Assembly (NCBI GenBank): GCA_964612665.1 | Contig: CAZTCI010000001.1 | Span: 508,896 to 572,895, forward strand | Reading direction: 5' to 3' | Length of the DNA stretch: 64,000 nucleotides | Source: an uncultured Planctomycetales bacterium | Lineage (GTDB): Bacteria > Omnitrophota > Gorgyraeia > Zapsychrales > JAHFFX01 | Part shown: positions 1-64,000 of the stretch, piece after piece | Position numbering within the stretch: position 1 is the first letter of the stretch | Layout of the letters: every line of letters starts with the position of its first letter | The notes under the pieces: model-generated | Databases searched by the model: none | The model's input: only the letters and a program-made list of their open reading frames with translations | What the model was told of the DNA's origin: nothing | Position numbers and translations under genes: made by a program

Positions 1-3000
1 ATGCAGCACACTTCCTAAACTGTAGTAATTGGGAAGCGGTCGCGTTAAAACAGCGGTCAAGAGACCTTCGACCCAGGCGAGGCGAATGTCGACGTGCTCT
101 GTTAAAGAAGTGATTTGATAACCAGGCTGGCTTTTAATAAATTCCCACTGCTGCTTGATTTGACGCACAAATGAAACGACGCGGTCAAACACCGACTTGA
201 TTTCGCCAGCTATATTGTCGTGCTGTCTTTTAATTGTTTCGTTGATCTCTTTAATTAAGTCCATTAGGTTTTCATAACTGAACTCTTCTTTAATGGCCAA
301 TGAACTTTCTCTTTGAGTGGCAGCATCAGTTATCTCATCCCAATAAGACTGCACAGTTTCAGTAATAAGCTCCAGGGCGTTTCTCACATCATGCAAGCTG
401 AATAGCATTACTGCTTCAGTTTCTTTACCTTCTTCTTTATTCTCCGACGGAGGGATCTCCTCTCCAAAAAGACCGGCCACCAAATTACAGAGTCTTTCTC
501 GTCCAGCGATCTTCGGAATACGGATGACCTTACCTTTATAATCTTGGTTAGGTTCAACTTCAGTCCAGTATAAAGAATCTGTAATACCATACCCTCTAAA
601 ATCATAAGCCAGGATATCGTCGTCTTCACCACTTCGAATGATCATGGGATTAGGGAATCCGATTCTTTTCATTTCCACAATCAATTCAATGCCCGCATTA
701 TTCTTTCCCATCTGATTATCCGTCAACAATAAGTCAACGAGTTTTCCTTCTGCCAAAAGCTGATGATACGTTGATAAAGCCTTTTCCTTGTTGGCAGCCG
801 TATATACTTGATAACCTCTTTGTATTAAATCATTGGATATTGTCTCAAGCACGTCTTCGTCGTCGTCAACCAGCAAAATTAAGCGTTTATACGCCTGAAC
901 ATTGGGAGTTAAAATGGATAAAAGAACAATCATCATTAACCAATCTAACGACACAAAAATGCCTAATGTGGCTCTGGACTCCACTCGCGTTGAATTCTCC
1001 AACCCATTGAACCACCGTTCGACAATTAGCTCGAAATTCCGCAGTTTCGGATCGAATTGCGCTCTCATTTGGATCAGAAGCGATTGGATTTCCTCAATAT
1101 CTCTGAGCGAATTCATTCTAAAATCGGCTTCAAGAATTTTTCGTAAGGAATCAATTAGATATTGTTTCCCATCGGGGATAAAGGCCTTAAGTAATTCTAC
1201 GATTCTGGTCCTCGAGAATCCTCTATTCATCAAGCGCAAAACATGTTGGTTATTTAAAAAGGCCACAATATTAATTGCCGCAAGAATGTCGACATCTTCT
1301 AGGAGGAAAAGCATTTCGTTTAGTGAAATAAATTGCCCGGCTATTCTTAAATGCCAACTGAAAGAAGTCTTAAATTCTTCTTTTCTCGGCAGGCGATCCG
1401 CTTTATTTACAATCCGCATAAAACGCGCCAGCGAATTGATGCCCATTAGATAACCATCAAACGGTCCTTGTTTTAAGAGTTGCATTGCGAATATATCAGT
1501 CAAAAACTGCGGCGTAAGATCCTTTGTGTCCGTCGTCGAATAAAGTGGAGAGCTACGATTGAAAAGCTCTCGAAGGAACTCATAATAGGACAACACATTT
1601 TTCTGAATGTCCTGATAATCAGAAACTCCCGCATCAACAGCCAGCGCCACGGCCTGGCCAAGCAAAGCCAAGTACTGCGGCTGGCTGATTCCGACGGGTT
1701 CAGTGAGTCTCCATAAATCAGAAATTAGCGTGTCGACACTTACTGGAATATTATCTACCCCAATTATGTGCTTGAATCGATTGAAGCTGGCAGCGACCAG
1801 ATTCTCATCGTTCCTAGATTTATCCAACCAAACTTTCTGCCACTTTTCAACCGATGAGAAGAATTCCACCTGAACAGCCGCAGGTTGTCCAATATCAGCA
1901 TCTAAATTCTCCTCGAGAATACGACCGTTGCTCAACACCAAATAATTAACAGGAAGCATTCGGATATAATCCAAATACATCAAACGATCCTCATCCCTAA
2001 AATCTTCAATCGCCGGTTCGATGAGAATGATTTGGATCGGTACTTTGAGACCAAACACCGCCTGCATGAGGGCAATAGCAAACTTCTTAAAAATGCAGTC
2101 AAATGCGGTACTGCCGATCAAAAAGACAGTCAATTTCTTGGAGTCTCGCTCTTGATTTTCAATTAAAGATTTCAAAAACTGGGCGGTTGAATGTCGCGAA
2201 TTGCTTGCGTGCCAGCGCTGAATTATGCGGTCAGGGCCGACGGGAGGATTCTCCGATTCGATGGCCGAGGAGAGAATTTTGCAAGGTTGCTGTGCCACTG
2301 AAAGTTCTTTCACGTCAACCGTTTTTTGATTCCACAAAATGGAACGTAAAAGATTGCCTGCTATTTTTGCGGCACTTCCTTTTGGCGAAGCCGAATAATC
2401 ATTAACAACATCGATTCCAATGCCCCGTACCGCCGCGATAGCTCCTACTGATACGAACAAGCCTGTCACAGCGCTTAAAACTGTCGGCAAAATCTGCGCC
2501 AGCATCCATAGGAAGAAGGTTAGAATATCACCGTGGGGTAAAACGATCATTTCATAACTTTCTTCATCCGACGACATAAATAGTTCTTGACCTTCCAACT
2601 CTTCTTCTAACGATGACAGCCCTTGAAACTCCTGCGTCAGATGTTCCCAGCTAAGTGGTATCTGTCTTTCTTGTGCCTGTATCATGACCAACTTTGCTTT
2701 TTCTTCATCCACACCTAATTGTTGAGCCAGGGCTTTGGGATTATTAATTAGCTCGTACCATTGTTTTTCTGTTACTTGTTTTTGCAAACGCCAGTAGCGA
2801 AGTAATTCTTGGGAGTGACCAAATTTCGCTTCCAATAAGCGTTTAACCACGTTTCTAAAAACAGCTATTACCATGTTATAAGTTAACGCGCCTAGGGCCA
2901 TGAGATAAAATGAGAAATGGAAAGAATAAACTGCTTTTGCTTTTGCTTTTGCTTTATCTTTATCCATCTTGAACTCTGCATCGGTAAATGCCAGCAAATC

Positions 3001-6000
3001 TGTGAATATAGAAATTCTGACTTGCCATTGACTGGAAAGTTTATTCCACGCTGTTGGCTTGCCATCAAATGTAATGATTGATGGCAATTCGTAAGATTGG
3101 CCCTGGACTTCTGAAATCCAATATTGTCGTATCCGGGATTTACCGAGAAATGTTTCGTCACTTCCAACAACAACGAGTTCTTCGATCAGTAATATTTCGA
3201 TAAAAACTCCCTTATCTTTCGCATAATCCATAATAATAGCGGCGGCATTCAAGAGACAATCGCCATATTTCCCGCCGAGCAGAACAACCTGAATACCGTT
3301 TTCTTGGAGAAGGAGATCTAAGAATTTATAAATACGCTGACGGTCTTCTTTAGAAGATTCATGAATTTTTTCGGGCTTGGGTTCTTCTAATTCTTGAACT
3401 ACGATCCCACGCTTTTTTAATAAAGTAACCAAAGATTTAAAAATCGGCTGCATCTCTCTTCCCAAATCACCAGAAACGCTACGATAATCCCTAACTTCGA
3501 AAATTCCAATTGTGAGAGACCTGATTCGATTTATAGCTACAAAAGATTCTTGAGATGATGTGTATTGATTTCGGCGTTTTTGTCGTTGAATAATAATAAA
3601 CTTGCCAAATTCAAAGATAACTATGCCCAAAATAATACTAACCATTCCCACAGTAAATCCCAACATCCCGGCCGTTTCTTTGGTGGCCTTTAAATAAATA
3701 ACATCCGCCGATAAATCTTTATGACCACCCACATTGATAATCATCTGCTGTTCATACGCTAAAGAAAGCGCGGCCGCTTCGTTGATTTCAAATCCGGCGG
3801 ATTTGACCTGAGCGATCAGTTGGTCTTTAAGTTCGCCGAGCGGACCAAAGGATTCTTCAATCATTTCACCATTGAAGGAGACGAGATGTTTAGTTGCCTT
3901 AATAATATGTATTTCACCTCCATGGGAAAGGACGTTATAAACCTCAGATAAAACTATGGACGGCCTCGTCGATTCAAGCACGAAACTAAGCAAGGCCACA
4001 TCAAACGTCTCTGGCGCAAACGACAAATGCTGGGCGTCTCCATTCACCCAGAGACCATCGCTTACTGTGTGTTGCACGATGCGTATCTTTGAGAAATTAT
4101 TATCTAATCCAACAACGACATTCCCCTGTCTTCTTAACTTACCGGCGATGCCGCCGGAACCAGTACCTACATCCAAAATACGATGACCGCTCCCAATTTC
4201 CTGCAGATACCAAAACGAGAGCATAAAAGAATTATTAATAGTGTGCCGCAACAAATCCTCCAACGTTATGATGATGGGCTTACGCACGGCGGCAACAGAG
4301 ATCATTACTACAAGCAGCATCCATTTTATTAATCCGACGAACCAGATCATCGAAATCAAAGAATAAATATCTACATACAGCGAATTATATTGGCCTTGTT
4401 TATAATGTTCATTCGCACGCCTGATCAATTCTTCATGGATCCGATCACCAATCGGAATCATCCCTCGCCGGTGATTATCGGCCAAATATCCGAGCGCCTC
4501 TGCCAATGTTTGCGCGGCGATGCCGAAAAATAGGCGGACATCATTTGTGCCCATTATGCGGGCCGCGGGATTGGGCGCTGGGGGTTTTTCACGCGCGATA
4601 AACTGGCGGATTTCTTCCAGGACATTGAAGACTTCGGTGAGTTGTTTGAGTGTCTTGACCGATAAATGCGGTTGCGGTTCAACAAAGACAATTGAGTTGA
4701 CCAAGGCCAGCAGATGGTTTTGAATTTGATATGCATAATTATCCAGGTCTTTTATATTGGTCTGCTCGGCAACATGCATTTCATAATCTAAATCTTGATT
4801 AGGAAGATCAAGGATTTTGATCGACAACAGCCCTTTGTGTTGCATCTGTTCCAAAGCCGTGTACAAGGCGGCCATTGATTCCATGAAACCTTCACCCGAC
4901 GGAATATAAGTTTGATTCTTTAATTTCGGACCTTCGCTTCTCTTATCTTTCTTGGGCACAGACTCTTTCTGCGTGTAAGGTAAGAAAACGGCGCCTAATT
5001 TTTGGTTGTCTTTCTTGCCATAAAGGAAAAATTCAATCGCCAGCTGCGGAAAGACCCGGACCGTTTTGGGCAAAGCATCAATAGAAAATCTTTGTATTGT
5101 GACGTCCGCTTTCTTAATCGAGACATACTTGGGGTCCTTAAAGAAAATGACCGCTTCTCCATAATCCGTTGAAATCAGGAACTCAACCTTTTCGCCGGCT
5201 GCAAGATTTTGCTCAACCGCTTTCAAATTGATCGTCAATTCAGACTGGGAATTCTGTTCAAGTACTTCTTGTTGGGAGATCGGCTGTCGTCGAGGATGAT
5301 AAGAAGCAACGTCGAATGAACTTCCTTCCAGCAGCATAAGGATAGTTACGACCAAATAGATATTTTTGAAAAGTTGGAATGAAGATTTAAAGCGCGACGC
5401 GAAAACAGCAATTAAAACTAACACCGCGATAATTACCCAAAACTCTTGTGAATGAATAAGGGAAAAATTACTTCCCTCATCAACAGCATTCAAATCTCCA
5501 TTCTTGGCTCGAACTTCCCAAGTTTTATCAGCTTGTTGGTAAGAATTCTTTTGAATCGCCTCTCTAACTCTTTGAGTCAAATCATTTTCGTCGATGCCGC
5601 CAACGTCGATCCAATTCACGAAGGCAGCAATAATATGCTCCTGAAATTCCTCCGAACTTGCCGACATCCTCACTCCGATTTCCATAAATTCTTTGGCCGC
5701 CCTTTTGAGTTCTTCAATGGCTTGACTGCGTAATGACAAATCCTCGATGCTTCTCGCCAGCGTCCATCTCAGCTGATTGTTTAAATACCGTATGAACGTC
5801 TTTAATTTCTCCATATCTCCCTCGAGTAACTTAATTTTCCATAATTGATTGGCCAGCCGGCTGATCGTTTCAAATGCCTTTTGCCAGGTCTTTTCCGACG
5901 ATGAAAGCGAAAGACGCTCTGCCATTAAAAGCAAAGTCTCATCCAAATATTTCAACTCATTCGATGGATAAAAAAATAAATAGCTATCGTAATCATCCAT

Positions 6001-9000
6001 GCGTCCCATTGCGTGGCTATGATAAAGATCTCGCTCGGGAACAAGGGCGATATTCAAAACATAATCTCTGAACGGTGCTTTTTCATAACTGCAATTTTTT
6101 TCGTATCTAAGCCAACCATCGAGATTTTCCATCGCCATTGAAAAAGATCCACGAAGTCCCGGGTTCGCCCTCCAAGCAACGATTTTCAGTAAGAGCTCTT
6201 TCAGTTTGTGATTTTCAAGTAACCGGCCCGTCGCTTGTCCTTGCCAGTTTAGTTCTTCCACATTAAACAACATCTGCGCCAAATATTGCGGAATCGAATT
6301 TAGTCGCCCTTCGGTCCCCCAAAGATCCAGGGCATTTGTTGACTGAGGATCGTTCGAGATCGCAGGATCAAATGTTTTGAAGTCCAGCGCCTCTTTGAGC
6401 ATCCATAACGTTAGATCCTCATAAGTAAAATCGGAAAATCCGCCATTACGCAAAGACAACGGCTGCTGTAATTGTTCACTCATAACAAAATAAAGTCCGA
6501 TCAATCGTCGGAGGCCTTGAATCAGCGGCGGGAAGTCAATCGGATAAGTTCTTTCTTTATCAAAGTGCATTCCAATTGTTCGCACATGCAACAAAAAGAA
6601 TATCGATGTCCAGGCGGTTAACCATTGTTCTTTCAGTTGTCCACCTGCCCAAAACCACATTCGTCGGGTTCCTATTTCAAATGGTTCGACATCCTCAAGC
6701 GAAGCCAAGCGCACAATATCCTGATTGGGATGACCATACTTTGATAACCAGCCTCTGGCTTTCCAATACCGACGCAGACAATCGCCGATCAATGAAAGCT
6801 CTTGCTCCGAAAGTGGGAGCAAATGACCATCTCCTGTCTCACTATCCATTCTTTCAGAAGTAGCATTCACAATTAGATAACCTAAGAGCTTTGTGAAACG
6901 TTGACTCTCGTGAGTGAGAGAATCAAAAATGGTTGAAGCATTAGCATTATGCAGGCTATACAAAACATATCTTCTCTGCTTTTCGTTATAATGTTCCGTA
7001 TTCAAATCTATCTTAGAATCTAACGTAAATTCCCACGCAGGTGGAAGTAACATGCCTTGCGAATTGATATACCCTAGTTGAACAAGATCATTAAATAACT
7101 GTGGCAAGTCTTTGTCAGGAACAATCCCCTTAAAACTTTTCAAGCTTACCGCATCATATTGATCGAGGAGGTTTGTCAGTGTTTCGATCCATTGCGCAAC
7201 GGGCCGCGATGTATTCTGAGCATTGGAATCAGTTAAAGTAACTTTCTGCTGTCTGACTGAGAGACGACGCCAGAAACTCTCTCCCCATGACAACTTCAGC
7301 ATCATCAAAATCCCGAAGACAATCAGCGCAAGCCATCCCCAACTTCCTTCCGCACCCGTCGTTGGCCAGAGAATCAGATGGCTGCTCAATTCATTTCCCG
7401 ACGCTGATTGAGCACTCAACATCACGATCCCCATCGCAGCGGCAATCATTCCGCCGCGCAGGCGTCCCCAAAATCCTCGTACTAAGCGAATTGCTAACGT
7501 AACAACGAGACCCGCAGTAATGACGGTCAATAATCGATTGAGAATAGATTGCAAAAGGTTTGAAAAAATAGGGTTGTGCTGCAGGAAGGAAAGAAGCGGA
7601 GTATCTTTTTTGCCGACGGGCGGGGCGTTGGGCTGCATCTTAGCATAGTGCCACACAATCAAAATACTAACGCCAATTAAAATCAATAGATATTGCACGA
7701 GTGAGTAGGTGTCCATGTTGAAAATGTTATTTGTTTTAGTCTCCCGATCAAAACCTCCATCCCGTTCGGCGAGCATCAGAAAAGCCGTCTCGGCGATGTG
7801 CATGTCGCTGATGCCGTGATGCAGATAGATTTTATGCACGCTGCGCGTCGAAAGACCGTTTCTGACGAGGCCCAGGTCCCAAACGCCCTGTCCTAACCGC
7901 AACCGATCACCGATTCCAGCGAGAAACTCCGGCGATGCATCCGCGACGGTAACAACCGGGGTGAACTTCCGTTCAGTCTTTGGAATTAATTTTTCTAATT
8001 GTTCGAATAGATTTTCTCTTCCTAACCGTCCAAGAAGAAGATTGGGGCTCGTCACCACAATCACATTGGCGTAAATGGGATAATTTTTATGAAGTTTCAA
8101 AAGCTCGTCGGACGCGGACAAGGCGGCCTGGACCATAGGACCGATGGCGACGATGTTAACCACATTGTCATCGGGATGGTAATCAGGAAGATGGCTGTAA
8201 TCGACGAGCCGGTAACCGCCTTTGAGAATTTCTGGGCCGAGACGCTTGATGGCGGCGGGTTCATTAAGGCCGGAATAAGTTTTCTGTTCCCGCAACCGCC
8301 GGAACAATCCGCTGCGTTCAACCAACAGGCTCGATGCGCGGATATACACGGCGTTACGCCCGTGGTCATGGCCGGTCAACATAAGTTCAAAGGTTTTTTT
8401 CAATATATAATCTAACTCGTCAAGAAAAGCCGGTTCCCACATAACCGTGTTGGGCATCGCCCGGCCGATGTCCGCCGAGACACTCGATTGATGTTGAGCA
8501 CCGTCGGTGGCCAGCGTTGGGCCGGACGGTGTTCCGACAGCAATAAATTGTGAACCCCAGTACTGGGCGTAAAAAAATTGATCCAGCGCCCGGCGGAATA
8601 AAAACATATCATAGATCGTAACAACCGGAATCAAACGCACGCCAAACAAATCATAAGCCTTGCCAAAAGCCGCCGCCAAGGTCACGGCGTTCATTTCTGT
8701 AATGCCAATGCGTAAATGATTTCCCGCAAATGAATCGGCGCTGACAACACCTTGAGTGGCGCCAGGAGCAATCATTCCCGTAGATGATCCAACATCCGGA
8801 GAAATCGTGACCAACCGCGGCGCTATTTTCTGCCAGAAGCGATCGTCTTCGGAAAGGTCCGCCGCCGCCGATTGACTGAGTAGACCTTTCACCCTATTAA
8901 TCGACATACCCAGATATGTCTGCGTTGGAATTCTCCCGCGGGCCGGTGAATAAAGTTTTTCCGGCCAGATTTGATTCTTTAATTCTGCTTCAAACGCCGC

Positions 9001-12000
9001 GCGGTTTGCATCGATCATTTGCTGCGCTTCGGCGGCTTCATGATCTAAACGTGAACGGACATTCTTAAGTGTCTTAAACTCGACGGAAGTTTCATTGAAA
9101 TTGGGGAATGGATTATCTTGCGGCATGCCTAATTCGTTACGGACCTGCGCCAATTCTTCGGGAGTCAATAACTGCGAATGGTTTCCTTCCTGACCAATCA
9201 TCGGTCTTAGACCCCAGCCTTTGATCGTATGCGCAATAATTACCGTCGGGCGATCGCTGGCGCGGGCTTCGCTCAAGGCTTTGATTAACTCAACCAAATC
9301 ATGGCCGCCCAAATCGGTAAAGAGCTCATAGATTTTTTCATCGCTGTATTTCTTCAAGAACCGCTTTATTGGCCTTTTCCTTTCCAAAGAGAGTTTCTTA
9401 TTCTTATCATCCAAGGGAAAAGGCCTAATATTGACTTTTGTTTCTTCCTTTGGATTCACAAAAGTCAATAAAGAAGAACGTTGTTCGATCATCCAAGCGC
9501 GGATTCCGGCGCCGTTTTGAGCGGAAAGATTTTGGTAAACTTTCTGGTCGATTGTTTCCATAACTTTCCTAAAGACACTTCCCCCTCGTCGGGCAAAAGC
9601 CGCTTGCAATTTTCGGCCCCAGCGCAGTTCAACGACTTGCCATCCAGCCGCCGCGTACATTCCGCGCAGTTGATCCAATTTCCAGTTTTCGGTATTTCCG
9701 TCGAGTGATTGGCGGTTGTAATCGACAATATGCGTCACGCGGTCCAAGTTAAATTCTTTCACTAACGTCAGAATCTCCCGCAGGTTTCCTTCTTCAGATT
9801 CAGCATCACCCAAGACCGCGAAGAAATGCGAATCAGAAACCGCATGGCCATGCGCCTTGAGCCATTTCCAAACAACGTTAAGTGCTAAGGCAACCGCCGG
9901 CCCTATGCCAACCGAGCCCGTCGGAATTTTGACGCCGTCCGGGTCCGCCATTCCCGGATACGCGTGCAGGCCTGGTTTGTCTAATTCATCCGTGTTGACT
10001 TCCGGATGCTTGGCGATGAAGGCGGCTTTTAATTCTTCAAGTTCTTTTAAGACTTCTGGCGCAAGACGGCCCCTGATATCTTCAGCCCTGAAATCAACCG
10101 GCAGCCGGACAGCGTTATCACGCAAACGATAAAGTGTATCGACGGGTAATCGACCTAAAAGATATTGAATGGCATGATACACCGGCGCGGCGTGCGGTTT
10201 GTGGGCGACAAAATCATGACCGCGCATGACAGCCAGCTCGAGGGCGATCATAATGTGCAATGCAGACGCGGATGCAGCCTGGTGCCCGCCGGTTTTAGGC
10301 AGTTCATATTTAATTTTATTGGCTTCATCAATTTCACCGATTGAAATCCCAAGCGCCCGACGGGCGATGCTTTCTAAAGCTTCGATGTCCTTCGGTGCAA
10401 ATCCTTCCGGAATTTTATCATTTCTATTTCGGGGAGGCCGGTGTCCGGATGAGCTCATTGCAACAATCATCATCGTGGACAAGAACAACGCAGCCACATG
10501 TCCACCTACGAAGTAGGACACAGCCAATAGTCCATCCAGTGCCAGCGCGATGAGGACAAGCGCAGTTGCAAATACGGTGGAGAGGTTTTGATCTGAGCAT
10601 TCTTTTATTCCATTTTTTGTTTTTTTGGTTTCCTGAGCTGAAAACTTTTTCCACCAGGCAAACGTTTCACTCAAACCCGTCCCAATATTCTTTTGTCGTC
10701 TCAACTTGTTGACAATCAAAATGATTAATGTTATGTTGGCGTCGAAAAGATCATTGATCAATAATTGCGTGGCCCTCTTTGAAAGATGGGAGAATCGTAA
10801 GTGAAGATCTGGGAATTTGAATGGGACAACTGGAATATTGAGCATATTGCTAAACATTCCGTAAAATCTCAAGAGGTAGAAGAAGCTTGTTATCGCCGCC
10901 ACGTCGCTAAGAAAACTAAAGATGACATTTATCTTGTCTATGGTCAAACGTATTCTGGCCGTTATCTTTTCATCGTTATTAAATATAAATCTAAAGGAAT
11001 TGTTTACCCTATAACCGCTCGAGACATGACTGATTCTGAGCAGAGATTCTTCCTTAAACGGAGGTAACATATGATTAAGAAGTCTTCTGTAATCCCAAAA
11101 TTTAAGAATGTCGCCGATGCGGCTGAATTCTTCGATCAACATGATACGACCCAGTTTCTCGACGAATTGCAACCAGCGCATCTTAAGTTCCCTAAGCCCA
11201 AGCATCTTTTGATCACCTTGAAACCTAAACAAATAACGAGGCTCAGACGCTTGGCCGACAAAATGGGTAAACCTTCCGATCAAATTGTTGAGCAATGGAT
11301 CACCCAAAAACTTGCCGAAGGGTAATGATCTGCCCAATGTGGCACGGCTCAATTTCTTTACAATCTCTTTAAAAACGCCTTTCGCTTTATCTGAGGATTT
11401 GGTTCGAATCGTCAGTATCAACAGCAACACATCAACGGCCAACACAAGGAACATCAAATGTAATCCCGGTCCCGGAACAAAATATCCTTTAAACACAACC
11501 ACCGGACGTTCCTCATCAGGCAGAAAACCTAATTCCTCGCGGATCTCCTCGGGAGATATTCTTAAAATATGTATGGGCTGAGGATGATCTTCAAAATATT
11601 TTAAGAACAGGCTTGTAATCGTTTGTCCGTTATCAGAAGCAATATGAAGACGGCCCAGAATAAAAAACGTGTCTTTAGCAGCTTTTCGGCCGCGCGATAA
11701 GATATTGATCATATTGGGGAACATGAATGGTTCCCTTAGGTCAATAGCGAATCTAAAGTTCTCCGAGACATTGATCCCTTTCAAAATTTCTTGAACAGCG
11801 GGCTCGGCCTGGCCGACGACATGATTTTCGCGTTTGGCTCTGGCCATGAGGGCTTTTATAAAAACAACAGTCAAATCACGCCAAGTTGTCAAGTCTTTAA
11901 GCATGTCCGCTGAGTTATCCGGGGGCAATGTTACGATCGCGGAAAAAACGAGACTGTTCCGGGTGTTGTAATAAAGAGAAATGCGTCTGTATAACGTTGT

Positions 12001-15000
12001 AACAGGGTGCATATAGCCGGGAGGTAACCATTGGGCCAAATCCTGCCACGTGGGAAGGATGAACAAATTCAACGCAGAATGAATAAATCCTCTTTTTAGC
12101 GATTGCAGTTTATCTAAAGAAACCTTCGAAGGGTCGGACAGCCATTGTTCATATTGCAGATAGTCATCTAATCGGGTGGCCAATTCATAACTCAAAATCT
12201 CCTCGACGCCAAACAAATGTCCTTTGGTACTACGGTTAAAATGGGTCGACACATACCACAGTTCGTCTTCTTTAAACCGGGCCACTCCTTCGACACCCGC
12301 AAAGATTTTCTTGCGTGCGGCCAGGAGATGGATCTCTTCTCTAAATAATTCATGCTCGGGATTGGTATGGTTTTCCCCGATTAAAAACAATCGCGGTGCG
12401 GATTCGGGTTTCAGGCGGACAGCGAGGAAAATTAATGTGCTCAATAAAAACGTCAGGTTTAAACTATTATCGAAACCATGGACGGCAATAAAGAAGCTCT
12501 TGAAATTTTCAGTCTTTTCCAATTTTCTTGACGACAATTCTTTATTGATCTTGTTGCGTTCTGATGACACATAGGCCAGGACAGCATCCAAAAATTTTCG
12601 ATGGATTGAATCTGTGGGTTTTACAATACGGCCATATTCCGCATATAACGATACAGCTTTATCAAAGGAAACTTCCCAACGGAAGCTGACAGTCTTTTGC
12701 CAAACAATGATTTGGCCCCGCCCGACAGATGACAAGAAGGCATTGGCTTTCTCGTCCGACGGGTTTTTCCGCGCCTGCAGCAAAACACACTCTCCATTAA
12801 ATGGAGGATAAAGAACCATCCGGTAAATAAAACCCAAATCACCCCCAAATTTTTGTTTCCTAAATAAATTTTCCAGTGCCTTGAAATGATGTTGTCGGTT
12901 GGAAATATCTCCCCCTCCTTTAGGAAGATATCCGGCAGCAGCATTAATCTTTGACCAAATTGCTTGAACGGCTTTTTGTTTGACATTAAATCTTTCCGCT
13001 ATCTGTTGATCACTTAGACCTTCAACGAAACCATATAAAATATTCAATTGTTTTTCCGTAAATACTGGTTTTGCCACATCGAATTTTGGAAACGGAGGCC
13101 TCCGGTCGACAAGTCCTAACTTTCTCGCTTTTTTGATAAGTTCCCTTCGCTCCGACGTCACAGCCAACACTTTATAAAGTCTCGAAATCTTTGAGCGTAT
13201 ATTGATTGCCGGTGAACTCAGCGCCTGGCCGATCTCAATCGTAGTATTTCCTTTATTAAGCAATCTTAAGATATGAAGTTCAAGCTCACTTAGGATGAAC
13301 GCATGTTTTTTTGCGAAAAGTTGTTTAGGTTTAACCAGCCGCTCAGACGATCCGAAAATCGCCACGCGGTATTCTTCATGCTGATTGAAAAATTTCCAAA
13401 GAAGATAAGGGTAATCATTATTAAAGTCGCGGGGTCCGCTTTTAATTTCCAGATTTAAAAGTTGATGAATTTGGCTCCTTGACTTGCGGATGGTTTCGGA
13501 CCCTGTCTCAAGCTGAGCGGCAATGTCCTTGTCATTTAATCCAGCATAAAGGCCTTTTAGAATGGCTATGTGTCGCGAAGAGAGTTCTTCGACGGACGCA
13601 CAAGATTGAACGCTGCGCGCTATGGCCGCGAGGACAGCGACAAAGATAAAACTGAAATTGGATAAATAATCCGATGGATTTGTAAGGATAAAAAAGTTAT
13701 GCTCTCGCTGCAACCCTGGCAAAAGACTTTGATTATCTCTTTTACGAAAGACTTCAAAGGGTTGAACAAACATAAACTGCGCGCCCGCTGTTCCCCTGCT
13801 AGTTTTAAAAACTTCACTTTGCCTAATCTGATTATTCAACGCATCGAGCGCTTCTTTAAGCGGTTGCGAGGTAATCAAATCTTTCCAGCCTCTTAAGAAG
13901 CCTATCTGTTCGAGCGCGCCAAAGATCCATGGTTCTTCATCAAACACAATAATGGTATCACTAGACCTTAAATCCCTTAATGTATTAAGCAGCCTAACCA
14001 CGACTGGTTGATCGATCCAAAAAGTTCCTTTTAGAATAACAGTCACACTTTCTTGTCCAGCTCGACGTAGAAATTCGACAATATCATCCAGCGCGTTGTC
14101 GATGTGTAACGTTTCCTTAGGGTAAATTCTATTTAGCAAAATTTTTTCTGGCTCCATAAACTGATTCACGAATGATTGCAGCTCCTTATAAGCTCTTTGC
14201 CGGTCTTCATGGTCATAGAGCCGGTCAATTCCGAGGACCAATTGGGCCGGCAGCTCCGCCACAAAAATGTCAACGCCTATTGCGGGATAAATCCGATACG
14301 GTTTTAAGAGACCAACCGCCGCTAAGACTTCTAACTCTCGCCGCCAGGCCTCGGCCAATGGCCCATAATCAACGCTTCCCCGCGATGCCAACCGTCTGCC
14401 TTGTTCTTCAACTATCATGGAAATCGCTTGAATCTGCTGGAGAATTTCTTCTTCGGAAATTATTTTGCCTCCGGTCCGTCTTGTGCTCTTTCGTAACGCT
14501 CGAACCAAAAATATAACCAGCGCGCTAATTGAAATTAGAGCAGCTGCGGCATAAATAAAACCAGTATCAACTAACATCGACGATGATTCTGGATATTTCG
14601 CGTCATAAGTTTTCGCTAATTGATACAACGTCCGCTCTACACGGTCTTTAAGACGGAGGAATTGCCTTTCTGATAGGGTCAATGTCACCATTATCTCTGG
14701 CCAGGAGCATGTCAGAATATGATTATTATTGTTTTTCTCAGCGAAATCACTTTGGCTTGTATCACTGACCGCATCCATAAGGACTTCCAGTTCTAATAGC
14801 GCTTTGACAATTATCTGACTTGTTTCTTCACCTCGACGATAAACATCGGTCATATCTTGTTTGGTTGGCTCCAACCTTTCATCCGTTGAAGGTTCCGGAA
14901 CATTTTCAAGTTCCGTCTCAAAATCAAAAACTTGCTGCTCCAGTTCTCTTCCCTTCTTAACAGCCCAATCCAAGACCGACGCTTTATAAAACAAAAGTAC

Positions 15001-18000
15001 AAATTTCGGCCCGCGCAAATTATGCTTTAAAATATTTAAAATCCTTTCGGCTTCTTCTTGCATCTGGACATAAGAAATCTGGTCTTCATAAATCTGACCC
15101 ATGAGTATCTCAATCAGCTTTCGTTGATCTACATTTATTCTTTCCTCTCTCCAAATTCTCTCGAGGATTGAAGATGTTCCCGACAACTGGACAACCGGCA
15201 TCAGAGTCTCATAAAATTGAAACACCCTCTTTATCATTTCTGATATTTTTTCTGTTCTTTGTCCTTCATGCTGAGGCTTGAACCAAATATCGACTTCCGA
15301 CGTCACAATAAAATTCTTCATCTCTTCGTAATTGGTATTGATCTTTTCTCGAAAACTCTCAATCTTTTCTAATATAACGTTAAAGACTTTGTCCCACCCG
15401 ATTTCAGCTTCGGTTTTGTTTTCATCGGCCGATTTTGTGTCTCCCTCTCGATCCCCTGCTATGCCTTCCGAATGATTTTCAGTGACGATTACCACTATCA
15501 CTGCTCCCACCCACAACATAAAAGAAATGACCGAGAGATCTAAGAAGGAATGCTCATTGTTCCGGTTTCTGTTTCTGAAATTTCTCCTCCGGCCTGATGA
15601 ATTAAATCTTTCTGTCAACCGCCGTAGATCCTCTAAGTTTGCACTCATGCTCAAACCGTAGTCATTAAAAATATCTCTCAGCGTTTCGGTGACTTTGGAA
15701 ATTCCAGAAAAATCGACCTCTTGGCTCAATGAAAGCATTTCCAAGTTATATTGCCGCAGCCAGCCCTGAAATTCCGCGGGGGTGATTCCACGGGATTCCA
15801 AAGCCTCCCAAAGCCGGAGTAATACAATTCCCATTTCTTCGATTGTTTCCGATTGCTGCCGTTCTATTAAATATTCTCCGCTTGTCGCGGGTTCTGGCAA
15901 TCTTGCCGGTTTTTTTCTTGTTTTTTCCGGCCGGGGAATTCTATGGCGAGGAAAGGCATTGTAAACAGCGCGCTGTATATTTACGAGTTCAGTCACTCCG
16001 CTGCTGATGGCATTTTCAGCCGCATGCAATGCCTTTGTGAATTTACTCCGGCTGGAATTGAAAGACTCGAGGAGCCATGGAATAACTTGTTGGTTCAAAA
16101 TTTCTTCACCACGGCGTCTGGCTTCTTCGCTTAAATTAACCTGATGGGATAAAGAAATTCTCTTATTCATCCAGCGGTCTGCGACGACTAATCCTAAGAA
16201 TTTATATTCAGGATACTCATAAAGATAAACACTGTAACGCGGCTCGTCTTCATTCAATTCGACTAACCGGTATGACCTGCCTTCGCCCCGAAAATCTTCA
16301 TAAATTCCTTCACCCAAATCTCTCAAAGAAAACCAGACAAACTCTCCATCTCTAATCTTGAAGATATCCTCCAGCCATCTTCTTTCTTTTGTTATCTGAA
16401 CGAAATACTTTCCGGCCTGCAATTCTTTGGGGGTGGAATTTTGGGGATTAGGTTTCCGGCGTGTGACTAATGTAAACCACAGCCATTCACTCTGATCGCC
16501 GCGTGCCGTAACGATTTTGGCTTTCAGGGAAACATAACCTCGAGTTCCCCATGAATACCAAAGATCAGCGAATCCGCCTAAATACGCGTCTCCGACGTAA
16601 ATTTTATCTAAACGGTAAAGACCTGTAGATACTCTTGGGTCAACAGCTTCAATCCCTTGGCCTTTCTTAATAATCATGTCGAAACCCTTGCGGTGAAAAT
16701 CAGCGATGTCTTTTCTCACATGACTACTCCGCGCTTTAAGCAGCTTTTGTTGCTTTCCTTGAATGCCCCAATAGTGAAGAATCGGGGAACGTTGTAATTT
16801 TCCGCCGATATTTTCTTCAAACCATACCGCAACATACTCGGAATAAACTGAAGACCAGCGCAGCCCTAAGTTTCCATAACGCTTTCGGACTGTAAACGTC
16901 GAATATCTTTTTCCAAAGAGCGGAATCTTTCCGTCGGCGGTAGTTTTAACATTCTCAATCTTAAGCAATTCATATCCTTGGGCAGACCATCGCTGCGCCA
17001 GTTCAAGACTAATGACACTGTATTGGCCCAAATTTTTTTCACGTTGTCCTTCGCGTTTCGATCCTTTAACGACCAGAATTAAACGCTGTTGACGATCGAC
17101 CTCATGCAGCACCATTTCCTGCTTCACTCTTCTCCATAATTTTGTCCACAACCGTATCCAATCTCGACGGCGCGGATAAATCCGTCCAATTTCAATATCA
17201 TTAATAACTCTGGCACTAATGTCTGCCAAAAGGCCGGCGTCTTTTTGGGACATTCCTAATGACTCCCGCACGGCTTTTAATCTCTTCCCTGGTTCTTGAT
17301 AGAAGTGATCCAACAATATCTTCCAGTCTCGCACCCCCCATCTTACCCGTGCCCCTTTTTCTAATCCCTTAATTTTGAAAGGAGTGGTATTGGATAAGTC
17401 AGCGATTTTTTGCGGCGAGAGTTCTAATATATTCCTGAATAACTTTAACTCTCGTCGGGCTTCTTCATACATTGTATTCAACAATAATGCCAAATCATCG
17501 GCTTTCCATCTGGCATTCTTTGACTTTAAATCATTAATTCTATTTCTACTGATATGCGCAAGAGCCGCGAGTTCTTCTGGCGACATTCGCAAAGCTTCCC
17601 GCAATATCTTTAATTGCCGACCGGCCTCTTTATGCAGTTTATTCAATATAATATTCCAACGGTCAACACTCTCCCTAACATGACCATTCTCTAAAGCACT
17701 AATGCGTCTGGCCCTAACCTTGCTCAAAGCACCAACATCTTTTGCCGTCATTCTCAAAGACTTTCTTAATACCTTTAATTGCCGATGGGCCTCTTCATGC
17801 AGGTCCTCGAAGTTCCATAATTCCGATCGGGACATGTTGAGTAATTCTCTGGATCTCTCTAACAGTTCAATCGATTTTTTATCATCTTGCCCCTGTCTTT
17901 GGGAAGAAGCCGCCATGCCAAGAATCACTAAGGATAAAACGGAGTATACCATCCATAAATTGCTTATAATTTGAACAACCGTTAAGATAATAATCGTCGT

Positions 18001-21000
18001 CGGTAAAATGATCAAGATTTGGGCAGATGAGGTTTTGTCGCGATAAGTCTTTTCAAATTTTCTAAGTGATTTCTCGGTTTTAGAAAGGACGTCATTATAT
18101 GAAACAACCATGAAGACCGCTGCTGATACAAACATCAACAACGGCAAAACAAAATGCCCAGTTCCCCGGACACTTTCCCATCCGGTAAAGATCGGCACCA
18201 GAAAGGAATTTTCCACCTCAACATCGGAAGTTGAGGTCATTTTGCTCTGATTTTGCAGGATCCGAGCTATCCGGGAAAGATAGAGAACATAAATAACGCT
18301 TGCGAAACCAATAAGCAACGTGAACAATTCTCCATTGAAAGCAATCATTCCGAAACCAAACAACTTTGTACGATCTTCCATGAATGTTTTAAGGAAATCT
18401 CTCATCTTTTCTTGAATTTGAGATCGAAAGATATCCTGAACCCGGCGAGGCATAATATTCATACGGGTGCCCGCTTGTTTCCATGCTTCAAATTTTTCTT
18501 TGGTGAATTCTGCCATGAGCCATTGATCTTCTTCGATGGTCTTCAACATGCCACCTTTTTGGGGGTCAAACATTTCACCCAAAACTCTTGAAAAGTCATT
18601 CACATCAAAAGCGACCATGCGACCCAGCTTTCCATCATGAGAAAATGTCAGACCGTAATTTTCTCGCCAATTATGAAAATCGCGATCAACCAGTCCATAT
18701 GTCCAAATCCGACGCGTCAAATTCGAGAATTCGTTTTGAATGTGCCGAAGCTCCATTTGCAAAGCACTCACCTCATCCCACTGTTTATGTTTCTCAGAAA
18801 TCTTTATACGACGGGCAATGGCATCCAGCACTTCTCCAACGGGATGCACGCGTTCTTGAACAATCACATAAGGGAAACTGGTAAGTTTCTCATCCACGAC
18901 AATCGTCAAGTTATTTAAAATAGTCAACGTCATGGCAAAAAGATGGCCCAAATGTTCTTTAACCAATAGGTATCCAGGCAACACTTCTCTCTCGAAGTCC
19001 ACGTCGGCCTTCGGGACCTTGATAATAAGATTTGGAAACGCATAGGAGTAATATGCTTTCATCAGCCCGCCTTGGTCCAAATAATGAAAGGTATGACCTC
19101 GTAGAATACCTTCAACGGTGGTGATTCGAATGTGGTCAAGGTGTTCCTGTAAAACAGTATCCTCTATTCCCATTCTACGCCCCCATTGCATCAACCTTTC
19201 AGGCCAGCCCTCCATATAATTGTCCAATAGCGCTTCCAGAAGAGCATCTTTTAAATTGTTCCTGATCCGACGTGATATAGGTTGGAGGTGGCGTTGAATT
19301 AGTTTTTGATATAACCATCTGAGTATTAATATTAGAGTAACAGCAGTAACTGCGATCAACACCCCTACACGCCACCCATGCATCAGCTCGCTAGAAATAA
19401 GCTGGGCGTTGGATTTTTCCGTTGTTACATCAACCTGCGGGGCCGAAACAGATGAAAACATTTCATCCACCAGCCGTTTGGCTTCCTTGGCCGCATCCAT
19501 GCTTGAACTCATTTTTCCCGAAAAAATGGAAATCTCTCGCGGACTTAAATGCTGAACCGTCGTCGGCCGCGCCGCATTCTGAACCGAACTCACCAGAAAA
19601 TCTTTGAGGGTAAAGATCGAACCAATATGGATCGGATTGAAATCGTGGAAGAATCGATGAGCTTCTTCTTTGATTTGGTCAAATGCCGTCACCGTTGGAT
19701 TCCAGATGATATCGCGTCCCAGTAAATCTTTATACTCATCGGGAATTTCTGGAAATTTGCCAACGTTGAGATGATGAATCGAGTGCTTCACATGAGCGAT
19801 AAAGTGCGCATTATTGCCTAAAGGATTGATCCCGACAAACGGCCCGTCCATAATCAAAATACTTTTGCCCCGGAATGCCGGAGGAAGAAGGACGACAGGC
19901 AACTCAAAAACTTCGAATTGATAGTTTTGCTGATTGGCCGGTTCCGCAATGAACCGATTAATATCGCTGTAAACGGCGTAGACAACGGCATCATAGTTCT
20001 TTAATTTTTCCGGAGTTGCCTCCTGAATGAGCACCTGCACATTGAATTCCTTAAGTTTATCAACGGAGATCTCCGCCAGCTTGCGGATGTTCATAAAGTC
20101 TTCCCCAACAAGCAGCGATAATCCCACAGAATTTTGTTTTAACACCTCCGGATACTTTGTCTCGTAAGGCAAATTAAAACGATTTAATAAAGTCAAATAC
20201 TGCTCGGGCGTAACCGCGCTTCCTTCCGCGGCGATTGCATAGTATTGTTCCAAACTCAAAACCGCTTCACCGAAGACACTCAAAAAGCTTTCACGAGAAT
20301 TAATGACTTCTTGGACAGTTTCTGGACTGCGCGGGTGATGATAGCCGCGATGCAAGCGGCGATCCCAATTGCCGGACACGCCGCCGAAGAGTTTGTTGCG
20401 TTCATACAAAGTCACATCGTATCGAGAATCTTGAGCAATAAACCATGCGGCCGTGATCCCGAAGATTCCGCCTCCGATGACAGCGACTTTGCGTTTCGAT
20501 GGAGCAACAAACGCAGAACGGGACGCCGAAGGAGGTATCCCGGCATCGGCACTCAAATCGAAATCAAAGTATGGCTCCTCAAGCATGTCATCCAAATCGA
20601 TTCCCTCGAAGACCTCTCCCGAATTATCATTAGATTGAACAACTTTAGGATTCACGGGTTCTTCATCTTTCCAATTCCATCCGCCCGCTGCGATCTTTTC
20701 ATCAAACAACCGATGCGGATAACGCATAATGACCGCGTTGACGCCGGCGAATCCGCCCATGCCGTCGTGAACATCGTAACGGCCGCGGATGATGTATTCG
20801 CGATTCCAACGCACCGCTCCGTTTTTCTCGTGATAGCCTTGCGCCGCGTCGGGACTGTAGGTCAGCAATTCTTCCAGAGCATCGCGCCAGGCTTGCAAAG
20901 CTTGAATGTAAATGACCGCAGTGCCGATCCCGCCGACTTGCTTGCCTCGCACGCGATAATGATCGACCCGCGGATGTTTGGCCACAGCCAAGACCGATGG

Positions 21001-24000
21001 AATCGGCGCTCCGACGGAAAAATTAAATCTGACATTGCCATCGTTGTCCTGGATTCCTTCTCCAGCGAGCGTAAAGCGATTCGTCAGCGTCTGAACGTGT
21101 TCCAAAAATGTGCCTCGAAATTCCTGCGCGTCACCATGCTGAATCAAGTCGATCATCTCCGGCGTTAGTTTTTTCTGAATGCTCCAGATCACCGCGCCGA
21201 TGTAACGTCGAGTCACTGCCGAGCGAATCATTTTCCCATCGGCATCCAACGGGTGTTCGAAGACCTCCGCGACCACATGTCCCGTTGGGTGATTCAGAAT
21301 CATGGAACGAATTTGACGCGGACGGATCTGTTCGTAGGGCTGATTGACCCACGCGTCGTTATGAACCTGATAAAGTTCAAGGACATTCTCCAACGTCGGC
21401 CAGCGATACACAATCGTAATCCCCTGCTCCGGACGCTCCTCGCGCACGAACAGCGCCAGGTCGTCCAGCGGAATCTGCTCTATATTAGGAAAGAAGCGCT
21501 GCAGGGCATGATTCAATGTCGTGGGGATGTCTTGCCTTTGGAGCGCCAGCGGCGACGGAGCGGTGGACTCAAAATTCTTGATGCGGAATTGATAATATTC
21601 ATCTAAGGTGCTAAACCACGTTGAGAGCGGATGGCGATTGTTCTGGCGCCGAGCCGCTTCAAGAAGGCGGGAAGTTGAGCCAGAGAAGAACATCGTCGTC
21701 AAATGGCCGTTCAGATGGAGAGCTCTGGTATGAAGGATGGATACAACAAGGACTAAAATAATAGCCAAATTCAAAATCATCATCCATCCCCTGTCGTCAA
21801 AACCGTGGATGGCGAGGAAGTAGGTATGGGTGTTAGAATCGGCCGGACGAGTTACATAAGAACTCTGTCTAAGGACGGTCGCAATCAAAGCGAAGGCAAC
21901 GACAATGTATATATTAGAGAAGATACCTCGAACCTTTTTCTGATCTCCTCCGAACGCCTGCTCCATCGTTTTAGTCTCGAGACGGCCGGGATTGAATGGC
22001 GTCCGATCTTCCATCACTTTCCTTAGAATTCTCAACCGCCCGCCCAAGGCCAGTTCGCGGGATTGTCTGGCCGTAATGACATCCACATCCTGATCCGTAA
22101 ATCCGCGGGTTTGGAAATTGGAAATAGGATGCGCGTTAAAATTCTTGAGACGGGAATATTGTGCGTCGGTCAACCGGGCCTTGGCTTCATCCACATAACG
22201 GCCGGACGCAATCATTTGATCGGCTAATCCTTGAGGAGCAAAGACCCCGAATCGGGTCGGATGCTCCCAAACAACAATGATCACTCCCATTGGAAGACTC
22301 GCTAAAAATTCTTCTGTCCATCGCCGCGTCGATTCCAAGGGCGAAATGGTTCGATCGAGTTTGCGCGTTAGCCAAATATAAATATATTCATAAGCAAATT
22401 TTAAAAACACAACGTCCGCCGGCTTTATGTCTCGAACAAACGCTCTCATTTCATCTCTCGACATCAAATCACTCATATGATGATGAAGAGGCGCCAACTT
22501 TTCCAATCGCAGAATCGGATGACCGACGATCCCGACCAATTTTTCTTTCAGTCTTTTAAAACCCATCGTGATATCCCACTCACTCAGCCGATTGTCCACA
22601 GTTGTCATGGACGAAACATAATAACCGGCAAATAAATCAATCCCGGAAAGGATGTTGTGGAGTTGCGTATTGTTACGATTGAAGATCCCGATGGCGGAAA
22701 GGAGTTGTAATTGCAGGAAATAAATTCTGACTTTGATCGGAATCACGCTGTGTACGGTGAGCTGATCCTCACCGAGCCGAATCTGCTCTTCAATTTTACT
22801 GAGGATTTTTCGAACCGATTTTAGTGAATGGAGGAATTTAAATTTGAAAATGGAAACGACCATGAGTAACACGATGGCCAAATTCAAAATCATCATCCAT
22901 ACCCCGTCGTCAAAACCGTGAGTGCCGAGAAAATAGGCTTTGGTGTTGGAATTAGGAACCATGCACGGCATGTTCCACCCGATCATCATGTATCGGTTAA
23001 AAACAGCGATATCATGGTTCCCATCAGGTTTGACACCTCCAGTCATGTGTGTTATTCTTCCTTCACCGGAGGGGGACAACCAATGCATAAACGAAAGGAT
23101 AAAAACATGAACGCCATCAACATGACGGACATCGTCCGCAAGTCGATGCAAGAACTTGTTGTCCCTGAGTTGAAAATCTTGCAGGGTGATGTTCAGAGTC
23201 TCTAGAATGACAATCTTGAGATCAAGGCTGATCTTCGGATCCTCAATAACCGTGTCGACAATCTGGAAAAATCTTTGAACAGCCGGATGGATTCTCTCAA
23301 CAGCCGGATGGACTCCCTCGAGAAAAGGCTGGATAACTTGGATAAAAGGGTTGACGGCCTTGAAAGGCAAATTCATAGCATGCGCGAGGATTTTAAGCTC
23401 GCGCTCGATATTCATGAGCGGCTCACTGCGCTTGAAGTCAAAATTTCTCATCATAATTAGGCAGTGGTTTTGTTGACGAATCATCGCCGGGCCGATTTCC
23501 TCAAAGTTATATAAAGGAAATCGGCCCGTTGTTTTTTGGTTGCTGTATACGATTTTATAGAACGCCGTCACTGTCGAATCCCAGATCATATCGCGCCTAA
23601 GTAAGTCTTTATATCCCATCCCACCGGATTGACCATACCAAATGAAATAAACCAATGCCCATAAAACCAAGGCCACATCAATTCCAACCATGTATGATAA
23701 ATATGCCGATTGAACGCTGTTTTTATTTTGATCTGGCTCAAACGCAAACAAGCGCACGGACAGACGCGAATTCATATTCCTTAAAAGTTCATTTTGCTCA
23801 TTTATGATTTTTTCCAAATTCAACCGTCTCGCGATGGCCGCCGCGCCCACCAGTGCGACAATAACTTGGATCTCCCGTTGACCGGGCAGCCAGTTTTCCT
23901 GAAAATGCAGACGATTCATCTTCTTGATCAATTCTTTCTTCAAATTTAATTTTATTGATCGAATTTTGCCGGCCCGGGACGACAGAGGCACGTCAAAACT

Positions 24001-27000
24001 TTTGACTTCCACAAAAACTAATCGGTGGTTAGAGTCGATCAACACAGCGTCGATTTCGAACGACTTGTTTTCTCGATGGGGATCAGCGATTTCTTTATTC
24101 AAACTCACTACTTTGAAATGAAAATCCATCAGCAACTTGTGTACCGCCCGCAACTCATTGAGCGTGCCAAATCGTAACCCTTTTTTGATGCGGTAAAGAG
24201 CTTTCTCGATACCGTCCTCATTTAGGAATCTTTCCACCAACGAGGCCTCATTCACATTCAACGTCGGTTTCACCTCAGACCAAAGTTGTTGAATGTACGT
24301 TCGCCTGTCTTTCTGATGCTGTTTCCAAACCCGCTGATAAAATCCGCCATCAATCCATCCGTGCTCTAACGATAATCCCAGCCATCGCTCTTGTTTTTCC
24401 CACCGAGAAAAGATAAGCGGCTGGAAGAATTCTCGCGCCTGCAAAAAGGCCTGCACATCTTCATTGAGAAGCTCGTCGGAGTTCTTTAAAGGAGAAACAG
24501 CGCGGCTCAATTCATGCCGCAACAATAGCTTGAGCCATAACCGGCCGGTGCCAGGTTGCAATTTATTGAACATCTTCACAATCCTCTCGACCTGCCGGTG
24601 AATCAAAATGACGTGGTGTTGCGGATCATAGTCAGACATCAGGTCGATCAGTTCTCCCGTTGCTAATGGACACAGAATATGGTCTGCCCACAAAACCGTT
24701 GTAACCTTGGCCAAACGACTGTAATCCAAATTAAAGCTCTCAATGTCTTTAACAGCGATATCAAACCTTTCCGGAAAGTAAAACGCCTTCCCGTCGGAAA
24801 ACTTCAATGTAAAATGTTCTCGCCAGTTTCCTTCGGCCAATGAAACTCTCTGCGTATCTTCGTCGGTTGACGATGATAAGGCTTGTTGAATGTCGTTGAA
24901 CAACGCGTCCGTCGCTCGCAGCGACGGGCCTGATGGCGTCTTTAAATAAACCCCTTCACCTTCTTTAATCAACTCCGGCGCAACAGCCTCAGGCCATATC
25001 GCCCAGTGCCGATGAGACATCTGCACAGCCGCCGCAAGAGCGGCAGACATCAAAACAAGACTTACAATGCCAGCCCAATGCCAAACAATCATTACAACCG
25101 CCACAATTAAAATAATCCCCATGAATAAACTTTGATTTTGGTCTTCGTTCTTTTTATCGACGGATGCGCAGGATGCGTTATGACCGTTGCCATCCGCCAA
25201 AACCAATTTGTGCCGGCGCCAAAATTCATCGAGCTTCTCGGGATAGTTCACGACCGTTTTTACATCCAGCAGTGAGAATTCTTTGAATAAACTAAAGGCC
25301 ATATTGACCAATTGCTGTTCCGTGACTGGAAGTGACGGTTTATAAAAACTTAAAACCGCGTGTTTAAGCATCCCTTTTTTGCCGTCGGTCGCAAATCCGG
25401 ATTTTTTCTTCATATCCGTCAGCGCCTTGCGGATCGCCCAAATTAAATCCTGGTTGTTTTCAAAAGCCCTGGCTTCTTCCGTCGATATAAATACAGCCTC
25501 CTGAATAGGAACGATGATTGTTCCATCACCGTTCTCAAAAGGTCCTGTCAGTTTAAACAATTTCCGTTTTTGATCGACCTCATAAACCCTGGCCATCGCA
25601 TAAATATTCGTCATCACATAAATTGCCCATTGCCGGCTAATCAAATCTAAATCTTCCGCTGACAACCATAAATGAATAGGGAAAGACGGCTTATGTTCGT
25701 GGTAGCCCATCGAAATTTTATTGGGATTGCTTCTGCCTAGGATAGCGGCCGCTTGTTTATGGGTGATGCCGGGTAAAAAGGCTTTAATCAAACGGAAGCG
25801 CTCACGCATCCCCATCCATTTATCTAAGACCCTCAACGACGGCTGGCCGCTTGCAGCTCGTCGCTGGTTAATTTCCACCACCCAGTGTGCGATTGTTCGT
25901 TTAGGAATATTTGTCATCTGCGCGAGCTCTTCGGCCCAGGTGATGGTCAATTGTTCAGCCATGGATTCAACTAACTCTTGGCCCTGGGCATGTGTTGTTT
26001 GTGGACGTCTTTGTGATTGCTCAACCCATCGCTCTAAGAAAGCAGTATCCTCGGCGCTTAAGGTAATTTTTAAAATAGACAACAGGTTTTGGACAGCTTG
26101 CGGTTTCGGAATAGTAAAGCCTCTTTCCCATCGGTCGTATCTTGCTTTGCGGATTTCCATTCCGGGCATAGCATTGAGCATAAAGTCAAGCTGACGTCTC
26201 GATATAGTTTCGTCCTGGCGTTCTTTCTCGATGAGTTCGAAGACGCGTTTCAGGAAATCTCTGTATGCCGCATCCCGGGTCCACGGCAAGTTGCCGCGCG
26301 TCAATTCCACAACAGCCATTACCCAAAAGATACCAAGCCCGAGCAGTCTAACGCCCCAACCGCTCCCCAACGTCTCCCATCCAATCACCGCCTTCGCTTC
26401 ATGATCGGATTTTCTTTCATCGGAATCAACCGGCGAAATTGAAAAATGATTGGCGTTTATCGATGGGCCATTTTCAAAATCCAAATACTGAATAAACTGT
26501 TCAAATCGCTTCCAGAAAACAATGGTGACATCTATATTCTTCGTCGGATGATTGGCTTTGATAGTCCAGAATCCGAAGGCCGTGGTCCATTTCAATGACT
26601 CGATAATTTTAAAATCGCGGGACAAAACATGCTGCAAATGGTAGGCATCTTCCATAGAAAAATGCGCCATTTTTCCAAACTGATAAATGGGCCCTTCAAA
26701 CGGCAGATGGAATTCCCAATGTCCTTCGGAACTTTTCGGCAAATTCGCAAAAAGATCCGCCATTTGCGCACTCAAACATAAGCTATTATTACCGCCCACC
26801 ACAATAACATGGTGCGCGTAAGGCCATAGCTCGTCGGTTAAGTACTCTGATTTATAACCCGCATGACTTAAATAACTATCATCTCCGTTCAGATTCTCAC
26901 TGACATTTTCAAAAACGGCAGTGATCCTGGGATTCTCTAAAAGCTTATTGATAGACGAAGCGGCTGTCTTCAAAGGATCAAACTCTTCGTTAGTATGAAC

Positions 27001-30000
27001 GATCACCAACGTCCATGGGTTAGGAACTTTTTTAGACAAATGCGCGGACAAATGATCTGAAATGGTTTCTTCCAGCGCACTCTGCCAGATATATCGTTGA
27101 GAACGACCGGCAAGAAGTTCGATTCTTCTGGATGAAGAAACGATATTTATATTAAGAAAATCAACATTCTGTTGCCTGTGGATTTGCTGTGCCGCCAGCT
27201 GGACAACGCTATGTAGGATAAGGCCGGCTAACGCGGGTTGATTGTTCAGTTTCAAAAGACCGACGACAAATCTGCGGGGAAGATAAATGACGGGGCCATT
27301 GTCATTCCATTCCGTCGCAGCGACAGCCACATGACGCCAGTTGTCCGCATAAAGGAATGGTTGGCTCTCATCTTCGCGATCGCGAACCAAGATCAATTGA
27401 CTTCGAAGAAGGATGTCAAACAAATCGCTCGCCGCGACGAAATCAAACAATCCTCCCCGAATTTGATCCCACGGGATATTCATCAACGCACTTAAACTCG
27501 CGTCGAGAATTGAGCGATGCAACTCCATGTGAGTTAATAACGGTTCAACATAACGTTCATTCCTTCGACGAACTTTGTCGATTAGTTCCTGGATTTTCTT
27601 GTACTCTATATTCCATGCCTTCACTAACCTGCCGTTCTCATGATTTGTCATGACACCTGCGGCGGCCATCAGCATGAGGGAAGCCGTCACCGCAATGAGA
27701 CTAAAAGACCAACCACCGCCGAGCTGCTCCCATCCCAACAAAGCCTTCGCTTGATGATCTTTGTGATTAAATCTTTTATCGTCTGAATTAACCAGGGGCG
27801 TAATATCTTGAGCCATGGGCAGCGGCTCGATATGATTTCCGTTCGTGGATTTTTCTCTTGGCTCCCGTAAAAGTGAAGCCTCGTAGCCAATACCTCGATC
27901 TTTTCCATTATTTGGCCATAAACGATATTTCTGCAAGAACGAAGGGTCCTTAAGACTCTTTTTCAAATTTTGAATCATGATTCGACTCTTTATATCGCTT
28001 TTGAGAAATTCATTCCTTAACCTCAGAATGATATTCACAAACTGCTGTTGAGTTACAAGGACTCTTGTTTCTTTAAGCATCTGGTGTCCATAATATTTTA
28101 TGGCCATGCTGATGAGTTGCTTGATATCAGACTTTCCACCGTATGAATTCTCACTATATTCCTCAATAACTTTTCTGATCGCTTCGATCAAACCTGGATC
28201 ACCTTCCACCCGTCGATATTCTTCTTCTGTGATATAAACTGCATTCTCCTCGGGAAGCAGCATGACATCACCATTCGCAAACGGGCCTTCTATTTTTAAA
28301 AGACCGTCCCGCTTGGCTATCACGTGGCCAACTTTATAATAACGGTGTTCGACATATAAAACATCATTCTTAACGGGGTTAAAGCGGCGTCCAGGCATTT
28401 GAAAACGCCACAGAGGATATAAATTCTTTTCCAATTTTGAGATGATCTTAAGACTTATTGGATAGAGCGTATTCTTGCGAGGCAATCTCGCGCCACGGAT
28501 TTTCGCAACGGAAACTTCACATATCTGAACAAGACGCTTATCGGAGATCTCCATTATTTTGGGATTGTCCATAAGGCGATTGAGCGCTTCGCGCGCCTCG
28601 ATGAGTTGTTTAAGCACCGGCCGCATCTTGGCGATCACGTTTTCAGATGGAGTGGCTTTTTGTAGACGATATAGCTTGGCATCACGAGAAACTTTGGAAC
28701 GCTGATTGATCTCTGAATCCGTAATGCCCAGTTGGTTGGCTTGCGTGAGCAGTTGAACCAGTTCTATTCGAAGTTTTTTGAGATCTGGCCTTTGTTCTTT
28801 GAAATATTCCGTCAGGGCCATAAGCAATTTAGAGATAGTCGATGCGTGCGGCAACGTCCTATTTCCGGCTGCAATCATACTGATCGTGGTCTGATCCACC
28901 CCAGATAATTTTGCCAAACTCTCCTGATTTAATCCTTGCTCAAAAGCGTTCGTCATCAAGACGAGTACACTTCTAAATTGTTCCGCCGGAGATCCTGCCA
29001 TAGGCAGTCGATCCAATTTACTTTCAATCGATGCAATCGTATCTCGCCTTAATTGCGCCGGAGCCTCTCCTAATATTTTGCGCAGCGTTTTGTCATCAAT
29101 ACCCAATCTCGCCCGGATGGCCCGTCCCGAATATTGGCCTTCCTTATTAAGTCTCTTGATGTAATTCTGAAGGTCAACGGGAAGAATCACCATCACAGCC
29201 AATCCCGACAGGATTTTTAATACAATTATTATTCCTTTGAGGCCGATCAAAAGCCACGTGGATTCGAGGGTGATCGAGGAGAGTTTCTCCGTGTTTTCGT
29301 TTGAAGATTTTTTCCCAGGTTTGTCTTCATACTGCGCCACTTCTTTTAATTTCGACGCCAAACGATCAATATAGTCCTGAGCCTCGTCGGTGACGACGTA
29401 ACCCTGAGCTTCCAGGACATCCAAAACTTCCAGCACAAAAGCGGCCATCATCAAATAATGAATCAAATTTCTACTTTTCCAAGAAGACCATTCTCGAGGA
29501 GAATTTTCTTCTACATAGATCGGTTGAGGAATCGTTTCAACACGGCCTCCCACTTCTCTCAATTGCGAATGAATATTCTCAATCTTAGGAAGATAATCAA
29601 CATACCGCCACAACACATTTTCTTCTGTCTCGATATCCACCCCTTCGCGGAAATAATTCCAGGCCGTCACGATCATTTTCTGATCATAATCTCGCTTTGA
29701 AACGATTCCTTCCCGTCGAAAAACGTACTCACGATCAATCGTGCCCGAAATCATATGCATATAATACAGATCAATATATCGTCGGCCGCCGTTATTCCAT
29801 GGTTTTAAGTCCAAGTTGAATCGTTGATTGGCCTGGAAAATAACCTCGGGGTTAATCAATGTTCTATACAATAGAAGTTCCGTACCAATGGAATCGATGG
29901 TTCTCGTATCCGTGTCGATGAGTATAATTCGGTCTGTTTCCGGAGATAAAATCCCCTCGTCGTGCCAGTATTTGACAAAAAGGACCGCTTGAAGTGAATC

Positions 30001-33000
30001 TTGCCGAACGGCTTGGTCATTGTGCATTGTCGCCCAAACACTATGCATGCGCTCTTCAGGAAATTCTTCTGTAATTCTGGTGTAAATCTTTGACATTTCA
30101 AAAAGCGGTTCGGCTCCTGCTCGCAAGAACACAATACGCGTGTTCTTCCGGTATTGCTTATTCTCTTCGTGGGATCGAGGATATTCTTTGATACGCATGA
30201 ATACGTGTTGTATGAAATCCATCAATCCCAGTCTGCGCTCGGCGCCATGACCCAAAAATGTCGTCAAATGTTTAGTATCCAAATAGTGTTGATACGCTTT
30301 GGCAAACATTGCTTGATCCCCCGCAGAAAAGATTCGTCCGAGGGATTGAATACTCTGATTACGCGCGCGAACATTATCTTCATGTAATCTGAGTCGATTT
30401 AATCTAACCGAGGCAATGGCCGCAAATCCTGCCAGGATTTTAAAGATCAGCATTACACCCTTGATGCCGATTATGATCCACGCGGCGTCGAGGGTGAGGG
30501 CGGGAAGCTTTCCAACATCAGATGTTGGAAAGGGCGGGTTCAACCTGCGGGGTTGATGTCCGTTGGCATGCTTCTCTTGCGGATGGGTGAACTTTTCCGA
30601 GGAAAACTTCTTTATATCTTGGTCGCTCCACTCTTCTCCAAACACCTTTTTTAAATCCGATTTATTTCCGTTCTTTCCGTTCCTCTCCTTCTTTGCCAAA
30701 TCGTCATAGAATTTTTTCATGATCTCATCTTGCCGACGATCGAACTCCTCGGCGGAGAGAGACCAGTCATCTCGCTCTCGTTTGTATGCTTCCTCCGGTT
30801 TCCGATTCTGATTTAACCAAACGTCCTTAAGAACATCGTAGAGATTACACAACATGCGATTCCCCGCAAATTGCCTTAATCCCTCCCGATTGTCCTTATT
30901 CTTCAATATAATGCGGGCCATTTTAGTCTTCTCGAGATCCTGCTTGAGAAGGTGAACTAGGGCTTCATGGCGTCCGAGGTTTATTTTGGCCTCCCCGAAC
31001 ATGTCTTTCACAATTTGAACAAAAAGCTCAGGACCGATCTCCCTCATCGATAGCCAGGCATGCAAGACGATTTCTACTTTTTCTTCCTCGCTTTGAATAC
31101 GATGATGCCAAATCCAGATTTCATCAGAATTTTTGAGACCGCCAGAGGCATGGGAAGATCGAGAAAGGTCCCCATAGATCACACCGACGACGAAGAAGAC
31201 CACGATCAACATTTGTATCGGCGAGAGAACCGTCGACTCCACTCCCAATCCCAAGGCATTCATGGCCGTTGGTTTCCCGGGCCCGCGGAATGCTGTGAGT
31301 TCATTCAACCTGCGGGGTTGATGCCCGTCGGCAATTTCATTCGAAGACTTGATGTGGCGGAATCCTCGGTCGGAGATGTTCAATGTGAACCCATCCTCAT
31401 CAGAGAAACTACTGTAAAACAAAATCTCCCGGGCCAAATACGTTTCGTTAAACTCGATGACCAGCGCCTCACGCTTTTGGCCCATCTCCAACAGATCGTT
31501 CCACAAGAATGTTCTTGAAAAACGAAGTTCGCCAGCACCGATACGAAACGTAATGATGATGTCATTTCCGATGAGCCGGCCTTTCACAAAATAGATCCCT
31601 TGATCTTCCGTCACAATCCGGATTCTGGAATGTCTCAACAGCGTTGAAATCGGCAATTTGATTACTTCTCTGATATGATAAACTTTCTGGAGGGAATATT
31701 CGGCGTAGAAGGACAGCTCGTCTGCATCTGGAAGATGAAGGATAAAGTCATGAATCGGCGGCAATCCGCAGGCGGAATTGGTGAGCATGGCCATGATCAT
31801 AAAACGGATCAGCGTCGGGCTGCGAGTGAAACCAGCGACCTTAAGCCAGAATAGCCATACGATCATTGCCGTAATCAAAACGGCGAGGAAATATGCTAAG
31901 AAAGCAGCTGATAATTTCTCCTCAGAAGACGTCTTCCACCAGGTATATTTTTCCTTCATCTCATGATAGGAATTCAAAATAAGATTTAACGTTCCCTTCA
32001 CGCTTTGTTCCGTTGTCCCCCGCTCGGTGCTGATGTCTTGAATCGTCCATCCATTTAAGATCAGCGTAATAATCTCGCGCTGCGGCGGCGACATTTGATT
32101 CAATAGGGCCCGACGATGTGGATCCAATGATTGAGAATCGCGGATAATTTCGCCCAGGATTTGTTTCCGTTGAGAAGCACCCGCGCCTTGGAAATGAATG
32201 TTGATGCCTTCATGCAGCGGATATAATTCATCGCACCTTTCTTCCCGTTCAATTTGTTCTCTTAGGGGTTTCAAAGACAATTCGTTCTTAAGATCACGGT
32301 ATCTGAGTAATCCTCGACGGGCGGTGATGATCACCGTAGTCCACTTAATCTGCAATAGTCGGGCCACATCCGCCGGATGATAACCTGCAATGGCAAACGG
32401 AAGAATTTCTCGCTCCTTTTCCTCCAGCTGATCAAAGATCTCTCGATGGTCCAAGAGAAAATCTTGTTTAACCTCTCTGAGAATATTGATGAATTCTCGA
32501 CGGTTGGGAGATTTCAGGAAGAAATTGAATTCCGCATCTCGATCGTTGCGGATAACCATCATGGCCAACATGCCGGGTAAAAGGAGTATGACCAAAAAGT
32601 AAAGGCCCTGTATTTCTATAAAAATGATCTGTGTAAACGCGATCAAGACAAGCACGGACGGGAATACGGCGGAAAGTTTTTCCACCTTCCGATCTTGCGA
32701 TGTGGGGGCCAACTCTTTCTCAACAAGCTCCCCACGATATACCATCCGCTGAACAAGGCCCATCGGATAATTGATTTCTTTTAAGTCACCCTTATAGGCT
32801 TCACGCCGGATAACTTCATTGAGCAGGCGAAGTTTCTTTTTGATCTTTTGGACCTGATCTTTTTCTTGCGCACTTAAACTTTGATGATTAACGTATTTTT
32901 TGTGAAGTGTATAATCGTAAACGCTGAGCGAGATCGTCTGTTGTTCTTCTCCAACAATAACGACATTACCTTGATCCCCGGCTGGTTCGATGAAGAATTG

Positions 33001-36000
33001 ATACACAATTCCCTCAGCATAGAGATAATATTGGATTTGTGCATGGCTGTTATTAAAAATGCGGATATCATCAACCGAAAGATAATGCGGCCCATCAGGA
33101 TGATTGTGCAGGTCCAAATAAACGAGGGGATAATCTGGATTTAGTTCCGGACCGACGGAATCCTTATCGCCTTTGACGATACTGTAAAGGTCCCCTTCCA
33201 AGGATTGATGGGAAACTTCAAAAGGTAAATATCCAGAGGCGACGGTGTAAAAACGATCAATCGCGCGCCAGAACTCCGGCGTCCCGACGGCCGCGGCAAA
33301 TGGTCGAGCGCTGTAGCGTGTTCCTTCCTTCGCACTAATAATATCCTGCTTTATCTGATCGAGCGTCATGACTGGCCGACGCTGGATCCGGGAGATAAAC
33401 TTCCGACGGATGAATTCCTGGGCTTCCAGTTCATGGACGGCCATACCGATTATCGCGACCGCCGTCAGGCCGAGCAGGCTAAGCCAATCGGTATAGGCGG
33501 AAAGTTTTTCCACCTTCCCAACCCCGGAGGTTGGGGAGGATAATAATTTTTGGCTAAGATCTGCAGCCACATCCAAGTTTTCCAACACTTTCGTCGCATC
33601 TTTAGAACTTTTAATAAAGACAACCGCCTGAGAAACCGCCGCCGATATTGTTTCTATTTCGCCGATCATCGGAAAACTTCTCTTCCAAATAGCAAACTGG
33701 TGATTCCACGCAGCCAAACGCAGTTTGATGGCCAGATACCTCTTATCGGCCCATAACTCCTTCACTTGATCTCGGGCATGGACCATCGACGGGATTCGGT
33801 CCAAGGACAGGAGCAATCTTTCCTGATTTTCCCGTCGTTGTGCTTCCTGAAGTTCCCGTAATTCTTTTCTAATTTGCTGTAGTTCTTTTAAACTATGGAA
33901 CAATTGCTCAGTGGACGGGCCTTTAAGGACCGTCCGCGACATAGCTGCTGCCATTGCCCCCATCCCAGCAGAGAGCAATATCTTTCCGACGGGGATTCCA
34001 AACCATAACGCGGTCCCCCCATCTACACCTACGAGGTAAAGATGGATCCCCACTCCATACAACGCCAGTGCAATCATGACGGATGGAAATATGGCGAAAA
34101 GTTTTTCCACCTTCCCAACCCCGGGGGTTGGGGAGGATCTGAGGATCACCGCCAGCATTTCAATTAGTCCAACCAATCCCTTAAACACAATCCAAATCCA
34201 CACGGCTTCGATCGTGACGGCGGAGACGTTCTCGATGGGATTGTGATCGAATTCTTCTAGCGCATCGATTTTTCCGTATAAATATTGGGCCAAATGGCGG
34301 ATATCTTTTCGATAGTCGTGCGTCTTAACCAAATCCCAGAGGTTCAATTGTTCCCATTGATCGCCGGCAGCTTCGAGAGCTGCTTGGATTATCTTTAACC
34401 ATTCCTTCGCATAGAATTCTCGATGACGGAAATTGGACGCCACAATCCAGTGCAGTAATTCTTCTTCGGAAGATGTCTTCAACATCTCAATCGCGGCCCG
34501 GCGTTTGGCTGGCGAAGTGACCACCAAATCATTCATCCGCAAATGCTCGTTGAGAATGTGCTTCAGGCGCCGAGTCCTGGCAGAATTCGCCAAGCTGGTT
34601 TTATTTGTGAAGTCATCAAGAGAATTGAACGGATTGTTTAGCTTGCGAACCATCACCACAAATTCGGTCTGCGTCATTGTAAATCCACTCAAAAGAAAAT
34701 CCACCTCATCAGCGTAATTAAGGAAATATAGAATTTGTTTTTTGGTGTTTTTCGGGTGCTTCTGCAATTCTCGACGATGTTGCTCCGCATTTTCTTTCTT
34801 CTCTTTTCGTCTTTCGTTCTCTTTCTCTAAATCCGCCCGTGCCCTTTCACGAGGATTCTGAAATAGAATCTCTCGACGGTTTTCGGACGTTCGTTCCCAC
34901 GACATCGCAAAGACAAAGATATATGCCAGCAACATCCACGGACTGAACAGATAAGTACGAACTCCGGAATGATGGACGATTTGTTTCTGTGGAGTTTCTT
35001 CTTTAGTTGACAAGCCAACTTTCAGGGCTTGGGCGCGGCTGGCGGAGAGGTAAATCAACCGTTGAACAAACATGCCCGCGATCATCAGCACCGTAAAGAC
35101 ACTCATTCCCGTCGATAAATCGATCGTCACGGCGCGGTGTTTTTCGATATCAGAAGAACGACTTGGTGTTTTATCTTGTGCATTCAACCTGCGGGGTTGA
35201 ATGGACATCCTGTTCCCCTTCACACCTCCGAGGCGCGAAAGAGCATTATTTCTTAGCTTTTTACGAATACTTATAATTTTTAACACTGAACGAATATGCC
35301 ATTCTCTTAGCCCCAACCGCTCTTCCCGGATTTCTAATCTATCCCCAGGATATTTTTCAAAATCTGCAGTCACAATTTCGATAAGCCGTTCCCTTTTTTC
35401 TAGCTTTTCTCTTAAACGCACTCCCGCGGCTTTCTGCTTTAAGAACGTTAAATCATAATCCGGCCATATTTTGCTAATAATGTAATTCGACACTTGTTCA
35501 ATGTATTGATGCGATGATCCCATCTGTTCGACAATGATGCTTGATGATTGATCCAAAGCTATTTTGCGGACTAACACTTCTTTTTGCGGGAGCGTTAGTC
35601 CATACCTATCTCCTATATCGTTAAGGGTCCTTACAAGTCCTTCTTTAGTGATGGCATAGCCACTACTCTCCATAATGTCGCGAGCAAAACTTACTCTATT
35701 ACCATGCTCCATCGCTGTCTCCTGAGACGATAGAGAAGATCGGTATTCCTGGATCCCTTTTTGGCGATCTCGGTTTCGCGCATATGTATTTCGTTCGCCT
35801 CGAATTTTTAAATTAATTCCATTAACGACATATGTCAATAAGCCTACGCCATTGCGCCGATCAAATTTGATCACACTGCTGCGAATAGTTTTAATGAAGT
35901 CATCTGTTCTTTCCTTTAGGAAGGATCTATTCCATCTCTGTTTAACTAAGGGCATTTCTGTCAGACCGGCGATGAGGACTTCCATCGCCAAACCATCTTT

Positions 36001-39000
36001 CTTATCTTGAATAAGGTCAATTAAACGGCTCTGTTGCTCACGGCTTAAATATCCTCTGGAATGACGTGGCATGCCCAAGATCGTATTGACAGCGGCTTCA
36101 TCTCTTTGCTGAGGAGCCCAAATAATTTTAAGTTTAGACTCTTTAATAACCGGCACAGGAGGATTCAGCCCGTACCATTTCTTCATTTCATAAAGAATTT
36201 CTACTGAGCTTTTTCCTTTTAGATCGTGATTTTTTGCCCAGTTCAGCAGAAGCCCCTCTAAACATTTTCCTCCAAACCCTGGAATACCTGTATGAATAAT
36301 ATCGCCCACTTTTAAATCTACTATCTTCCCTGCACGGCGATGATTGGCTAGATGTTGAAGGATCGCCCATTGCAACCGCTCTTCAAGTTTGTCCCAGGAG
36401 AATTTCCTCGCCCGTCGGAATTGATCCAATACCGTTTCCAATTCTTCAAGGGTTACTGGTTTTTCTTCTGCCATCGTCATAAGAACAGCAGATGCGCAGA
36501 GGACTGCTATCCACGCTTCCGCACCTACGAGGTGCTGATGGGTAACCATGGCGACGAAAGCGGCGGAAATGATGATAAAGCGGAAGACTCCGTCGAGGAA
36601 ATCATTCAGTCGGCTGGGTTGAACAAATACAATTCGACGCAAAATGGAATTCACATTGTCTTGGCCGACATACGCAAGCGCCGCCGCAATTCCTACCAGA
36701 ACAAAAATCCATAAGGATGGACCAACGGCCATCAGTTTTATCTCTCGATCCCAAAACTGACTTGGCCCACACCGGCGGACAACAAATTTCTTTTCCAAAT
36801 CCTCTTTGACCGTCGTCACATCTTCTTGGACGATCGCGTCCGCCACACGTAAAGAAAATCCCATTTGCAGGGCCTGACGGCCGGGCATGGATGGGCTATA
36901 TCTCAAGCGAAGCCCCTGAATCAACGCGCGATAGGGCGCTTCCTGTCCCCGGAGAAACTTAAGGAAGGCAAACTGTTTGATTTCTTTGGTGGATACGGAG
37001 GTTTCAATATTATTTCTAAGATACGCTAAAAATTCTTTGTAATAACTGACCCAGTGCTCAAGGATTCTTTCCAGCCCCAACTCATTTAATTGTTTGTTCA
37101 AACGATTTGTGTTCCCAAAGACCAAATCTGTCGGTTTAAATTTATCAAATGTATCGGAGGTAATAGGACTCAATAAACAGCGCTCATTTAACGTTGATAC
37201 ACTGAGCTCATGCTTTTCGCCCCCGATTCTGACCCACCGCCCCAATCCCCGTCGGGCCAGGGCAATGAGATATTCGGGTTCGATATCAAATTGATCTTTC
37301 CCTTGATAATAAACGTGAATGTCCAGGTCCTTGATCATGGACCACAATGGGATTTGATTTTCGCTAAAAAGATAGGTCGAGGAGCCGGTGACCGTGATGA
37401 TCGGAGCCTCCACAATGGATAACGTAGCGACTTGCTTTAGAAGTTCGATTAAATCGACCGGCGGTAAAGCTGGATTGTCTGGCTGAACAATAAACTGGCG
37501 CTCAGGACGATAGTAGGAAATGTGTTCATCTTGGTCCACGATCAAAACAGGCCAATGCACTGTTTGGACCGCCGCCAGTAATATCAGCGCGTAGACCGCC
37601 TCGTTCAAACCGATCAGATCTCCGTGGGCCAAAAGACCGGATAAAGCCGCGAGGATGGCGATAGGGCGGAAGAGTTGTGCGATCAACCTGCGGGAGTGAA
37701 CAGACTTGATAAAGCGGAAAATTCCGTCGAGGAATAACATCACCCTCTCCGACGGCGGCGAAGTCTTGAGAAATTCGTAAAACGCGCGGAGGTTTTCAAG
37801 GATGACGCGGGATTTGGAGATTAGAACAGCGGCCATCAAAACAATAATGAGAATTTCCGCGAGGTGAAACACATTATTCGACGAAAAATTTGATTTTCTC
37901 GTCGGTCTTATCCGTGCAGTCGAAAGGAAATCGATTCGATGGGCGTTCAACGTCGCGGCATCTAATAATTCAAACCCTGGGAATGTTTGATCGACGATAT
38001 GTTTAATCAAATCCGCCAACTGATCCGCAGGGATTTTGATTAGATATCCTGGAATTCGGTGCATCTGCTGAGGACTAATTTCCCTCATCTCTTCTGCAGT
38101 CAAAAATTGAACCGCGGCCATCGATACAACCCGGCCTTCTAATCTGTTGACAGTCCATTTTCGCGACATTATACTTTGAATCGAAAAGGAGATAGATTGA
38201 TGACTTCTCTTCAAGATGCTATGAAAATCATTAAACCGCTTCAAAACCGTTTCAAGAAAAGCCATAAGTCCAGAAGAAAAACGAAGATTGCCGACGATCT
38301 TTTGGGTGCGTTCAAAGGTGCGACCGAAGGTAAATCTTCCAGTCAATGTGTTCGAGAATTGAGAAATTCTTCTTATGGTAAGTTTAAATAACCCTTCCTT
38401 GCTCTTGGACTCCGATGTCCTTGTCAGCTGGTTGACGCTCGAAGAAGATATTCTTACCCATAAAAAGCTCTGGGAAGCTCCCCACAAAATAATGACAATG
38501 GTTGAGGAAAATTCTTCTCTCGGTTGTTCAACGATTATCAATCTTATGGAAATCAGGTTTGTGTTGCGTGCTAAGAAGAAATTCAGTGAGCATAAGATTA
38601 CATCTTCTCTTAATAAACTCTCCGAGATTCTGAAGCTATTCATTCCAGATGAAATCAACCTATTAAAGGCGAATGAACTCCAGTCCAAATATCTTTCATT
38701 ATCGCCAACCGACGCTATCCTTCTGTCTGTGGCCACAACCCTAGACAATGTTGTCCTAATCACCCGCGATCGAGAATTATTGAAAGCTGCCTCAAAAATT
38801 GTCTCCGCATCAACTCCTGAAGAATTTCTGGCGAAACGCTGATCTCTTCTGTTCCAATAAAAATTCCCCACCAGCATTGCAATTAGCCCAACCACTCCCT
38901 TAAACACAATCCAAATAAAGCGGAAAATTCCGTCGAGGAATAACATCATCATCTTCGACGGCGGTGAGGTTTTAAGAAGTTCGTAGAACGCGCGGAGGTT

Positions 39001-42000
39001 TTCGAGGATGACGCGGGATTTGGATAGCAGAACAGCGGCAACCAAAATAATGATTAGAATTTCCGCGAAGTTAAAGGAGTTATTCGTTGGAGAATTCGAT
39101 TTACCCGTCGATCTCGTGGCGAGAGCTCTGCTGTCCTGAGATCTTCTTTCTGTGGTGACGAAAGTTCCTACCCTTCTTAAAATTTTGATAACTCTATCCC
39201 TTCCCTGAAGGTTATTAGAACTCTGTCGAGATTGGGGTTGTTCAACGATCGGCAAAGTGACGAAAAAGCTGGCGCCCTGGCCCAACTCGCTCTCCACATC
39301 AATCTCTCCATTGTGCGCCGTAATAATGCTTTTCACAATGTAAAGTCCCTGGCCGGTCCCGTCTTTTCCTTTCGTCGTGAAATATGGCTCGAAGATTTTA
39401 GAGACCAGCTCGGGCGCGATCCCGGGGCCATTGTCTTTCACCTCGAATTGCACGAGGGGCGCATTGTCGATTGGCGTGACGATCAACTCAATCTTTCCGT
39501 CTGGTATCTGCGCTAAGGTATACACCGCATTCTTTAGGAGATTGATAAACGCATGCGTCATCTGAATTTGTTCGACATCGATTCTAATCCCGGCGGCAGC
39601 GGAAAAATCAATCTGAAGTTGCTGTGGATCGAAGAGAGCGAAGATCTCTTCAAAATGTCCTCTAAGATTAGTCAAGAATTCCTCGACGGAAATGACTTTC
39701 TTCTTACCTTTCCCGGAATAACTGAGATAAAAATCAATGATTATTTTAAGCCGGTGGGTAACGCTGTGGAGGGTTTTGAGGACTTCACGCTTGGCTTTAG
39801 GCTCAACGATACCTTGATCGATATTTTTGTCTTGCGGATGCTGGCGGAAATCTTTGACGAGCTGCTTCCAGGCGCGATGAAACTTTTTCAGTTCAGGTAA
39901 ATCATCGAGAAGGATTTGCAACGCCAACATAATTAACCTTTCGCGCTGTTCTTGTGTAAACGGTTGGGCATAATTTTCAAGCACCTGTTGTAATGCCGGA
40001 TTGAATAACCCACCTATTGGCCTTTTCTCTCTTAAAGATAAGGTTGTTCTGTCATGCTCGGGGAGAAAAGGCCTAATACTAGACTTTTGCAATGCAAAAG
40101 TCAGTAATAACTCCGCTCGCTGTTCTCCTGTAAGCAGCTCAGCATATTTTTCAAGCATCGCCCGTTTTAATTCTGGGTTTGATAATGACTGAATATCGAC
40201 ATAAGGTTGATCAGATGCGGCATGGTTGCGAAGAATCTTCAAATCATTAATTTTCTCGAGAAGATTTAAATCCATAATATTCTCACTCAAAGATTGCATA
40301 GCGGATTTGAATGGTTCCGGCAAAATATCGGCATTACCGTTTGCCGGATCAAAGAATAAAGTAATCACGGTCAAATCATTGCCGATTTCATGCAGGAAGA
40401 CCGGCCCCAAATCAGCGATGATCCCCTGCCAATAATCTTCTTTTGGTATCCGCATTACCATAACGACAACCATCGATAGTCCCAGCAGCCAATTGAACGG
40501 CATAATGTATACGGCGTTTCTCTCGGTTGGGAGCTTCATAAATACATATTCCCTTCTGGCCACTGTCTGAATTTCAAGACCAAGCGGCTTTCGGTTTAAC
40601 GTTTTGAGCATTTGGGTGATAAAGTTTATCCGCCGCAAAACTGATGTGATCGGCATGCTGCTGCCATCACCCAACGTCGTCCCTGGTTTTTCTTCCAGCA
40701 GCATCTCCATGGTCTGCCCAATAACTGTCAAGGCCCCGGACAGATTTATGACGACGGGCCCGTCTGTAATAGAATTTCTAAACGCCGTCCCCATCACATT
40801 GCTTTTCCGCACTAAAGCGATCAAATCCTTGGCCTTTGGTGTCGTATCATTGCCAAACACAGGGTCGGATTCTGCCTCCTGCTTGACGTTTAGCATTGCT
40901 TCCAAAATCAATCTTGCGGACTCGCGTGCCCGTGTCGGATCTCCTAACGCTTCGCGTTGGCCATTAACAAATTTAACGAACTTAACCAGCTCCGTGCGCA
41001 GAGCCTTAATCCATTGCGGCCATTCTAGGTAATAAAATAATTGTTCCAGGACTGCCATAATAAGGAGCGTGCGTTCTCCGACGGGTTGGATTGGATTTCT
41101 AGATATTTGTTCTTCTTTCTGTTCAATGTCTAGAATCAAATGCCAGACTGGCTCTACAAATGCTTTCCTCTCAAGCAAGCCCCTTGTATATTTGAAGAAA
41201 TCATTCTGAGATTCATGATGACGCAATACTCGACGGGCAGCCAAACGGGCCATGGGATATTTCATGGAGCCGATTAAATCAGTCAACGTAAGATAATTTT
41301 TTACAAAGCTGCGCAATCCTGGCTCTTCAATCAATCCTTTAAACTCAATCAGCTCGGAAATAAAACGGAAATAGAAAACAAACCGTTCTCCGCCGGCCTT
41401 ATAAAGGATCCGTTTCCTTCCCGTGGCGGAAATAGGCCTATCATTTAAAACTTCGATCAGCCAAGCAGCGATCAAAAGTCTTAATGCCTCCATGTCCTCA
41501 TCCTCAACCGGCCCACTTAAAATCCACGCGCGTTTTTCGTCGGTGGAAAGGGCCAGGAGATTATCGAGACCAGTATACTGGCCGCGCACCGCCATCAAAA
41601 ATACCGGAGCGCTCAGCAACATCAAAGACATTCCCATCCATAAAACGGTTTTGATGGCGAGTATAACCAACATCAATCCGCCCACGGCGCCGACCAAGGC
41701 GATGGAATGCAATTTCTCCTCGAGCTGCGCGATTTTATTTTCTATTCCATTTGTCTTTTCAGATTCTTGGTCTTTCTTCCCGTTTCCATTCAATTCAGTG
41801 GAATACGCTGTCAGAGTGAATAATTCTTTTAAGTCCTCTTCCCATTGCTTATGAAAAGGAAGGCTCTCTGCATATTCCTGGAAGAGACCTGCGCGCAGCT
41901 GACGCCACACCATATGGTCGAGCAAGACCTGACCATTGATGACAAATGCCTGCGCAAAGTGTCTTAATTCCTCGACGTAGGCCGGATATTTCTGTGAGAT

Positions 42001-45000
42001 CTTTTGTAAAGAAGACAATTCCTCGGATAGAGAATCTTTCTTAAGCAAAGCATCCACGTATTGTTCAATCTGTTGGCTTTTAGCATAGTCATGGTCTTGC
42101 GATAAACGGATACGTTCTTCAATACGATCCGTGGCTGTTTCAAAAGCAATGATCCAATCGGCATCAGAACCGGAGAATTCCGAGACATAGCTTGATACCC
42201 TGGACTTTAATAAAAGCCTGTGCGTCGTCCCGGCCTCACCGTTACGGGCGATACGGGCCATGATTTGTCGCATATCACGTTTGGAAAAAAGAACGTTGTA
42301 AAGAACAGCCACAACGCCGGAGGCAACATTGGTCAAAATATTCACCCCTCGGCCTCCCATGGGACTGGTAATAAGAATCGTAATCTGTAAGCGGCCTTTC
42401 TGGTTAATAACATAACCGGCCTTTTCAAATTGACCGGCTTCTTCCCTGCGCTTTTCAGGATTTTGATCGATCCCTAAAACAGTCTCAATCTTGATATCAT
42501 TGTTGGGCCGGCCTCTTTCCAAGATGGCGTTTAATAGTTCCTTGACATGATGGGCCGAAGCGATATCTTCCGTCGCGATAAAAACCGGCCTTCCTGACAA
42601 TAAAGCATTCATAACAATTTCGATTAAGCTTTGGTCCATCTCTTCCACGGTCTCATATCCGATGGAGGAATGATCAACCCGGATGGATTTGATATCGGAG
42701 GGTTGAACATACACTTGCATGTTCAATCTTTTCTTTAAATGCTGTTCAATCGTCGGACTCATCTCTGAACCACTGACCGCGGCATAGCCATGTCTATACA
42801 ACTTTAAAAGGGAGTGATACGTCAAGGCCGCCAAAAGCCGGCGCGGATTCTTTTCATTGTCGATACCGGAACGCGCTTCTATCATACGTTGTACCTCGGG
42901 AGAATAAACACGCAAAATGTCCGGGCGTTTACTATCGTCGGGAATAGGCAATACATTTTCACGTTTAGCATCTAAACAAAAATCATGATCCTCTTTAAGG
43001 TTCCAGCCAATCACCGCAAAGTCCGCCAGCTGACGCAAATGCGCATCAGAGATTTCATCTAATTCCCGACGATTTCTAAGAAATTCCATAATCTTCCGCG
43101 GGTCACGCCAAACCACTTGTCTTCCCTGATCGGAAGAAATAATCTCTTCGGGATTCGTAGCCCAATCTTTCAACAAAAAGAAGACGTCCTTATCAAAACG
43201 ATGCCACGCTGTATAGGCTGCGATAATTCTCTTCACTAATTCTTTATCCTTACCGTTGACGATGATGTCGATCGACAGAGTATTCAAGACGGAGAAGATA
43301 TCCCAAAGATAATAATCCGCCTCATCCAATAAAGCCCGACGATCAATGGTCAATGGTTGTTCTAAACTTTTTCTGGTCGAAATTTCTCGCGCCAGGGCTG
43401 TTAAAGAAATATATCGGATCTGTGCTTTGCCGGCTTCAGCCCAGAGAGAGGAACCAAAAAATCTAGTGAACCTTTTTGACTGGCCCGGAATAAGTAGTGT
43501 ACGGGACCCTTCGGTGATGCAGCTTACGGAATGCCCCAAAGAAGCCAAAATCCCGGCCTGACTGTTAAAGCCGTCTTGGGCCAAATGATCTGTCGTGGTG
43601 ACGATATCCGTTGATACACCCATTTTCTCCAGAGCATCGGCCGCCATCGACAAGGCCATGGTTTTTCCGGCGCTGGTATCAAACTTGACAAAATATCCCC
43701 GCGATCCGTCTTCGGTCCTCGGTTGCATCAAGAGTTCAGCAGTTTTAAGTTGTGCGGGGCGGCGTTGATACTTAATCATAATATTCTTATCAGCCATCCT
43801 TCGACGCGCAATGACCTCAAATTCCTCTAATGATTCCCTAATTACGTCGGGAAAATATTCGCTCAAGGATAAAGGCAGATCGGTCCACGCCACGCCATTT
43901 TGTATCGATGTTTTAATAATTTCTTTTTGTTCACTGAATACGTTCAGTTGAGGGGTGGGAGTCTCGTCGATCTCCCCAATGATATTCGCGGGCGTAGATA
44001 AAGATTCCATCTGAAGTCTTTCTGCCTCCTCTTCCAACGGCGAAACTTTTTCCGGACGCTGGAACTCAAACGACATCTCGGGTTCAGGAGGCTGAAAAGC
44101 AATTCCAAAATAATGGGCGAGATGATGGACTGACTTAAAGAATCTTTCCATTGATATCTCAAATCTTCCTTGTTCATAATTCTTCACTGACGACTGGCTT
44201 AATTGTAGAATTTCGGCAAATTGAGTTTGAGATAAGTCCAGCTCCTTACGAAGATGGGTTAAATTCAAGAGATATTTTTTCAGTAAAGCATTCTGTTGGC
44301 TGTTTGGAGAGGATTTCGCTTCTTGTTGAACATCATTGATGAATTCTTTCACTTCCGTCGGGACCTCACTGGAAACATTGTCCATTAAGAAATCTATAAC
44401 CTTCTTCATTGACTTTGCGCTAAGTTTCCATGCCTTGGCAGAACTTGCGTGATCTACAATATATTTTTGCCCTCCCATCGACGCGATCATTGTCTCGACA
44501 GAGTATCTCTGCTTAAAACGATTTAGTAAATGCTTAATCGGCTCGCTCAATCTCTTAAAAATTTCGCGTCGTTCTTCTCTTGATGCACGCAAAGCTTGTG
44601 CATACAAAAGCTGTATCTGCTGCTTCCACTGCTTAATGTCTCGAGACCACTCACCAATGGGCTGAACATCCTCATTCTGCCCACCGAAAGTAGAGATGAT
44701 GATAGATTCATCGATGAGCTGAACATTCTCATTCTGCTCAAAAGCGATAGGAATCTCGTCCGCCTCTTGTAATGAAATCAAGCTAGAGATTGGCTTTTCT
44801 TCTTCAATGAACTGAGTATCCTCATTCTGCTTACCGATCAAACTTTCATCGACCTCAGGCAAAGTTAATTCAAAAGTCGTTTCTTCATCGCTTTCTGGAG
44901 TAAGGATGATGATAGATTCATCGATGAACTGAACATTCTCGTTCTGCTCAAAAGCGATAGGAATCTCGCCCATCTCCCCAATTCCATTCGTGGGCGGAGA

Positions 45001-48000
45001 TAAAGATTCCATCTGAGATATTTCCGCCTCCTCTTCCAACGGCGAGACTTTTCCCGGAAACTGGAACTCAAACTTCATCTCGGGCTCAGAAGGCTGAAAA
45101 GCAATTCCAAAATAATGGGCGAGATGATGGACTGATTGAAGAAATCTTTCCATTGGTATCCTAGATCTTCCCAGTTCATATTCCGACACTGACCACCGGC
45201 TTAATTTTAGAATTTCGGCAAATTGGGTTTGAGACAAGCCCAGCTTCTTACGAATGCGGGTTAAATCCGAAAAATATTTTTTCAGTAAAGCATTCTGTTG
45301 GCTGTTTGGAGAGGATTTCCCTTCTTGTTGAACATCATTGATGAATTCTTTCACTTCCCTTGGAACCTCACTGGAAACATTGTCCATTAAGAAATTGATG
45401 ACCTTCTCCATTGACTTTGCGCTAAGTGTCCCCGCATCGGCAGAACTTGCGCGATCTACGATATATTTTGTTACTCCCATCAACGCCATTTTCTCGACAG
45501 AGAATTCTTGCTTAAAGCGATCCAGTAAATGCTTAATGGGCTTGCTCAATCTCTTGCGTTGTTCTTCTCTCGACGCACGCAAAGCTTGGACATACAAAAG
45601 CTGCATCTGATGCTTCCACTCGTTAATGTCTTGAGACCACTCACCCATGGGCTGAACATCCTCTTCTTCTTTCCGTAGAATTTCTTCCGTCCGTTGGGAC
45701 TCAAACTTCGTTGCGGGCTCAGAAATCTGAAAAGAAATTATTGAAAACTTTTGAAAATAATTCTCCACAATTCTTTCTAATAACGGTGTTTCCTGCATCC
45801 TCCAAGGACGAATTGTTTTGCCTTTGTCCAAATCATTCTCATCGCGATGAGAAAACTTCGCCATCCCCAACATCACGCCCGCGAATCCCAGAAGATTAAT
45901 GAACGCGATGAAATCCATTGCATAAAAATGCGCCGTTCCGATCATGGCCAGGATGGATGCGATGATCTTTACAAAAATTCCGTTGATCATTGTAAACAGC
46001 ACCATCGCTCCCATAACGACCGACCAAACCACCCAACCACCGGCCACGTTGAGAAATACGATAGAAGACAATGTGCTTATCCCCGATGGGACCAATTCAA
46101 GTTGCTCTGGATTGGTTTGAGCAATATAAGATCTAAATATATATAGTTTCTCAAAGTAACTTTTATTTATGTCGGAAACGAGATAATCTAGACGATGATG
46201 ACTAATTCCCTTTAATCCTTCCAACCGTAACATCGCATTAACAAAATTCATGGCTAATGAATTATTGCCTTTGCGGAATAAAAACCATTGGCTCGATTCA
46301 TCGTGCCCAAAAGTGCCTAAATAGAAACCAAAAATGCGTTCAATACGACTATTGATATCCTTCTGTTGCTGACCGTCCTTGACCCATTCCCCCAGATGAT
46401 TCATCATCTTGAGAATCCGTCGATGAATATCCTCTTTGGATCTCGCTCTCAGTTCTCCTGCGACATTCAAGGCATAATCCTCACTTGGATAAAAGCGTTT
46501 TCCGTCCTTGCCTAACAGAAGAATGATATTAAAATTCTTAAGCCAAATTAAGAAATCTTGGGTCGTGGTTATACGGTCCGAGACGAAATTGAATAACAAA
46601 CGCAAAATCTCTCCTCGAACTTCGTGGGAATTAATCCAATAATTCCTCTGCTCATCCATCGACGGCCATATTGCTAAAGTCGAAGGATCCGGGTTTCTGA
46701 TCATTTCTTCTTTAGGTAGCTGTAAGGCATTTTCCCAATTCCAAGTCGGCATGGCCCGTTTGAACATCGCCAGTTCTTTTGTCGCCACATCAACAGAAAC
46801 ATCCCGGTCTTGCTGAAGAACCGGATCAAAAATCACAACAGTTGGATTTTCCGAAGTCCCCTTCACTGCCATCCTCACAGCACCCGCCATAACGATCGAT
46901 GCGATCCCCAGATAACCAATCATCGAATGCCCAAGCCAGGCAGCCGTCAATACCTCCAAAAGCCCGGTAATTCCGACGATAAGAACCCAGTGATACCACT
47001 TTGCTTGAGCCAATAGCTCATGGAAAAATTCCTTTGTGTCTTGAACGATGACCTTCCAACTCAGCCTGGTCCTCCATGCCCGTTTCCACTCCATGACCAA
47101 GATGAGGAATTGAATCAAAATAATCAGGCCTGTTACGATTGTGATGACAAGATCGGCCGTCGGTGAAAGTTCCTGTTGGGGCACCACATAGGCCGCCTCG
47201 GTCAAGCTTGGCAGAATCCCCTGCAAAAACAAAACGCCGGCAAGCACCAACAACAGCGCAATAGCCACGAATACGAAATCAAAAATTCCTGCTACCGTTA
47301 CCAGATCTCCAAATCTCTCAGAAAACTTCGAAGATAAAATCCGTGCATTCCAGCCAAACGGAGAAACGAGGCCTTCATCCCCTAGGTGGATTTCCGGTAA
47401 ACGTCTCAAATCCAAAATCAAATGATCCTGGCCAGCCACTTGGCGTTCTTTTATTTGGTAAATTCCTCTGAAAAAGTCATTGTTCCGTAAGAGAAGATAA
47501 TCAAATTGGGCGGCTAATGTTTTAAGGAAATTGTTTTCTGGTTTGAAGAAGTCCCGCGCTCGACGGTACATTCTTTGTTTGGCCTGCGTTTTGTTCAGTC
47601 CTTCATGTTTTTGATAATAGGCGCGCACGGCCTCGTGGTTATATCCGGCCATATGATAGACGCCGAGCTTAACGATCCTTTCGTTGAAATAAAGCTCAAG
47701 CGATACGAGACTTGACTCTTTAGATGATCCGAATAGATCAATCGAGACAAGATTTAAATTTTCATTAACCTCAATCTGTTGAACACCGTCCCAATCGTGA
47801 GTTAATTCCAAAACCCATTGCTTGAAGGATTCTGATAATTGATCATCATTAACAAATCGCATCGATGCCAGCGTCGAAGAATTTTGGTCCATCATTCCCG
47901 CGGTAACAAAAATCATCGCCCACAACACCCCGATTCCACCTACGAGGTGGAACGTGGTCCAAACGGCGATTAGGAAGGAAGGTATAACGGTGAAGCGGAA

Positions 48001-51000
48001 TAATTGATCGAACAGCGGCGCCGAAATCTTCGCCGGGACTTGGGTACGTTTGGCGGTATTTATAATCAACACAATAATGACAACCGCCAGCGCCAACATG
48101 GTAACAGCAAGAAATTTCTTATTTGTTGATTCAGGATTGCTTTTTTGGACCGATGGTAAGGATGTCCACGGCATTAAGACTCCATCGACTGAGAATCGCG
48201 CTGCCAAGGCTTCCGGCGACACGACGTAATTTTGCGGGAGAAATATATCCGCCAGAAAGTTCGGGTCTTTTTGACTTCGACCTTCTGCAGTTTCTACTCT
48301 GATCAGTAAAGAAAAGACATAAACCTGAAGAGGTATGACATTTATATCTGTCTTTGCGTCTTTCAAGACGGCTCCGATATGATGGAAACTAACAATCTTA
48401 TAAATTGTTTCATCATCAGAAAAAGCAGCCGTATCGTGGAGAACACCCGCCAACCATTCTCCATAACCGATACGCTTTTGAAGGTCCATGAGATGCTCGG
48501 ACCGGATGCCTCCAGCTTTCTCATATTTAATATCTTTGATATACCCTGCCCCTTCCATTCGCATAATTATAGCGGCCATCACTTTAATAAAGTCGCCAAA
48601 TAAAGTATGCGCCAAATCCTCCGACGGAATATCAGATACATTTCGAACACCTTTCTGAGCGTAATGTTCCAGTATGCTAAAAAAGGCCTTACGACCTTCT
48701 CTCAATGAGCGACCGAGATAAGGAAATTGAGTTAAATAATCGGCACCCGCCAGTTCCTTGACCAACATGCCAAGAAGAATCGTCTTTAAAATCTTGCTTT
48801 CTTCGCTCGAATCCTTTGTATAACGAATTAAAACAGGAATAATCCTCGGATTAATTAGAAAATCAAATTCAAGATATCCTTCACTGTTGATTGCGAATCC
48901 TTGATCTGTCATCTGGGGAACAATCGCGATGGGTGATTTGGAATCTCTGGGAAGAAAATCAAACTTACCGGTCATTCGCTTTAGGATTTCAGCCCAGCGC
49001 CGTTCGCGCTCATCGGAAGAATGAGCCCATTGAGCGGCTGTTGTCTGGAAAAATTGTCTAATAACCCGTTTAATTTCTTCGGGAGAATCAGGTAAAGATT
49101 CCTTTTCCTTGCGGGAAACAGCAGGAACGGAATTCGATGGTGCGGCAAATATGAGCGTTGATGTAAAGAGGAAATGAACGGCCGTCAGAAGAATCAAGAT
49201 CTTCTTAGAAATCGGCGGCGGTGAATTCTTCTGACGTTCAAAATAGCGTCGAAACTCGCTTAGACTCATCAATCCGCCGGCGAATCTTCTCCCAATAAAT
49301 ATAAGCATTACAACAACCACGCCCAGAATCGCATACCCATCTACACCCCGGAGGTGTAGATGGGTAACAGGATTTTTCTCTGACTCAAAATCACTTTCAG
49401 CAAAAGCACCTTCCAAAAGTGCGCCGACACGTTTCAGCCAAACATCAAAGTCAATCGCTTCATGCTGTGCCAACCACATAATGGCCTGCTCGAGCACTTT
49501 CACATGCCGAGGAAGTGCTTTTTGTTTCCAGGCCGGTAACGCGTTATAGGCCATGACATCCACTTGGACGCGGGCCGTTGTCCAATTTTCCTGTATGAGC
49601 AATGCGCGTACACTGCGCAAGACGTCTGCGCAATTTTCTATACCAATCGCATCAGTGAGAAATATGTCGATGTGCGTTGCATTCTCTTCTTGGGCTTCTA
49701 CCTTGGCCCATACATGAACAGCCGAAAGGTCGCGGTATTCAGCGACGACGGAATTCACCAGATCAATCAACGCGCTGCGGTCGTCGCGGTGCATGGTCAA
49801 TGCAATGTCCTGATTTTCCAAAACATCTTTGAGATGAAGCAGGAAGCTTACAACTTTATACGTGCCGGCCTGCGCAGCGAGTTCGATGCCTCTGGAGACA
49901 ATTTCCATGCGGACAACTGGATTGCGAAATTCAACAGCTGTCAGACCTAAAAGATCGTTGAGCGCAACAACGCTCGGTGATCTGTGAATCTCGTCGGATA
50001 ATTGATTCATAACAGTCAAGACACGATCCATTTCTTCTGTTTGAGCTTCGATAGCCGCTGACAAACCGTTAAGTATGTATAAAATCCAACGGAATTCTGG
50101 ATTATATTGCTTAGTCATCGCTGATACTATTGCCTTCGCCTGTCGAAGCGGCGCTCGAGCCAGATCTATTTGATCATTTGAATAGTGACTCCAGGCCAAG
50201 TACACGTAAGCAGCCACTTTTTGCGGTTCTAAAATATTTAATGATGTGATCGACGTCCAGCGTCTCACAGCTTCATCATATTCTTTTTGTTCAAAACTAA
50301 TTCTAGCCTGAGCGATTGCGGTCAAAGACAACACGCGGCCCTTTATGCCCAAATCGGAATACTGCTGGCTCCATGCTTTCAGAAGCCTGATTCTCTCGAC
50401 GGCAGATTCGAATTTCTGTTCCGTAATATCTATGATGATTCTGTAATAATTGGCCAGAATGTCCAACTCGATATAGCTAAAGTGGGGATGAAACTTCTGG
50501 GTCAGCATTGGCTGATAATGTGTCACATACCGATTGTTGATAGCGAGCGCCTGCACAAACGCTTGATTAGCTTCTACATAATGTTGCTGATCAAAATGAA
50601 TCATGCCTTTAAACAACGTAAACCATGCTTGTTCCAAGGAATCATCAGGGAATTTTTTGATCGCTTGATCGGCGGCCTGCAAAGCGGCTTCAAATTCTTC
50701 AAAAAGGGCCAAATGTAAGACCTTTCCAGTCAACTGCACAGACATGTCATCATCTTTTTCTGTCCTTTGTACCAAAACGCTCTGTTCCTGACGTGACAAC
50801 CATATCTCGACGGCATTTTGCACTTTCGCGACATCCAGGTTTTTCACTCTCGTCGCTTTCGAAAGAACAGCGCGTACCGTCGCTTCGTTTTGAATGCCAG
50901 CGACCAATGTTCTTAACTCCTGATCACTCGGCTGACCGCTTGGCAGATTCGGCAAAACATTCCGCAAGGCTCGACGCAGAGACGCATAATCTGTTTTGGG

Positions 51001-54000
51001 TCTGCCGGATGATATGGCCATGGCGAATATGAACATCAACAAGATAACCATCTCTAAAGACACAGGGTGGGCTTGCATCTGGTTGTTACCGTCGGCCAAT
51101 CGCATTGATCGGTTGTGTTGCGGATGTTTTGTTGCCAGGTTATTCTTTTGTGGACTGCCACTGACGACTTGTTCTGCCGCGATAAGACATTTCGTTCTGT
51201 CTTCTTTAGGTAGATACAAACACTTCACAACCAAATCAAGATACTGTCTGGCCAGCTCTGGATTATCAGAATTACTGCTCATTTGTCTAGTACGCTCGAG
51301 TACTATCCCCGCGAGAATGAGGGTTCCTTGTGGCCCTGTCCATAGAATGCGTCTGGCTTCCACGTTTTCTAATCTTTCTTCCGGTCGGAGAATTTGCCGC
51401 ACAAGAAAGCGGCCGGATTCAATCCAATCCAGCTCATCACGATTCCAGGCAATACTGCCATCCGCCGCCGCGTTCACGGCCCGGTAAGCGCGATTAAATG
51501 AGGTGTCTTTGCTATACCAAGGAATATTGCTCAAGATAATTGACCCGATGAAAAACACAACAACAGTCCTGCCGGTCATATTCAACAATCGTCTTATCGA
51601 TTCTCGCCATGACCATCCTAGCATCGTCGAGGGCCTCGCAAATTCCCGATGACTTTCGAAGTAATCAGAAAGCAGTAACCACACAACAAAAACCACAAAC
51701 AACCAAACACCATAGTGCTCAAAGAACGGCTGTATCAACTGTATATCGAAAAGATAATTCTTGTTTTCGACAACTTTGAAAATCTTCCAATCATGAGTTG
51801 AATAAGATCCTAAAGGATCTGTGCCGATAGACCCTTGGGCCACTTCTACCAATTGCCGTCGGGCTTTGTTAAGCAGTGTATTTAATTGATGCAGGTAGAC
51901 CTGAGTATCTTGCCATTCGATTGAAGATCTTTCTCCAGTTTGTTTATCGGTAACTTCCTCATAGTGCGTATACCATCCGACAATAAAATAACCGTTTAAT
52001 CTTAATATCCGCGCGATTGAATCAAGCATGCGTCTTTTAACGTCTTCCTTAATATAAGGACTCGAAAAAATGCTCATGGCAACGATTACAGCCACTGACT
52101 CTTTGCCTAACAAACTGTTTTCAAAATAAGCTTGAGCCCGTGGAAGGACCTGGAGTTTAGGCTCTCGGGCTGCACGGTTCTGCCAAATTTCATGGGAATT
52201 AATTTCTAGCGGATTGGCATCGGAATCATCGGAGGGTTGATAGATGATCAATTGATCGATGTGACAAAGAAGCATATCCTCCCATGGGATCTGATAAAAG
52301 TCTGACGGATTAGCGCTGGGTCCGATTGAAACCGCCCGCTCCCATCTGGATTTTTCAAGAGCGTTAATGGCGTTTCGCGCCCGCTGATAATACTCGGGGA
52401 CAAACCCGCTCGCCAAAAGTTCGCGTATACGAGTTCTCCTCTGCATTAGATCAATCCGCCTTTGCCGTCGAATTTCTTCCTGAAACTCTAAAATTGAACC
52501 TCGAGGATGTGCCCCTGTTATCCGTGCCCAAATATAATTCGCCCCAAGAACGAGGAAACCAAACACAATAATCAGGATTATTACTGCGGTTGAGTTATCA
52601 GGGATAACATTCTGCTGAATGAGAACATCCGTGATCGCTCCGGATGAGATGGCGCGATTAACTTGGGCGGTACGAGGAGAAGGAATCGGGATAATCTGCT
52701 CGCGCCATGCCATCAGCGGTTGATTAAACTCCACATTTGGATTTCGGAGTTGGACGGCTTCCCACATCATCTGTCTGATCTCTTCCTGCCTAAACTGACC
52801 ATCAAAATAATTATGTGAAATACCGTTGAGGTTATGAAGCCGCAATAAGGCGTTAACAAAATTCATAAATAAAGAGTTGTTACCTTTTATCATAAGGTTC
52901 ACGGCACGATTATTCAGATGTCTAGAAGAACCGATATATCCATTGATAATAAAATCAACGATTTCAGCCAATCTCAAATCGGAGGCTTCCGGAGTTAAAA
53001 TAGGAATGAAACGTTGCCAGATGGCTGCCGATAGTTGTAGAGAGAATTCTTTGGGATAACGTGTTGTTCCGGCGACGAAGCGGATGGAGCGTTCGTCCCG
53101 CTTTTGGGCGCCGATCATGGTGGGGGTGATGTAGTATGAATCGCCCAGTCCGATGATAACAATTTTGTTCAAGTACCGGAACCATTGCAGAATGTCTTCT
53201 GGACTGCCGATTGTTCCTTCGTTTTGTGCCAGAATCATCTTTAGAATTTCTGGCCTTACAGTTTTCTGATTTTTCCAGTAATTTTCTTGGTTGGGTGTTT
53301 CGGGCCTAATTTGACGTTCAGGAAGTCGAATAACTTCGTTCCAAGGCACCTCCAAGGCCTTTGTAAAATTAAAATAAGGGAATGCTTCTTGGAATCTCTT
53401 CGCCAGATTTTCATGGTCTTCTGCAGAATCCCCCGCAACACTACCGACGGCAACCGCCAATGCCGCTGCCCAAACCCAAGCGCCGGACAATCCGGCCGTC
53501 CATAACTTAATCAGTGCCATGATTACAGCAGTCACGGCAACCGGCCCTGCGCGAAGTTTGATTGTCAGGACGATAATCGCCAGAATAACGAGGAATCCGC
53601 CGATGAGATACGCCGATGATTCTTCTTTTTTGCTTGAAGTATTTTGAACGAGACTCGAAATCGATTGTGCCTTCTCTTCTTCCGCTTCCTTGCGCAAGCG
53701 TTGCCACATCCTTCGAGTTTGTGTTTGAAATCTGGGAGTTTGAACTCGTCGATATAATTTATTCAAAATATATTTGGCTTCCGATGATAACTGATGAGAT
53801 TGCTGCACCAACTCCCCTTGACGCAGGTTCAGCACATACTGCAAATCTTCTTCTCCTAATAAAAATGCAAAACGCAATTCTTGCAATAAAACATGCGGGT
53901 GGGCATGCATTTCTTCATAGTACCGTGACAGTAATCTCATTCTAGCCGCTCTTCCTCTTGACCAAGAAGGATTGAACACCTCATTCCAAATATTTCTAAA

Positions 54001-57000
54001 CGAATCAGAAATAATTTCTCTCCACGTTGTGCGATACGATAACTCCAGAATTCCGTTTCCGCGATAGCGCGTGTGATCGTAAACCATCTCAAATAGCTCA
54101 TGGACAAATGCAGCCTTGTCCCTATTGGGCGACGTCGGTTTGGGTTTCTGGTAATAGAATTGTCCCGATCTGAGGAATTGATTTTTGAGCGCAACCCAGA
54201 CTTGGCCTCCCTCAGTCACATAAAACATGTCACTCAAAAATGCGTACTCGGGTCCTTCCAAAAGAATGGCCCCTAACGTTTGGCCGAATTCATCGAAGCT
54301 CATCGCCTTGATCTCGTTGATCGTGCCCAGCCGCGCAATACGCAGCCAGGCCTGGTGAATCAAACGATCATCGTGGCGTTTCATTGGCCGATAATCTCTA
54401 AAGTACCAAAACAATAGCTGTGTCACGGATATCGCCAGAATATTAACGGAGAAAGGATAATTTTTAATTTCTTCCATAAGCAACGAAGCCATCGTCATGA
54501 TGATCGTCGGCGCGGTTAGGTGCGTCACACCCACTACGACGATGATGATAAGAATCGCTATCGAACAAACCCATAACATTCCATGCAGTTCCTGCTCGGA
54601 GGAATTTGTTTGAACCTTCTTCGCATTGGCGTTGAATTGTTTTCCAAACACCTTCTCCTGCGCCTCTTGAGCAGAAACTTTGTCGGCGCGCAGATTAATA
54701 TATTCGAGCGCGAGATCTATTTGATGACCACTCAATTCCCACGCGATGCCGGCGAGGATCAGGCCGTAGGCTTCTTCGTGATTTTCGATATCGTTCAGCA
54801 CCTTCTTAATGACGGCTTCCCGTTGATCCACATCTCTGATTCCCGCCAAGGTCATGGCGGTCTCAATTAACTCACGGTCTTCTTCCGGTTCGATTGTGTT
54901 CAATCCATCAATGGCCATCCATTGCACATATGTACGGGCATGCTTGTAGGGATCCGTGATCTCCTGCGCCCAGGAGACTTTGCTAGACAACACAAAGGTA
55001 GCAATTAGAAGTAGCAATTCTCGACGATGAAATGCAGATCTATTTTTTGTGCTGATAGAAGATGTATTCGTGATTGTAGTTGATCGGGTGTAAGATTTGA
55101 GGAGCCAAAGAAGAAGGACAATCAGCAGGAGATCAATACCTAACGAAACTATCCAGACTTTTTGTTTTAATAAATCTTCAAAATCCGAAAGACCATCATC
55201 TTCCTCATCAATTTCTAAATTATTCTTACTTCTCGCCATCGAGATCATACTCATCGTTTGGTTAAACAATACCTCTGATCTCCGCTCTTCCTCTTCTTTC
55301 TGTGTCAAAACTTTGGGCCGCAGTTGCTGCTGTTCGGCGATCGCCATTAATGTTCCAAAATAAATCGGATAAAGTGAAGATGATTCTCTAAGAATCAGCA
55401 TGCCGTGACCATCATGGAATTCTCTATTTTTGAGCTGCTGAATCTGACTTAATGTTGCCAGGGCATTCATCGCTTGAACAGTGAACGGCTCATCGTATTC
55501 AATCGCCTGTTGAACAAATTCTGCCTTCAAAATTGGACTGTCAGCGTACGCATGAGGATTCGGTAAAATGATCTCAACTTGGATATTACTTTCTGCATCC
55601 TGATAAATAAATCGTGTGGCTCCATCCACTATCTCCTGAGTTAACTGATCAAACCTGATGTCATGACGCAGATTTTCTGTCGTATAAATCATGACATCGT
55701 TATAAAGGGTGAGGACGGCTCTTGAGATTTGACTGAGCGCATAACGGCCCCCAATGTCATCCATTTCAAGATCAGACCCATCCAGAACTTGAGTTTCATC
55801 CGCATCAGATCGTGGAGCATTAAATTCAGCGATTAGACTTTCTATTCCAAACTTTACCATTCCGAAAATTTCATCCAAATCCGCCTGACGAACTTTCACA
55901 TCAAATTGGCGTCCTGAAGAATATATACTTGAGGCTCTTTTTAAAAAGTAATCGATAAACTCTTGCTTATCAACTCCTGTATTTAAATCTTCAAAATTTT
56001 CTTTCCTATTAAGAAATACTTCCCAGCTGTCTTTAATAAAAGAATTCATCTTCTTGATTAATGAAGGTAAGGTCAATGTAGAGCTTGACCATATTTGGTG
56101 AGGATAAAATTCCGTATTGAAAAATTCTTTCCGATAATCATTCAAATATTGATTTAAAACAGGGACACTTAAAACGAGGCCATTGCCACCTAAGACTTTG
56201 CGCAAAATATCATGGATAATCCGCCCGCCGTTATTTTCTCCCATTTTTATAAAATAAATGTCTCTAAAGGTCGGCGGTACATTGTGGTTTGTGTAATTCA
56301 TATTCATCAGTGTCAACAAGGCACGAACTCTAGAGATTGTTTCTGCGCGACTTTGATTTTTTTCTAGCGCCGGTAAAAATCTGCTGGCGAGGTTCGGATA
56401 ATTCATGATTCCATCAAAAGAACGTTTACCAGCAATGGACACTTGAAATGCAAAATGTTCACTGGTCATAATCATCTTTCGAATTGCGTATCCCTTGACG
56501 AACCAATTTTGTTCAATCAGTTCTTCTCGAGCCGGAACATAAACAATTAACATCTCAATGATCAGTTCAGCCATGGCCAAATTCTGTTCAAACAAAGCAT
56601 CCTGTTCTGGATACATCCGACGGGATAGAATGACAGTATGTTGCAGCGCTGAAAGAATTCTAACGGCCGGCCAATGATCGATGCTAAGCAATGCGGTTCT
56701 CAATTGCCTGACCTCCTCGATCAAATTAGACAGATAAGACATTTTTGAAATTTCTGGATATTCTCCGACAATCGCTTCCAACTCCTGAAGAAGCGGCTCG
56801 ATGAATTCCGGGATAACATAATACCGTTCGTAGGTCGGTTTATTCTTCGTCCGCGTTAGAGTCACCATCCGTTTCTCTTGCTGGCGCTGTCGCTGTCTTA
56901 AATGATTCACGATCGGACCGTAGTCATTTTGAATTCCTTTAAAACGAGAGACCGTTTTGGATGAAAGGGGCGTCGTCGTTTCTAAGGTCACGACAGCGTC

Positions 57001-60000
57001 GAGAATGGATTTCAAACTCTCTAATACATGTTCGGTCTGCGTCAAAACGTCCGATTCCTCGGCTTCAAGCTTATCGGCCTCAGCCATTAATTCTTCAACC
57101 TTATAGGCTGGAGCCCTATGCGTTTTTAAAGCTGCCTCCATGTGAACCATTCTCGTCCTGGCCGCATCAATGAGTGCGATGGCTCGTTTTTCTGAAACCT
57201 CTTGCATGTATTGGGTCAATGTCTTCCCGAGTGCGTCCTGATCACTGGCTAATGTTTGTAATTCATTCCGTCCTTCCTCGGAAATCTTGGATTGATGAAC
57301 GGTGATGGCACTGATCGTCAGCGCTGCTTTACTCACATCATCCGTCATCGTCTTAAGCCTCTGATAAAGATCATTAAACTCCGTCAACAAGACGCCCATA
57401 TTATCATCACTGACGATTAGTGTCTTCTTTAGATAAGTGGCTACGGATGCATTGATCTCTAAAGACACAACGTTGCGCATCTGCGTCAATCGATCCTTCG
57501 TTTTTTCCATTAAATCTTCGAGCGTAATAAATCGATGACCAGCTTCAAAAGAGTCCTGAAGCAAGATCATTTGCGTCTCTTGCGTTCCTTGATAGACATT
57601 GCGGGTCTCCTCAATCAGCGTCTCAATGGATTGAGGATCTTGCTGCAGAATTTGGGCCGCTCTTCTTATTTCCGCCACGGCCAGCGTCCAGAGATCCTCG
57701 TCGGCCTGATCCATCAAACGTTGCGCCCAAGCGATAAATTCAAATTCCATCAACTCTTGATTCCAAGACGAACTCAATTCGTGAATCAATTTAATCGTTT
57801 CAAATTCGGGAGACTCTTTTAAATAATCTCGTCGAACCATTCTTAAAATACGTGCCTCGATGACATCGAATTCATCCCAATTAGAAATTTGTCGATCAAT
57901 GAGGAACTCGGCGACCTCATCCAGCGTTTTGAGTTTTACGATCGCCGTCAACAATTCTCGCTCTTGTTTCGATTCTGTCTTCTCTTCTTGTTGCAAGTTT
58001 TCGTTCGATTCTCCGTTTGCACGGAAAAGTTCGTTATGCTTTGCAGATCCTTCTTCGATCGATTCGTTAATGGCATTCGCCAATACTCGTCGGGTGTTTG
58101 GATCAAAAGCCACATTGTCCGGGAGATCTCTGCGCATGCTAAAGTAAACAAATAATATTTCGCGCCGTTCTCCTTCCCGCCAGCTATATCTGAAAAAGAT
58201 TCGATATGGTTTCCAATGAAGTTCTTGTAAGTTCAAGTAATTAATTCCAAATCCCATAATCACCTTGCCCAACGCCTTCCCATGCTCAATTTGCGATGCC
58301 GACGTCATCCATCGATCGATCTCATCCAGTAAACGCTTCTTTTCTTTCTCGTTGAGTTCGGATATGTTTTCATAAAATTCTTCCGAGGCCCTAGCTCGTA
58401 AACGTTTCAATGATGTGCTGCCATTGGCATAAATTGCTGTGCCGACAATAATGCCAAGGATAAACATCCATGAAAACGACGTGTCGATCATAATCCCCAC
58501 CACCGCTCCGATGAGAATCATGCGGAAGAGGTGATCCGCCGTGAGATGGTAGAGATGACGAAGGACGTAGGCGGAGACGCCGATAAAGAGGATGCTAATG
58601 AGCAACACTGGCGAGATCGCTTTGAGATTATGATGTTTCGACGGGTTTAACTCACCAGCCTTCTCATCCAAATGCTGAGTGATGTCTTCAACGGGAATGG
58701 CAAGACCATAATAACGTATAATTTCTGATAAATTGACAAAAGTGGTTTGGGCTTCATCCCATTGTTTCAGAGTTTGAATCTGTGATACCTGTTGCGCCAG
58801 TTGATGAATCTCTTCGACCATAACATCATGCAGCGCGTCTTTCCGAATGGCTTGACGGCGAGATTCAATCTCGTCGATCATCTCTTGGAAGGTCTGACGA
58901 TAAGCATCCAGAGCTTCCTTTGTCGATTGATATTGATCATCCAGCAAGGATTGCTGTTTTTGTAAACGCGACTGCAACAATCGTACGCGCTCAAGGGGAT
59001 CTTGAGGATGACGTCGCTTCGCCTTCGCTTTGGATATCGTTTTCCGCCCATGAGGATATCCTACAAATTTTTGATCACGAATCACGCGCCGGACGGCTTT
59101 CCCCTGCGTTTCTCCTCGCTGATTCTTTCCGGTGATGAACTGAATCGCACTTCGCCTTTTATTCCAGATGTTATCCGAACTGATTTCAACCGGCAAACTG
59201 ACTCTGATGGCACTGTTGGGCCAGATGCCTTCGGAGGTATCAATTCCAAAAGACAGCCGGATGATTTCAGCGGCCGCCGAATCTTTCCCTTGCAACTCCG
59301 CATATCTTAAACGCATCGCCTCAGCCTCGGGAGTATCGATCTCACCGCGGAAAACCTTTCTCAATTCCAAATCTCGCGCATTCAACACGACCGCTTTTTG
59401 CTTAATCGCCAGAACCTCCTTTTTCCTGGCCTCAGGCAGAAGCAAGATGGTTGACAACGGAACATTGAAAGCTGCGGCAAATTGAGGCAACGCACTGATC
59501 GAAAGCGTGCCGTCTCTCATTTGCTTCTGAAGATTTTGATAAAACATCCCGATCCGCTTGGCAAAATCTTCTTCGGTTAAATCGCGTTCCAGGCGAAGGA
59601 CCAGAAGATTGGCGAAGATTAAGCGTACAAATTCTTTTCCATCCGTCGGGCCGATGAACGGATACTCGGCTTCGTCTAAATTATCCAAAAAGAAAAGCAA
59701 TGGATTTCGCTGCAAGATATTCGCTATCTGGACAATTTTCGCCACCTGCGTGAATTGCAAATTATTTTCAATCCGGCGAATAGAATTCCCCGACATTCCC
59801 AGTTTTGTCGCGAGCCCTTGACGGGCTAAATCTGATGACGATGCTTCACGATATTTTTCAACCTGAGCGCCCACCCATTGACCATAGCGTTCAATTTCTT
59901 CCAATTTCTCGGGAGTGAAAATACTCGTCCTCGACTTCCTATCCACTCTGGCCATCCCGGCGAGGAACATCAGGTTAAGACCAAGGGCGGTGAGGGATAG

Positions 60001-63000
60001 CGATGAGAACAACATCCCCATTCCCGTCGATAATCCGGAAATGATTTTGGCGAGGGCGAGAACGGTGATCACAACAGGGGTCAATGCGACAAGGCTCAAA
60101 CGGCTTTCGGTGATCGATGGAACTGGATCGAATCTCGCTTCTCGCCGCGGAAACTTTTTGCGCAATTTCTCTAAAATCGATTCCAGCGTTTCATTCTTCG
60201 GTAATCTTTGGATAGTAAGGCAAAGGCGGCCTTCCTCAACTCCTTTTAATACCTCGACGAGGTAACACGCGGAGGGTGGCTTGAGGATCTTTCTTAAAAT
60301 GAATGGGAGTCTTTCTTTATCTGATAACGTCAGGCCGGGCGCCGCTTTAATCTCCTGTAAAATTTCTTCGAGCGTGCCCTGGAATTTGAAGGACTGAATT
60401 TTGAGGTGTGGATTTTCTTGTGTCCCAGCATCCGGCGCAGAGGTTTCGAGATAAACATTGATAGAACTATCATTGGAAGGGACCATCGCGGATTCGTTCG
60501 GCACCGTGACAAGGAAACGAACAACCGCCGCATGCAGTGCTAAACTCAACATCAACGCCAGGATATTCACTTTGCGGTCGGATAAAATTCTCAACGAAGA
60601 TGCAAAGATACGCGACATCCGCTGCGTCGGTGACCGGATCATGCCCGCCACAAAATACAAAACGAGGAACAATCCGATGATAAGGATGCCCGCCCAAGAA
60701 AGATTATTGAATCCTTCTCCAATGAAATAGGCCTTCAGTTTTTCCTGCTGGGCTTGATCCAAATTCGATTCTGATCTCACGCGGATCGGCAACAGATTTT
60801 CATGCTGGGCAATTTCCTTGAGCATGCCCAAGGCAGCTTCTGATTCGACTGATCCCTTCTTTAGTAAACCATCTTCACCTTGCAGTTCATTGTGCTGATG
60901 AAGGAAAAACATTTGATAAATCGTCCCGGCAAACAAAGCGCGCTGAGTAAACTCTGGATGCATCGTGGCCGCGGATTTAAATATGCGCTGCTCTTCTGTT
61001 TCTTCAGACTCCGATGAAGGCGATGAATCATCGCGGGAAACTTGATAGGCTCTCCAATCTTCCACAATAAAGCCGACATGGACAAATTCGTTCTCAAAAT
61101 AAAATCGCGTTGACTTACCGTCGGAGTCTGAAATTTCTATGTCCTCATACTTGACACCCAAATGCGGTCGCAACATATAGTGTTGTACCTGGACGTAAGT
61201 ATCAATAAGCACTCTGACAACCTTGAGTAAATTCTTTCTGGCTGTAAGAATTTCCAATCCAGCCAGATCGCCCTCACTTTCCATCTTTGCCTGCAGTTTC
61301 GCAATGGTTTCCCCCACACCTTCTTTCTTATCCAGCATATTTTTGGTTGTATTCAGGATAATTTTTCTATTGTATGGATAACGTAAGTGCTTTTTGAATA
61401 CCTCAAAGCCGTTGGGGACCAATCCAGTCTTGTTGTAATCTTCAATAAATTCGTGCCATATTGCAAGGGCCTCATTAATCACCTCCGGAATTTCATAACT
61501 CGACCGCGGTCTTCTAACATGCGGCAGATTCTTATTGCGAAAGGCGGACAAAATTCCAGTCTTTTTCTTTTTTAATTTTGGATCAACCCACTCCAACTCT
61601 GGGAACAGTTGCAATCGTTTTAAAAAGAATAAATAAATGCTCATCATAAATGGACCAAGATCCATATCGTGATAATAGGAGGTAATCAAAACCATAGGTT
61701 CAATGCCAAAAATGATCATGGCCATTTCTCGAGCAATAAATCTGGCTCTATTTAACTGAGTCGCCAGATTTTTATTAAATGTCATCGCTGGTTTTAATAA
61801 ATTTGAAATATTAACTCTACAATAAATCAATGCTTCAAATTCTTCATCTGTAGAAATGGTCTTTATTTTTTGAATGATCCCAACGTTGATTTTCTCCGCT
61901 CCCTCAAAACGAACGATTCTCGCTCTCGCCATGGCATATTCTTGAAGCATTTCCACAGCCAGCATGGATATGGCGATGCGGCCACTTAGCTCATCTAGAT
62001 ATTCCTGTAGCTCAATGCCCTGGCTAATCGCTTGCTTTTCAAGTTCGTTTCTTACTAAAGGATTGATTTCATCGAGAGTCTTAAATTTCTGTTCAATAAC
62101 ATCATCATCAAATCCAAGGAAATACAAGATACGCTCCAAAGCAGCACGCAAAACGTCAAGAGGGGCAAATGAATCTGCATCGTCGAGATGACGCAGCGAT
62201 TCTCTAAAATCCTCAACGTCAATGAATAAATTCATCGACGAAGAGAAGAGTGTCAGTGTGGGGGCAAACCGGATGGTGTCTTCAATGACCTGAATGGCTT
62301 CTTCGACCAATGGAGGAATGGAATAATAACGATCAAAACTGGACTCATCGGCGACTTTCTTCTTTTGAAGTTGATTCAACTTAGTCGTGAAGTCTTTTTG
62401 CTGGGCCTTGAATTGTGCGGCGAGCTCTCCATATTGTAATTCCAAAGTGTTAATCCGGGTTTTGGTGGCATCAGAAACCTTTTGTTGATCTTGCTTTATG
62501 ATATTTAATAATCCTCGGCTCCATCGCATCAAAACTTCGCATTTTTCCACAAATCTTTTCTGCGATTCAATAATGGCATTCACATCTTGTAAATCTGTTT
62601 CGGTGATTGTCGGCTGACCATGTCTCAAAATTATTAAGAACTGGCCTGCTTGCATTTCAAAAGCTTCAATTTCCAACGCCACGATCGCTTCATACCCGGC
62701 GGTGATGACTTGTTGAACAGAAGCGGTCAACTGCGCAAATTCATTTTGAATGACAGAAATATCTTCGGTCCAGCCATTCTCAATCCCCGTCGCAATTTCT
62801 TTTAACAAAGCAACCGCGTGGCCGATTGATTGCAAATGATTCTTAACTTCTGTCTGCCTCCCTTCGATCACATCCATTTGATCCAAAACGTCTTTTTGTT
62901 CGCTCCAGGGCTTTGTCGGATCGATATGGCGTGTCAGCTGCACAACAGGCCAGCTGGCCACGACAGTGGATAACGTTTGAATTTCCGTCTGAGTTCTTGC

Positions 63001-64000
63001 GATCAGTCCGGAAATTGAAATCTTTTCTTGTGACTCCAAACGAAATGGATCTCTCACCAATACATCCATATCCTTCGGTTCCGACGGATTAGCCGCCTCC
63101 AACGCTTCTTGAATCAACGCGCTCACCGCGGATTCATCCATTTCCAGAATTTTTCCGGCTTCTTCAATTTCCAACGACGCCACGGCGATCAAATCTGAAT
63201 CCCCTTCGGTATTTTTATAACTCAACAATCGGCTGCCCCATAATGTAAATTCATGTTCAATCAGCGTGCTTAAAAAGATCGACTCGCTGTGATCGATGAT
63301 GGATTTTAGACGTTGGAATTCCGATGAGCTCGGATTGCGAAAGGCCTCGCGAATGCGTTTGGCGGCGCGTCGTTCAACAAATGCGGCTTCTTCACCTTCC
63401 ACATATTGCCTGAGGAAGAACTGTTCGACATCCTCAATACTCTGCATGGCCTTGACGCTTTGAACCAATGCCTCAGATAAATTCGCATTTGGCATTGAAT
63501 CTCCATTGGTCTCAGAGATATCTTCAACCTGGATATATCTCAACAACCGCTCATCCAATCGACGAATCATGTCGACTTCACTCACGGGATCGAGAATATC
63601 CCCGAGCACTCTCATAAGAATATCATTTATTCCTATCTTGGCGCGGGGGCTGTTAATGTCTTTCCTAAGCGTGTAATACAATAAAGTGATCTCCCGTTGG
63701 CGCCATTCGTATTGGAAAAAAATGCGATGGTCGCTCCACGGCAATTCCTGAATATGAGTCTCTGCGAAAATACTTGTGAACGCCTTTCCGATACTTTTCG
63801 GCTCGATCATCTGATTAACCCCACTGATCCAACGGGCGAGTTGATCCAAAATTTGATTTGTTTGATCGGCTGTCAATTCGTTAAACATCTGGCGATAAAA
63901 CGCAAGCGAATACCGCAGGGTTAATGGTAGAATCGCCGTCGTTCGAATCTCCGACGATTCATGGACCTGACCATTTCCATTATTTTTGATCGATTCTTTT
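1..64000 (-). CDS. Fragment of one giant ORF, open at both window edges (about 21,333 codons in-window); multi-domain, multi-transmembrane giant protein
   Basis: The phase is the reverse-strand one whose codons coincide with + triplets 1-3, 4-6 ... (first full codon 63999-63997). I hand-translated well over 100 sixty-nt lines spread over the window (e.g. 1-1500, 2401-2520, 3901-4200, 7741-7800, 9481-10440, 10621-11400, 20701-21660, 22921-23580, 38101-38880, 42301-43740, 51001-51360, 62641-63999). None contained a TTA/CTA/TCA triplet in this phase, i.e. no stop. All domains listed below are in this same phase. Independent support: none of the 33 minus-strand ORFs in the supplied track is in this phase (their end coordinates are all 1 or 2 mod 3). 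That is expected from an ORF caller that needs a terminating stop if this phase never terminates in the window. Confidence 0.9.
556..888 (-). other. Receiver (REC)-like domain of the giant ORF
   Basis: Translation of 541-900: KRLILLVDDDEDVLETISNDLIQRGYQVYTAANKEKALSTYHQLLAEGKLVDLLLTDNQMGKNNAGIELIVEMKRIGFPNPMIIRSGEDDD. It has the acidic pocket (VDDD), a phospho-acceptor-like Asp (LLLTD) and a conserved Ser (IIRSG). It is preceded by a TM helix (GIFVSLDWLMMIVLLSILTP, about 905-965). Confidence 0.7.
3850..4260 (-). other. Class I SAM-dependent methyltransferase domain of the giant ORF
   Basis: Translation of 3901-4200: EIGSGHRILDVGTGSGGIAGKLRRQGNVVVGLDNNFSKIRIVQHTVSDGLWVNGDAQHLSFAPETFDVALLSFVLESTRPSIVLSEVYNVLSHGGEIHII. 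Motif I (ILDVGTGSG) lies at 4153-4179, followed by the acidic post-I residue (GLD) and the DAQHL / FDV motif pattern of Methyltransf_11/25-type enzymes. Confidence 0.8.
7750..10440 (-). other. Full-length AceE-like TPP-dependent E1 (homodimeric pyruvate/2-oxoacid dehydrogenase E1, transketolase-like) embedded in the giant ORF
   Basis: Hand translation shows three matching blocks. The first is LPKTGGHQAASASALHIMIALELAVMRGHDFVAHKPHAAPVYHAIQYLLGRL (compare AceE GGH..S..S.A.L..V..NHFF ... GH.SP..YA). The second is the TPP motif AVLGDAESEEGNLREILTLVKEFNLDRVTHIVDYNRQSLDG (compare GDGE...N.N.QRLDG). The third is a C-terminal block ending ...GLSTRSVHKIYLHHGISDMHIAETAFLMLAE. There is no start or stop of its own. 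It is flanked by TM segments at about 10450-10600 and 7290-7720. Confidence 0.8.
10709..10737 (+). promoter_or_regulatory. Sigma70-type promoter of the nested brnTA cassette (TTGACA-N17-TATGTT)
   Basis: TTGACA at 10709-14, a 17-nt spacer, then TATGTT at 10732-37. It lies 64 nt upstream of the brnT GTG start. A GGGAGA ribosome-binding site sits at 10788-10793. Confidence 0.55.
10753..10762. promoter_or_regulatory. Perfect 10-bp palindrome ATTGATCAAT between the -10 element and the RBS of brnTA (candidate operator)
   Basis: The palindrome is read directly from the sequence. It sits between the promoter and the RBS, where type II toxin-antitoxin (TA) autoregulatory operators usually lie. Its function is inferred only. 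Confidence 0.3.
10801..11067 (+). CDS. brnT: BrnT-family (DUF497) ribonuclease toxin
   Basis: The 88-aa ORF starts at GTG with an RBS 7 nt upstream. (M)KIWEFEWDNWNIEHIAKHSVKSQEVEEA...YLVYGQTYSGRYLFIVIKYKSKGIVYPITARDMTDSEQRFF matches the BrnT pattern (FEWD..N..KH.V...E..E ... G..l.vv......iriISAR.a...E...Y). The toxin-first gene order is typical of brnTA. It ends in TAA. It lies antisense to, and codon-aligned with, the giant ORF. Confidence 0.85.
   Translation: MKIWEFEWDNWNIEHIAKHSVKSQEVEEACYRRHVAKKTKDDIYLVYGQTYSGRYLFIVIKYKSKGIVYPITARDMTDSEQRFFLKRR
11071..11325 (+). CDS. brnA: BrnA-family antitoxin (RHH/CopG-like C-terminus)
   Basis: The 84-aa ORF starts 3 nt after the brnT stop. IPKFKNVADAAEFFDQHDTTQFLDELQPAHLKFPKPKHLLITLKPKQITRLRRLADKMGKPSDQIVEQWITQKL matches the BrnA pattern (IP.F.seeE.aeFwd.HDst.y.d... 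then a ribbon-helix-helix segment). It ends TAA TGA. Confidence 0.85.
   Translation: MIKKSSVIPKFKNVADAAEFFDQHDTTQFLDELQPAHLKFPKPKHLLITLKPKQITRLRRLADKMGKPSDQIVEQWITQKLAEG
12940..13610 (-). other. Three tandem LuxR/GerE-type HTH domains of the giant ORF
   Basis: Translation gives three units. Unit 1: SRHIAILKGLYAGLNDKDIAAQLETGSETIRKSRSQIHQLL. Unit 2: LSELELHILRLLNKGNTTIEIGQALSSPAINIRSKISRLYKVLAV. Unit 3: FTEKQLNILYGFVEGLSDQQIAERFNVKQKAVQAIWSKI. Each has the LuxR pattern (L..rE..vl.l...G.s..eIa..l.is..TVk.h...i..Kl). Confidence 0.75.
17170..17830 (-). other. Four tandem XRE (Cro/C1)-type HTH domains of the giant ORF
   Basis: Translation gives four units. Unit 1: RQLKVLRKSLRMTAKDVGALSKVRARRISALENGH. 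Unit 2: RQLKILREALRMSPEELAALAHISRNRINDLKS. Unit 3: RELKLFRNILELSPQKIADLSNTTPFKIKGLEKG. Unit 4: KRLKAVRESLGMSQKDAGLLADISARVINDIEIG. The repeat period is about 50 aa. Confidence 0.75.
18590..19260 (-). other. Possible atypical protein-kinase-like fold (RIO/Kdo-like) in the giant ORF
   Basis: The motifs, in order, are: LIIKVPKAD (VAIK-like Lys), VIVQERVHPV (hinge-like), GLVDRDFHNWRENYGL (D..... N spacing like HGDLSEYNI) and RMVAFDVNDF (DFG-like Asp). This rests on weak motif-level evidence only. Confidence 0.35.
19620..20500 (-). other. FAD/NAD(P)-binding oxidoreductase (DAO-like) domain of the giant ORF
   Basis: Translation of 20401-20520: KRKVAVIGGGIFGITAAWFIAQDSRYDVTLYE (a GxGxxG Rossmann motif plus an acidic residue at the end of beta-2), followed by RNKLFGGVSGNWDRRLHRGYHHPRS. 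Confidence 0.7.
23030..23058 (+). promoter_or_regulatory. Sigma70-type promoter of the nested coiled-coil cassette (TTGACA-N17-TATTCT)
   Basis: TTGACA at 23030-35, a 17-nt spacer, then TATTCT at 23053-58. A GGAGG RBS at 23068-72 precedes the ATG at 23083. Confidence 0.5.
23083..23460 (+). pseudogene. Small coiled-coil protein gene interrupted by one in-frame TAG (23203-23205), nested antisense in the giant ORF
   Basis: ATG at 23083: MHKRKDKNMNAINMTDIVRKSMQELVVPELKILQGDVQSL-TAG-NDNLEIKADLRILNNRVDNLEKSLNSRMDSLNSRMDSLEKRLDNLDKRVDGLERQIHSMREDFKLALDIHERLTALEVKISHHN-TAG. The heptad-like repeat continues in the same frame across the TAG. A 21-bp tandem duplication lies at 23278-23319. Promoter, RBS and terminator are all present. 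The gene is codon-aligned with the giant ORF, in which the TAG reads as CTA (Leu). Confidence 0.5.
23488..23539 (+). terminator. Rho-independent terminator of the nested coiled-coil cassette
   Basis: A perfect 13-bp stem (CGGGCCGATTTCC at 23488-23500 pairing with GGAAATCGGCCCG at 23516-23528) has a 15-nt loop and is followed by TTGTTTTTTG. There is no U-tract in the minus-strand orientation, so it should act only on + strand transcripts. The giant ORF reads straight through it (...TAFYKIVYSNQKTTGRFPLYNFEEIGPAM...). Confidence 0.75.
23960..24190 (-). other. PD-(D/E)xK nuclease-fold motif (YraN/UPF0102-like) in the giant ORF
   Basis: Translation of 24001-24180: GTLNELRAVHKLLMDFHFKVVSLNKEIADPHRENKSFEIDAVLIDSNHRLVFVEVKS. 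This matches the pattern G...E..a...L...g..v...n.......EIDlia.....lvFVEVK. Confidence 0.5.
25250..26260 (-). other. Supermodule B: three HTH-like units plus a small conserved domain (paralog of 28020-29160)
   Basis: The HTH-like segments are ...MEIRKARYDRWERGFTIPKPQAVQNLLSIL, AEELAQMTNIPKRTIAHWVVE and ITHKQAAAILGRSNPNKISMGYHE. They are followed by ...LFKLTGPFENGDGTIIVPIQEAVFISTEEARAFENNQDLIWAIRKAL, which aligns with the 28.0-28.5 kb module. Confidence 0.5.
28020..29160 (-). other. Supermodule A: three XRE-like HTH units plus a small conserved domain (paralog of 25250-26260)
   Basis: Translation includes SLAKLSGVDQTTISMIAAGN (28861-28920, a classic XRE HTH), IRARLGIDDKTLRKILG and ITDSEINQRSKVSRDAKLYRLQKA. 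It then continues LLKIEGPFANGDVMLLPEENAVYITEEEYRRVEGDPGLIEAIRKVI. Confidence 0.6.
31975..32430 (-). other. Two LuxR / sigma-70 region-4-type HTH units of the giant ORF
   Basis: Translation gives LEEKEREILPFAIAGYHPADVARLLQIKWTTVIITARRGLLRYRDL and MSPPQREIITLILNGWTIQDISTERGTTEQSVKGTLNLIL. Confidence 0.65.
33513..33539. repeat. Junction hairpin: 11-bp stem (one G-T pair), loop CCGGA
   Basis: CCTTCCCAACC ccgga GGTTGGGGAGG. It is read in the giant ORF as SSPTSGVGKV and lies just upstream of a TM helix. A near-identical copy at 34110-34136 has loop CCGGG. Confidence 0.8.
34110..34136. repeat. Junction hairpin, second copy (loop CCGGG)
   Basis: CCTTCCCAACC ccggg GGTTGGGGAGG. The flanking sequence GAAAAGTTTTTCCACCTT is shared with the copies at 33497 and 32674. 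Confidence 0.8.
35181..35203. repeat. Junction hairpin: 9-bp perfect stem, loop TGCGG (QPRRLN family)
   Basis: CATTCAACC tgcgg GGTTGAATG. Shorter copies with 6-bp stems lie at 30540-30556 and 31305-31321. All three are read as QPRRLN, 10-20 codons upstream of a TM helix. Confidence 0.8.
35470..36080 (-). other. Sigma-70-family-like domain (regions 2 and 4) of the giant ORF
   Basis: Translation gives a region 2-like segment, SSVIKFDRRNGVGLLTYVVNGINLKIRG (compare fd...g..F.tYa...I...i.r), and a region 4-like segment, LTLPQKEVLVRKIALDQSSSIIVEQMGSSHQYIEQVSNYIISKI. Confidence 0.6.
36484..36600 (-). other. Representative TM-turn-TM junction (FLDGVFRF-TM1-HQHLVG-TM2)
   Basis: Translation of 36481-36600: FLDGVFRFIIISAAFVAMVTHQHLVGAEAWIAVLCASAVL. 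The same architecture occurs at 47893-48000 (FRFTVIPSFLIAVWTTFHLVGGIGVLWAMIFVTAG), at 33960-34130 and at 10450-10600. By eye, about 45-60 hydrophobic TM-like segments occur across the window (an approximate count). Confidence 0.7.
37711..37905. repeat. Left copy of an approximately 195-bp direct repeat bracketing the vapBC-like cassette
   Basis: It aligns with 38917-39111 at an offset of 1206 nt (a multiple of 3) and roughly 80 percent identity by eye; the first 32 nt are identical (AAAGCGGAAAATTCCGTCGAGGAATAACATCA). It encodes ...AEILIIVLMAAVLISKSRVILENLRAFYEFLKTSPPS..MLFLDGIFRFI. Confidence 0.8.
38147..38175 (+). promoter_or_regulatory. Sigma70-type promoter of the nested antitoxin/PIN cassette (TTGACA-N17-TATACT)
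   Basis: TTGACA at 38147-52, a 17-nt spacer, then TATACT at 38170-75. An AAGGAG RBS at 38186-91 sits 8 nt before the ATG at 38200. Confidence 0.6.
38200..38391 (+). CDS. Putative type II antitoxin (VapB-like small ORF) upstream of the PIN toxin
   Basis: The ATG at 38200 has a consensus RBS. The track's upstream TTG start at 38176 overlaps the -10/RBS region and is unlikely. The 63-aa product MTSLQDAMKIIKPLQNRFKK...LLGAFKGATEGKSSSQCVRELRNSSYGKFK overlaps the PIN ORF by 17 nt. The call rests on position and size rather than strong similarity. Confidence 0.5.
   Translation: MTSLQDAMKIIKPLQNRFKKSHKSRRKTKIADDLLGAFKGATEGKSSSQCVRELRNSSYGKFK
38375..38842 (+). CDS. vapC: PIN-domain ribonuclease toxin (VapC-like)
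   Basis: The 155-aa ORF carries the PIN acidic signature in order: LLLDSDVLVSW, TLEED, SPTDAILLSVATTLDNVVLITRDRELL. It ends in TGA. It is the only nested ORF that is not codon-aligned with the giant ORF (+ frame 2), yet the giant phase stays open across it. Confidence 0.8.
   Translation: MVSLNNPSLLLDSDVLVSWLTLEEDILTHKKLWEAPHKIMTMVEENSSLGCSTIINLMEIRFVLRAKKKFSEHKITSSLNKLSEILKLFIPDEINLLKANELQSKYLSLSPTDAILLSVATTLDNVVLITRDRELLKAASKIVSASTPEEFLAKR
38917..39111. repeat. Right copy of the approximately 195-bp direct repeat bracketing the vapBC-like cassette
   Basis: See 37711-37905. It encodes ...AEILIIILVAAVLLSKSRVILENLRAFYELLKTSPPSKMMMLFLDGIFRFI. Confidence 0.8.
39225..39800 (-). other. Histidine-kinase-like module: possible H-box plus HATPase_c catalytic domain
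   Basis: Translation gives an N box (HAFINLLKNAVYT), a G1 box (EVKDNGPGIAPE), an F box (KIFEPYFTTK) and a G2 box (GTGQGLYIVKSIITAHNGEI), followed by SELGQGASFFVTLP. The upstream segment LKTLHSVTHRLKIIIDF (39721-39780) may be the phospho-acceptor helix. Confidence 0.8.
42230..43800 (-). other. Divergent SecA DEAD-like motor ATPase domain of the giant ORF
   Basis: Four blocks match SecA. FVKFDTSAGKTMALSMAADALEKMGVSTDIVTTTDHLAQDGF compares with SecA EMRTGEGKTL...GKGVHVVTVNDYLAQRD. ALLDEADYYLWD is a DEAD box at about 43318-43329. FIATEDIASAHHVKELL follows. ITSPMGGRGVNIL compares with SecA IATNMAGRGTDI. Confidence 0.8.
44040..45680. repeat. Tandem duplication with a period of about 1 kb (copies about 44040-44680 and 45040-45670), each encoding an XRE HTH; short acidic sub-repeats lie between the copies
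   Basis: About 620 bp align at high identity by eye, with offsets of 1002 nt at one end and 990 nt at the other (a 12-nt in-frame indel). Each copy encodes ...LLKKY..L..(I/L)RK.L.LSQTQFAEIL.LS..SV..YE.GR..I.MERF..SVHHLAHYFGIAFQP.EPEM.FEFQ. The sub-repeat IPIAFEQNENVQ(F/L)IDESIII is encoded at about 44698-44760 and 44903-44975. Confidence 0.85.
49334..49366. repeat. Junction hairpin: 14-bp perfect stem, loop CCGGA
   Basis: TACCCATCTACACC ccgga GGTGTAGATGGGTA, with every pair checked base by base. It is read in the giant ORF as THLHLRGVDG and is immediately followed by the TM helix YAILGVVVVMLIFIG. Confidence 0.9.
49500..50700 (-). other. TPR-like helical repeat region of the giant ORF
   Basis: Translation includes SLEQAWFTLFKGMIHFDQQHYVEANQAFVQALAINNRYVT, ...YYRIIIDITEQKFESAVERIRLLKAW... 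and ...AQARISFEQKEYDEAVRRWTSI... The repeats are about 34 aa long with the A/F/Y..A pattern. Confidence 0.55.
59440..59850 (-). other. Two XRE-type HTH units of the giant ORF
   Basis: Translation gives QGLATKLGMSGNSIRRIENN (59761-59820) and LTEEDFAKRIGMFYQNLQKQMRDGTLSISALPQFAAAFNVPLSTIL (about 59440-59580). Confidence 0.7.

Follow-up and report, generated by a model that had tools for sequence, protein, structure and literature searches.

Predicted toxin-antitoxin operons nested antisense within a giant bacterial gene

Three small self-contained operons, two of them predicted toxin-antitoxin (TA) "addiction" modules, lie backwards inside a single gene of more than 64,000 bases without breaking its reading frame, and the same arrangement recurs in other giant bacterial genes. 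We found no published description of this arrangement. The window (the whole 64,000-nucleotide stretch of DNA analyzed) is one stop-free minus-strand ORF of at least 21,333 codons, within which lie a brnT-brnA unit, a small antitoxin gene paired with a PIN toxin gene, and a coiled-coil gene that now carries an in-frame TAG. The features are as follows, with functions predicted from sequence.

1..63999, minus strand: single stop-free reading frame running off both ends, a giant multi-transmembrane (TM) mosaic protein gene that hosts the cassettes.
10709..10737, plus strand: cassette 1 promoter, TTGACA-17-TATGTT with a TG extended -10.
10801..11067, plus strand: brnT-like toxin gene (88 aa, GTG start, Shine-Dalgarno GGGAGAA), codon-aligned antisense to the giant frame.
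11071..11325, plus strand: brnA/CopG-type antitoxin gene (84 aa, Shine-Dalgarno GGAGG), codon-aligned.
23030..23058, plus strand: cassette 2 promoter, TTGACA-17-TATTCT with a TG extended -10.
23083..23460, plus strand: coiled-coil protein gene (125 codons), codon-aligned, with an in-frame TAG at 23203-23205 that reads as CTA (Leu) in the giant frame; probably a pseudogene.
23488..23537, plus strand: intrinsic-terminator-like hairpin for cassette 2, a perfect 14-bp stem followed by UUGUUUUUU (MFE -31.2 kcal/mol, z = -3.96).
37709..37908, no strand: lower copy of a 200-nt in-frame direct repeat flanking cassette 3, encoding a TM-containing 67-aa host motif.
38147..38175, plus strand: cassette 3 promoter, TTGACA-17-TATACT; the homologous promoter is conserved in most aligned related loci.
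38200..38391, plus strand: small antitoxin gene (63 aa, Shine-Dalgarno AAGGAG), codon-aligned, overlapping the PIN gene by 17 nt.
38375..38842, plus strand: PIN-domain (VapC-like) toxin gene (155 aa), in the phase that shares third codon positions with the giant frame.
38915..39114, no strand: upper copy of the direct repeat (84% nt and 78% aa identity, spacing 1206 nt = 3 x 402).

The minus-strand frame contains no stops, compared to 849-1344 in the other five frames. Hydropathy alone indicated about 90 hydrophobic, TM-like segments of 19 residues in its 21,333 residues, and in-frame Pfam domains include HATPase_c, Transketolase_N/pyr, DAO, HTH_3, Sigma70_r4_2 and GerE. A SecA_DEAD match scored 23.2 bits, just below the cut-off of 24.6, a P-loop_SecA match had an E value of 7e-4, and a HMMER search of that region gave only weak hits. 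No close orthologue of the giant protein was found. The ORF resembles the giant genes of Omnitrophota, although a connection to that phylum is inferred only from the architecture and from the fact that the nearest cassette relatives lie in Omnitrophota/PVC MAGs.

The initial annotation had proposed that the only plus-strand TTGACA hexamers followed at exactly 17 nt by TATnnT mark the starts of three nested cassettes, and this observation was confirmed by our analyses. The strict pattern TTGACA-N17-TATNNT has exactly three matches on both strands (10709, 23030, and 38147, all plus), each just upstream of a plus-strand unit, whereas shuffled sequences gave an expectation of 0.16 and none of 100 shuffles reached three. 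The relaxed pattern (N16-18, TAnnnT) added 42542 on the plus strand and 35810 on the minus strand, making five matches against 1.49 expected, and allowing TTGAC[AT] added one more at 48271 on the plus strand. None of the additional plus-strand sites has a plausible ORF downstream. The annotation's two refuting conditions, that equally good promoter-like sites would be scattered away from ORFs and that other giant genes would never contain nested cassettes, were both examined and neither was fulfilled.

Of all 95 plus-strand ORFs of at least 60 aa, only the cassette ORFs had matches to Pfam, and, as the annotation had stated, no transposase or integrase ORF was found. The BrnA-like protein matched PF12441 at 37.2 bits, above the gathering score of 28, although its NCBIfam BrnA match was weak (E 4e-4); its gene starts 3 nt after the brnT stop, in the toxin-first order, and it is 71% identical to the copy in comparison locus L064 (loci recovered by homology searches with the cassettes are given L numbers), with differences concentrated at its own third codon positions. 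The BrnT-like protein matched PF04365 at 29.5 bits (E 9e-7), below the gathering score of 34.5; it aligns full-length with BrnT homologues and is 66% identical to the nested L064 copy and 41-45% identical (tblastn/alignment) to the nested L029 copy. One ORF from a set of six loci matched BrnT_toxin at E 6e-11, which we attribute to the L029 copy located by tblastn at 1564-1830. The PIN protein matched PF01850 at 36.4 bits, above the gathering score of 23.6, and has 24 full-length homologues, with the acidic residues D12, E59, D113, and D132 invariant across the 25 sequences. A homologous gene of ~58 aa lies upstream of the PIN gene in nearly all of 60 loci, nested and free-standing, although the 63-aa antitoxin itself had no Pfam or NCBIfam match and, by these searches, no recognized DNA-binding fold (AbrB, RHH, Phd, or HTH). 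Cassette 2 is not a recognizable TA module: the annotation had treated it as two ORFs, but it is one gene interrupted by a TAG, with only generic coiled-coil family matches and no homologues found.

The linker location was also supported, as every cassette fills a loop between hydrophobic TM-like segments, with gaps of 29-274 nt, an arrangement shown by about 16% of random TM-free 650-nt segments. The phase bias is real, and the argument that antisense stops can be avoided by synonymous Leu/Ser choices is correct and visible in the data. The codon-aligned ORFs (BrnT, BrnA, the cassette 2 gene and the antitoxin) use no TTA, CTA, or TCA among 31 Leu and 23 Ser codons, while the PIN gene uses 8 of 28 and 4 of 18, and the giant gene's own usage is 26% and 16%. 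The joint chance of no antisense stop under random synonymous codon choice is about 7e-7. Free-standing cassettes of the same family have 2-21 stops in the equivalent antisense frame (0 of 29 have none), whereas nested copies have none in 8 of 8.

Comparison with relatives showed that the TA frame, and not the giant frame, is under purifying selection. Nucleotide differences at TA codon positions 1/2/3 are.29/.19/.51 for the antitoxin,.23/.20/.54 for BrnT and.21/.16/.54 for BrnA, and TA-frame identity is 67-71%, compared to 37-40% for the giant frame on the same codons. Where the two frames conflict the giant frame appears to win, as the TAG that breaks the cassette 2 gene is read as Leu in the giant frame.

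The arrangement is not restricted to this window. All tested PIN homologues at 49% identity or more (L001-L008, L029, L144-L146) lie antisense in frames that are stop-free over the whole contig or locus, up to 16.6 kb, as does the closest BrnT homologue, L064. In contrast, about 38 more distant PIN loci, together with L147-L150 and 79 of 80 BrnT loci, are free-standing. Six of the nested loci carry further nested TA operons, namely HicAB, DUF433/DUF5615, MazF, BrnTA, and other PINs. Across 140 kb of giant ORFs, promoter-like sites number 23 on the antisense strand and 1 on the sense strand, with about 3 on each expected from shuffles, and in the six genome loci 13 of 18 such sites sit directly upstream of Pfam-recognized TA operons. 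Since the comparison loci were found through the cassettes themselves, cassette density in giant genes is biased upward in these data.

Several observations on the flanks bear on how the cassettes arrived. The giant-frame flanks are unrelated between loci, homology starts exactly at the -35 element, and the nested PINs form one clade in an NJ tree, albeit one without support values. In-frame direct repeats of host sequence, different at each locus, flank cassette 3 of the window and cassettes in L002, L005, L006 (two cassettes), L008 (58 nt, 100% identical), and L029 (203 nt, 95.6% identical), so the annotation's statement that there is no obvious target-site duplication is wrong for cassette 3. 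A 660-nt in-frame indel between L005 and L002/L003 removes most of a HicBA cassette. Conversely, cassettes 1 and 2 have no detectable flanking repeat, no empty-site allele was found for any of the three window cassettes, and no conserved cassette end was found beyond the promoter.

We consider the best reading, which we hold with reasonable but not full confidence, to be that these are selfish TA operons that inserted into tolerant, TM-bounded linkers, at least sometimes duplicating 45-200 nt of host sequence. In this view, because the giant frame must stay uninterrupted, the only insertions to survive would be antisense, a multiple of 3 in length, and in the phase where few or no stops face the giant frame; such a filter would account for the exclusive antisense orientation, the phase bias and the purge of TTA, CTA, and TCA codons. 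Selection would then act on the TA proteins, while the giant frame would simply read through, adding about 170-230 residues of filler to a loop. Once present, a TA module would resist loss and, as a by-product, penalize deletions of that part of the giant gene. Our analyses establish the anatomy, the dual open frames, which frame is conserved, the recurrence in other giant ORFs and the host-derived flanking repeats, whereas insertion as the origin, the filter, transcription and expression of the cassettes, translation of the giant frame through them, toxin activity and its neutralization, and addiction are all inferred. The interpretation offered by the initial annotation was therefore partly supported: the units are autonomous cassettes with a shared design, each with its own sigma-70-type promoter and Shine-Dalgarno sequence, two of the three being predicted type II TA modules, but the shared design is better explained by a survival filter on insertions than by a purpose-built architecture, and a stabilizing or regulatory role is not shown.

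The annotation's first hypothesis, that the TA operons are kept because they protect a very long, costly and recombination-prone gene against deletion, since any deletion removing a cassette would free the stable toxin from its labile antitoxin, is plausible by analogy but remains doubtful. It is consistent with the high density and diversity of TA families inside giant ORFs (about 17 cassettes in 76 kb of the six loci and 2-3 in this window, subject to the ascertainment bias noted above), with flanking direct repeats that would otherwise allow clean in-frame excision, and with the purifying selection on TA frames. However, all of this is equally expected for selfish modules, and the window is only modestly repetitive, with 10 direct-repeat pairs of at least 30 nt in 64 kb, so that the idea of a recombination-prone repetitive gene is weakly founded. 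Furthermore, cassette decay and partial deletion do occur, as seen in the TAG of cassette 2, the truncated PIN in L029 and the L002/L003 deletion.

An alternative origin, that ordinary intergenic TA operons were engulfed when neighboring minus-strand genes lost their stops and fused, is unlikely. The mosaic of unrelated enzyme and regulator domains in the giant protein, as if built by fusion, and the lack of repeats at cassettes 1 and 2 favor it. Against it are the host-derived duplications at many cassettes, some 95-100% identical, which implies recent events, the presence of the same cassette clade in unrelated contexts, and the gain and loss of cassettes between near-identical loci. Similarly improbable is the annotation's second hypothesis, that antisense transcription from the cassette promoters, by running head-on into giant-gene transcription or producing complementary RNA, tunes or processes giant-gene expression, for which there is no specific support. 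While strong, conserved promoter-like sites occur almost exclusively on the antisense strand and the terminator of cassette 2 would define a discrete antisense RNA, the conserved element is the TA protein sequence and not merely a promoter or RNA, unrelated TA families fill the same niche, type II TA promoters are normally autorepressed, and nothing ties cassette positions to regulatory points of the giant gene. Chance antisense ORFs or an assembly artefact are effectively refuted, since, although the aligned plus-strand frame has the fewest stops (849) of the five non-coding frames and contains other long ORFs (e.g., 20245-21168), those ORFs match no family, whereas the cassette ORFs have dozens of full-length homologues that are free-standing genes in other phyla, keep their catalytic residues and vary at third positions of their own frame, and the layout appears in more than 12 independent assemblies.

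A more far-reaching possibility, which we offer only tentatively, is that Omnitrophota giant genes act as cassette platforms, with lineages of TA operons having evolved coding that is stop-free on the antisense strand and so invisible to the host frame. This would let them move into and between giant genes by a mechanism that duplicates 45-200 nt of target and uses no recombinase encoded in the cassette. Their accumulation would help make these genes giant, as each event would add about 200 codons of filler plus a duplicated TM junction, and would also police the ORF against deletion. The strict no-stop filter would then be the first genetic evidence that uninterrupted translation of the whole giant ORF is under selection.

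With regard to known systems, the host ORF shares with the giant "archaeovorin"-type or mosaic genes of Omnitrophota (bioRxiv 10.1101/2023.11.21.568195; 10.64898/2026.06.07.730766) a length of tens of kilobases, many TM helices, a mosaic of enzyme domains and, at the weak scores given above, a divergent SecA-like region, but searches of the text of these two papers found no mention of antisense or nested genes or of internal promoters. Cassettes 1 and 3 share with BrnT/BrnA and VapBC-like PIN operons their domain content (for BrnT only at the below-threshold score given above), gene order, tight spacing or 17-nt overlap, sigma-70-type promoter and small size, and the same two-gene PIN module exists free-standing in many bacteria and archaea; they differ in lying wholly inside another gene's ORF on the opposite strand, in codon choice constrained so that the host frame has no stop, and in the separate clade formed by the nested PINs. 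In the superintegron arrays of Vibrio, which TA cassettes are thought to stabilize, many different TA operons with their own promoters are likewise interspersed every few kilobases in a long, otherwise deletion-prone stretch and flanked by repeats, but here there is no integrase ORF or conserved attC-like site, the flanking repeats differ at every site, and the array is a single ORF, inferred to be translated, on the other strand. Insertion sequences and other transposons carry a transposase gene, terminal inverted repeats and short target duplications of fixed length, whereas no transposase or terminal inverted repeats were found here and the flanking duplications are long and variable (45-203 nt). 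Inteins and the Rickettsia palindromic elements translated within host proteins are also selfish elements that persist in permissive regions of a protein by leaving the reading frame intact, but here the element is a complete antisense operon encoding its own proteins, harmless to the host frame through stop-free antisense coding and not through protein splicing or small size. Finally, as in the antisense overlapping genes reported in bacteria and phages, two proteins are encoded on opposite strands of the same DNA, with the codon-aligned phase favored because antisense stops correspond to a few Leu/Ser codons; those cases are mostly single, short or contested and arise by overprinting, whereas the genes described here belong to established families, are fully embedded and recurrent, and are inferred to have arrived from outside.

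One minus-strand frame has no stop codon across the whole window (63,999 nt, 21,333 codons), while the other five frames have 849-1344 stops. The translation of this frame has about 90 hydrophobic TM-like segments, as predicted by hydropathy only, and carries in-frame Pfam domains of many unrelated kinds: HATPase_c, transketolase N and pyrimidine-binding domains, DAO, methyltransferase, several Xre-type HTH domains, Sigma70_r4_2, GerE, and a sub-threshold SecA_DEAD with P-loop_SecA. This matches the published description of Omnitrophota giant genes, which have numerous TM regions, divergent SecA domains and mosaic enzyme content (bioRxiv 10.1101/2023.11.21.568195; bioRxiv 10.64898/2026.06.07.730766). 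No close orthologue of the giant protein was found: a homology search with residues 8151-8850 was swamped by the HATPase_c domain, and a full HMMER search with the SecA-like region gave only weak hits (best E 6e-12), which could not be used to collect giant genes for an unbiased survey. Several DNA-binding and TA-associated domains sit in the sense orientation within these multi-TM proteins and may be captured regulators or TA parts. In the window they comprise at least six Xre HTH domains, Sigma70_r4_2, GerE, and weak MqsA-like and Phage_int_SAM_4 hits (e.g., at + coordinates ~45100-45260, ~44100-44260 and ~28800-28940), and similar domains were found in the giant frames of two of the comparison loci described below, L005 (MraZ and NTP_transf_2) and L007 (Sigma70_r4_2). 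The module carrying the Xre-type HTH_3 domains is present as a 723-nt in-frame tandem duplication (43958-44678 and 44960-45667, 86% identical), with shorter related repeats at 44689-44758/44899-44968 and 45062-45106/45695-45739.

The initial annotation had reported that three plus-strand promoter-like motifs with identical spacing mark the starts of three cassettes, and this observation was confirmed. The strict motif TTGACA-N17-TATNNT occurs three times on both strands together, whereas shuffled sequences are expected to contain 0.16 and none of 100 shuffles reached three. The motifs and the genes downstream of them are as follows:
10709 (+), strict motif of cassette 1
10801-11067 (+), BrnT-like toxin gene
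11071-11325 (+), CopG/BrnA antitoxin gene
23030 (+), strict motif of cassette 2
23083-23460 (+), one 125-codon coiled-coil gene with an in-frame TAG at 23203-23205, followed by a hairpin with a perfect 14-bp stem and a U-run (MFE -31.2 kcal/mol, z = -3.96)
38147 (+), strict motif of cassette 3
38200-38391 (+), 63-aa antitoxin gene, starting with ATG
38375-38842 (+), PIN toxin gene, overlapping the antitoxin gene by 17 nt

Relaxing the motif to N16-18 and TAnnnT added sites at 42542 (+) and 35810 (-), and allowing TTGAC[AT] added one at 48271 (+). Neither of the extra plus-strand sites precedes a credible ORF and we consider both to be chance matches. The minus-strand site (35838-35810, TTGACA-17-TAATTT) is the only sigma-70-like promoter match on the sense strand of the giant gene in 64 kb, and none occurs on the sense strand in 76 kb of other giant ORFs, which suggests that internal sense promoters are avoided, or simply absent. 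Of all 95 plus-strand ORFs of at least 60 aa, only the cassette ORFs had hits to Pfam. A useful negative control is the longest plus-strand ORF (20245-21168, 307 aa), which is codon-aligned antisense to the GC-rich DAO-domain region but has no family hit and no promoter motif, and is taken as a chance antisense ORF. The cassette 2 protein had no homologs and only generic coiled-coil family hits. A tblastn search of the rest of the window with 46 TA proteins found no decayed TA relics, and a codon-usage log-odds scan for aligned nested genes was too weak to discriminate, as the cassettes had z of about 2.2-2.6 and so did several other places.

Four of the nested genes are codon-aligned with the giant frame, while the PIN gene is in the phase in which third codon positions coincide. 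Each cassette almost fills a loop between TM-like segments, with gaps of 29-274 nt, as do about 16% of random TM-free segments. However, such bracketing is not universal, since roughly half of the cassettes in other loci are bracketed tightly and those in L005 and L007 are not.

Both frames are kept open, but only the TA frame is conserved. In the aligned phase antisense stops correspond to the codons TTA, CTA and TCA, and the aligned nested genes use none of these among 31 Leu and 23 Ser codons, although the giant gene uses them for 26% of Leu and 16% of Ser. In contrast, the out-of-phase PIN gene uses them freely (8 of 28 Leu, 4 of 18 Ser). With random synonymous codons, the chance of having no antisense stop is.17,.036,.004,.055, and.54 for the five ORFs. 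Between homologous nested cassettes, nucleotide differences accumulate at the third positions of the TA frame (positions 1/2/3: antitoxin.29/.19/.51, PIN.34/.18/.55, BrnT.23/.20/.54, and BrnA.21/.16/.54). On the same codon-aligned nucleotides the TA proteins are 67-71% identical, while the giant-frame translation is only 37-40% identical. The DNA therefore evolves as TA-coding sequence under the single extra constraint that the giant frame has no stop. Conversely, the TAG that breaks the cassette 2 gene is a Leu codon (CTA) in the giant frame.

To determine whether this arrangement occurs elsewhere we examined homologs of the nested genes. The PIN has 24 full-length homologs in which the catalytic acidic residues are invariant. 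Every tested homolog at about 49% identity or more lies antisense in a frame that is stop-free over the entire contig or locus: the metagenome contigs L001-L003 and L144-L146; the genome loci L004, L005, and L007 (Candidatus Omnitrophota MAGs); and L006, L008, and L029 (MAGs labelled uncultured Planctomycetales), each open for 10-16.6 kb and running off both ends. About 38 more distant loci from Nitrospirota, many archaea and other groups, along with loci L147-L150, are ordinary free-standing genes. Free-standing homologs of the PIN cassette are common in methanogenic and methanotrophic archaea (Methanoperedens, Methanosarcinales, Methanocellales, and others; loci L015, L020, L023, L030, L032, L040, L045, L047, and L050-L052), organisms of the kind attacked by the cultured Omnitrophota predator, so that horizontal acquisition from prey is conceivable, although this remains speculative. 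A free-standing homolog in a Candidatus Ratteibacteria MAG (L009 9961-10440, 48% identical) has an antisense frame that is open almost exactly over the PIN gene (480 nt) but not beyond, which may be chance or indicate a former nested copy. The same ~58-aa antitoxin precedes the PIN nearly everywhere, so this is an established two-gene module. In 29 free-standing cassettes the equivalent antisense frame has 2-21 stops and never zero, while in 8 of 8 nested copies it has zero. The nested PINs form one clade in an NJ tree, for which there are no support values. A scan of viral contigs for the PIN cassette found nothing. For BrnT, the closest of 80 metagenomic homologs (L064, 66% identical) is nested in a stop-free contig with both genes aligned, while the other 79 are free-standing, and a second nested BrnTA is present in L029.

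Nested TA genes are a general property of the giant ORFs examined, although cassette densities in the comparison loci are biased because these loci were found through the cassettes themselves. In the six genome loci (76 kb), plus-strand ORFs of at least 62 aa had hits to essentially only TA-related families: PIN (8), DUF433 and DUF5615 (2 pairs), HicA and HicB (2 pairs), BrnT with CopG, MazF with an AF2212-like antitoxin, and DUF5647. The sole other match was a weak hit to Exo84_C (E 1e-4). The giant frames of these loci carry real domains too. Across 140 kb of giant ORFs, promoter-like sites (TTGAC[AT]-N16-18-TAnnnT) number 23 on the antisense strand and 1 on the sense strand, while shuffles give about 3 ± 1.7 on each, with a maximum of 8. 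In the six genome loci, 13 of 18 such sites lie directly upstream of Pfam-recognised TA operons. Among 34 nested genes, 22 are codon-aligned, 11 share third positions with the giant frame and 1 is in the remaining phase. For the PIN family, the phase used is the one with the fewest potential stops (a mean of 2.7, against 6.8 and 12.2 in free-standing homologs).

Several lines of evidence are consistent with an origin by insertion. Giant-frame translations of the ten PIN-bearing loci match each other only across the cassette, with the exception of the near-identical trio L002, L003, and L005. Homology begins exactly at the -35 hexamer, and the promoter, SD and antitoxin start are conserved in most of the nine aligned loci. 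Based on DNA self-BLAST (a self-BLASTP of the whole giant protein returned nothing usable), cassette 3 is flanked by a 200-nt in-frame direct repeat of host sequence (37709-37908 and 38915-39114; 84% nt and 78% aa identity) that encodes a TM-containing 67-aa motif. Comparable flanking repeats occur at L002 (84 nt), L005 (117 and 45 nt), L006 (two cassettes), L008 (58 nt, 100% identical), and L029 (203 nt, 95.6% identical). The repeat sequences differ from locus to locus, so they come from the target and not from the cassette, and all spacings are multiples of three. The L008 repeat around the PIN cassette (9670-9727 and 10468-10525) contains a perfect 16-bp inverted repeat (AGAGGCGCTCTTTGCC...GGCAAAGAGCGCCTCT), which might be, for example, a terminator or a recombination substrate. 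Cassettes 1 and 2 show no flanking repeat. However, a direct repeat encoding a TM helix ("WMMILNLAI...") is present at 21737-21839 and 22850-22952 (80.6%, spacing 1113 nt, in frame), its upper copy lying 78 nt below cassette 2. This repeat brackets a 1-kb module with no recognisable plus-strand gene and could mark a module duplication or a vacated or decayed insertion.

There are also signs of cassette decay and turnover inside giant ORFs. These include a truncated PIN of 118 aa (L029 9808-10333), a second partial DUF433 copy (L029 6379-6449/14275-14345, 98.6% identical over 71 nt), and a 660-nt in-frame indel between L005 (8458-9107) and L002/L003 that removes most of a HicBA cassette and, as a deletion, fuses the HicBA promoter region to the PIN cassette. 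No transposase or integrase was found, a search of the cassette ends for short target-site duplications or terminal inverted repeats gave only chance-level matches, and there is no conserved end motif across the homologous cassettes.

The best-supported account of these data has three steps. In this view, selfish type II TA operons insert into tolerant linkers of giant genes; only antisense insertions that are a multiple of three in length and free of stops survive, because the giant frame must not be interrupted; and codon choice in the nested genes stays constrained afterwards. The shared design recognized in the initial annotation would then be the signature of that filter, combined with ordinary TA operon anatomy, and the interpretation offered there is only partly supported. 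Our analyses demonstrate the anatomy of the cassettes, the dual open frames, the direction of selection, the recurrence and the flanking duplications, while insertion, expression of the cassettes and addiction are inferences. Of the roles proposed initially, the data neither support nor exclude selection on the host for an anti-deletion effect, and antisense regulation has no specific support. Engulfment of the cassettes by gene fusion is disfavoured by the recent flanking duplications and the unrelated contexts, and chance ORFs are excluded.

These findings have several implications. Giant ORFs tolerate what we infer to be foreign insertions of 500-700 nt but never a stop codon, which is genetic evidence that read-through of the whole ORF matters and bears on the open question of whether giant genes are translated as one unit. 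The findings also point to a route by which giant genes grow and by which selfish genes find a refuge in very small genomes. A practical consequence is that gene callers report either the giant ORF or the nested genes, never both, so TA content in these genomes is systematically under-annotated. Exact-protein look-ups of the nested PIN and BrnA of the window found no record in a collection indexing 153 billion gene positions. In addition, the contigs carrying nested-clade PIN genes (protein hits P0121-P0137) are almost all under 3 kb, and cassettes and giant-gene repeats probably break short-read assemblies.

The two Omnitrophota giant-gene papers do not mention antisense or nested genes, and full-text searches on giant genes together with toxin-antitoxin systems and antisense, nested or overlapping genes found nothing relevant, so that within the literature searched the arrangement appears to be undescribed. 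Fully embedded, conserved, functional-looking operons on the antisense strand of another intact ORF are extremely rare, while here they are systematic, with more than 20 cassettes from at least 7 TA families in more than a dozen assemblies. They represent some of the cleanest evidence for large-scale antisense dual coding in bacteria, with an internal control in that codon use differs with phase exactly as the stop-avoidance rule predicts.

Follow-up and report, generated by a model that had tools for sequence, protein, structure and literature searches.

Why should the same 13 nucleotides recur within one very long bacterial gene, shortly ahead of a transmembrane (TM) helix each time, and not always in the same codon phase? 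The 13-mer, TCAACCTGCGGGG, lies in a window of 64,000 nt (the whole stretch of DNA analysed) that is taken up by a single host gene on the minus strand: offset 1 of that strand runs through 21,333 codons with 0 stops, as against 849-1344 stops in the remaining five frames. The host gene encodes ~70-130 TM-like segments, carries tandem modules of ~330-410 aa each, and has scattered Pfam matches to HATPase_c, HTH_3, Sigma70_r4_2, GerE, DAO and TPR. SecA-like matches are weak, with SecA_DEAD at 22.6 bits lying under the 24.6-bit cutoff and P-loop_SecA also under its Pfam cutoff. When the SecA-like segment was used as a query, one weak homolog was retrieved, and homologs of a 1001-aa query spanning two copies of the repeat were not found.

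The window search returned four exact copies on the plus strand, at 19430-19442, 30540-30552, 31305-31317 and 35184-35196. The earlier note had given four as the number of copies, which stands for exact matches but not as a total, as a search allowing one mismatch adds a fifth copy, TCAACCTGCGGGA, at 37683-37695 on the plus strand. All five copies (family A; Table 1) have the same orientation, with a spacing of at least 765 nt. TCAACCTGCGGGG is the top-count 12/13-mer of the 64-kb window, and its 12-mer core is present in 5 copies per 64 kb where 0.07 are expected. The three in-phase exact copies (30540, 31305 and 35184) have the 18-mer TTCAACCTGCGGGGTTGA in common, and between-copy similarity fades outward, over 23-31 nt around the core (28/30 nt common to the 30540 and 31305 copies, 22/23 to 31305 and 35184, and 25/31 to 37683 and 35184). 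Partial matches at 27272, 27655, 57094, 59857 and 63523 were unconvincing as family members. That a short GC-rich word should simply recur by chance over such a length of sequence is, in agreement with the earlier note, of negligible probability. In favour of chance, ~30 random 13-mer pairs are expected per 64 kb (our estimate), and, given a family of three copies, some 13-mer window of it would find a fourth match with a probability of a few percent. Against it, dinucleotide shuffles give an expectation of 0.07 matches at one mismatch or fewer, none of 100 such shuffles of the 64-kb window reached five, and both divergent copies lie on the same strand, have further flanking bases in common with the other copies, retain the hairpin described below and precede a TM helix like the others.

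In the hairpin TCAACC-TGCGG-GGTTGA, the 13-mer accounts for one arm and the loop as well as two closing bases. The plus-strand consensus of the family A element, ~31-36 nt in length, is TGTGCATTCAACC-TGCGG-GGTTGAATGGACA. In the case of the 35184 copy, the 13-nt arms are 92% complementary, and the predicted RNA fold of -13.7 kcal/mol (z = -3.55) was equalled by 0/200 shuffles. A hairpin is predicted in four of the five copies; three copies have a 6-bp stem with a 5-nt loop, and in one the pairing is with an alternative partner. On the coding strand of the 19430 copy, two G.U pairs (UCGGCC/GGUUGA) hold the stem, in addition to an outer stem.

Table 1. Repeat copies, other hairpins and host gene, in window coordinates
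Feature	Position	Strand	Description
Host gene	1..64000	-	single open frame extending beyond both window ends, at least 21,333 codons
Family A, one phase off	19421..19452	+	exact 13-mer; reads S V S A P Q V D V T T
Perfect 12-bp palindrome	30508..30532		CTTTCCAACATC-A-GATGTTGGAAAG; single copy, 7 nt from the 30540 copy
Family A	30539..30568	+	exact 18-mer, 6-bp stem, 5-nt loop; reads A N G H Q P R R L N
Family A	31299..31333	+	exact 18-mer; reads A D G H Q P R R L N E
Family B hairpin	33517..33535	-	CCCAACC-TCCGG-GGTTGGG (coding strand); reads S P T S G V G
Family B hairpin	34114..34132	-	CCCAACC-CCCGG-GGTTGGG; paralog of the 33517 copy, in a loop between two TM helices
Family A, most complete	35177..35207	+	31-nt imperfect palindrome TGTGCATTCAACC-TGCGG-GGTTGAATGGACA; reads S I Q P R R L N A Q
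37683 insertion site	37660..37719	+	12-nt direct repeat TTCCGCTTTATC / TTCCGCCCTATC (coding strand), 10/12 identical, bracketing the 36-nt segment
Family A, 1 mismatch in 13-mer	37672..37707	+	36-nt inserted segment; reads K S V H S R R L I A Q L
Hairpin	47934..47952	-	TTCCACC-TCGTA-GGTGGAA; at a TM helix start (FHLVGGIGVLW...)
Hairpin C	49334..49366	-	perfect 14-bp stem TACCCATCTACACC-TCCGG-GGTGTAGATGGGTA (coding strand)

All five copies sit in one and the same frame, and the ORF is uninterrupted. Codon starts of the minus-strand frame are the plus-strand coordinates divisible by 3; 30552, 31317, 35196 and 37695 are at phase 0 (QPRRLN three times and SRRLI once), with 19442 being one base off. 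The same bases are thus read in two codon phases, as had been noticed earlier, giving (Q)PRRL or SRRL at four copies and APQVD at 19430. The third phase reads GGT TGA, and copies would therefore persist only in the two stop-free phases, which would account for the occurrence of these two readings, at four sites and at one. The six codons of QPRRLN are identical in all three exact 18-mers.

One of the copies, that at 37683, is an insertion: its 48 nt have no counterpart in M1 (aa 8354) or M3 (aa 9134), two modules paralogous to the one that carries it, in which FLDG(I/V)FRFI directly joins the TM helix. Direct repeats bracket this copy, but significant flanking repeats were not found at the other four family A copies; HUH transposition is not known to produce target duplications. 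The flanks of the copies were compared over 120 aa on each side, and between-copy similarity was at the level of random pairs. The proposal of a nucleotide-level element is hence supported by the identical codons, the unrelated flanks, the palindrome, and the insertion of one copy relative to its paralogs. The repeat is real and palindromic, and the best reading of the family A copies is that they are DNA-level elements copied into unrelated sites of the gene, rather than a protein motif.

Family A is not the only hairpin of this kind in the gene. In the window, hairpins with an ACC-N5-GGT tip were found at 8 loci with a stem of at least 5 bp, compared to 0.58 expected, and at 7 with a stem of at least 6 bp, compared to 0.22 expected. 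The expectation was taken from shuffles that permute synonymous codons with the protein sequence fixed, and the excess of ~14-30 fold is thus beyond what the protein requires. The family B hairpin at 33517 is followed by KVEKL and then a TM helix, whereas hairpin C overlaps a TM helix start (GVDGYAILGVVVVMLIFIG); a perfect 14-bp stem such as that of hairpin C is expected by chance ~0.002 times in 64 kb (our estimate). For the hairpin at 47934, a 5-bp relative, GCACC-TCGTA-GGTGC, is found at 36521-36535. A protein motif alone is ruled out by the use of the same codons in unrelated flanks, together with the hairpin excess obtained with the protein fixed. Former gene boundaries do not agree with the data either, since the 37683 copy and the family B hairpins lie in short inter-TM loops of a single module.

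A related possibility, rather improbable in our judgement, is that the copies are juxtamembrane junctions inherited with duplicated modules, such that the peptide x-H/Q-Q/S-P/S-R-R-L-N/I is what has been conserved, and the 19430 copy is a compensated 1-nt frameshift. The gene does carry tandem modules, the family B hairpins, with their paralogous surroundings, have clearly been inherited, RRL is common to the four in-phase copies, and 10-aa peptides are common to pairs of copies. In addition, the 19430 and 37683 copies both have S V just upstream and are then a 1-nt indel apart, as evidenced by our own reading of the coding-strand alignment, TCTGTT[T]C-nnn-CCCGCAGGTTGAT-nnn-ACAAC, in which one 1-nt indel, close to the core on its upstream side, suffices for the phase change. 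The earlier suggestion, that a frameshift was compensated within a duplicated junction, finds weak support in this fit: homology ends at ~32 nt, which leaves little that could be called a duplicated junction, and an element inserted in a different phase would account for these observations too. Moreover, the three exact copies agree at every synonymous position of six codons, although their 120-aa flanks are at background; M1 and M3 are without the segment altogether; the hairpin excess was obtained with the protein fixed; and APQVD and PRRL have nothing in common, the bases having been kept nonetheless.

The placement of the copies relative to TM helices was examined as well. A TM-like segment was defined as the next 19-aa window with a Kyte-Doolittle mean of at least 1.6. 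By this measure, the earlier observation that the copies lie ahead of TM helices is confirmed, with the hydrophobic window beginning 6-16 aa past the motif compared to a median of 181 aa for random positions. For the hairpin elements as a whole, 10 of 10 have their ends at -11 to +16 aa relative to where a hydrophobic window begins, as opposed to 12% of random positions (binomial 6e-10). It is thus conceivable, albeit unlikely, that the hairpins are functional cis-elements placed deliberately at TM-coding starts, either as RNA structures at which the ribosome would pause ahead of the synthesis of a TM helix, or as DNA recombination sites at which a hairpin-specific enzyme would swap or duplicate TM-bounded modules. 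Besides the placement, this explanation is favoured by a tip common to three distinct stem families, by the three wobble pairs of the imperfect copies, every one of which is a G.U pair when read on the coding strand (in part our own reading), and by the distances of 765 and 3879 nt between in-phase copies, which would permit in-frame deletion or duplication of the intervening sequence. However, mRNA folding energy before 66 TM starts shows no general dip, and most TM helices are therefore without such a hairpin. The mRNA loop is CCGCA in family A but UCCGG in B and C, which speaks against one loop-specific RNA reader, and the 37683 copy represents the plain gain of 48 nt rather than a module swap. 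Linker composition upstream and downstream of TM helices showed no difference.

The same hairpin is also found elsewhere, flanking Y1 transposase genes among other sites. The exact 18-mer is present in metagenome Ga0210057 in 10 copies on 8 contigs (GC about 31%), 9 of the copies being intergenic; as this family was retrieved with the window's own 18-mer, the first match is by construction, and independent evidence comes solely from the tip being conserved at the homologous loci. At one of the metagenome loci, L035, two inverted copies of the hairpin flank a 221-aa ORF that matches Y1_Tnp (IS200-like) at 27.7 bits, with a cutoff of 23 bits. Homologs of this ORF are 41-60% identical, the named ones being from Patescibacteria, and have inverted flanking hairpins. 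At three homologous transposase loci, the hairpins are CTCTAACC-TGCGG-GGTTGGAG, CCATTACCCACC-TGCGG-GGTGGGTAATGG and ATTACAAACC-TGCGG-GGTTTGTAAT, in which the tip ACC-TGCGG-GGT is kept and the stems differ, and more distant homologs have ACC-TC(G/T/C)G(G/A)-AGT. Among GTDB representatives, the 18-mer gave 7 single matches in unrelated taxa, and viral contigs gave 26 single matches to the looser pattern TCAACCTGCGGGGNNGA. Rfam searches had no relevant match at E <= 5 for window positions 19000-38200, and found tRNAs only for the metagenome loci.

The explanation that is favoured here, with moderate confidence, is that the 13-mer belongs to REP-like hairpin elements living inside a giant ORF. The hairpin would be of the type that one clade of transposases, Y1/HUH enzymes that are IS200-like and RAYT-type, recognises, and such an enzyme, probably encoded by the window's own genome, would have spread the copies. 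Commonalities with REP/REPIN-RAYT systems include short (about 20-35 nt), repeated, imperfect palindromes, an identical hairpin that in another organism is inverted around a Y1_Tnp gene and dispersed intergenically, and a conserved tip with stems that vary across related transposase loci. REPs, however, are extragenic by definition (PMC3116915), whereas the window copies are all inside coding sequence and translated. The window copies also differ in being same-orientation singlets rather than inverted doublets (REPINs), and in that the transposase has its named relatives in Patescibacteria while the host gene is Omnitrophota-type in look. No RAYT, or other transposase gene, is visible in the window because the window is a single ORF.

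Other mobile or palindromic sequences offer partial parallels. Rickettsia palindromic elements (RPEs) are palindromic repeats of 100-150 bp that are found in-frame within ORFs, with no known associated transposase. Like RPEs, the window elements may be selfish palindromes tolerated in a protein-coding gene, adding a peptide with the frame intact, and, for the 37683 copy only, the repeat is in an open ORF and absent from paralogs (M1 and M3); they differ in length (31-36 nt), in their unrelated sequence and in the RAYT-type tip. In the case of IS200/IS605 subterminal hairpins, small imperfect hairpins in single-stranded DNA are likewise recognised by an HUH Y1 enzyme, but are direct-oriented at both ends of an element with tnpA and/or tnpB, and there is no such cargo here. 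For a MITE-like insertion, which would have terminal inverted repeats and a target-site duplication at each copy, a bracketing direct repeat (10/12) was seen at the 37683 copy, one of five. Integron attC sites (55-140 bp, with paired R/L boxes and extrahelical bases) were rejected, as the window has only a simple hairpin of 17-31 nt; the AAC...GTT likeness to attC is trivial for such a palindrome. Uptake sequences, Chi/KOPS and ops-like elements were set aside, in part on size or density. Counting against REP-like elements as the best reading, a purely selfish element fails to predict 10/10 hairpins at the upstream TM edge, and the placement of every copy at the N-terminal TM edge is left unexplained.

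The host ORF looks like an Omnitrophota-type (Archaeovorin) giant gene. The Omnitrophota giant multi-TM genes (bioRxiv 10.1101/2023.11.21.568195; 10.64898/2026.06.07.730766) are alike in size (here >21,000 codons), in their numerous TM helices and many unrelated domains, in divergent SecA-like segments (sub-cutoff here), and in having almost no detectable homologs. Hairpins and palindromes are unmentioned in these two accounts, as are a pre-TM placement of hairpins and a link to the REP/transposase hairpins of Patescibacteria. A wider and quite speculative reading, which we consider improbable, is that giant multi-TM genes carry a system of ACC-N5-GGT hairpins at upstream TM edges, where a hairpin-specific HUH enzyme or other reader would treat them as module junctions, a REP/RAYT-type system having been co-opted. 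If so, TM-bounded modules would be inserted, duplicated or exchanged in frame, building and diversifying giant genes, and the hairpin system may be common to Omnitrophota-like cells and Patescibacteria. The strict pre-TM placement, and the exact 19-nt hairpin in common with a Patescibacteria REP/transposase system, are regularities that can be tested.

How bacterial genes with tens of thousands of codons originate, and how their frames are kept open, is not understood. Here, a normally intergenic class of hairpin repeat is found inside a giant gene, translated in two phases, with one copy being a recent insertion. Such in-gene hairpins represent a concrete route for the addition of new linker peptides and, possibly, of new module junctions.

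The repeats lie in a single giant reading frame: offset 1 of the minus strand stays free of stops over 21,333 codons and runs off both window ends, and the remaining five frames hold 849-1344 stops, with the longest ordinary ORF at most 307 aa. In the giant product, 72 segments reach a Kyte-Doolittle mean of 1.8 or more over 19 aa, cysteine accounts for only 0.2% of residues, and Pfam matches (HATPase_c, HTH_3, Sigma70_r4_2, GerE, DAO and TPR) are scattered. A 1001-aa query from this product retrieved no homologs among 5.8 billion proteins, and its SecA-like segment gave one weak homolog match. Published descriptions of Omnitrophota giant genes (bioRxiv 10.1101/2023.11.21.568195; 10.64898/2026.06.07.730766) give them many TM regions along with divergent SecA domains, an architecture that the window gene resembles, with SecA_DEAD and P-loop_SecA matches that score below cutoffs.

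The most repeated 12/13-mer of the window is TCAACCTGCGGGG, which defines five hairpin copies termed family A (see table): the four exact copies reported in the earlier note were recovered, together with a fifth carrying one mismatch. Because the window is a single frame whose codons start wherever the + coordinate is a multiple of 3, the phase of each copy follows from its position, and the two decoding phases described previously are indeed present, with only the 19430 copy offset. Whichever way an element is oriented, no more than two phases are available to it, since a stop appears in the third (GGT TGA). The coding-strand form of the 18-mer TTCAACCTGCGGGGTTGA is TCAACC-CCGCA-GGTTGA-A, in which a 6-bp stem encloses a loop of 5 nt; ViennaRNA predicts this hairpin for four of the five copies. 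The left arm of the 19430 copy is UCGGCC, where pairing is kept via two G.U pairs, and the conserved right arm at 37683 pairs with a different upstream partner. At 35184 the 13-nt arms TGTGCATTCAACC/GGTTGAATGGACA are 92% complementary (fold z = -3.55).

Similarity between copies ends after 23-31 nt around the core (28/30 nt shared for 30540 and 31305, 22/23 for 31305 and 35184, 25/31 for 35184 and 37683). BLASTP of 200 aa on either side of the copies gave no cross-matches, and local alignments of 120 aa upstream or downstream scored at background level. With palindromic cores and unrelated flanks, the copies are elements at the nucleotide level, as had been proposed. Sub-words of the motif are 10-60-fold over-represented, on the + strand only, relative to synonymous-codon shuffles that keep the protein.

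Features in the window and at loci outside it (L numbers)
Feature	Position	Strand	Sequence	Reading or context
Family A	19430	+	TCAACCTGCGGGG	exact; APQVD, one base off
Family A	30540	+	TCAACCTGCGGGG	exact, in TTCAACCTGCGGGGTTGA; QPRRLN
Family A	31305	+	TCAACCTGCGGGG	exact, in TTCAACCTGCGGGGTTGA; QPRRLN
Family A	35184	+	TCAACCTGCGGGG	exact, in TTCAACCTGCGGGGTTGA; QPRRLN
Family A	37683	+	TCAACCTGCGGGG	one mismatch; SRRLI
Family B	33517	coding	CCCAACC-TCCGG-GGTTGGG
Family B	34114	coding	CCCAACC-CCCGG-GGTTGGG
Hairpin C	49334-49366		loop TCCGG (5 nt)	perfect 14-bp stem; within coding sequence, overlaps TM helix start
Hairpin	47934		TTCCACC-TCGTA-GGTGGAA
Hairpin	36521		GCACC-TCGTA-GGTGC
Second 18-mer	32673, 33501, 34098, partly 8952		AAAGTTTTTCCACCTTCC	constant phase (GKVEKL)
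Palindrome	30508-30532		CTTTCCAACATC-A-GATGTTGGAAAG	perfect, 12 bp; 7 nt from 30540 copy; single copy in window
Palindrome	40082-40102		GACTTTTGCA-A-TGCAAAAGTC	perfect, 10 bp; no strong TM segment adjoining
Paralogous modules	37709-37908, 38915-39114 (also 36573-36600)			~400 aa apart; 84% DNA identity over 200 nt
Internal duplication	~57600-63940			aa 20-299 vs 1861-2132; unannotated ~280-aa domain, 27% identity, E = 1e-24
Tandem hexamers	2932-2955		TGCTTT	at least 3 units, within ORF
L035 ORF with its flanking hairpins (Ga0210057_1005238)	11323-12075			221 aa, between two inverted hairpin copies
L038 hairpin	4113-4130		GGTTGA	its TGA also ends an upstream ORF
L047 hairpin			CTCTAACC-TGCGG-GGTTGGAG
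L048/49 hairpin			CCATTACCCACC-TGCGG-GGTGGGTAATGG
L054 hairpin			ATTACAAACC-TGCGG-GGTTTGTAAT
L051/53 hairpin			TTAACC-TCGGG-AGTTA
L055 hairpin			GTCCACC-TCTGG-AGTTGAC
L056 hairpin			GCCGCCACC-TCCGA-AGTGGCG
L057 hairpin			ACCACC-TCGGG-AGTGA

A census of perfect hairpins across the window revealed other stem families with the same kind of tip. Both family B hairpins sit in paralogous contexts, and a third paralog of this context, adjoining the AAAGTTTTTCCACCTTCC copy at 32673, is without a hairpin; for hairpin C, the chance expectation is estimated at ~0.002 per window. ACC-N5-GGT hairpins occur at 8 loci for stems of at least 5 bp and at 7 loci for stems of at least 6 bp, as compared to 0.58 and 0.22, respectively, in synonymous-codon shuffles that keep the protein, an excess that cannot be ascribed to the encoded amino acids. 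The AAAGTTTTTCCACCTTCC copies directly precede TM helices, with a family B hairpin upstream of two of the three.

For each of the ten elements (family A, family B, hairpin C, and the 47934 and 36521 hairpins), the end falls -11 to +16 aa from where a hydrophobic 19-aa window begins, which is true of only 12% of random positions (binomial P = 6e-10, and still <1e-6 with paralogous cases counted once). Such placement could reflect functional junction elements, acting either as pause sites at the RNA level or as recombination sites at the DNA level, an explanation that we consider unlikely. Folding energy shows no dip before 66 TM starts of the giant gene, indicating that hairpin placement is not general to TM starts, and linker composition does not differ between the two sides of TM helices and so does not explain the placement.

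A more doubtful explanation of the family A copies is that juxtamembrane junctions were inherited and one was frameshifted. A coding-strand alignment of the 19430 and 37683 copies gives TCTGTT[T]C-nnn-CCCGCAGGTTGAT-nnn-ACAAC, with S V immediately upstream in both, after which a 1-nt indel changes phase; the extra flank matches have modest statistical support that is partly an estimate. Thus, the frameshift suggested in the earlier note finds some backing in this pair, but the duplicated junction that it invoked does not, as the flanking sequence is unrelated. Chance recurrence, already judged very unlikely, is excluded by five copies at one mismatch or fewer against 0.07 expected, a number reached in none of 100 dinucleotide shuffles.

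The family A copy at 37683 is an insertion. The giant gene contains diverged tandem modules of ~330-410 aa. The tract FLDG(I/V)FRFI is common to three of them (M1 at aa 8354, M2 at aa 8756 and M3 at aa 9134), and over the 200 nt leading up to it M1 and M2 DNA is 84% identical. The modules are otherwise diverged beyond recognition, and therefore these high-identity islands sit in old duplications. After the tract, M1 and M3 run straight to the TM helix, whereas M2 first carries KSVHSRRLIAQLFRPI, its extra DNA being a 36-nt hairpin-carrying segment between TTCCGCTTTATC and TTCCGCCCTATC (10/12 identical); with 48 nt removed, M2 aligns with M3 without gaps. The comparison covers 37683 only, the other four copies being without close paralogs, and comparable flanking repeats were not found at those four.

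Outside the window, GTDB representative genomes contain seven matches to the 18-mer TTCAACCTGCGGGGTTGA, all single and scattered, and the looser pattern TCAACCTGCGGGGNNGA was matched singly 26 times in viral contigs. In JGI metagenomes 13 stretches carry the 18-mer, nine of them from one sample, Ga0210057, where 10 copies lie on eight contigs of ~31% GC and TTTCAACCTGCGGGGTTGAAA is a dispersed repeat with nine of ten copies intergenic. The L035 ORF in this sample matches the IS200-like transposase family Y1_Tnp of Pfam (27.7 bits against a 23-bit cutoff). Repeats of REP-associated tyrosine transposases (RAYTs) are repetitive, extragenic and palindromic and flank a RAYT (PMC3116915), and, judged from sequence, the L035 layout is that of a RAYT with its REPs; a literature search surfaced no description of this system. 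The ORF has 110 homologs, the named ones being from Patescibacteria. Since the query was the window's own sequence, the first metagenome match is not independent. Flanking inverted hairpins were compared at seven homologous transposase loci, and show that the transposase clade conserves the tip ACC-TGCGG-GGT while stems vary. This tip is the core of the window 13-mer, and its conservation across these loci is independent evidence. L035, L047, L048 and L054-L057 are single Y1_Tnp genes with inverted hairpins, the tip ACC-T..G.-(G/A)GT and genome-specific stems, and these low-GC contigs are probably from Patescibacteria.

REP/RAYT systems and giant genes of the Omnitrophota type are each already known. 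The giant-gene papers searched contained no description of translated REP-like hairpins in a giant gene or of strict hairpin placement before TM helices, and the top-ranked literature matches linked RAYTs with neither Patescibacteria nor Omnitrophota. The window elements are neither extragenic nor arranged as doublets, and for this reason are classed as a REP/REPIN variant, not a member. The Ga0210057 contigs, with 31% GC, and the window, with 45%, have the full 19-nt hairpin, stem included, in common, and closer transposase relatives of L035 carry different stems; this sharing may point to an ecological link or to horizontal transfer. The explanation that we favor, with about even confidence, is that a REP-like hairpin family of the RAYT-associated type resides in the giant ORF, where the elements would be dispersed by a Y1 transposase encoded in the genome that the window comes from.

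What the first reader, a model, noticed from the sequence alone, without database searches (positions are those of the whole stretch)
23030..23539. A third nested + strand cassette has a promoter, RBS, coiled-coil ORF and a perfect intrinsic terminator, all read through by the giant ORF
A TTGACA-17-TATTCT promoter and a GGAGG RBS precede a coiled-coil ORF that is codon-aligned with the giant ORF. It is followed by a 13-bp-stem terminator with a T-tract. The terminator lacks a U-tract in the opposite orientation, so it should stop only antisense (+) transcripts and not the giant mRNA. A complete unidirectional transcription unit inside a coding region of the opposite strand is unusual. It could generate antisense RNA against the giant transcript.
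Basis: partly seen in the sequence, partly recalled or inferred. Interest (0 to 1): 0.75.

Follow-up and report, generated by a model that had tools for sequence, protein, structure and literature searches.

The report
Real gene nested backwards in giant gene
A small, evolutionarily conserved gene with its own promoter and terminator sits backwards inside a giant (>64 kb) bacterial gene whose reading frame has been kept free of stop codons straight through it, and the same arrangement recurs in two unrelated giant genes, so it is not a chance ORF.

Summary
At 23030-23537 (+) there is a TTGACA-17-TATTCT promoter with an extended TG, a GGAGG ribosome-binding site, a 125-codon coiled-coil ORF and a terminator. 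That terminator is the strongest terminator-like hairpin on either strand of the 64 kb window. All of this lies inside a minus-strand frame with no stop codon in 21,333 codons.

The ORF is not fortuitous. It aligns end to end with an uncharacterised family of 90-155 aa proteins and keeps their conserved N-terminal (VxPEL) and C-terminal (REDFKLAIDIHERLAALEAK) motifs.

Two other family members (L017, L002) are also nested antisense, in the same codon-aligned register, inside long ORFs that are not detectably related to this one. Most other family members are free-standing.

A nested/free pair shows selection on the small protein, not on the giant frame. The nested copies lack TTA/CTA/TCA codons, which would be stops in the giant frame.

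Two toxin-antitoxin (TA) operons (BrnTA, VapBC) are nested the same way in this window.

This copy carries an internal TAG, which reads as Leu CTA in the giant frame, so its protein is probably recently inactivated.

An antisense-RNA regulatory role is possible but untested. Nothing like this is mentioned in the two giant-gene papers searched.

The parts
23030..23058 (+). Sigma-70-type promoter: -35 TTGACA (23030-23035), 17-nt spacer with TG at 23050-23051, -10 TATTCT (23053-23058).
   Evidence: A promoter of the same design lies upstream of low-GC homologs L007, L017, L016, L022-26 and L029.
23070..23074 (+). Shine-Dalgarno GGAGG, 8 nt upstream of ATG 23083.
   Evidence: read directly from the sequence.
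23083..23460 (+). Coiled-coil ORF of an uncharacterised small-protein family. It has 125 codons plus a final TAG. An alternative start at ATG 23107 fits the N-termini of the family better.
   Evidence: No Pfam, NCBIfam, PHROG or PADLOC family scores above its cut-off.
23203..23205 (+). In-frame TAG that interrupts the + ORF. On the giant strand it reads as CTA (Leu).
23488..23537 (+). Intrinsic terminator: perfect 14-bp stem (23488-23501 / 23515-23528), 13-nt loop, T-tract TTGTTTTTT (23529-23537). It has no U-tract in the opposite orientation.
1..64000 (-). Giant ORF of more than 21,333 codons with no stop, running off both ends of the window. It resembles the Omnitrophota-type giant genes: many membrane-spanning segments and many different domains.
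   Evidence: Literature.
22953..23549 (-). Approximate stretch of the giant frame that is read through the antisense cassette (a 'passenger' peptide). Its bounds are set by sequences repeated elsewhere in the giant gene: 22850-22952 resembles 21737-21839, and 23550-23610 resembles 19671-19731.
23641..23697 (-). Hydrophobic, TM-like helix of the giant protein, 33 aa upstream of the cassette.
22846..22902 (-). Hydrophobic, TM-like helix of the giant protein, 43 aa downstream of the cassette.
10709..11325 (+). Sister nested cassette 1. It has a TTGACA promoter (10709), brnT (10801-11067) and brnA (11071-11325). Both genes are codon-aligned with the giant frame.
38147..38842 (+). Sister nested cassette 3. 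It has a TTGACA-17-TATACT promoter (38147), a vapB-like gene (38200-38391) and a PIN-domain vapC (38375-38842).

Best explanation
The region is a genuine, self-contained small gene: promoter, ribosome-binding site, ORF and Rho-independent terminator. It belongs to a conserved but uncharacterised family of about 100-aa coiled-coil proteins. It lies on the strand opposite to a giant gene of the Omnitrophota type, which encodes many domains and many membrane-spanning segments.

The giant reading frame runs straight through the cassette as an unconstrained 'passenger' segment of about 200 codons. This segment sits in a loop between two hydrophobic helices.

Reading both strands is possible because the two frames are codon-aligned. 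In that register the small gene's stops read as Leu or Ser on the giant strand. Giant-frame stops would arise only from TTA, CTA or TCA codons in the small gene, and these have been avoided by synonymous choice.

Selection therefore acts on two things: the amino-acid sequence of the small protein, and only the openness of the giant frame.

In this particular copy a single TAG interrupts the small ORF. It is silent or conservative for the giant frame (CTA, Leu). The small protein is therefore probably recently inactivated here, unless the TAG is a polymorphism or a sequencing error. The promoter and terminator are still intact, so an antisense transcript of roughly 470 nt is still expected.

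What is shown: the anatomy, family membership, recurrence in other long ORFs, the codon register, the stop avoidance, and the direction of selection in one related pair.

What is inferred: that the cassette is transcribed, that the read-through peptide is tolerated as a loop, and how the cassette came to be there (insertion of the cassette, or fusion of two flanking ORFs across it).
For: Anatomy:
- The terminator is unique in the 64 kb window.
- Three of the four + strand TTGACA-N17-TANNNT sites precede the three + strand cassettes.

Family membership:
- The HMMER search of 1.84 billion representative proteins gave 1355 hits, including about 17 end-to-end matches to proteins of 89-155 aa.
- Alignment A1 shows invariant P20, E104, R105 and E110 and the motifs IQDxVxPEL and REDFKLAIDIHERLAALEAK. 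The window ORF keeps all of them.
- Free-standing copies with their own promoter and ribosome-binding site exist in L001 and L007.

Recurrence:
- In L017 an intact copy with a TTGACA-17-TATAGT promoter lies antisense inside a 6363-aa ORF that carries PGM/PMM and HAD domains.
- In L002 an intact copy lies antisense to a frame that stays open across the whole 2.2 kb contig.
- All three nested copies are codon-aligned (my frame arithmetic on the coordinates; for the window).
- The flanking giant proteins are not detectably homologous to each other.

Direction of selection:
- Nested L002 and free-standing L007 were compared over 88 aligned codons.
- Differences by + codon position are 16, 5 and 41.
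- In the + frame 33 changes are synonymous and 20 are not. In the antisense frame 8 are synonymous and 45 are not.
- A TTA codon in L007 is TTG in L002.

Stop avoidance:
- The nested copies have 0 TTA, CTA or TCA codons.
- The host giant frames use these codons at 4-7% of all codons, and TTA makes up 41-49% of Leu codons in L017 and L002.
- Free-standing low-GC copies carry 2-8 of them within the ORF, and 5-13 when 80 nt of flank on each side is included.

Sister cassettes and position:
- BrnTA and VapBC are nested in the same way in this window.
- The cassettes lie between TM-like helices, at distances of 25/45, 33/43 and 9/92 aa. Only 5% of random segments have a helix within 65 aa on both sides.
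Against: - There are no expression data, so promoter and terminator function are inferred from sequence alone.
- The window copy has a premature TAG, so 'functional protein gene' does not hold here as it stands.
- The codon-usage score does not separate the two frames over this cassette: 8.3 for the + frame and 8.8 for the giant frame. It does separate them over the TA cassettes.
- The selection test used a different pair of sequences (L002 and L007), not the window copy. No close relative of the window exists in the collections searched.
- L002 is only 2.2 kb, so calling its antisense ORF 'giant' is an extrapolation.
- No target-site duplication or terminal repeat marks an insertion.
- The GC content equals that of the flanks. 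The route of origin is therefore open.
Confidence: 0.7

Rival explanations
1. The cassette has been domesticated as a cis-antisense regulator. Its main product would be the roughly 470-nt RNA, which pairs with the giant mRNA. It would tune the stability, processing or local translation of that mRNA, or cause transcriptional interference. The coding capacity would then be dispensable, which would explain the TAG.
For: - The promoter and the unidirectional terminator are intact even though the ORF is broken.
- The terminator confines antisense transcription to the cassette.
- Two of the three nested copies keep strong promoters.
Against: - Complementarity is an automatic consequence of nesting.
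- The other nested copies keep intact ORFs, and in the one pair tested selection acts on the + protein.
- L002 has no recognisable promoter.
- The sister cassettes are ordinary protein-coding TA operons.
- The single TAG, with no further decay and all family motifs intact, looks recent rather than like a long-standing non-coding state.
Confidence: 0.15
2. The cassette is a recently arrived selfish or mobile cassette in decay. In this view a mobile small gene landed in the giant gene, like the two TA operons. It survived only because that copy happened to leave the frame open. It is now an eroding pseudogene with no role for either partner.
For: - Family members sit in integrative elements (tyrosine integrase, D12 methylase and primase in 6 loci) and next to a UPF0236 transposase.
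- TA operons, which are classic mobile cargo, are nested alongside.
- The ORF carries an internal TAG.
- About 0.4-0.7% of 170-250-codon windows in the codon-aligned antisense frame are open by chance.
Against: - A typical family member would introduce 5-13 in-frame stops, so a single lucky insertion is improbable, and three in one window much more so.
- GC content equals that of the flanks, and no target-site duplication or terminal inverted repeat was found.
- There is no match in phage, plasmid or viral collections.
- The nested copies in L017 and L002 are intact, and in the one pair tested (L002 against free-standing L007) substitutions fit selection on the small protein.
Confidence: 0.2
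3. The + ORF is a chance mirror image. A coiled-coil-like segment of the giant protein could give a Leu/Glu/Lys-rich open frame on the other strand, with promoter-like and terminator-like motifs arising by accident.
For: - Codon-aligned antisense of Leu/Glu/Lys-rich sequence tends to stay open.
- The total number of promoter-like hits in the 20 kb scanned is not above the shuffled expectation.
- Codon scores of the two frames are similar here.
Against: - End-to-end homologs share non-repeat terminal motifs, some of them as free-standing genes.
- The giant-frame translation of this stretch has no homologs.
- The terminator is unique in the window and correctly placed after the stop.
- The promoter architecture is shared with homologs.
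Confidence: 0.02

Closest known systems
Embedded antisense overlapping genes (OLGs) reported in E. coli (bioRxiv 10.1101/2020.11.18.388249; the named examples nog1, asa and pop are from my own knowledge)
   Same: A short ORF lies wholly inside a longer ORF on the opposite strand, with its own expression signals.
   Different: In those cases, as I recall them and not checked in the paper, the embedded ORF is the young partner, without homologs, overprinted on an old gene. Here the embedded gene is the old, conserved partner with free-standing homologs. The long frame is the one that merely passes over it. Whole operons (TA pairs) are nested as well.
Omnitrophota giant genes: 'Archaeovorin'-type (West-Roberts et al. 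2023, bioRxiv 10.1101/2023.11.21.568195) and the 'multi-enzyme' class (Nielsen & Lui 2026, bioRxiv 10.64898/2026.06.07.730766)
   Same: The host ORF fits this kind. It is longer than 64 kb without a stop and has many TM-like segments. It has weak, divergent SecA-DEAD hits, and carries HATPase_c, methyltransferase and many other unrelated Pfam domains. The host ORF in L017 carries the PGM/PMM and HAD domains typical of that class.
   Different: Term searches of both papers found no mention of genes on the opposite strand inside the giant ORFs ('antisense', 'opposite', 'nested'). The taxonomic origin of this window could not be established.
Toxin-antitoxin and other self-promoted cassettes in chromosomal integron arrays
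   Same: Small cassettes carry their own promoter, are often inverted relative to the surrounding array, and are interspersed among repeated boundary sequences. TA cassettes are proposed to stabilise such arrays (from my own knowledge).
   Different: No integrase, attC sites or cassette boundaries were found here. The surrounding DNA is one continuous translated frame, not an array of separate ORFs.
Cis-encoded antisense RNAs in bacteria
   Same: A convergent transcript would be fully complementary to an mRNA, and its length would be bounded by its own terminator.
   Different: Here the antisense unit is a protein-coding gene of a conserved family. No regulatory effect has been shown.

Membership tests
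Intrinsic (Rho-independent) terminator | A GC-rich stem-loop followed directly by a U-tract, shortly downstream of a stop codon. | tested here: met
   The stem is 14 bp and perfect with 9 GC pairs. The tail is TTGTTTTTT and the hairpin starts 27 nt after the final TAG. The fold has z = -4.6 and the hairpin is unique in the 64 kb window.
Intrinsic (Rho-independent) terminator | It actually terminates transcription, and does so in one direction only. | not testable with these tools
   This needs Term-seq or in-vitro transcription. The sequence shows no U-tract in the opposite orientation.
Sigma-70-type promoter | -35 and -10 hexamers with a 16-18 nt spacer, placed upstream of a gene. | tested here: met
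   TTGACA-17-TATTCT scores 10 of 12 and has an extended TG. It ends 25 nt before the ATG. The same design is found upstream of homologs.
Sigma-70-type promoter | Transcription initiates there in vivo. | not testable with these tools
   No expression data are available.
Unnamed small coiled-coil family (VxPEL ... HERLAALEAK) | Length of about 90-155 aa, the N-terminal motif IQ[DE]xVxPE, central R-L-D-type repeats, and the C-terminal motif REDFKLAIDIHERLAALEAK. | tested here: met
   Alignment A1. The window ORF is 27-45% identical to 18 members and keeps all four invariant residues.
Unnamed small coiled-coil family (VxPEL ... HERLAALEAK) | An uninterrupted ORF. | tested here: not met
   There is an internal TAG at 23203-23205. 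The nested copies in L017 and L002 are intact.
Omnitrophota-type giant gene | A very long uninterrupted ORF with numerous transmembrane segments. | tested here: met
   More than 21,333 codons without a stop. There are 83 hydrophobic segments by a Kyte-Doolittle scan.
Omnitrophota-type giant gene | A divergent SecA DEAD domain, and a mosaic of unrelated enzyme and regulatory domains. | tested here: inconclusive
   SecA_DEAD scores 23.2 bits against a cut-off of 24.6, and P-loop_SecA 19.7 against 27. HATPase_c, methyltransferase, transketolase, DAO and HTH domains all pass their cut-offs.
Omnitrophota-type giant gene | It is encoded in an Omnitrophota genome. | not testable with these tools
   The window holds no marker genes. 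The source was not found among the GTDB representative genomes or in the protein collection.
Embedded antisense overlapping gene (E. coli OLG type) | The embedded ORF arose de novo by overprinting an older gene. | tested here: not met
   The embedded gene has free-standing homologs in other lineages. The overlying giant segment has no homologs.
Type II toxin-antitoxin cassette | A two-gene operon with a recognisable toxin and antitoxin. | tested here: not met
   The cassette holds a single gene with no toxin or antitoxin domain. The neighbouring cassettes do qualify: the PIN domain scores 36.4 bits against a cut-off of 23.6, CopG_antitoxin 37.2 against 28, and BrnT covers its full profile but stays below cut-off.
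Cis-antisense regulatory RNA | A demonstrated effect of the antisense transcript on its target mRNA. | not testable with these tools
   Only the complementarity follows from the sequence.

The most novel reading that the evidence does not exclude
Giant ORFs of this type may be kept as one unbroken translated frame across anything that lies inside them. Whole foreign or neighbouring genes on the opposite strand would then have their antisense stops purged and be absorbed as loop or spacer segments.

One possible reason is that continuous translation protects a transcript of more than 60 kb from polarity or Rho-dependent termination. In that case each stop removed would shorten the untranslated gap, which gives a stepwise selective path.

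Giant genes would then grow by swallowing genes. They would also act as harbours for functional nested genes, including addiction modules that could stabilise the repeat-rich giant gene against deletion.
Probability: 0.25. Interest if true: 0.9.

Novelty: new variant of a known kind. Interest (0 to 1): 0.72.

Why it matters
Bacterial genes are almost never fully nested antisense inside another translated gene. The few claimed cases are young, homolog-less ORFs.

Here conserved genes lie inside a giant ORF whose frame has been kept open through them. These include complete toxin-antitoxin operons with their own promoters. The same small-gene family shows the same arrangement in three giant or long ORFs that are not detectably related.

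This gives a concrete and testable handle on two open questions:
- How giant genes of 100 kb scale are built and maintained. The candidates are accretion of foreign DNA or fusion of ORFs, followed by purging of stops.
- How much of a giant 'protein' is functional domain and how much is tolerated passenger sequence.

It also has a practical consequence. Gene callers report the giant ORF and suppress the nested genes, so such genes are systematically missing from protein databases.

Tried and rejected
- Homologs of the giant protein around the cassette (22000-24501) and of its SecA-like part (42301-43800): none among 5.8 billion proteins. Orthologous sites with or without the cassette therefore could not be compared.
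- Source contig: it was not found in the GTDB representative genomes, even though the search pattern matches the window sequence. Exact look-ups of the nested VapC and BrnA proteins also found nothing.
- Curated families for the coiled-coil protein (Pfam, NCBIfam, PHROGs, PADLOC): only generic coiled-coil matches below cut-off.
- Cluster look-up of the closest homologs: unnamed proteins on short metagenomic contigs.
- Viral contigs, phage records and plasmid records: no relative of the cassette.
- Rfam and tRNA scans of the window: nothing.
- Target-site duplications or terminal inverted repeats around the cassette, and shared boundary motifs among the three cassettes: none. The exception is the 200-nt repeats of giant-gene modules that flank VapBC.
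- A fourth TTGACA-N17-TANNNT site at 42542 (+): no gene follows it, so it is a chance match.
- Vestigial starts or ribosome-binding sites in front of the sense-oriented HTH domains, as a test of the idea that sense-strand small genes were absorbed too: no convincing signal.
- Alternative genetic code as an explanation for the stop-free frame: rejected. The other five frames are full of stops, and the nested genes end at stops where their homologs end.
- Literature: the two Omnitrophota giant-gene papers do not mention antisense or nested genes. Two further full-text searches listed no report of such nesting.
Full report
**What is in the sequence**

The minus strand of the whole 64 kb window is one open frame of 21,333 codons with no stop. 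It runs off both ends of the window. The other five frames carry 849-1344 stops each.

The coding signature of this frame is even along the window. G makes up 31% of first codon positions and 16% of second positions. It is therefore a real giant gene, not an accident.

Its translation has 83 hydrophobic TM-like segments. It carries a mosaic of unrelated Pfam domains:
- several HTH_3/Xre domains, Sigma70_r4 and GerE;
- HATPase_c and methyltransferase domains;
- transketolase parts and the N-terminus of a DAO-type oxidoreductase;
- weak SecA-DEAD hits.

This matches the published descriptions of Omnitrophota giant genes: numerous TM regions, divergent SecA DEAD domains, and 'multi-enzyme' architectures that include PF08241, PF02518 and PF07517. 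The taxon itself could not be tested.

**The cassette**

On the + strand the elements lie as follows:

| Element | Coordinates | Detail |
|---|---|---|
| -35 box | 23030-23035 | TTGACA |
| Spacer | 23036-23052 | 17 nt, ends in TGT |
| -10 box | 23053-23058 | TATTCT |
| Ribosome-binding site | 23070-23074 | GGAGG |
| Start codon | 23083 | ATG (second candidate at 23107) |
| ORF | 23083-23460 | ends in TAG |
| Internal stop | 23203-23205 | TAG |
| Terminator | 23488-23528 | perfect 14-bp stem, then TTGTTTTTT |

The exact pattern TTGACA-N16-18-TANNNT occurs only five times in the window. Three of the four + strand hits lie just upstream of + strand genes.

My own hairpin scan found this terminator to be the only strong terminator-like structure on either strand of the 64 kb window. 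The sense strand of the giant gene has none comparable. The opposite orientation of the hairpin has no U-tract.

The ORF is exactly codon-aligned with the giant frame. The stem is 14 bp, not 13. The '125-aa product' needs read-through of an internal TAG.

**The ORF is a real gene family**

A word-indexed search found one weak relative. The exhaustive HMMER search of 1.84 billion representative proteins found 1355 hits. Many are generic coiled coils, but about 17 are small proteins (89-155 aa) that align end to end.

Their alignment shows non-repeat motifs at both ends: IQ[DE]xVxPEL and REDFKLAIDIHERLAALEAK. Four residues are invariant, and the window ORF keeps all of them.

No curated family covers these proteins.

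Free-standing members exist:
- L001, in Ca. Anammoxibacter, lies between carA and a GT9 glycosyltransferase and has its own ribosome-binding site.
- L007 has a TTGACG-17-TATAGT promoter and lies next to a UPF0236 transposase.
- Six loci place the gene in an integrative element with a tyrosine integrase, a D12 methylase and a primase.

A TTGAC[AG]-N17-TAnnnT promoter 15-45 nt upstream is typical of the low-GC members. The promoter in the window is therefore part of the gene unit and not a chance motif.

**The nested arrangement recurs**

Of 49 loci recovered by DNA-level scans, two more are nested.

- In L017 (a 92 kb contig, 32% GC) an intact copy with a TTGACA-17-TATAGT promoter lies antisense inside a 6363-aa ORF. 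That ORF carries PGM/PMM and HAD domains.
- In L002 (32% GC) an intact copy lies antisense to a frame that stays open over the whole 2.2 kb contig.

Both are codon-aligned with the long frame, as in the window (my frame arithmetic on the coordinates).

The long proteins that flank the three copies show no detectable homology to one another. The arrangement is therefore not one inherited locus.

The window also holds two further nested + strand cassettes, each with a perfect TTGACA promoter:
- BrnT/BrnA at 10709-11325;
- a VapB-like gene with a PIN-domain VapC at 38147-38842.

**Which frame is under selection**

L002 (nested) and L007 (free-standing) are about 78% identical in DNA. They were compared over 88 aligned codons.

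| Measure | Result |
|---|---|
| Differences at + codon positions 1 / 2 / 3 | 16 / 5 / 41 |
| + frame: synonymous vs non-synonymous changes | 33 vs 20 |
| Codon-aligned antisense frame: synonymous vs non-synonymous | 8 vs 45 |

The small protein is conserved. The overlying frame is merely kept open.

Keeping it open has a visible cost in codon choice.
- Giant-frame stops would arise from TTA, CTA or TCA codons in the + gene.
- All nested copies have none of these codons.
- The host frames use them at 4-7% of all codons. TTA alone makes up 41-49% of Leu codons in L017 and L002.
- Free-standing low-GC homologs carry 2-8 of them in the ORF, and 5-13 when 80 nt of flank on each side is included.
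- At one site a TTA in L007 corresponds to TTG in L002.

Over the two TA cassettes the codon score of the giant frame collapses to about -10.7, against a mean of +8.1. The + frame wins over VapC. Over the coiled-coil gene the two frames score alike, 8.3 against 8.8. This is as expected when GAG/CTC and AAG/CTT codon pairs mirror each other.

**State of this copy**

The internal TAG is CTA (Leu) on the giant strand. Any single-step precursor of it (CAG, AAG, GAG, TAT or TAC) gives Leu, Ile or Val there. The nonsense change is therefore invisible or conservative for the giant protein.

No other decay is seen. There are no frameshifts, and all family motifs, the promoter, the ribosome-binding site and the terminator are intact.

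I read this as a recent inactivation. A polymorphism or a sequencing error cannot be excluded without reads.

**Position within the giant protein**

Sequences repeated elsewhere in the giant gene bound the cassette-specific DNA to roughly 22953-23549:
- the TM module at 22850-22952 resembles 21737-21839;
- the 21-aa fragment at 23550-23610 resembles part of the DAO-like domain at 19671-19731.

TM-like helices lie 33 and 43 aa from the ends of the cassette. For the BrnTA cassette the distances are 25 and 45 aa, and for VapBC 9 and 92 aa. Only 5% of random segments have helices within 65 aa on both sides.

VapBC is flanked by 200-nt direct repeats, 84% identical, that encode a TM module.

In L017 the cassette abuts a repeated linker motif, DRKNDGG.

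Nested genes therefore sit at junctions between modules. This fits tolerance of an unstructured loop. It fits equally well with origin by insertion at a junction and with fusion of two ORFs across an intervening gene.

No target-site duplication or terminal repeats were found, and the GC content equals that of the flanks. I cannot decide between these routes.

**Comparison with what is known**

- Embedded antisense overlapping genes have been claimed in E. coli. As I recall those cases, the embedded ORF is young and has no homologs. Here the polarity is reversed.
- Term searches of the two giant-gene papers found no mention of opposite-strand or nested genes.
- Integron cassette arrays share the feature of self-promoted, inverted TA cassettes among repeats. 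They are not a single translated frame, and no integron features were seen here.
- A cis-antisense regulatory role remains possible, but no evidence for it was obtained here.

**Verdict**

The finding is real and more interesting than a chance ORF. A conserved small gene with full expression signals is nested antisense in a giant gene. It is one of three such cassettes in the window, and two further instances of the same family occur elsewhere.

The mechanism I commit to is dual use of the DNA. Protein-level selection acts on the nested gene. Only stop avoidance acts on the giant frame, made cheap by the codon-aligned register. My confidence in this is about 0.7.

Transcription, translation of the passenger segment and the route of origin are inferred. 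The proposed antisense-RNA function is untested.

Noticed in passing
window 10709-11325 (+): A complete BrnT/BrnA toxin-antitoxin operon lies antisense inside the giant ORF. It has a TTGACA promoter at 10709, a GTG start at 10801 and a ribosome-binding site plus ATG at 11071. Both genes are codon-aligned with the giant frame and contain no TTA, CTA or TCA codons.
   Followed up: partly
window 38147-38842 (+); flanks 37709-37908 and 38915-39114: A complete vapB-like/PIN vapC operon with a TTGACA-17-TATACT promoter lies antisense inside the giant ORF. vapB is in the codon-aligned register and vapC is shifted by +1. The cassette is flanked by 200-nt direct repeats, 84% identical, that encode a TM module of the giant protein.
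   Followed up: partly
window 30540, 31305, 35184 (TCAACCTGCGGGGTTGA); 33519, 34116; 49334-49366: Short GC-rich hairpin sequences recur inside the giant ORF. In the giant frame they encode small conserved peptides (QPRRLN; SSPT(S/P)GVGKVEKL; THLHLxGVDG) next to TM helices. The one at 49334-49366 is a perfect 14-bp hairpin. They could be REP-like or MITE-like elements that are read through, or conserved peptide motifs. This was not resolved.
   Followed up: partly
window 1-64000 (-): The giant protein contains only 0.2% cysteine, far below typical bacterial proteins. Trp and Tyr are at normal levels.
   Followed up: no
window 43951-44250 / 44953-45252 and neighbouring repeats (44488-45677): A tandem duplication of about 1 kb, 75% identical at the protein level over 241 aa, lies inside the giant ORF. 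It includes an Xre-type HTH domain.
   Followed up: no
window 23550-23610 vs 19671-19731: A 21-aa fragment (GYKDLLRRDMIWDSTVTAF) abuts the terminator side of the cassette. It resembles the C-terminal half of the DAO-like FAD oxidoreductase domain encoded 4 kb away. It looks like a truncated duplicate left by a rearrangement at the cassette boundary.
   Followed up: partly
L017 9964-10065 and 11350-11451: A perfect 102-nt direct repeat duplicates the promoter -10 region and the first 26 codons of the nested gene, 1.4 kb away inside the same long ORF. The second copy has a shortened promoter spacer and no remainder of the gene. It is either a recent rearrangement or an assembly artefact.
   Followed up: partly
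L017 1145-20236 (-): The 6363-aa host ORF carries a recurrent D-G-G motif (DRKNDGG, VDGGRD, RRDGGRN and others) at apparent module boundaries, one of them next to the nested gene. A double-glycine motif could be a processing site for the C39-type peptidases that the papers report in giant proteins. This is speculative.
   Followed up: no
window 35810-35838 (-): There is one perfect TTGACA-N17-TANNNT match on the sense strand of the giant gene. It could be an internal promoter.
   Followed up: no

Follow-up and report, generated by a model that had tools for sequence, protein, structure and literature searches.

The DNA analysed here (the window, 64,000 nt in length) is occupied on its minus strand by a single giant reading frame (1..63999, first codon 63999-63997) which is open at both window ends and thus exceeds 21,333 codons. 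Six-frame translation gave no stop among these 21,333 codons, compared to 849-1344 stops in the other five frames, and the codon-usage score of the giant frame is 0.27 bits/codon versus 0.07 or less elsewhere. The deduced product is a membrane-rich patchwork protein. About 84 transmembrane (TM) helices were predicted from hydropathy, and in-frame Pfam matches include HATPase_c, HTH_3, Sigma70_r4_2, Transketolase_N/pyr, GerE, Methyltransf_11 and a weak SecA_DEAD. Both SecA DEAD-like scores lie below cut-off (PF07517, 23.2 bits for a cut-off of 24.6; PF21090, 19.7 bits for a cut-off of 27). Internal paralogues share 26-77% amino-acid identity. Protein searches found no homologues for a 720-aa giant segment around the site studied below or for the 459-aa SecA-like part, and no loci related to the 720-aa segment were found in genome or metagenome collections. 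The view of the giant as a chain of separately initiated genes received no support, SD-ATG motifs not being enriched in its frame. A synthetic window was also rejected, since natural public loci share the same architecture.

Giant genes have been described in Omnitrophota, as the Archaeovorin type (West-Roberts et al. 2023, bioRxiv 10.1101/2023.11.21.568195) and as the 'multi-enzyme' class (Nielsen & Lui 2026, bioRxiv 10.64898/2026.06.07.730766). The frame in the window resembles the Omnitrophota genes in several respects: an ORF of more than 10,000 aa with very numerous TM helices, a mosaic of Pfam domains unrelated to one another (PF02518, PF08241 and a candidate for a divergent SecA DEAD-like domain among them), and a sequence without close relatives. 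It differs in that the SecA_DEAD match is below the Pfam cut-off. At keyword level, the text of the two papers contains no mention of antisense, nested or opposite-strand genes, nor of stop codons or the genetic code, and the word promoter is absent from that of 2023.

A small gene encoding a coiled-coil protein is nested inside the giant ORF on the opposite (+) strand. Its sigma-70-type promoter (23030..23058), detected by promoter scan, is composed of TTGACA, a spacer of 17 nt and a TG-extended TATTCT. In the translation start region (23068..23109), sequence reading and an SD/start scan revealed two candidate starts, GGAGG (23068-23072) with ATG 23083 and AAGGA (23095-23099) with ATG 23107. 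The N-terminal 32 codons (23107..23202) carry the motif ..IVRKSMQELVVPELKILQGD.. of the protein family described below, including an invariant Pro20 (alignment and phmmer). They are followed by an internal TAG (23203..23205) and by the C-terminal 84 codons and terminal TAG (23206..23460, terminal TAG at 23458-23460), with a second family motif, REDFKLALDIHERLTALEVKI. The terminal TAG is located 28 nt ahead of the stem of an intrinsic-terminator-like element (23488..23539, + strand), a perfect hairpin of 14 bp (CGGGCCGATTTCCT/AGGAAATCGGCCCG) and, after it, a T-run (TTGTTTTTTGG). This hairpin ties for the longest perfect local inverted repeat of the whole 64 kb window, and the terminator fold has a value of -33.2 kcal/mol (z = -4.3). 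On the minus strand, and in the giant's direction, the nested unit is bounded upstream by a TM helix at 23641..23697 (hydropathy prediction) and downstream by another at 22846..22902 (VWMMILNLAIVLLMVVSIF; paralogue at 21733-21789); the nested gene occupies one inter-TM segment of the giant.

When the six frames were scanned for hydrophobicity with a period of 3.5, the strongest coiled-coil signal in the 64 kb was the segment 23218-23385 (+), in agreement with the heptad repeat that the original prediction, made from the letters of this DNA, had seen on both sides of the internal TAG. A 21-nt tandem duplication (23272..23313, + strand; repeat family D1, 86% identity) amounts to one heptad (SLNSRMD twice). 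Long helices are predicted in an AF2 model of the C-terminal part of the gene, with a pLDDT of 94.

Two further antisense units were found on the + strand by Pfam and promoter scans. The first (10709..11325) has the promoter TTGACA-17-TATGTT and a BrnT/BrnA pair, in which a BrnT-like toxin gene (10801-11067; PF04365, E 9e-7, full profile but below the gathering cut-off) precedes a CopG/BrnA-like antitoxin gene (11071-11325; PF12441, above cut-off), both codon-aligned with the giant. The other (38147..38842) has the promoter TTGACA-17-TATACT, an SD AGGAG and a VapB/VapC pair composed of a putative, codon-aligned VapB-like gene without Pfam match (38200-38391) and a PIN/VapC gene in frame +1 (38375-38842; PF01850, above cut-off). 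These four genes are intact. Only four perfect-TTGACA promoter-like sites occur on the + strand, three of which immediately precede nested units. No convincing target-site duplications were found on searching around these units.

The length of the nested coiled-coil ORF is not beyond chance. The mean stop-free run in the antisense frame is 24 codons, more than 20 runs exceed 84 codons, and the 84 stop-free codons downstream of the TAG, with P ~0.09 under the giant's codon usage, are only weakly informative. Its signals and homologues are well beyond chance. While the joined nested protein gave no match in a word-indexed protein search, an exhaustive HMMER search, by which alone the family was found, identified about 18 small proteins of 89-155 aa that align without a break to query residues ~8-115 with 31-44% identity (phmmer). 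In genomes and metagenomes, 27 homologous ORFs were counted, without any internal stop; this number excludes two metagenome-scan loci, L044 and L045, whose ORFs look spurious on inspection. For locus scanning, the full 20-sequence alignment was too divergent and an 8-sequence subset worked. Pfam, NCBIfam and PDB sequence searches detected merely generic coiled-coil similarity for the family, with no matching Pfam or NCBIfam model, and cluster look-ups for its members returned unnamed singletons on short contigs.

Judged by sequence comparison, the nested gene belongs to a conserved, uncharacterised family of coiled-coil proteins of 80-180 aa with the motifs ..IQExVVPELQxIK.. at the N-terminus and REDFKLAIDIHERLAALEAKL (HERLAALEAK) at the C-terminus. 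The window copy resembles the family in length, both terminal motifs, the invariant Pro/Glu/Arg/Glu, variable heptad number and predicted long helices. All four invariant residues (P20, E104, R105 and E110 in the alignment) are kept, and T107 replaces a nearly invariant Ala, as it does in one homologue (L017, ERLTALEVK). Family members are single uninterrupted ORFs of ~80-180 codons; among those examined, only the window copy has an internal stop, at codon 33, and the extra heptad that it carries holds this TAG.

Since ~18 small proteins match end to end and the 27 homologous ORFs are uninterrupted, the nested ORF corresponds to one gene, not two. It is a real, complete and autonomous gene with its own promoter, SD, ORF and terminator. 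The claim that the TAG interrupts a normally single gene was therefore upheld, the homologues aligning across both halves, and the objection foreseen at that stage, that the halves might normally be separate genes, fails because the homologues are single chains.

Free-standing homologues are found in ordinary gene contexts, for instance between carA and a heptosyltransferase gene (L002). Two others, L018 and L003, are nested in the same way as in the window: antisense, codon-aligned and intact, within stop-free host frames of 4,094 and 727 codons, respectively, with no stop in either. The two unrelated host frames come from public data.

The low coordinates of the giant codons and the nested start 23107 are both 1 mod 3, confirming a codon-aligned antisense pair. 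With this phasing, TTA, CTA and TCA in the nested gene are the three codons that would stop the giant, and the same three giant codons stop the nested gene. In the four nested genes that are codon-aligned, none of the 35 Leu and 25 Ser codons is TTA, CTA or TCA (joint P 3.8e-7), whereas 12 of 46 are in VapC, which lies in frame +1. The three codons are also absent from nested L018 and L003 (GC 0.31 and 0.37), compared with 2-8 in free-standing low-GC homologues. Both frames have independent coding evidence and, within the overlap, the giant shows stop avoidance alone. The giant peptide across the nested gene is proline-rich, the terminator hairpin being translated as ...TTGRFPLYNFEEIGPA..., and we infer that it is a filler constrained only to stay stop-free. 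Going by the motifs, invariant residues and heptads, the amino-acid information of the overlap belongs to the nested gene, and codon choice indicates that the giant bans TTA, CTA and TCA in its guest. It had been suggested that selection follows the giant phase where the two strands conflict: this is the case for stop codons but not for amino acids, which are those of the nested gene. A codon-usage contest between the strands at the overlap ended in a local tie at 0.29 and cannot decide the coding strand.

Codon-aligned antisense overlaps, often called frame -1 or 'shadow' ORFs, are described in bacteria and viruses. As in those, codon boundaries are shared here, stops face TTA or CTA (Leu) and TCA (Ser), and either frame can be opened or closed by changes synonymous for its partner, which is the situation of the TAG/CTA site. 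In contrast to shadow ORFs, it is the embedded gene that is conserved and that has a promoter and terminator of its own, and the host is a frame of more than 21,000 codons with a filler-like peptide across the overlap. In further contrast, members of this small family occupy the same position in two unrelated stop-free host frames (L018 and L003) and toxin-antitoxin pairs are embedded alike.

The internal TAG at 23203-23205 sits exactly on a giant-frame codon boundary, where the giant reads CTA (Leu) in ...DPKISLDLKIVILETLNITLQDF... (...KIVILETLN...). The correspondence of TAG and CTA stated in the original prediction was confirmed in coordinates, frames and codon by six-frame translation. The TAG occupies an 'e' heptad position and is included in the palindrome TCTAGA. 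Its ancestral codon is not recoverable from the homologue alignment, the nearest homologues being without that extra heptad. One-step ancestors are GAG, AAG and CAG (Glu, Lys and Gln), all plausible at position 'e'. The giant reads these as CTC, CTT and CTG, all Leu codons, and a change to TAG is therefore synonymous for the giant, as had been proposed.

The frame offers no start downstream of the TAG before TTG 23275, and the sequence shows no SD for that codon. As in a nonsense pseudogene, a premature stop is present where homologues continue, without a downstream restart signal. The further lesions that such a pseudogene may accumulate were not found in the nested gene: apart from the TAG there is no frameshift, no second premature stop and no lost signal. 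The lesion would therefore be recent or not fixed. Decay here is one substitution, which is recent, polymorphic or possibly an error. The broader idea that nested genes can decay, drawn from this single substitution, is not supported in that general form: the gene hit keeps its promoter, SD, terminator and all four invariant residues, and the four other nested genes of the window and the two nested homologues elsewhere are intact.

Taken as a whole, the reading that we consider probable, if by no means assured, is that of an autonomous + strand gene hit by a nonsense mutation inside a giant minus-strand ORF. The two frames share codon boundaries, with positions 1, 2, 3 facing 3, 2, 1, and both can stay open through synonymous codon choice alone. 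At a surface position of the heptad (e), one nested codon, in all likelihood GAG, AAG or CAG, would have turned into TAG. The same change, from CTC, CTT or CTG to CTA, would be silent in the giant, so that selection on the giant would not have acted against it. If the TAG terminates as usual, the product would be cut to 32 of its 117 residues and the gene inactivated. The direction of the mutation, its recency and the loss of function are what we infer from this picture.

Rather unlikely, but the strongest of the alternatives, is that the TAG stems from faulty assembly or base calling, or belongs to a minority allele, the gene being intact in most cells. The intact promoter, SD, terminator, invariant residues and heptad register would all be expected in this case, as would the 27/27 uninterrupted homologous ORFs. 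The location of the TAG within TCTAGA may point in the same direction; such palindromes can be methylation sites giving systematic nanopore miscalls. However, substitution errors are uncommon in polished assemblies and a single genuine nonsense mutation is commonplace.

It is improbable that the two halves are used separately, as a 32-aa peptide, as a 61-aa product from TTG 23275 or as a regulatory, antisense-transcribed element. The promoter and terminator are kept, so that antisense transcription across the giant gene would persist regardless of coding. Nevertheless, homologues are always single continuous proteins in which the conserved N- and C-terminal motifs belong to one chain, and TTG 23275 is not preceded by an SD.

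Very improbable too is decoding of the TAG by read-through, a suppressor tRNA, pyrrolysine or a reassigned code, to make the full 117-aa protein. The frame does continue perfectly on either side of the TAG, with the family motifs preserved downstream of it; an in-frame TAG in an otherwise intact gene is also what TAG reassignment (genetic code 15, pyrrolysine) produces. Unlike in such systems, TAG is absent from the 21,333 giant codons, where it is shunned no less strictly than TAA and TGA, and, still within this window, from the BrnT, BrnA, VapB and VapC genes. Moreover, the nested gene itself ends on TAG, and read-through of that terminal codon would enter the hairpin. For these three reasons TAG recoding, which the original prediction had named as a finding that would overturn it, is unlikely and is contradicted by the codons of the window. 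A tRNA scan detected no tRNA gene in the window, and an Rfam scan was also empty.

Finally, the view that the nested ORF is no gene but the mirror image of Leu/Glu/Lys-rich giant sequence, its TAG being one of the 849 stops of the frame, could draw on the local tie in codon usage, on the heptad-like character of the antisense of coiled-coil coding sequence and on an unexceptional ORF length, but is effectively refuted by the end-to-end homologues, which carry family-specific non-coiled motifs and exist free-standing in ordinary contexts, and is opposed by the gene's own promoter, SD and terminator and by a giant peptide which is here proline-rich junk, even translating the terminator hairpin.

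The TAG alone is an ordinary nonsense change. The value of the nonsense-hit nested gene is as a checkable example of opposite-strand genes sharing codons in a giant ORF, where the host accepts whatever guest changes do not create one of three codons, and where silencing of the guest costs the host nothing. We suggest, very tentatively, that giant ORFs of this type may stay stop-free right across autonomous opposite-strand genes, among them toxin-antitoxin pairs and a recurrent coiled-coil family, and may be selected in those segments for openness and not for the peptide; equally tentatively, the coiled-coil family would then always sit in the codon-aligned phase. If this is true, the resident antisense units, whose strong TTGACA promoters would fire against the giant transcript, could have a functional link with the giant gene. 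These residents might regulate or partition the giant transcript or supply a partner protein, and the TAG would be a natural on/off variant of a resident. If general, the arrangement would bear on a question raised in the giant-gene literature, namely whether such huge ORFs give rise to a single polypeptide and which part of them is under protein-level selection.

Six-frame translation found no stop in the 21,333 codons of the giant minus-strand frame (starting at 63999), against 849-1344 stops in each of the other five. The TAG at 23203-23205 lies on a codon boundary of this frame and is read there as CTA (Leu), within ...KIVILETLNITLQ..., as originally noted. On the + strand, the nested ORF starts at ATG 23107 (alternative ATG 23083) and reaches this TAG after 32 codons; beyond it, another 84 codons of the same frame lead to a second TAG (23458-23460). 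Its heptad-repeat character was also borne out: in a period-3.5 hydrophobicity scan of the six frames, 23218-23385 (+) gave the strongest heptad signal of the window, while its Pro/Gly-rich mirror peptide in the giant frame ranked lower. Stop-free runs in the codon-aligned antisense frame average 24 codons and many exceed 84. The length of the nested ORF is thus unexceptional for its frame, and the case for a gene depends on other evidence. The longest + strand ORF, also in this frame (20245-21168, 325 stop-free codons), is junk-like in sequence and gave no Pfam hit; it lies opposite a DAO/NAD-binding domain, where GC is richer (0.50), and so most likely represents a shadow ORF of compositional origin.

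Several independent lines of evidence show that the nested ORF is a gene, homology being decisive. It is preceded by a promoter-like site (TTGACA, 17 nt, TG-extended TATTCT; 23030-23058, +), and SD-like motifs stand upstream of both possible starts (AAGGA, 7 nt from ATG 23107; GGAGG, 10 nt from ATG 23083; both +). Downstream, 28 nt past the terminal TAG, begins a perfect hairpin of 14 bp with TTGTTTTTTGG after it. Among perfect local inverted repeats of the window, this terminator hairpin shares first place for length (fold of -33.2 kcal/mol, z = -4.3), and the giant frame reads straight through it as ...TTGRFPLYNFEEIGPA.... Adjoining the nested promoter in opposite orientation and directly past the nested unit, the giant frame carries an SD (GAAGGAAG) and ATG (23044-23066, -); such SD-ATG motifs accompany 8 of its 523 ATGs and are rarer than in minus frame 2 (32/643).

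When 1.84 billion representatives were searched exhaustively with HMMER, about 18 small proteins (89-155 aa) matched nested residues ~8-115 as one stretch, with 31-44% identity. They share an N-terminal ..IQExVVPELQxIK.. and a C-terminal REDFKLAIDIHERLAALEAKL motif, and the invariant P20, E104, R105 and E110 are all kept in the window copy. AlphaFold2 (8-sequence alignment) predicts long helices with a pLDDT of 94. Beyond generic coiled-coil similarity, Pfam, NCBIfam and PDB hold no family for these proteins. A free-standing member occurs in a Candidatus Anammoxibacter MAG, where carA and a heptosyltransferase gene flank it.

The TAG falls at heptad position e, just past the conserved N-terminal motif, in an extra heptad (xNDNLEI). 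The closest homologues lack this heptad, and the ancestral residue is therefore not readable from them. Position e favours Glu, Lys or Gln; their codons GAG, AAG and CAG, from each of which a single step leads to TAG, are read by the giant as CTC, CTT and CTG. The proposal that the change was silent for the giant protein is thus sound in its logic, these codons being candidate ancestors. The probable explanation, in our view, is that a small resident gene took a genuine nonsense substitution that is silent in the host frame; the nested gene shows no other damage, which suggests that the change is recent.

A sequencing error or a minority allele would be a less likely source of the TAG. The triplet lies within the palindrome TCTAGA (23201-23206), and a systematic miscall is conceivable should the source organism methylate this site and the assembly be nanopore-based. 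It is improbable that parts of the nested gene are used separately or as a regulatory element: among 27 distinct homologous ORFs from genomes and metagenomes none has an internal stop, so the two halves form one gene and the idea that they are usually two separate ones fails. Decoding of TAG, including site-specific read-through, appears about as improbable, and the evidence within the window speaks against recoding. The giant frame avoids TAG no less strictly than TAA and TGA, with none in 21,333 codons; TAA or TGA closes each of the four other nested genes, none of which contains TAG in frame, and the coiled-coil gene itself terminates on TAG just 5' of its terminator. No tRNA gene was found within the window. 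That the nested ORF is a mirror artefact is scarcely credible given its homologues, and it is the giant-frame peptide opposite it that is proline-rich and implausible.

Two further antisense units are nested in the giant on the + strand, a BrnT-like toxin with a CopG/BrnA-like antitoxin (10709-11325) and a putative VapB-like gene (no Pfam hit) with a PIN/VapC gene (38147-38842). Each has its own promoter, with a perfect TTGACA -35 and 17-nt spacing, and an SD; the + strand has four promoter-like sites with a perfect TTGACA, and three of these stand directly ahead of the three nested units. The VapBC unit lies between 200-nt direct repeats (37709-37908 and 38915-39114, 84% identity). In the four nested genes (of five) that share codon boundaries with the giant, none of the 35 Leu and 25 Ser codons is TTA, CTA or TCA (joint P = 3.8e-7 with the giant's own usage as expectation); VapC, in frame +1, has 12 such codons among 46. 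Selection to keep the giant frame open thus leaves a visible mark on synonymous codon choice in its guests.

The coiled-coil gene is also antisense, codon-aligned and intact in two other loci, L018 (Ga0190363_1000022, a 92-kb metagenome contig; 100 aa) and L003 (CAZESF010000149.1, 1-2185, a 2.2-kb contig from a Planctomycetia-labelled MAG; 88 aa). Their minus-strand frames are stop-free over the entire 12,282-nt L018 locus (4,094 codons) and over 727 codons in L003. The L018 copy has a TTGACA-17-TATAGT promoter; just upstream of it, a 71-aa basic ORF (5633-5848, +) could be another guest. At GC 0.31 and 0.37, the nested copies contain no TTA, CTA or TCA; free-standing low-GC homologues have 2-8. 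Both host frames are almost devoid of Pfam content and without detectable similarity to the window's giant, so that the association is recurrent rather than inherited with one host gene.

The giant is a Pfam patchwork (HATPase_c, several HTH_3, Sigma70_r4_2, GerE, Transketolase_N/pyr, a DAO N-terminus, a methyltransferase and a weak SecA_DEAD/P-loop_SecA match) with about 84 hydropathy-predicted TM helices and diverged internal paralogues, resembling the 'multi-enzyme', membrane-anchored giant proteins of Omnitrophota. Searches of 5.8 billion protein clusters detected no homologue for two of its segments (720 and 459 aa), and the 720-aa one matched no locus in genome or metagenome collections. 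Cysteine makes up just 0.16% of the translation. Two tandem ~1-kb modules at 43951-45252 (85% nt, ~75% aa identity), each with an Xre-type HTH, are evidence for recent internal duplication. Short palindromic motifs recur within the ORF: TCAACC-CCGCAG-GGTTGA (minus strand) occurs six times against 0.12 expected (19430-19446, 30540-30556, 31305-31321, 33518-33534, 35184-35200, 37683-37699), and further sites lie at 49334-49366, 34014-34052, 36510-36548, 32668-32713, 33496-33541 and 34093-34138. They translate to the conserved peptides HQPRRLN, HLHLRGVDG and PTPGVGKVEKL, just ahead of TM helices; either the hairpin or the peptide may be what is conserved. The nested unit occupies the gap between helices 23641-23697 and 22846-22902; since the helices of a paralogous pair (21733-21927) are just 46 residues apart, it resembles an insert in the loop of a TM hairpin.

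Taken together, these results qualify the view that selection follows the giant phase. The giant's demand is limited to a ban on three codons; the amino-acid information of the overlap is that of the nested gene. Likewise, nested genes are normally maintained rather than left to decay, four being intact here and two elsewhere. That one triplet can be TAG on one strand and CTA on the other is a known consequence of codon-aligned antisense phasing, and there is nothing unusual about a small gene hit by a nonsense change. The apparent novelty lies in the setting: giant stop-free frames that run through autonomous antisense genes, one recurrent family among them. At keyword level, two papers on such giants (bioRxiv 10.1101/2023.11.21.568195; 10.64898/2026.06.07.730766) contain none of the terms antisense, nested, opposite strand, stop codon and genetic code, nor, in the former, promoter. 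More tentatively, guests may be systematically tolerated by giant frames, and perhaps functionally coupled to them.

Follow-up and report, generated by a model that had tools for sequence, protein, structure and literature searches.

REPs are short hairpins that can fold as single strands, flank RAYT-like Y1 transposases (IS200-like, HUH) and presumably owe their mobility to these enzymes. They usually lie just downstream of ORFs, between co-directionally transcribed genes, and both translated intragenic REPs and REP dimers are on record (PMC3733652). Rickettsia palindromic elements (RPE), in turn, are in-frame insertions in protein-coding genes, which are translated (PMC3733652, PMC3184786) and have a length of ~105–146 bp (PMC3184786). 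Giant genes of the 'Archaeovorin' type have been described from Omnitrophota (bioRxiv 10.1101/2023.11.21.568195); the words hairpin, palindrome and inverted repeat are absent from that article and from a 2026 preprint on Omnitrophota genomes. Here we analyze hairpins in a stretch of 64,000 nt (the window) and suggest that they are probably related to REPs.

A giant gene and its hairpins

The window is wholly ORF: the sole stop-free frame, on the minus strand (1..63999), extends past both window ends, comprises at least 21,333 codons and hosts all hairpins. Hydropathy analysis revealed ~73 hydrophobic segments, and the Pfam search identified SecA_DEAD (a SecA-like domain), HATPase_c, HTH_3, Sigma70_r4_2, GerE, DAO, transketolase and Response_reg, with no Y1_Tnp domain within the window. 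A search of 5.8e9 proteins yielded neither an orthologue nor any other relative of the protein. The gene shares with Archaeovorin-type genes a very long ORF, numerous transmembrane (TM) regions, a divergent SecA DEAD domain, HATPase_c and TPR, and its architecture looks like that of Omnitrophota.

All nine hairpins of the preliminary description are present where it had placed them; its list lacked 30508–30532, 35213–35245 and 18215–18237, the last of which lies outside the range then surveyed. Below, bits and E values are those of a covariance model (R1) and z is the recoding z-score. The REP-class hairpin TACCCATCTACACC-ccgga-GGTGTAGATGGGTA (49334..49366, + strand; 28.3 bits, E 4.7e-6; z = -5.4) has a perfect 14-bp stem with a 5-nt loop and encodes (V)THLHLRGVDGY, where the TM segment aa 4885–4903 begins. 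By peptide (THLHLRGVDG) and codons it groups with 34019, 36521 and 47934, not with 33513 and 34110, and the three loop-based families proposed earlier cut across this homology. Its paralogue CCATCTTTACC-tcgta-GGTGTAGATGG (34019..34045, - strand; 12.5 bits, E 0.5; z = -2.3) encodes IHLYLVGVDG and is imperfect, as had been described, with 9 Watson-Crick pairs, 1 G-U pair and 1 mismatch. The hairpin TTCCACC-tcgta-GGTGGAA (mRNA sense; 47934..47952, - strand; 18.9 bits, E 0.005; z = -3.0), with 7 bp and a 5-nt loop or 8 bp and a 3-nt loop, encodes FHLVGGI within a TM region, while GCACC-tcgta-GGTGC (36521..36535, - strand; only 10.4 bits, E 2.4), with a short stem of 5–6 bp, encodes QHLVGA, has a TM segment on either side and is a weak copy of the T-H-x-H-L-x-G motif.

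The top match of the model, CCTTCCCAACC-ccgga-GGTTGGGGAGG (33513..33539, + strand; 31 bits, E 6e-7), encodes SSPTSGVGKV, with the TM segment at aa 10173 following after 12 residues, and CCTTCCCAACC-ccggg-GGTTGGGGAGG (34110..34136, + strand; 22.2 bits, E 4e-4; z = -3.1) encodes SSPTPGVGKV in the loop joining two TM segments. The preliminary description had listed both as 11-bp stems among families of perfect hairpins; in fact these stems comprise 7 perfect bp, a C-A mismatch and 3 more bp (10/11 paired). The term perfect, which it used for the families as a whole, is overstated for three of its hairpins. 33513 has a paralogue in the perfect 11-bp hairpin CTTTCCAACAT-ctg-ATGTTGGAAAG (30508..30532, - strand; 18.1 bits, E 0.008), which differs from it by two compensatory pair changes and encodes FPTSDVGK, only 7 residues short of a TM segment (aa 11168). 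This paralogue forms a doublet whose first half is TCAACC-ccgca-GGTTGA (30540..30556, - strand; 6 bp; 16.1 bits); the same hairpin recurs at 31305..31321 (- strand; 6 bp; 16.1 bits, E 0.04), followed after 20 residues by the TM segment at aa 10920. Both encode (G)HQPRRLN and are contained in an exact 18–20-mer found three times in the window. CATTCAACC-ccgca-GGTTGAATG (35181..35203, - strand; 9-bp stem; 30 bits, E 1.4e-6), which encodes SIQPRRLNA, makes a tandem pair with an imperfect hairpin 5 nt away that has the core GCC-tcgga-GGT (35213..35245, - strand; 18.5 bits, E 0.006; z = -3.4) and encodes ALSRLGGVKGN. The cores of QPRRL and of 33513..33539 are equal at 14/15 positions, in opposite orientation. 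ACCTCAAC(T)-tccga-(T)GTTGAGGT (18215..18237, - strand; 20.4 bits, E 0.0015) encodes TSTSDVEV, and 21 residues later a TM segment begins (aa 15283). Two weak calls complete the set of 14: a probable decayed copy, CGGCC-ccgca-GGTTG (19431..19445, - strand; 10.5 bits, E 2.2), read as SAPQVDV with a TM segment 18 residues on, and a probable decayed half-site, CACTC-ccgca-GGTTG (37684..37698, - strand; 9.2 bits, E 5.7), read as HSRRLI, ~10 nt past the end of a 200-nt paralogous block.

Excess over synonymous sequences

The window contains 11 ACC-N5-GGT sites, 8 of which close stems of at least 5 bp (0.59 expected) and 7 stems of at least 6 bp (0.24 expected), numbers reached by 0/500 synonymous shuffles that keep both protein and codon usage. 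Peptide conservation, as suspected before, is no sufficient cause of the hairpins because such shuffles never reproduce them. The recoding z-score is negative at all 14 sites, most strongly at 49334 (-5.4; 0/1000), 35213 (-3.4), 34107 (-3.1) and 47927 (-3.0). The window-wide excess is modest (14 stems of at least 8 bp vs 7.3 ± 2.7) and wholly accounted for by these hairpin families; one stem of at least 13 bp is observed vs none in 200 shuffles. The core is indeed decoded in three phases, as had been claimed (2 instances in phase 0, 5 in phase 1 and 3 in phase 2), and occurs in both orientations, and therefore it specifies the unrelated peptides QPRRL, PTSGVG, HLxG and SxPQV; its 15-nt form, CAACC-CCG[CG]A-GGTTG, in both orientations and several phases yields QPRRL, S[AT]PQV and PTSGVG. 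These results confirm that the hairpins are real and not a by-product of the encoded peptides.

Probable relatives beside Y1 transposases

Ten exact copies of an 18-mer from the window are spread over 8 contigs of the AT-rich metagenome Ga0210057 (GC 31%), where they are dispersed and intergenic and form an invariant 20-mer (TTCAACCCCGCAGGTTGAAA) with unrelated flanks; the QPRRLN hairpin is identical to this repeat over 19–20 nt. At locus L009 of this AT-rich genome, two inverted copies of the repeat flank a 221-aa ORF at distances of 31 nt (upstream) and 17 nt (downstream). The ORF has the motifs PTHYHILV and SRYIHLN and a Pfam Y1_Tnp match of 27.7 bits (cut-off 23), and 35181..35203 shares 19 identical nt with the REP beside it. 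Homologous transposase loci carry a hairpin on both sides in 10/11 cases and downstream only in L034; the named members of the transposase clade are all Patescibacteria. The flanking hairpins possess a 5-nt loop and the core AC[CT]-NNNNA-GGT, while their stems differ (CAACC/GGTTG, AAACC/GGTTT, CCACC/GGTGG, CGCCACT/GGTGGCG, TTCCACC/GGTGGAA and others), with covariation of the outer stem that 0/500 shuffles reach; among 25 such hairpins, pair 14–20 is C-G 13 times and T-G 11 times. The stem of 47934..47952 is identical to that of the REP flanking the transposase of L033.

R1 was built from the transposase-flanking hairpins alone, with the window sequence excluded. It recovers the previously noted sites as the best window matches (E 6e-7 to 0.04), together with three more, the top scores being 31, 30, 28.3, 22.2, 20.4, 18.9, 18.5, 18.1, 16.1 and 16.1 bits; for the QPRRL family the match is partly circular, since the same 18-mer had located the transposase clade. 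Among unrelated control loci (84 kb) the sole extra match with E <0.1 is a doublet partner in L001, a locus of a MAG labelled Elusimicrobia (GC 44%), which contains the same 19-mer and an inverted partner. This doublet is translated in frame as part of a linker in an NHL-repeat protein; its first hairpin is read as STPQVEV, in a phase unlike that of its window copies and equal to that of SAPQVDV at 19431..19445. Window loops fit YCGNA at 12–14 of 14 sites in the orientation preferred by R1. The window hairpins and those flanking the Y1 transposase clade of other genomes have a common signature: a 5-nt loop, AC[CT]...GGT closure, A as the last loop base, and free, covarying outer stems.

Position relative to membrane segments and modules

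The association with TM segments, claimed earlier, holds for 13/14 sites, which at a hydrophobicity threshold of 1.6 are situated within or 0–32 residues N-terminal of a hydrophobic segment, vs ~20% of random positions; no hairpin comes after a last helix. In six clusters the hairpins stand ahead of the helix that ends a long soluble stretch, and five clusters (47934, 36521, 34110/34019, 18215, 37684) are in short inter-helix loops or inside a helix. The hairpin-to-hairpin intervals are gene-sized (~250–750 aa) and encode cytoplasmic-type domains, e.g. Sigma70_r4_2, HTH_3 and HATPase_c. Because 10/14 sites crowd into 30.5–37.7 kb, inside paralogous junction modules, independent insertions may number only ~4–8. 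In the same modules, frozen codons are found also in non-palindromic motifs (WIWIVFKG, FLDGxFRF, KVEKLSA). Islands of 20–46 nt with 93–100% nucleotide identity stand amid otherwise unrelated sequence, several ending at hairpin edges (33541/34138, 30539/31304, 34115).

Origin of the hairpins

On the strength of the sequence comparisons, we regard it as probable that the hairpins are DNA-level REP-class palindromic repeats carried in frame in a giant membrane-protein gene. They may have entered the ORF by transposase-mediated insertion or by capture from spacer DNA, after which duplication and short-patch gene conversion of the junction modules would have raised their number locally, with survival limited to places that tolerate 5–11 extra stop-free residues, here the stretch just N-terminal of a membrane helix. 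Several points speak against this origin: the window has no Y1_Tnp domain, no relative among the proteins searched offers an empty site, most sites cluster in paralogous modules whose non-palindromic motifs have frozen codons too, the QPRRL match is partly circular, the strong one-sided TM association is not what simple insertion would predict, and the named clade members are Patescibacteria, whereas the gene architecture is Omnitrophota-like. In-frame REPs were known before.

That codons of conserved peptide motifs (Pro/Gly, Thr/Val, His/Val) are complementary by chance, with copies spread by duplication, is already disfavoured and extremely unlikely: amino acids do fix part of each stem (by our reasoning, P-T-x-x-V-G gives 4/6 pairs free) and copies within a family are paralogues, but synonymous shuffles never attain the observed counts, one nucleotide core is common to three unrelated peptide families, an external model trained on transposase-flanking hairpins picks out the window hairpins, and 19–20 nt are identical to a REP. 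Less easily dismissed, though still unlikely, are selected mRNA structures that would retard translation ahead of each membrane helix, or contribute to stability or processing of the giant transcript, so that insertion or targeting keeps pace; such structures may themselves be co-opted REPs. The one-sided placement fits, the sense strand folds more stably than synonymous recodings at every site, G-U pairs preserve the mRNA-strand stem in 19431 and 34019, the changes between 30508 and 33513 are compensatory, and the 14 copies covary, which is partly built in since the sites were chosen as hairpins. However, a hairpin accompanies only ~11 of ~73 hydrophobic segments, the stems vary from 5 to 14 bp, the elements occur in both orientations, with the mismatch of 33513/34110 being C-A on the mRNA strand, the hairpin is missing from a paralogous junction at aa 10430 (APTSQDRKVEKL) that retains the peptide KVEKL, and the same class is found beside transposases in intergenic DNA and in a soluble NHL protein.

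The hairpins could also be fossil intergenic REPs, read through after the fusion of neighbouring genes with N-terminal membrane anchors and marking the old boundaries. This improbable scenario agrees with the usual location of REPs in spacers between co-directional genes (PMC3733652), with the six clusters ahead of a first helix and none after a last one, and with the gene-sized intervals encoding ordinary cytoplasmic-type domains; it is contradicted by the five clusters inside a helix or in short two-helix loops, by distances of 0–7 residues to the helix, too short for an old spacer and start codon, and by promoter-like and terminator-like sites, which are neither enriched nor coincident with the hairpins. 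We give equally little credence to recombination hot spots, in which cruciforms or single-strand hairpins, perhaps cut by Y1 enzymes, would drive short-patch exchange and module shuffling: several identity islands are bounded by a hairpin edge, and the half-site ending at 37698 lies close to the end of a paralogous block, but there are only 4–5 such cases, each edge coincidence is unremarkable (~20–30% by chance), the large tandem duplications 43958–45663 and 37709/38915 are not bounded by hairpins, and the plus strand has no long ORF in the window that would permit inversions. Both the recombination-site and the translational-structure ideas are compatible with co-opted REPs.

Comparison with known systems

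The subterminal hairpins of IS200/IS605 would be analogous to this class as single-strand DNA hairpins recognised by Y1 HUH transposases, and in both IS200/IS605 and the flanking hairpins G-T pairs are tolerated on one strand. At IS200/IS605 ends, however, the two hairpins differ from each other and enclose the transposase in a single mobile unit, whereas the flanking REP-class copies are mutual inverted repeats with dispersed solo copies, and the window has no transposase. RPE resemble the window hairpins in being palindromic, in frame and translated, and the preliminary description, which drew this analogy, was right about the kind of element; the relatives are REP-type hairpins of Y1 transposases rather than the Rickettsia-specific families, which are ~105–146 bp long compared with 15–33 nt here, and the window elements use several reading phases and have an identifiable transposase-flanking counterpart. 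REP/REPIN elements with RAYT (REP-associated tyrosine transposases; 'REPtrons') are likewise imperfect palindromes (17–33 nt) with covarying stems, present in many copies, in both orientations and at times as close doublets (30508+30540, 35181+35213 and the L001 pair), and the window signature is that of inverted hairpins flanking Y1_Tnp genes. The window hairpins also differ from REP/RAYT systems: instead of a conserved GTAG or CGTC tag they conserve the loop-proximal AC[CT]-NNNNA-GGT, every window copy lies within one ORF, with at least 10 copies in this single gene, and they are strongly biased to the N-terminal side of membrane helices.

The giant reading frame

One stop-free frame of the minus strand (1-63999) fills the entire window; it is at least 21,333 codons long and open at both ends. 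Hydropathy analysis reveals about 73 hydrophobic TM-like segments in its product, and the Pfam search identified the SecA_DEAD domain (PF07517, score 28.6 bits, cut-off 24.6) as well as scattered matches to HATPase_c, several HTH_3, Sigma70_r4_2, GerE, DAO, transketolase, methyltransferase, TPR and Response_reg. HTH_3, Sigma70_r4_2, GerE, HATPase_c, Response_reg, transketolase, DAO and methyltransferase domains, which usually occur in cytoplasmic proteins of their own, are strung together between the hydrophobic segments. Queries of 581 and 4,900 residues from the junction regions, run against 5.8e9 proteins, retrieved only histidine-kinase domain matches, and no Y1_Tnp domain was detected by Pfam in this single-ORF window.

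The GC skew of the plus strand is negative in every 2-kb bin, so the coding (minus) strand is uniformly G-rich, which is consistent with a giant gene located on the leading strand. Outside the giant frame just one long stretch is open: 325 codons, antisense to the frame (plus strand, 20191-21165), in the G+C-richest part of the window (50.6%) and near a DAO/NAD-binding match (~20300-20490). A tandem duplication with a 1002-nt period (43958-45663; 716 nt, 86% identity) carries the HTH_3 domains and contains nested 210-nt repeats (44695-44758 with 44905-44968). A perfect spacerless 18-nt palindrome, TTCTCATCGCGATGAGAA, is found at 45836-45853.

Anatomy and significance of the hairpins

All nine hairpins with an ACC-N5-GGT core that had been listed in the preliminary description were found at their coordinates. 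The stems of 49334-49366 (14 bp), 35181-35203 (9 bp), 30540 and 31305 (6 bp each) are perfect, as described; those of 33513 and 34110, also reported as perfect, form 10 of 11 pairs, with a C-A mismatch. The stem is of 7-8 bp at 47934 and 5-6 bp at 36521, and imperfect at 34019. With the weak or decayed copies and three sites recognized only by the covariance model described below, 14 sites can be considered, in which 84% of the pair cells are paired; the stems comprise 5-14 bp and the loop 5 nt (3 nt if the outer loop bases pair). The 10-14 copies in these 64 kb are all intragenic, because the window contains no intergenic DNA.

The ACC-N5-GGT pattern occurs 11 times in the window, with stems of at least 5 bp at 8 sites and at least 6 bp at 7, compared to averages of 0.59 and 0.24, respectively, in synonymous shuffles; the observed counts were reached in none of the 500 shuffles, which preserved the protein and its codon usage. 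The z-scores from local recoding are negative at all 14 sites, the lowest being -5.4. Since the shuffles never reach the observed counts and the recoding z-scores are negative throughout, sequences encoding the same protein do not form equally stable hairpins, and the view that peptide conservation alone is insufficient holds. Window-wide, the excess of stems of at least 8 bp is modest (14 versus 7.3 +/- 2.7 in shuffles) and is accounted for by the ACC-N5-GGT families; one stem of at least 13 bp is present in the window and none in the shuffles.

Encoded peptides and paralogous modules

The short motifs encoded by the hairpins recur across loosely paralogous junction modules: [SF]PT[SP][GD]VGK (aa 9955, 10154 and 11156), [TI]H[LQ][HY]L[RV]G(VDG) (aa 4879, 9986, 9155 and 5350) and (G)HQPRRLN (three copies). 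In a fourth copy of the first motif (aa 10430, APTSQDRKVEKL) the hairpin has been lost. From 33513 to 30508, both partners of two stem pairs have changed (C-G to A-T in one, C-G to T-A in the other), and one mismatch is repaired. The core is indeed decoded in three phases, as noticed before, and the decayed copies add other readings (SAPQVDV at 19431, HSRRLI at 37684). The earlier division into families by loop sequence could not be upheld: according to peptide homology, 49334, which had been placed with 33513 and 34110, groups with the hairpins of the "TACGA" family. Orientation calls based on the loop only are unreliable as well, the peptide paralogs 49334 and 34019 being oriented oppositely by the covariance model. 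Finally, the plus-strand core of the PTSGVG hairpins (CAACC-CCGGA-GGTTG) and the minus-strand core of the QPRRL hairpins (CAACC-CCGCA-GGTTG) are identical at 14 of 15 positions, and therefore these two "families" represent one element in opposite orientations.

Codons are also frozen in non-palindromic motifs of the same modules, namely WIWIVFKG (46 nt), FLDGxFRF (28 nt) and KVEKLSA, so that the region of 30.5-39 kb can be regarded as a mosaic of short high-identity islands. Between 30500 and 39200 these islands span 20-46 nt with 93-100% nucleotide identity amid otherwise unrelated sequence, e.g. 34152-34197 with 38871-38916 (the WIWIVFKG motif), 36573 with 37707 and 38915 (FLDGxFRF), and 32668 with 33496 and 34093 (KVEKLSA).

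The copies would have arisen by insertion together with local duplication or gene conversion. As 10 of the 14 sites are clustered at 30.5-37.7 kb, in paralogous modules, the latter processes probably contributed as much as insertion, and the 14 copies may correspond to only 4-8 independent events.

A second hairpin family, at 9417-9470 and 40065-40102, is unrelated to the ACC-N5-GGT class. GAAAAGGCCTAATAnTnGACTTTTG and, after it, the complementary CAAAAGTC are common to both of its sites; the loop measures 20 nt at one and 3 nt at the other, and neither site has a TM segment nearby. It was pointed to by a 14-mer common to the window and the external locus L008 (GAAAAGGCCTAATA), a match that was itself judged to be due to chance.

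Related hairpins flank Y1 transposase genes

The exact 18-mer of the QPRRL hairpins (TTCAACCTGCGGGGTTGA) was found at 7 loci in 185,579 genomes, i.e. at the chance level (~17 expected), and the 27-nt SSPT palindrome had no match in the metagenome collection. A single metagenome sample, Ga0210057, contains the 18-mer 10 times, on 8 contigs with DNA of 31% GC, within an invariant 20-mer surrounded by unrelated flanks. Among the 7 loci is L001, from a groundwater MAG labelled Elusimicrobia (GC 44%), in which a doublet at 1416-1460 comprises TTCAACC-ccgca-GGTTGAA, the dinucleotide gt, and an inverted partner, TCCAACC-tacgg-GGTTGCA (15/17 match). An NHL-repeat protein harbors this doublet in frame, within a linker of unusual length; the first hairpin is read as STPQVEV instead of QPRRL, and the doublet looks like an in-frame insertion of the REPIN type.

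One window family is identical over 19-20 nt to a REP, i.e. a short palindrome flanking the gene of a RAYT-like Y1 (IS200-like) transposase. In locus L009 two inverted copies (11321-12076) bracket an ORF of 221 aa, which exhibits the HUH-like motif PTHYHILV and the tyrosine motif SRYIHLN and matches Pfam Y1_Tnp above the cut-off; the layout is that of a REP-associated tyrosine transposase. The protein has 110 homologs, and the three with names belong to Patescibacteria. The members of this clade (L009, L021, L022, L024, L027 and L030-L035) are Y1_Tnp proteins of 215-230 aa, and their genes are accompanied by an upstream and an inverted downstream hairpin in 10 of 11 loci, L034 possessing only the downstream one. 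In all these hairpins the loop measures 5 nt and the core reads AC[CT]-NNNNA-GGT, with outer stems that differ yet remain complementary and are lineage-specific: CCATTACCCACC/GGTGGGTAATGG in L024, CGCCACT/GGTGGCG in L031, and TACCTTCCACC/GGTGGAAGGTA in L033, the last containing TTCCACC/GGTGGAA, which is the stem of window hairpin 47934.

In the alignment of 25 such hairpins, positions A12, C13 and A19 never vary and G20, G21 and T22 hardly do; 9 of 11 pairs vary on both sides, and none of 500 shuffles attained this covariation. On the transposase-sense strand, 11 of the 25 copies have T-G as the closing pair, suggestive of a hairpin of single-stranded DNA that is specific to one strand. Neither a GTAG nor a CGTC tag is conserved in the 25 transposase-flanking hairpins or in the window copies, and for this reason the AC[CT]-NNNNA-GGT class may represent a REP class that has not been described.

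A covariance model (R1) was built from these 25 hairpins flanking or near Y1_Tnp genes, with no window sequence included, and run unfiltered on the window. Ten sites scored 16-31 bits (E-values from 6e-7 to 0.04): on the plus strand 33510-33542 (31 bits), 49334-49366 (28.3) and 34107-34139 (22.2), and on the minus strand 35176-35208 (30), 18210-18242 (20.4), 47927-47959 (18.9), 35213-35245 (18.5), 30504-30536 (18.1), 30540-30556 and 31305-31321 (16.1 each). Weaker matches were obtained at 34016, 19422, 36512 and 37675. In the R1-preferred orientation the window loops conform to YCGNA at 12-14 of the 14 sites. In 84 kb of unrelated control loci the partner in the L001 doublet was the sole extra match with E < 0.1, leaving aside the 18-mer sites by which those loci had been selected. 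Since the transposase clade was reached through the 18-mer of the QPRRL family, the match of that family is in part circular; those at 33513, 34110, 49334, 47934, 18215, 35213 and 30508 are independent of the 18-mer.

Identity of the hairpins and their position at membrane segments

The best-supported interpretation is that the hairpins are REP-class palindromes at the DNA level, carried in frame in the giant ORF. It explains the conserved core with freely varying complementary stems, the occurrence in both orientations, the reading in three phases that yields unrelated peptides, the higher counts than in synonymous shuffles, and the presence of the same element elsewhere, both between genes and within a soluble protein that is unrelated. 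Conservation of the peptide only is ruled out by the shuffles and the recoding. Intrinsic terminators are G+C-rich hairpins followed by a T run; the hairpins do not figure among the sites of this type, which are not enriched in the window (17 versus 21.4 +/- 4.5), and a terminator or promoter identity was rejected. So was a known structured RNA, as no Rfam 15 family matched the window at the gathering score and tRNAs were the sole hits in the loci that carry REPs. A general template-switch bias (quasi-palindrome correction) was rejected too, as 9 stems of at least 8 bp are left without these families versus 7.3 expected, and so was avoidance of a restriction site, as ACC-N5-GGT is not depleted (11 observed versus 5.6). 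Sites of DNA inversion, as in shufflons, were dismissed because the plus strand lacks long ORFs.

The REP-class interpretation leaves the polarized association with TM segments unexplained. When hydrophobic segments are defined by a hydrophobicity threshold of 1.6, 13 of 14 sites, including the three found by R1 only, fall within the beginning of such a segment or precede it by 0-32 residues on the N-terminal side, compared to about 20% of random positions. The nearest segment is C-terminal of the site in 12 of 14 cases, among them all the sites that come after a long soluble stretch. Counted by locus, six clusters precede the first helix after such a stretch, five lie in short loops between helices, and none follows a last helix. 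Tolerance of juxtamembrane linkers to insertions may account for part of this association, not for its polarity. The hairpins might have been co-opted as mRNA structures acting ahead of membrane insertion, or they might be former intergenic REPs, now read through, at the boundaries of fused genes; or perhaps they serve as recombination sites, in favor of which several identity islands stop at a hairpin edge. Of these three readings, the mRNA structures and the recombination sites had been listed as alternatives in the preliminary description. That the REPs are more than passengers, either as fusion marks of dozens of once-separate membrane-anchored genes or as pre-helix signals by which membrane insertion is coordinated with the translation of a message of 60+ kb, seems rather unlikely to us; if true, it would make the construction or expression of giant genes accessible at the sequence level.

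Comparison with known systems

Giant bacterial genes with tens of thousands of codons and many membrane passes are recent discoveries, whose origin and expression are not understood. One of them is now seen to carry a dozen translated REP-class palindromes, which explains a peculiar nucleotide pattern with no need for a new mechanism. An apparent untagged REP class has been defined and linked to a clade of Y1 transposases so far known from Patescibacteria. The near-exclusive siting just N-terminal of membrane helices is a puzzle, which may point to boundaries of modules, to sites of recombination or to signals for translation.

Like the "Archaeovorin" genes of Omnitrophota (bioRxiv 10.1101/2023.11.21.568195), the host ORF is giant and combines numerous TM regions with a divergent SecA DEAD domain; the words hairpin, palindrome and inverted repeat are absent from that paper and from a 2026 Omnitrophota preprint. 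The analogy to Rickettsia palindromic elements (about 105-146 bp, inserted in frame; PMC3184786), proposed in the preliminary description, is correct in kind, since the in-frame state is shared, but the window elements are shorter (15-33 nt) and their nearest relatives are the REPs of Y1/RAYT-like transposases. Translated intragenic REPs and REP dimers are on record (PMC3733652; see also PMC3184786), hence in-frame REPs are a known kind of element. Unlike the two large super-families of Di Nocera et al. (2013), in which one end of the palindrome bears a conserved GTAG or CGTC tetranucleotide, the window class has no tag; with RAYT-type REPs it shares the short imperfect palindrome folding as a hairpin (REPs are about 20-40 nt long) and the signature of hairpins flanking a Y1 transposase gene in inverted orientation.
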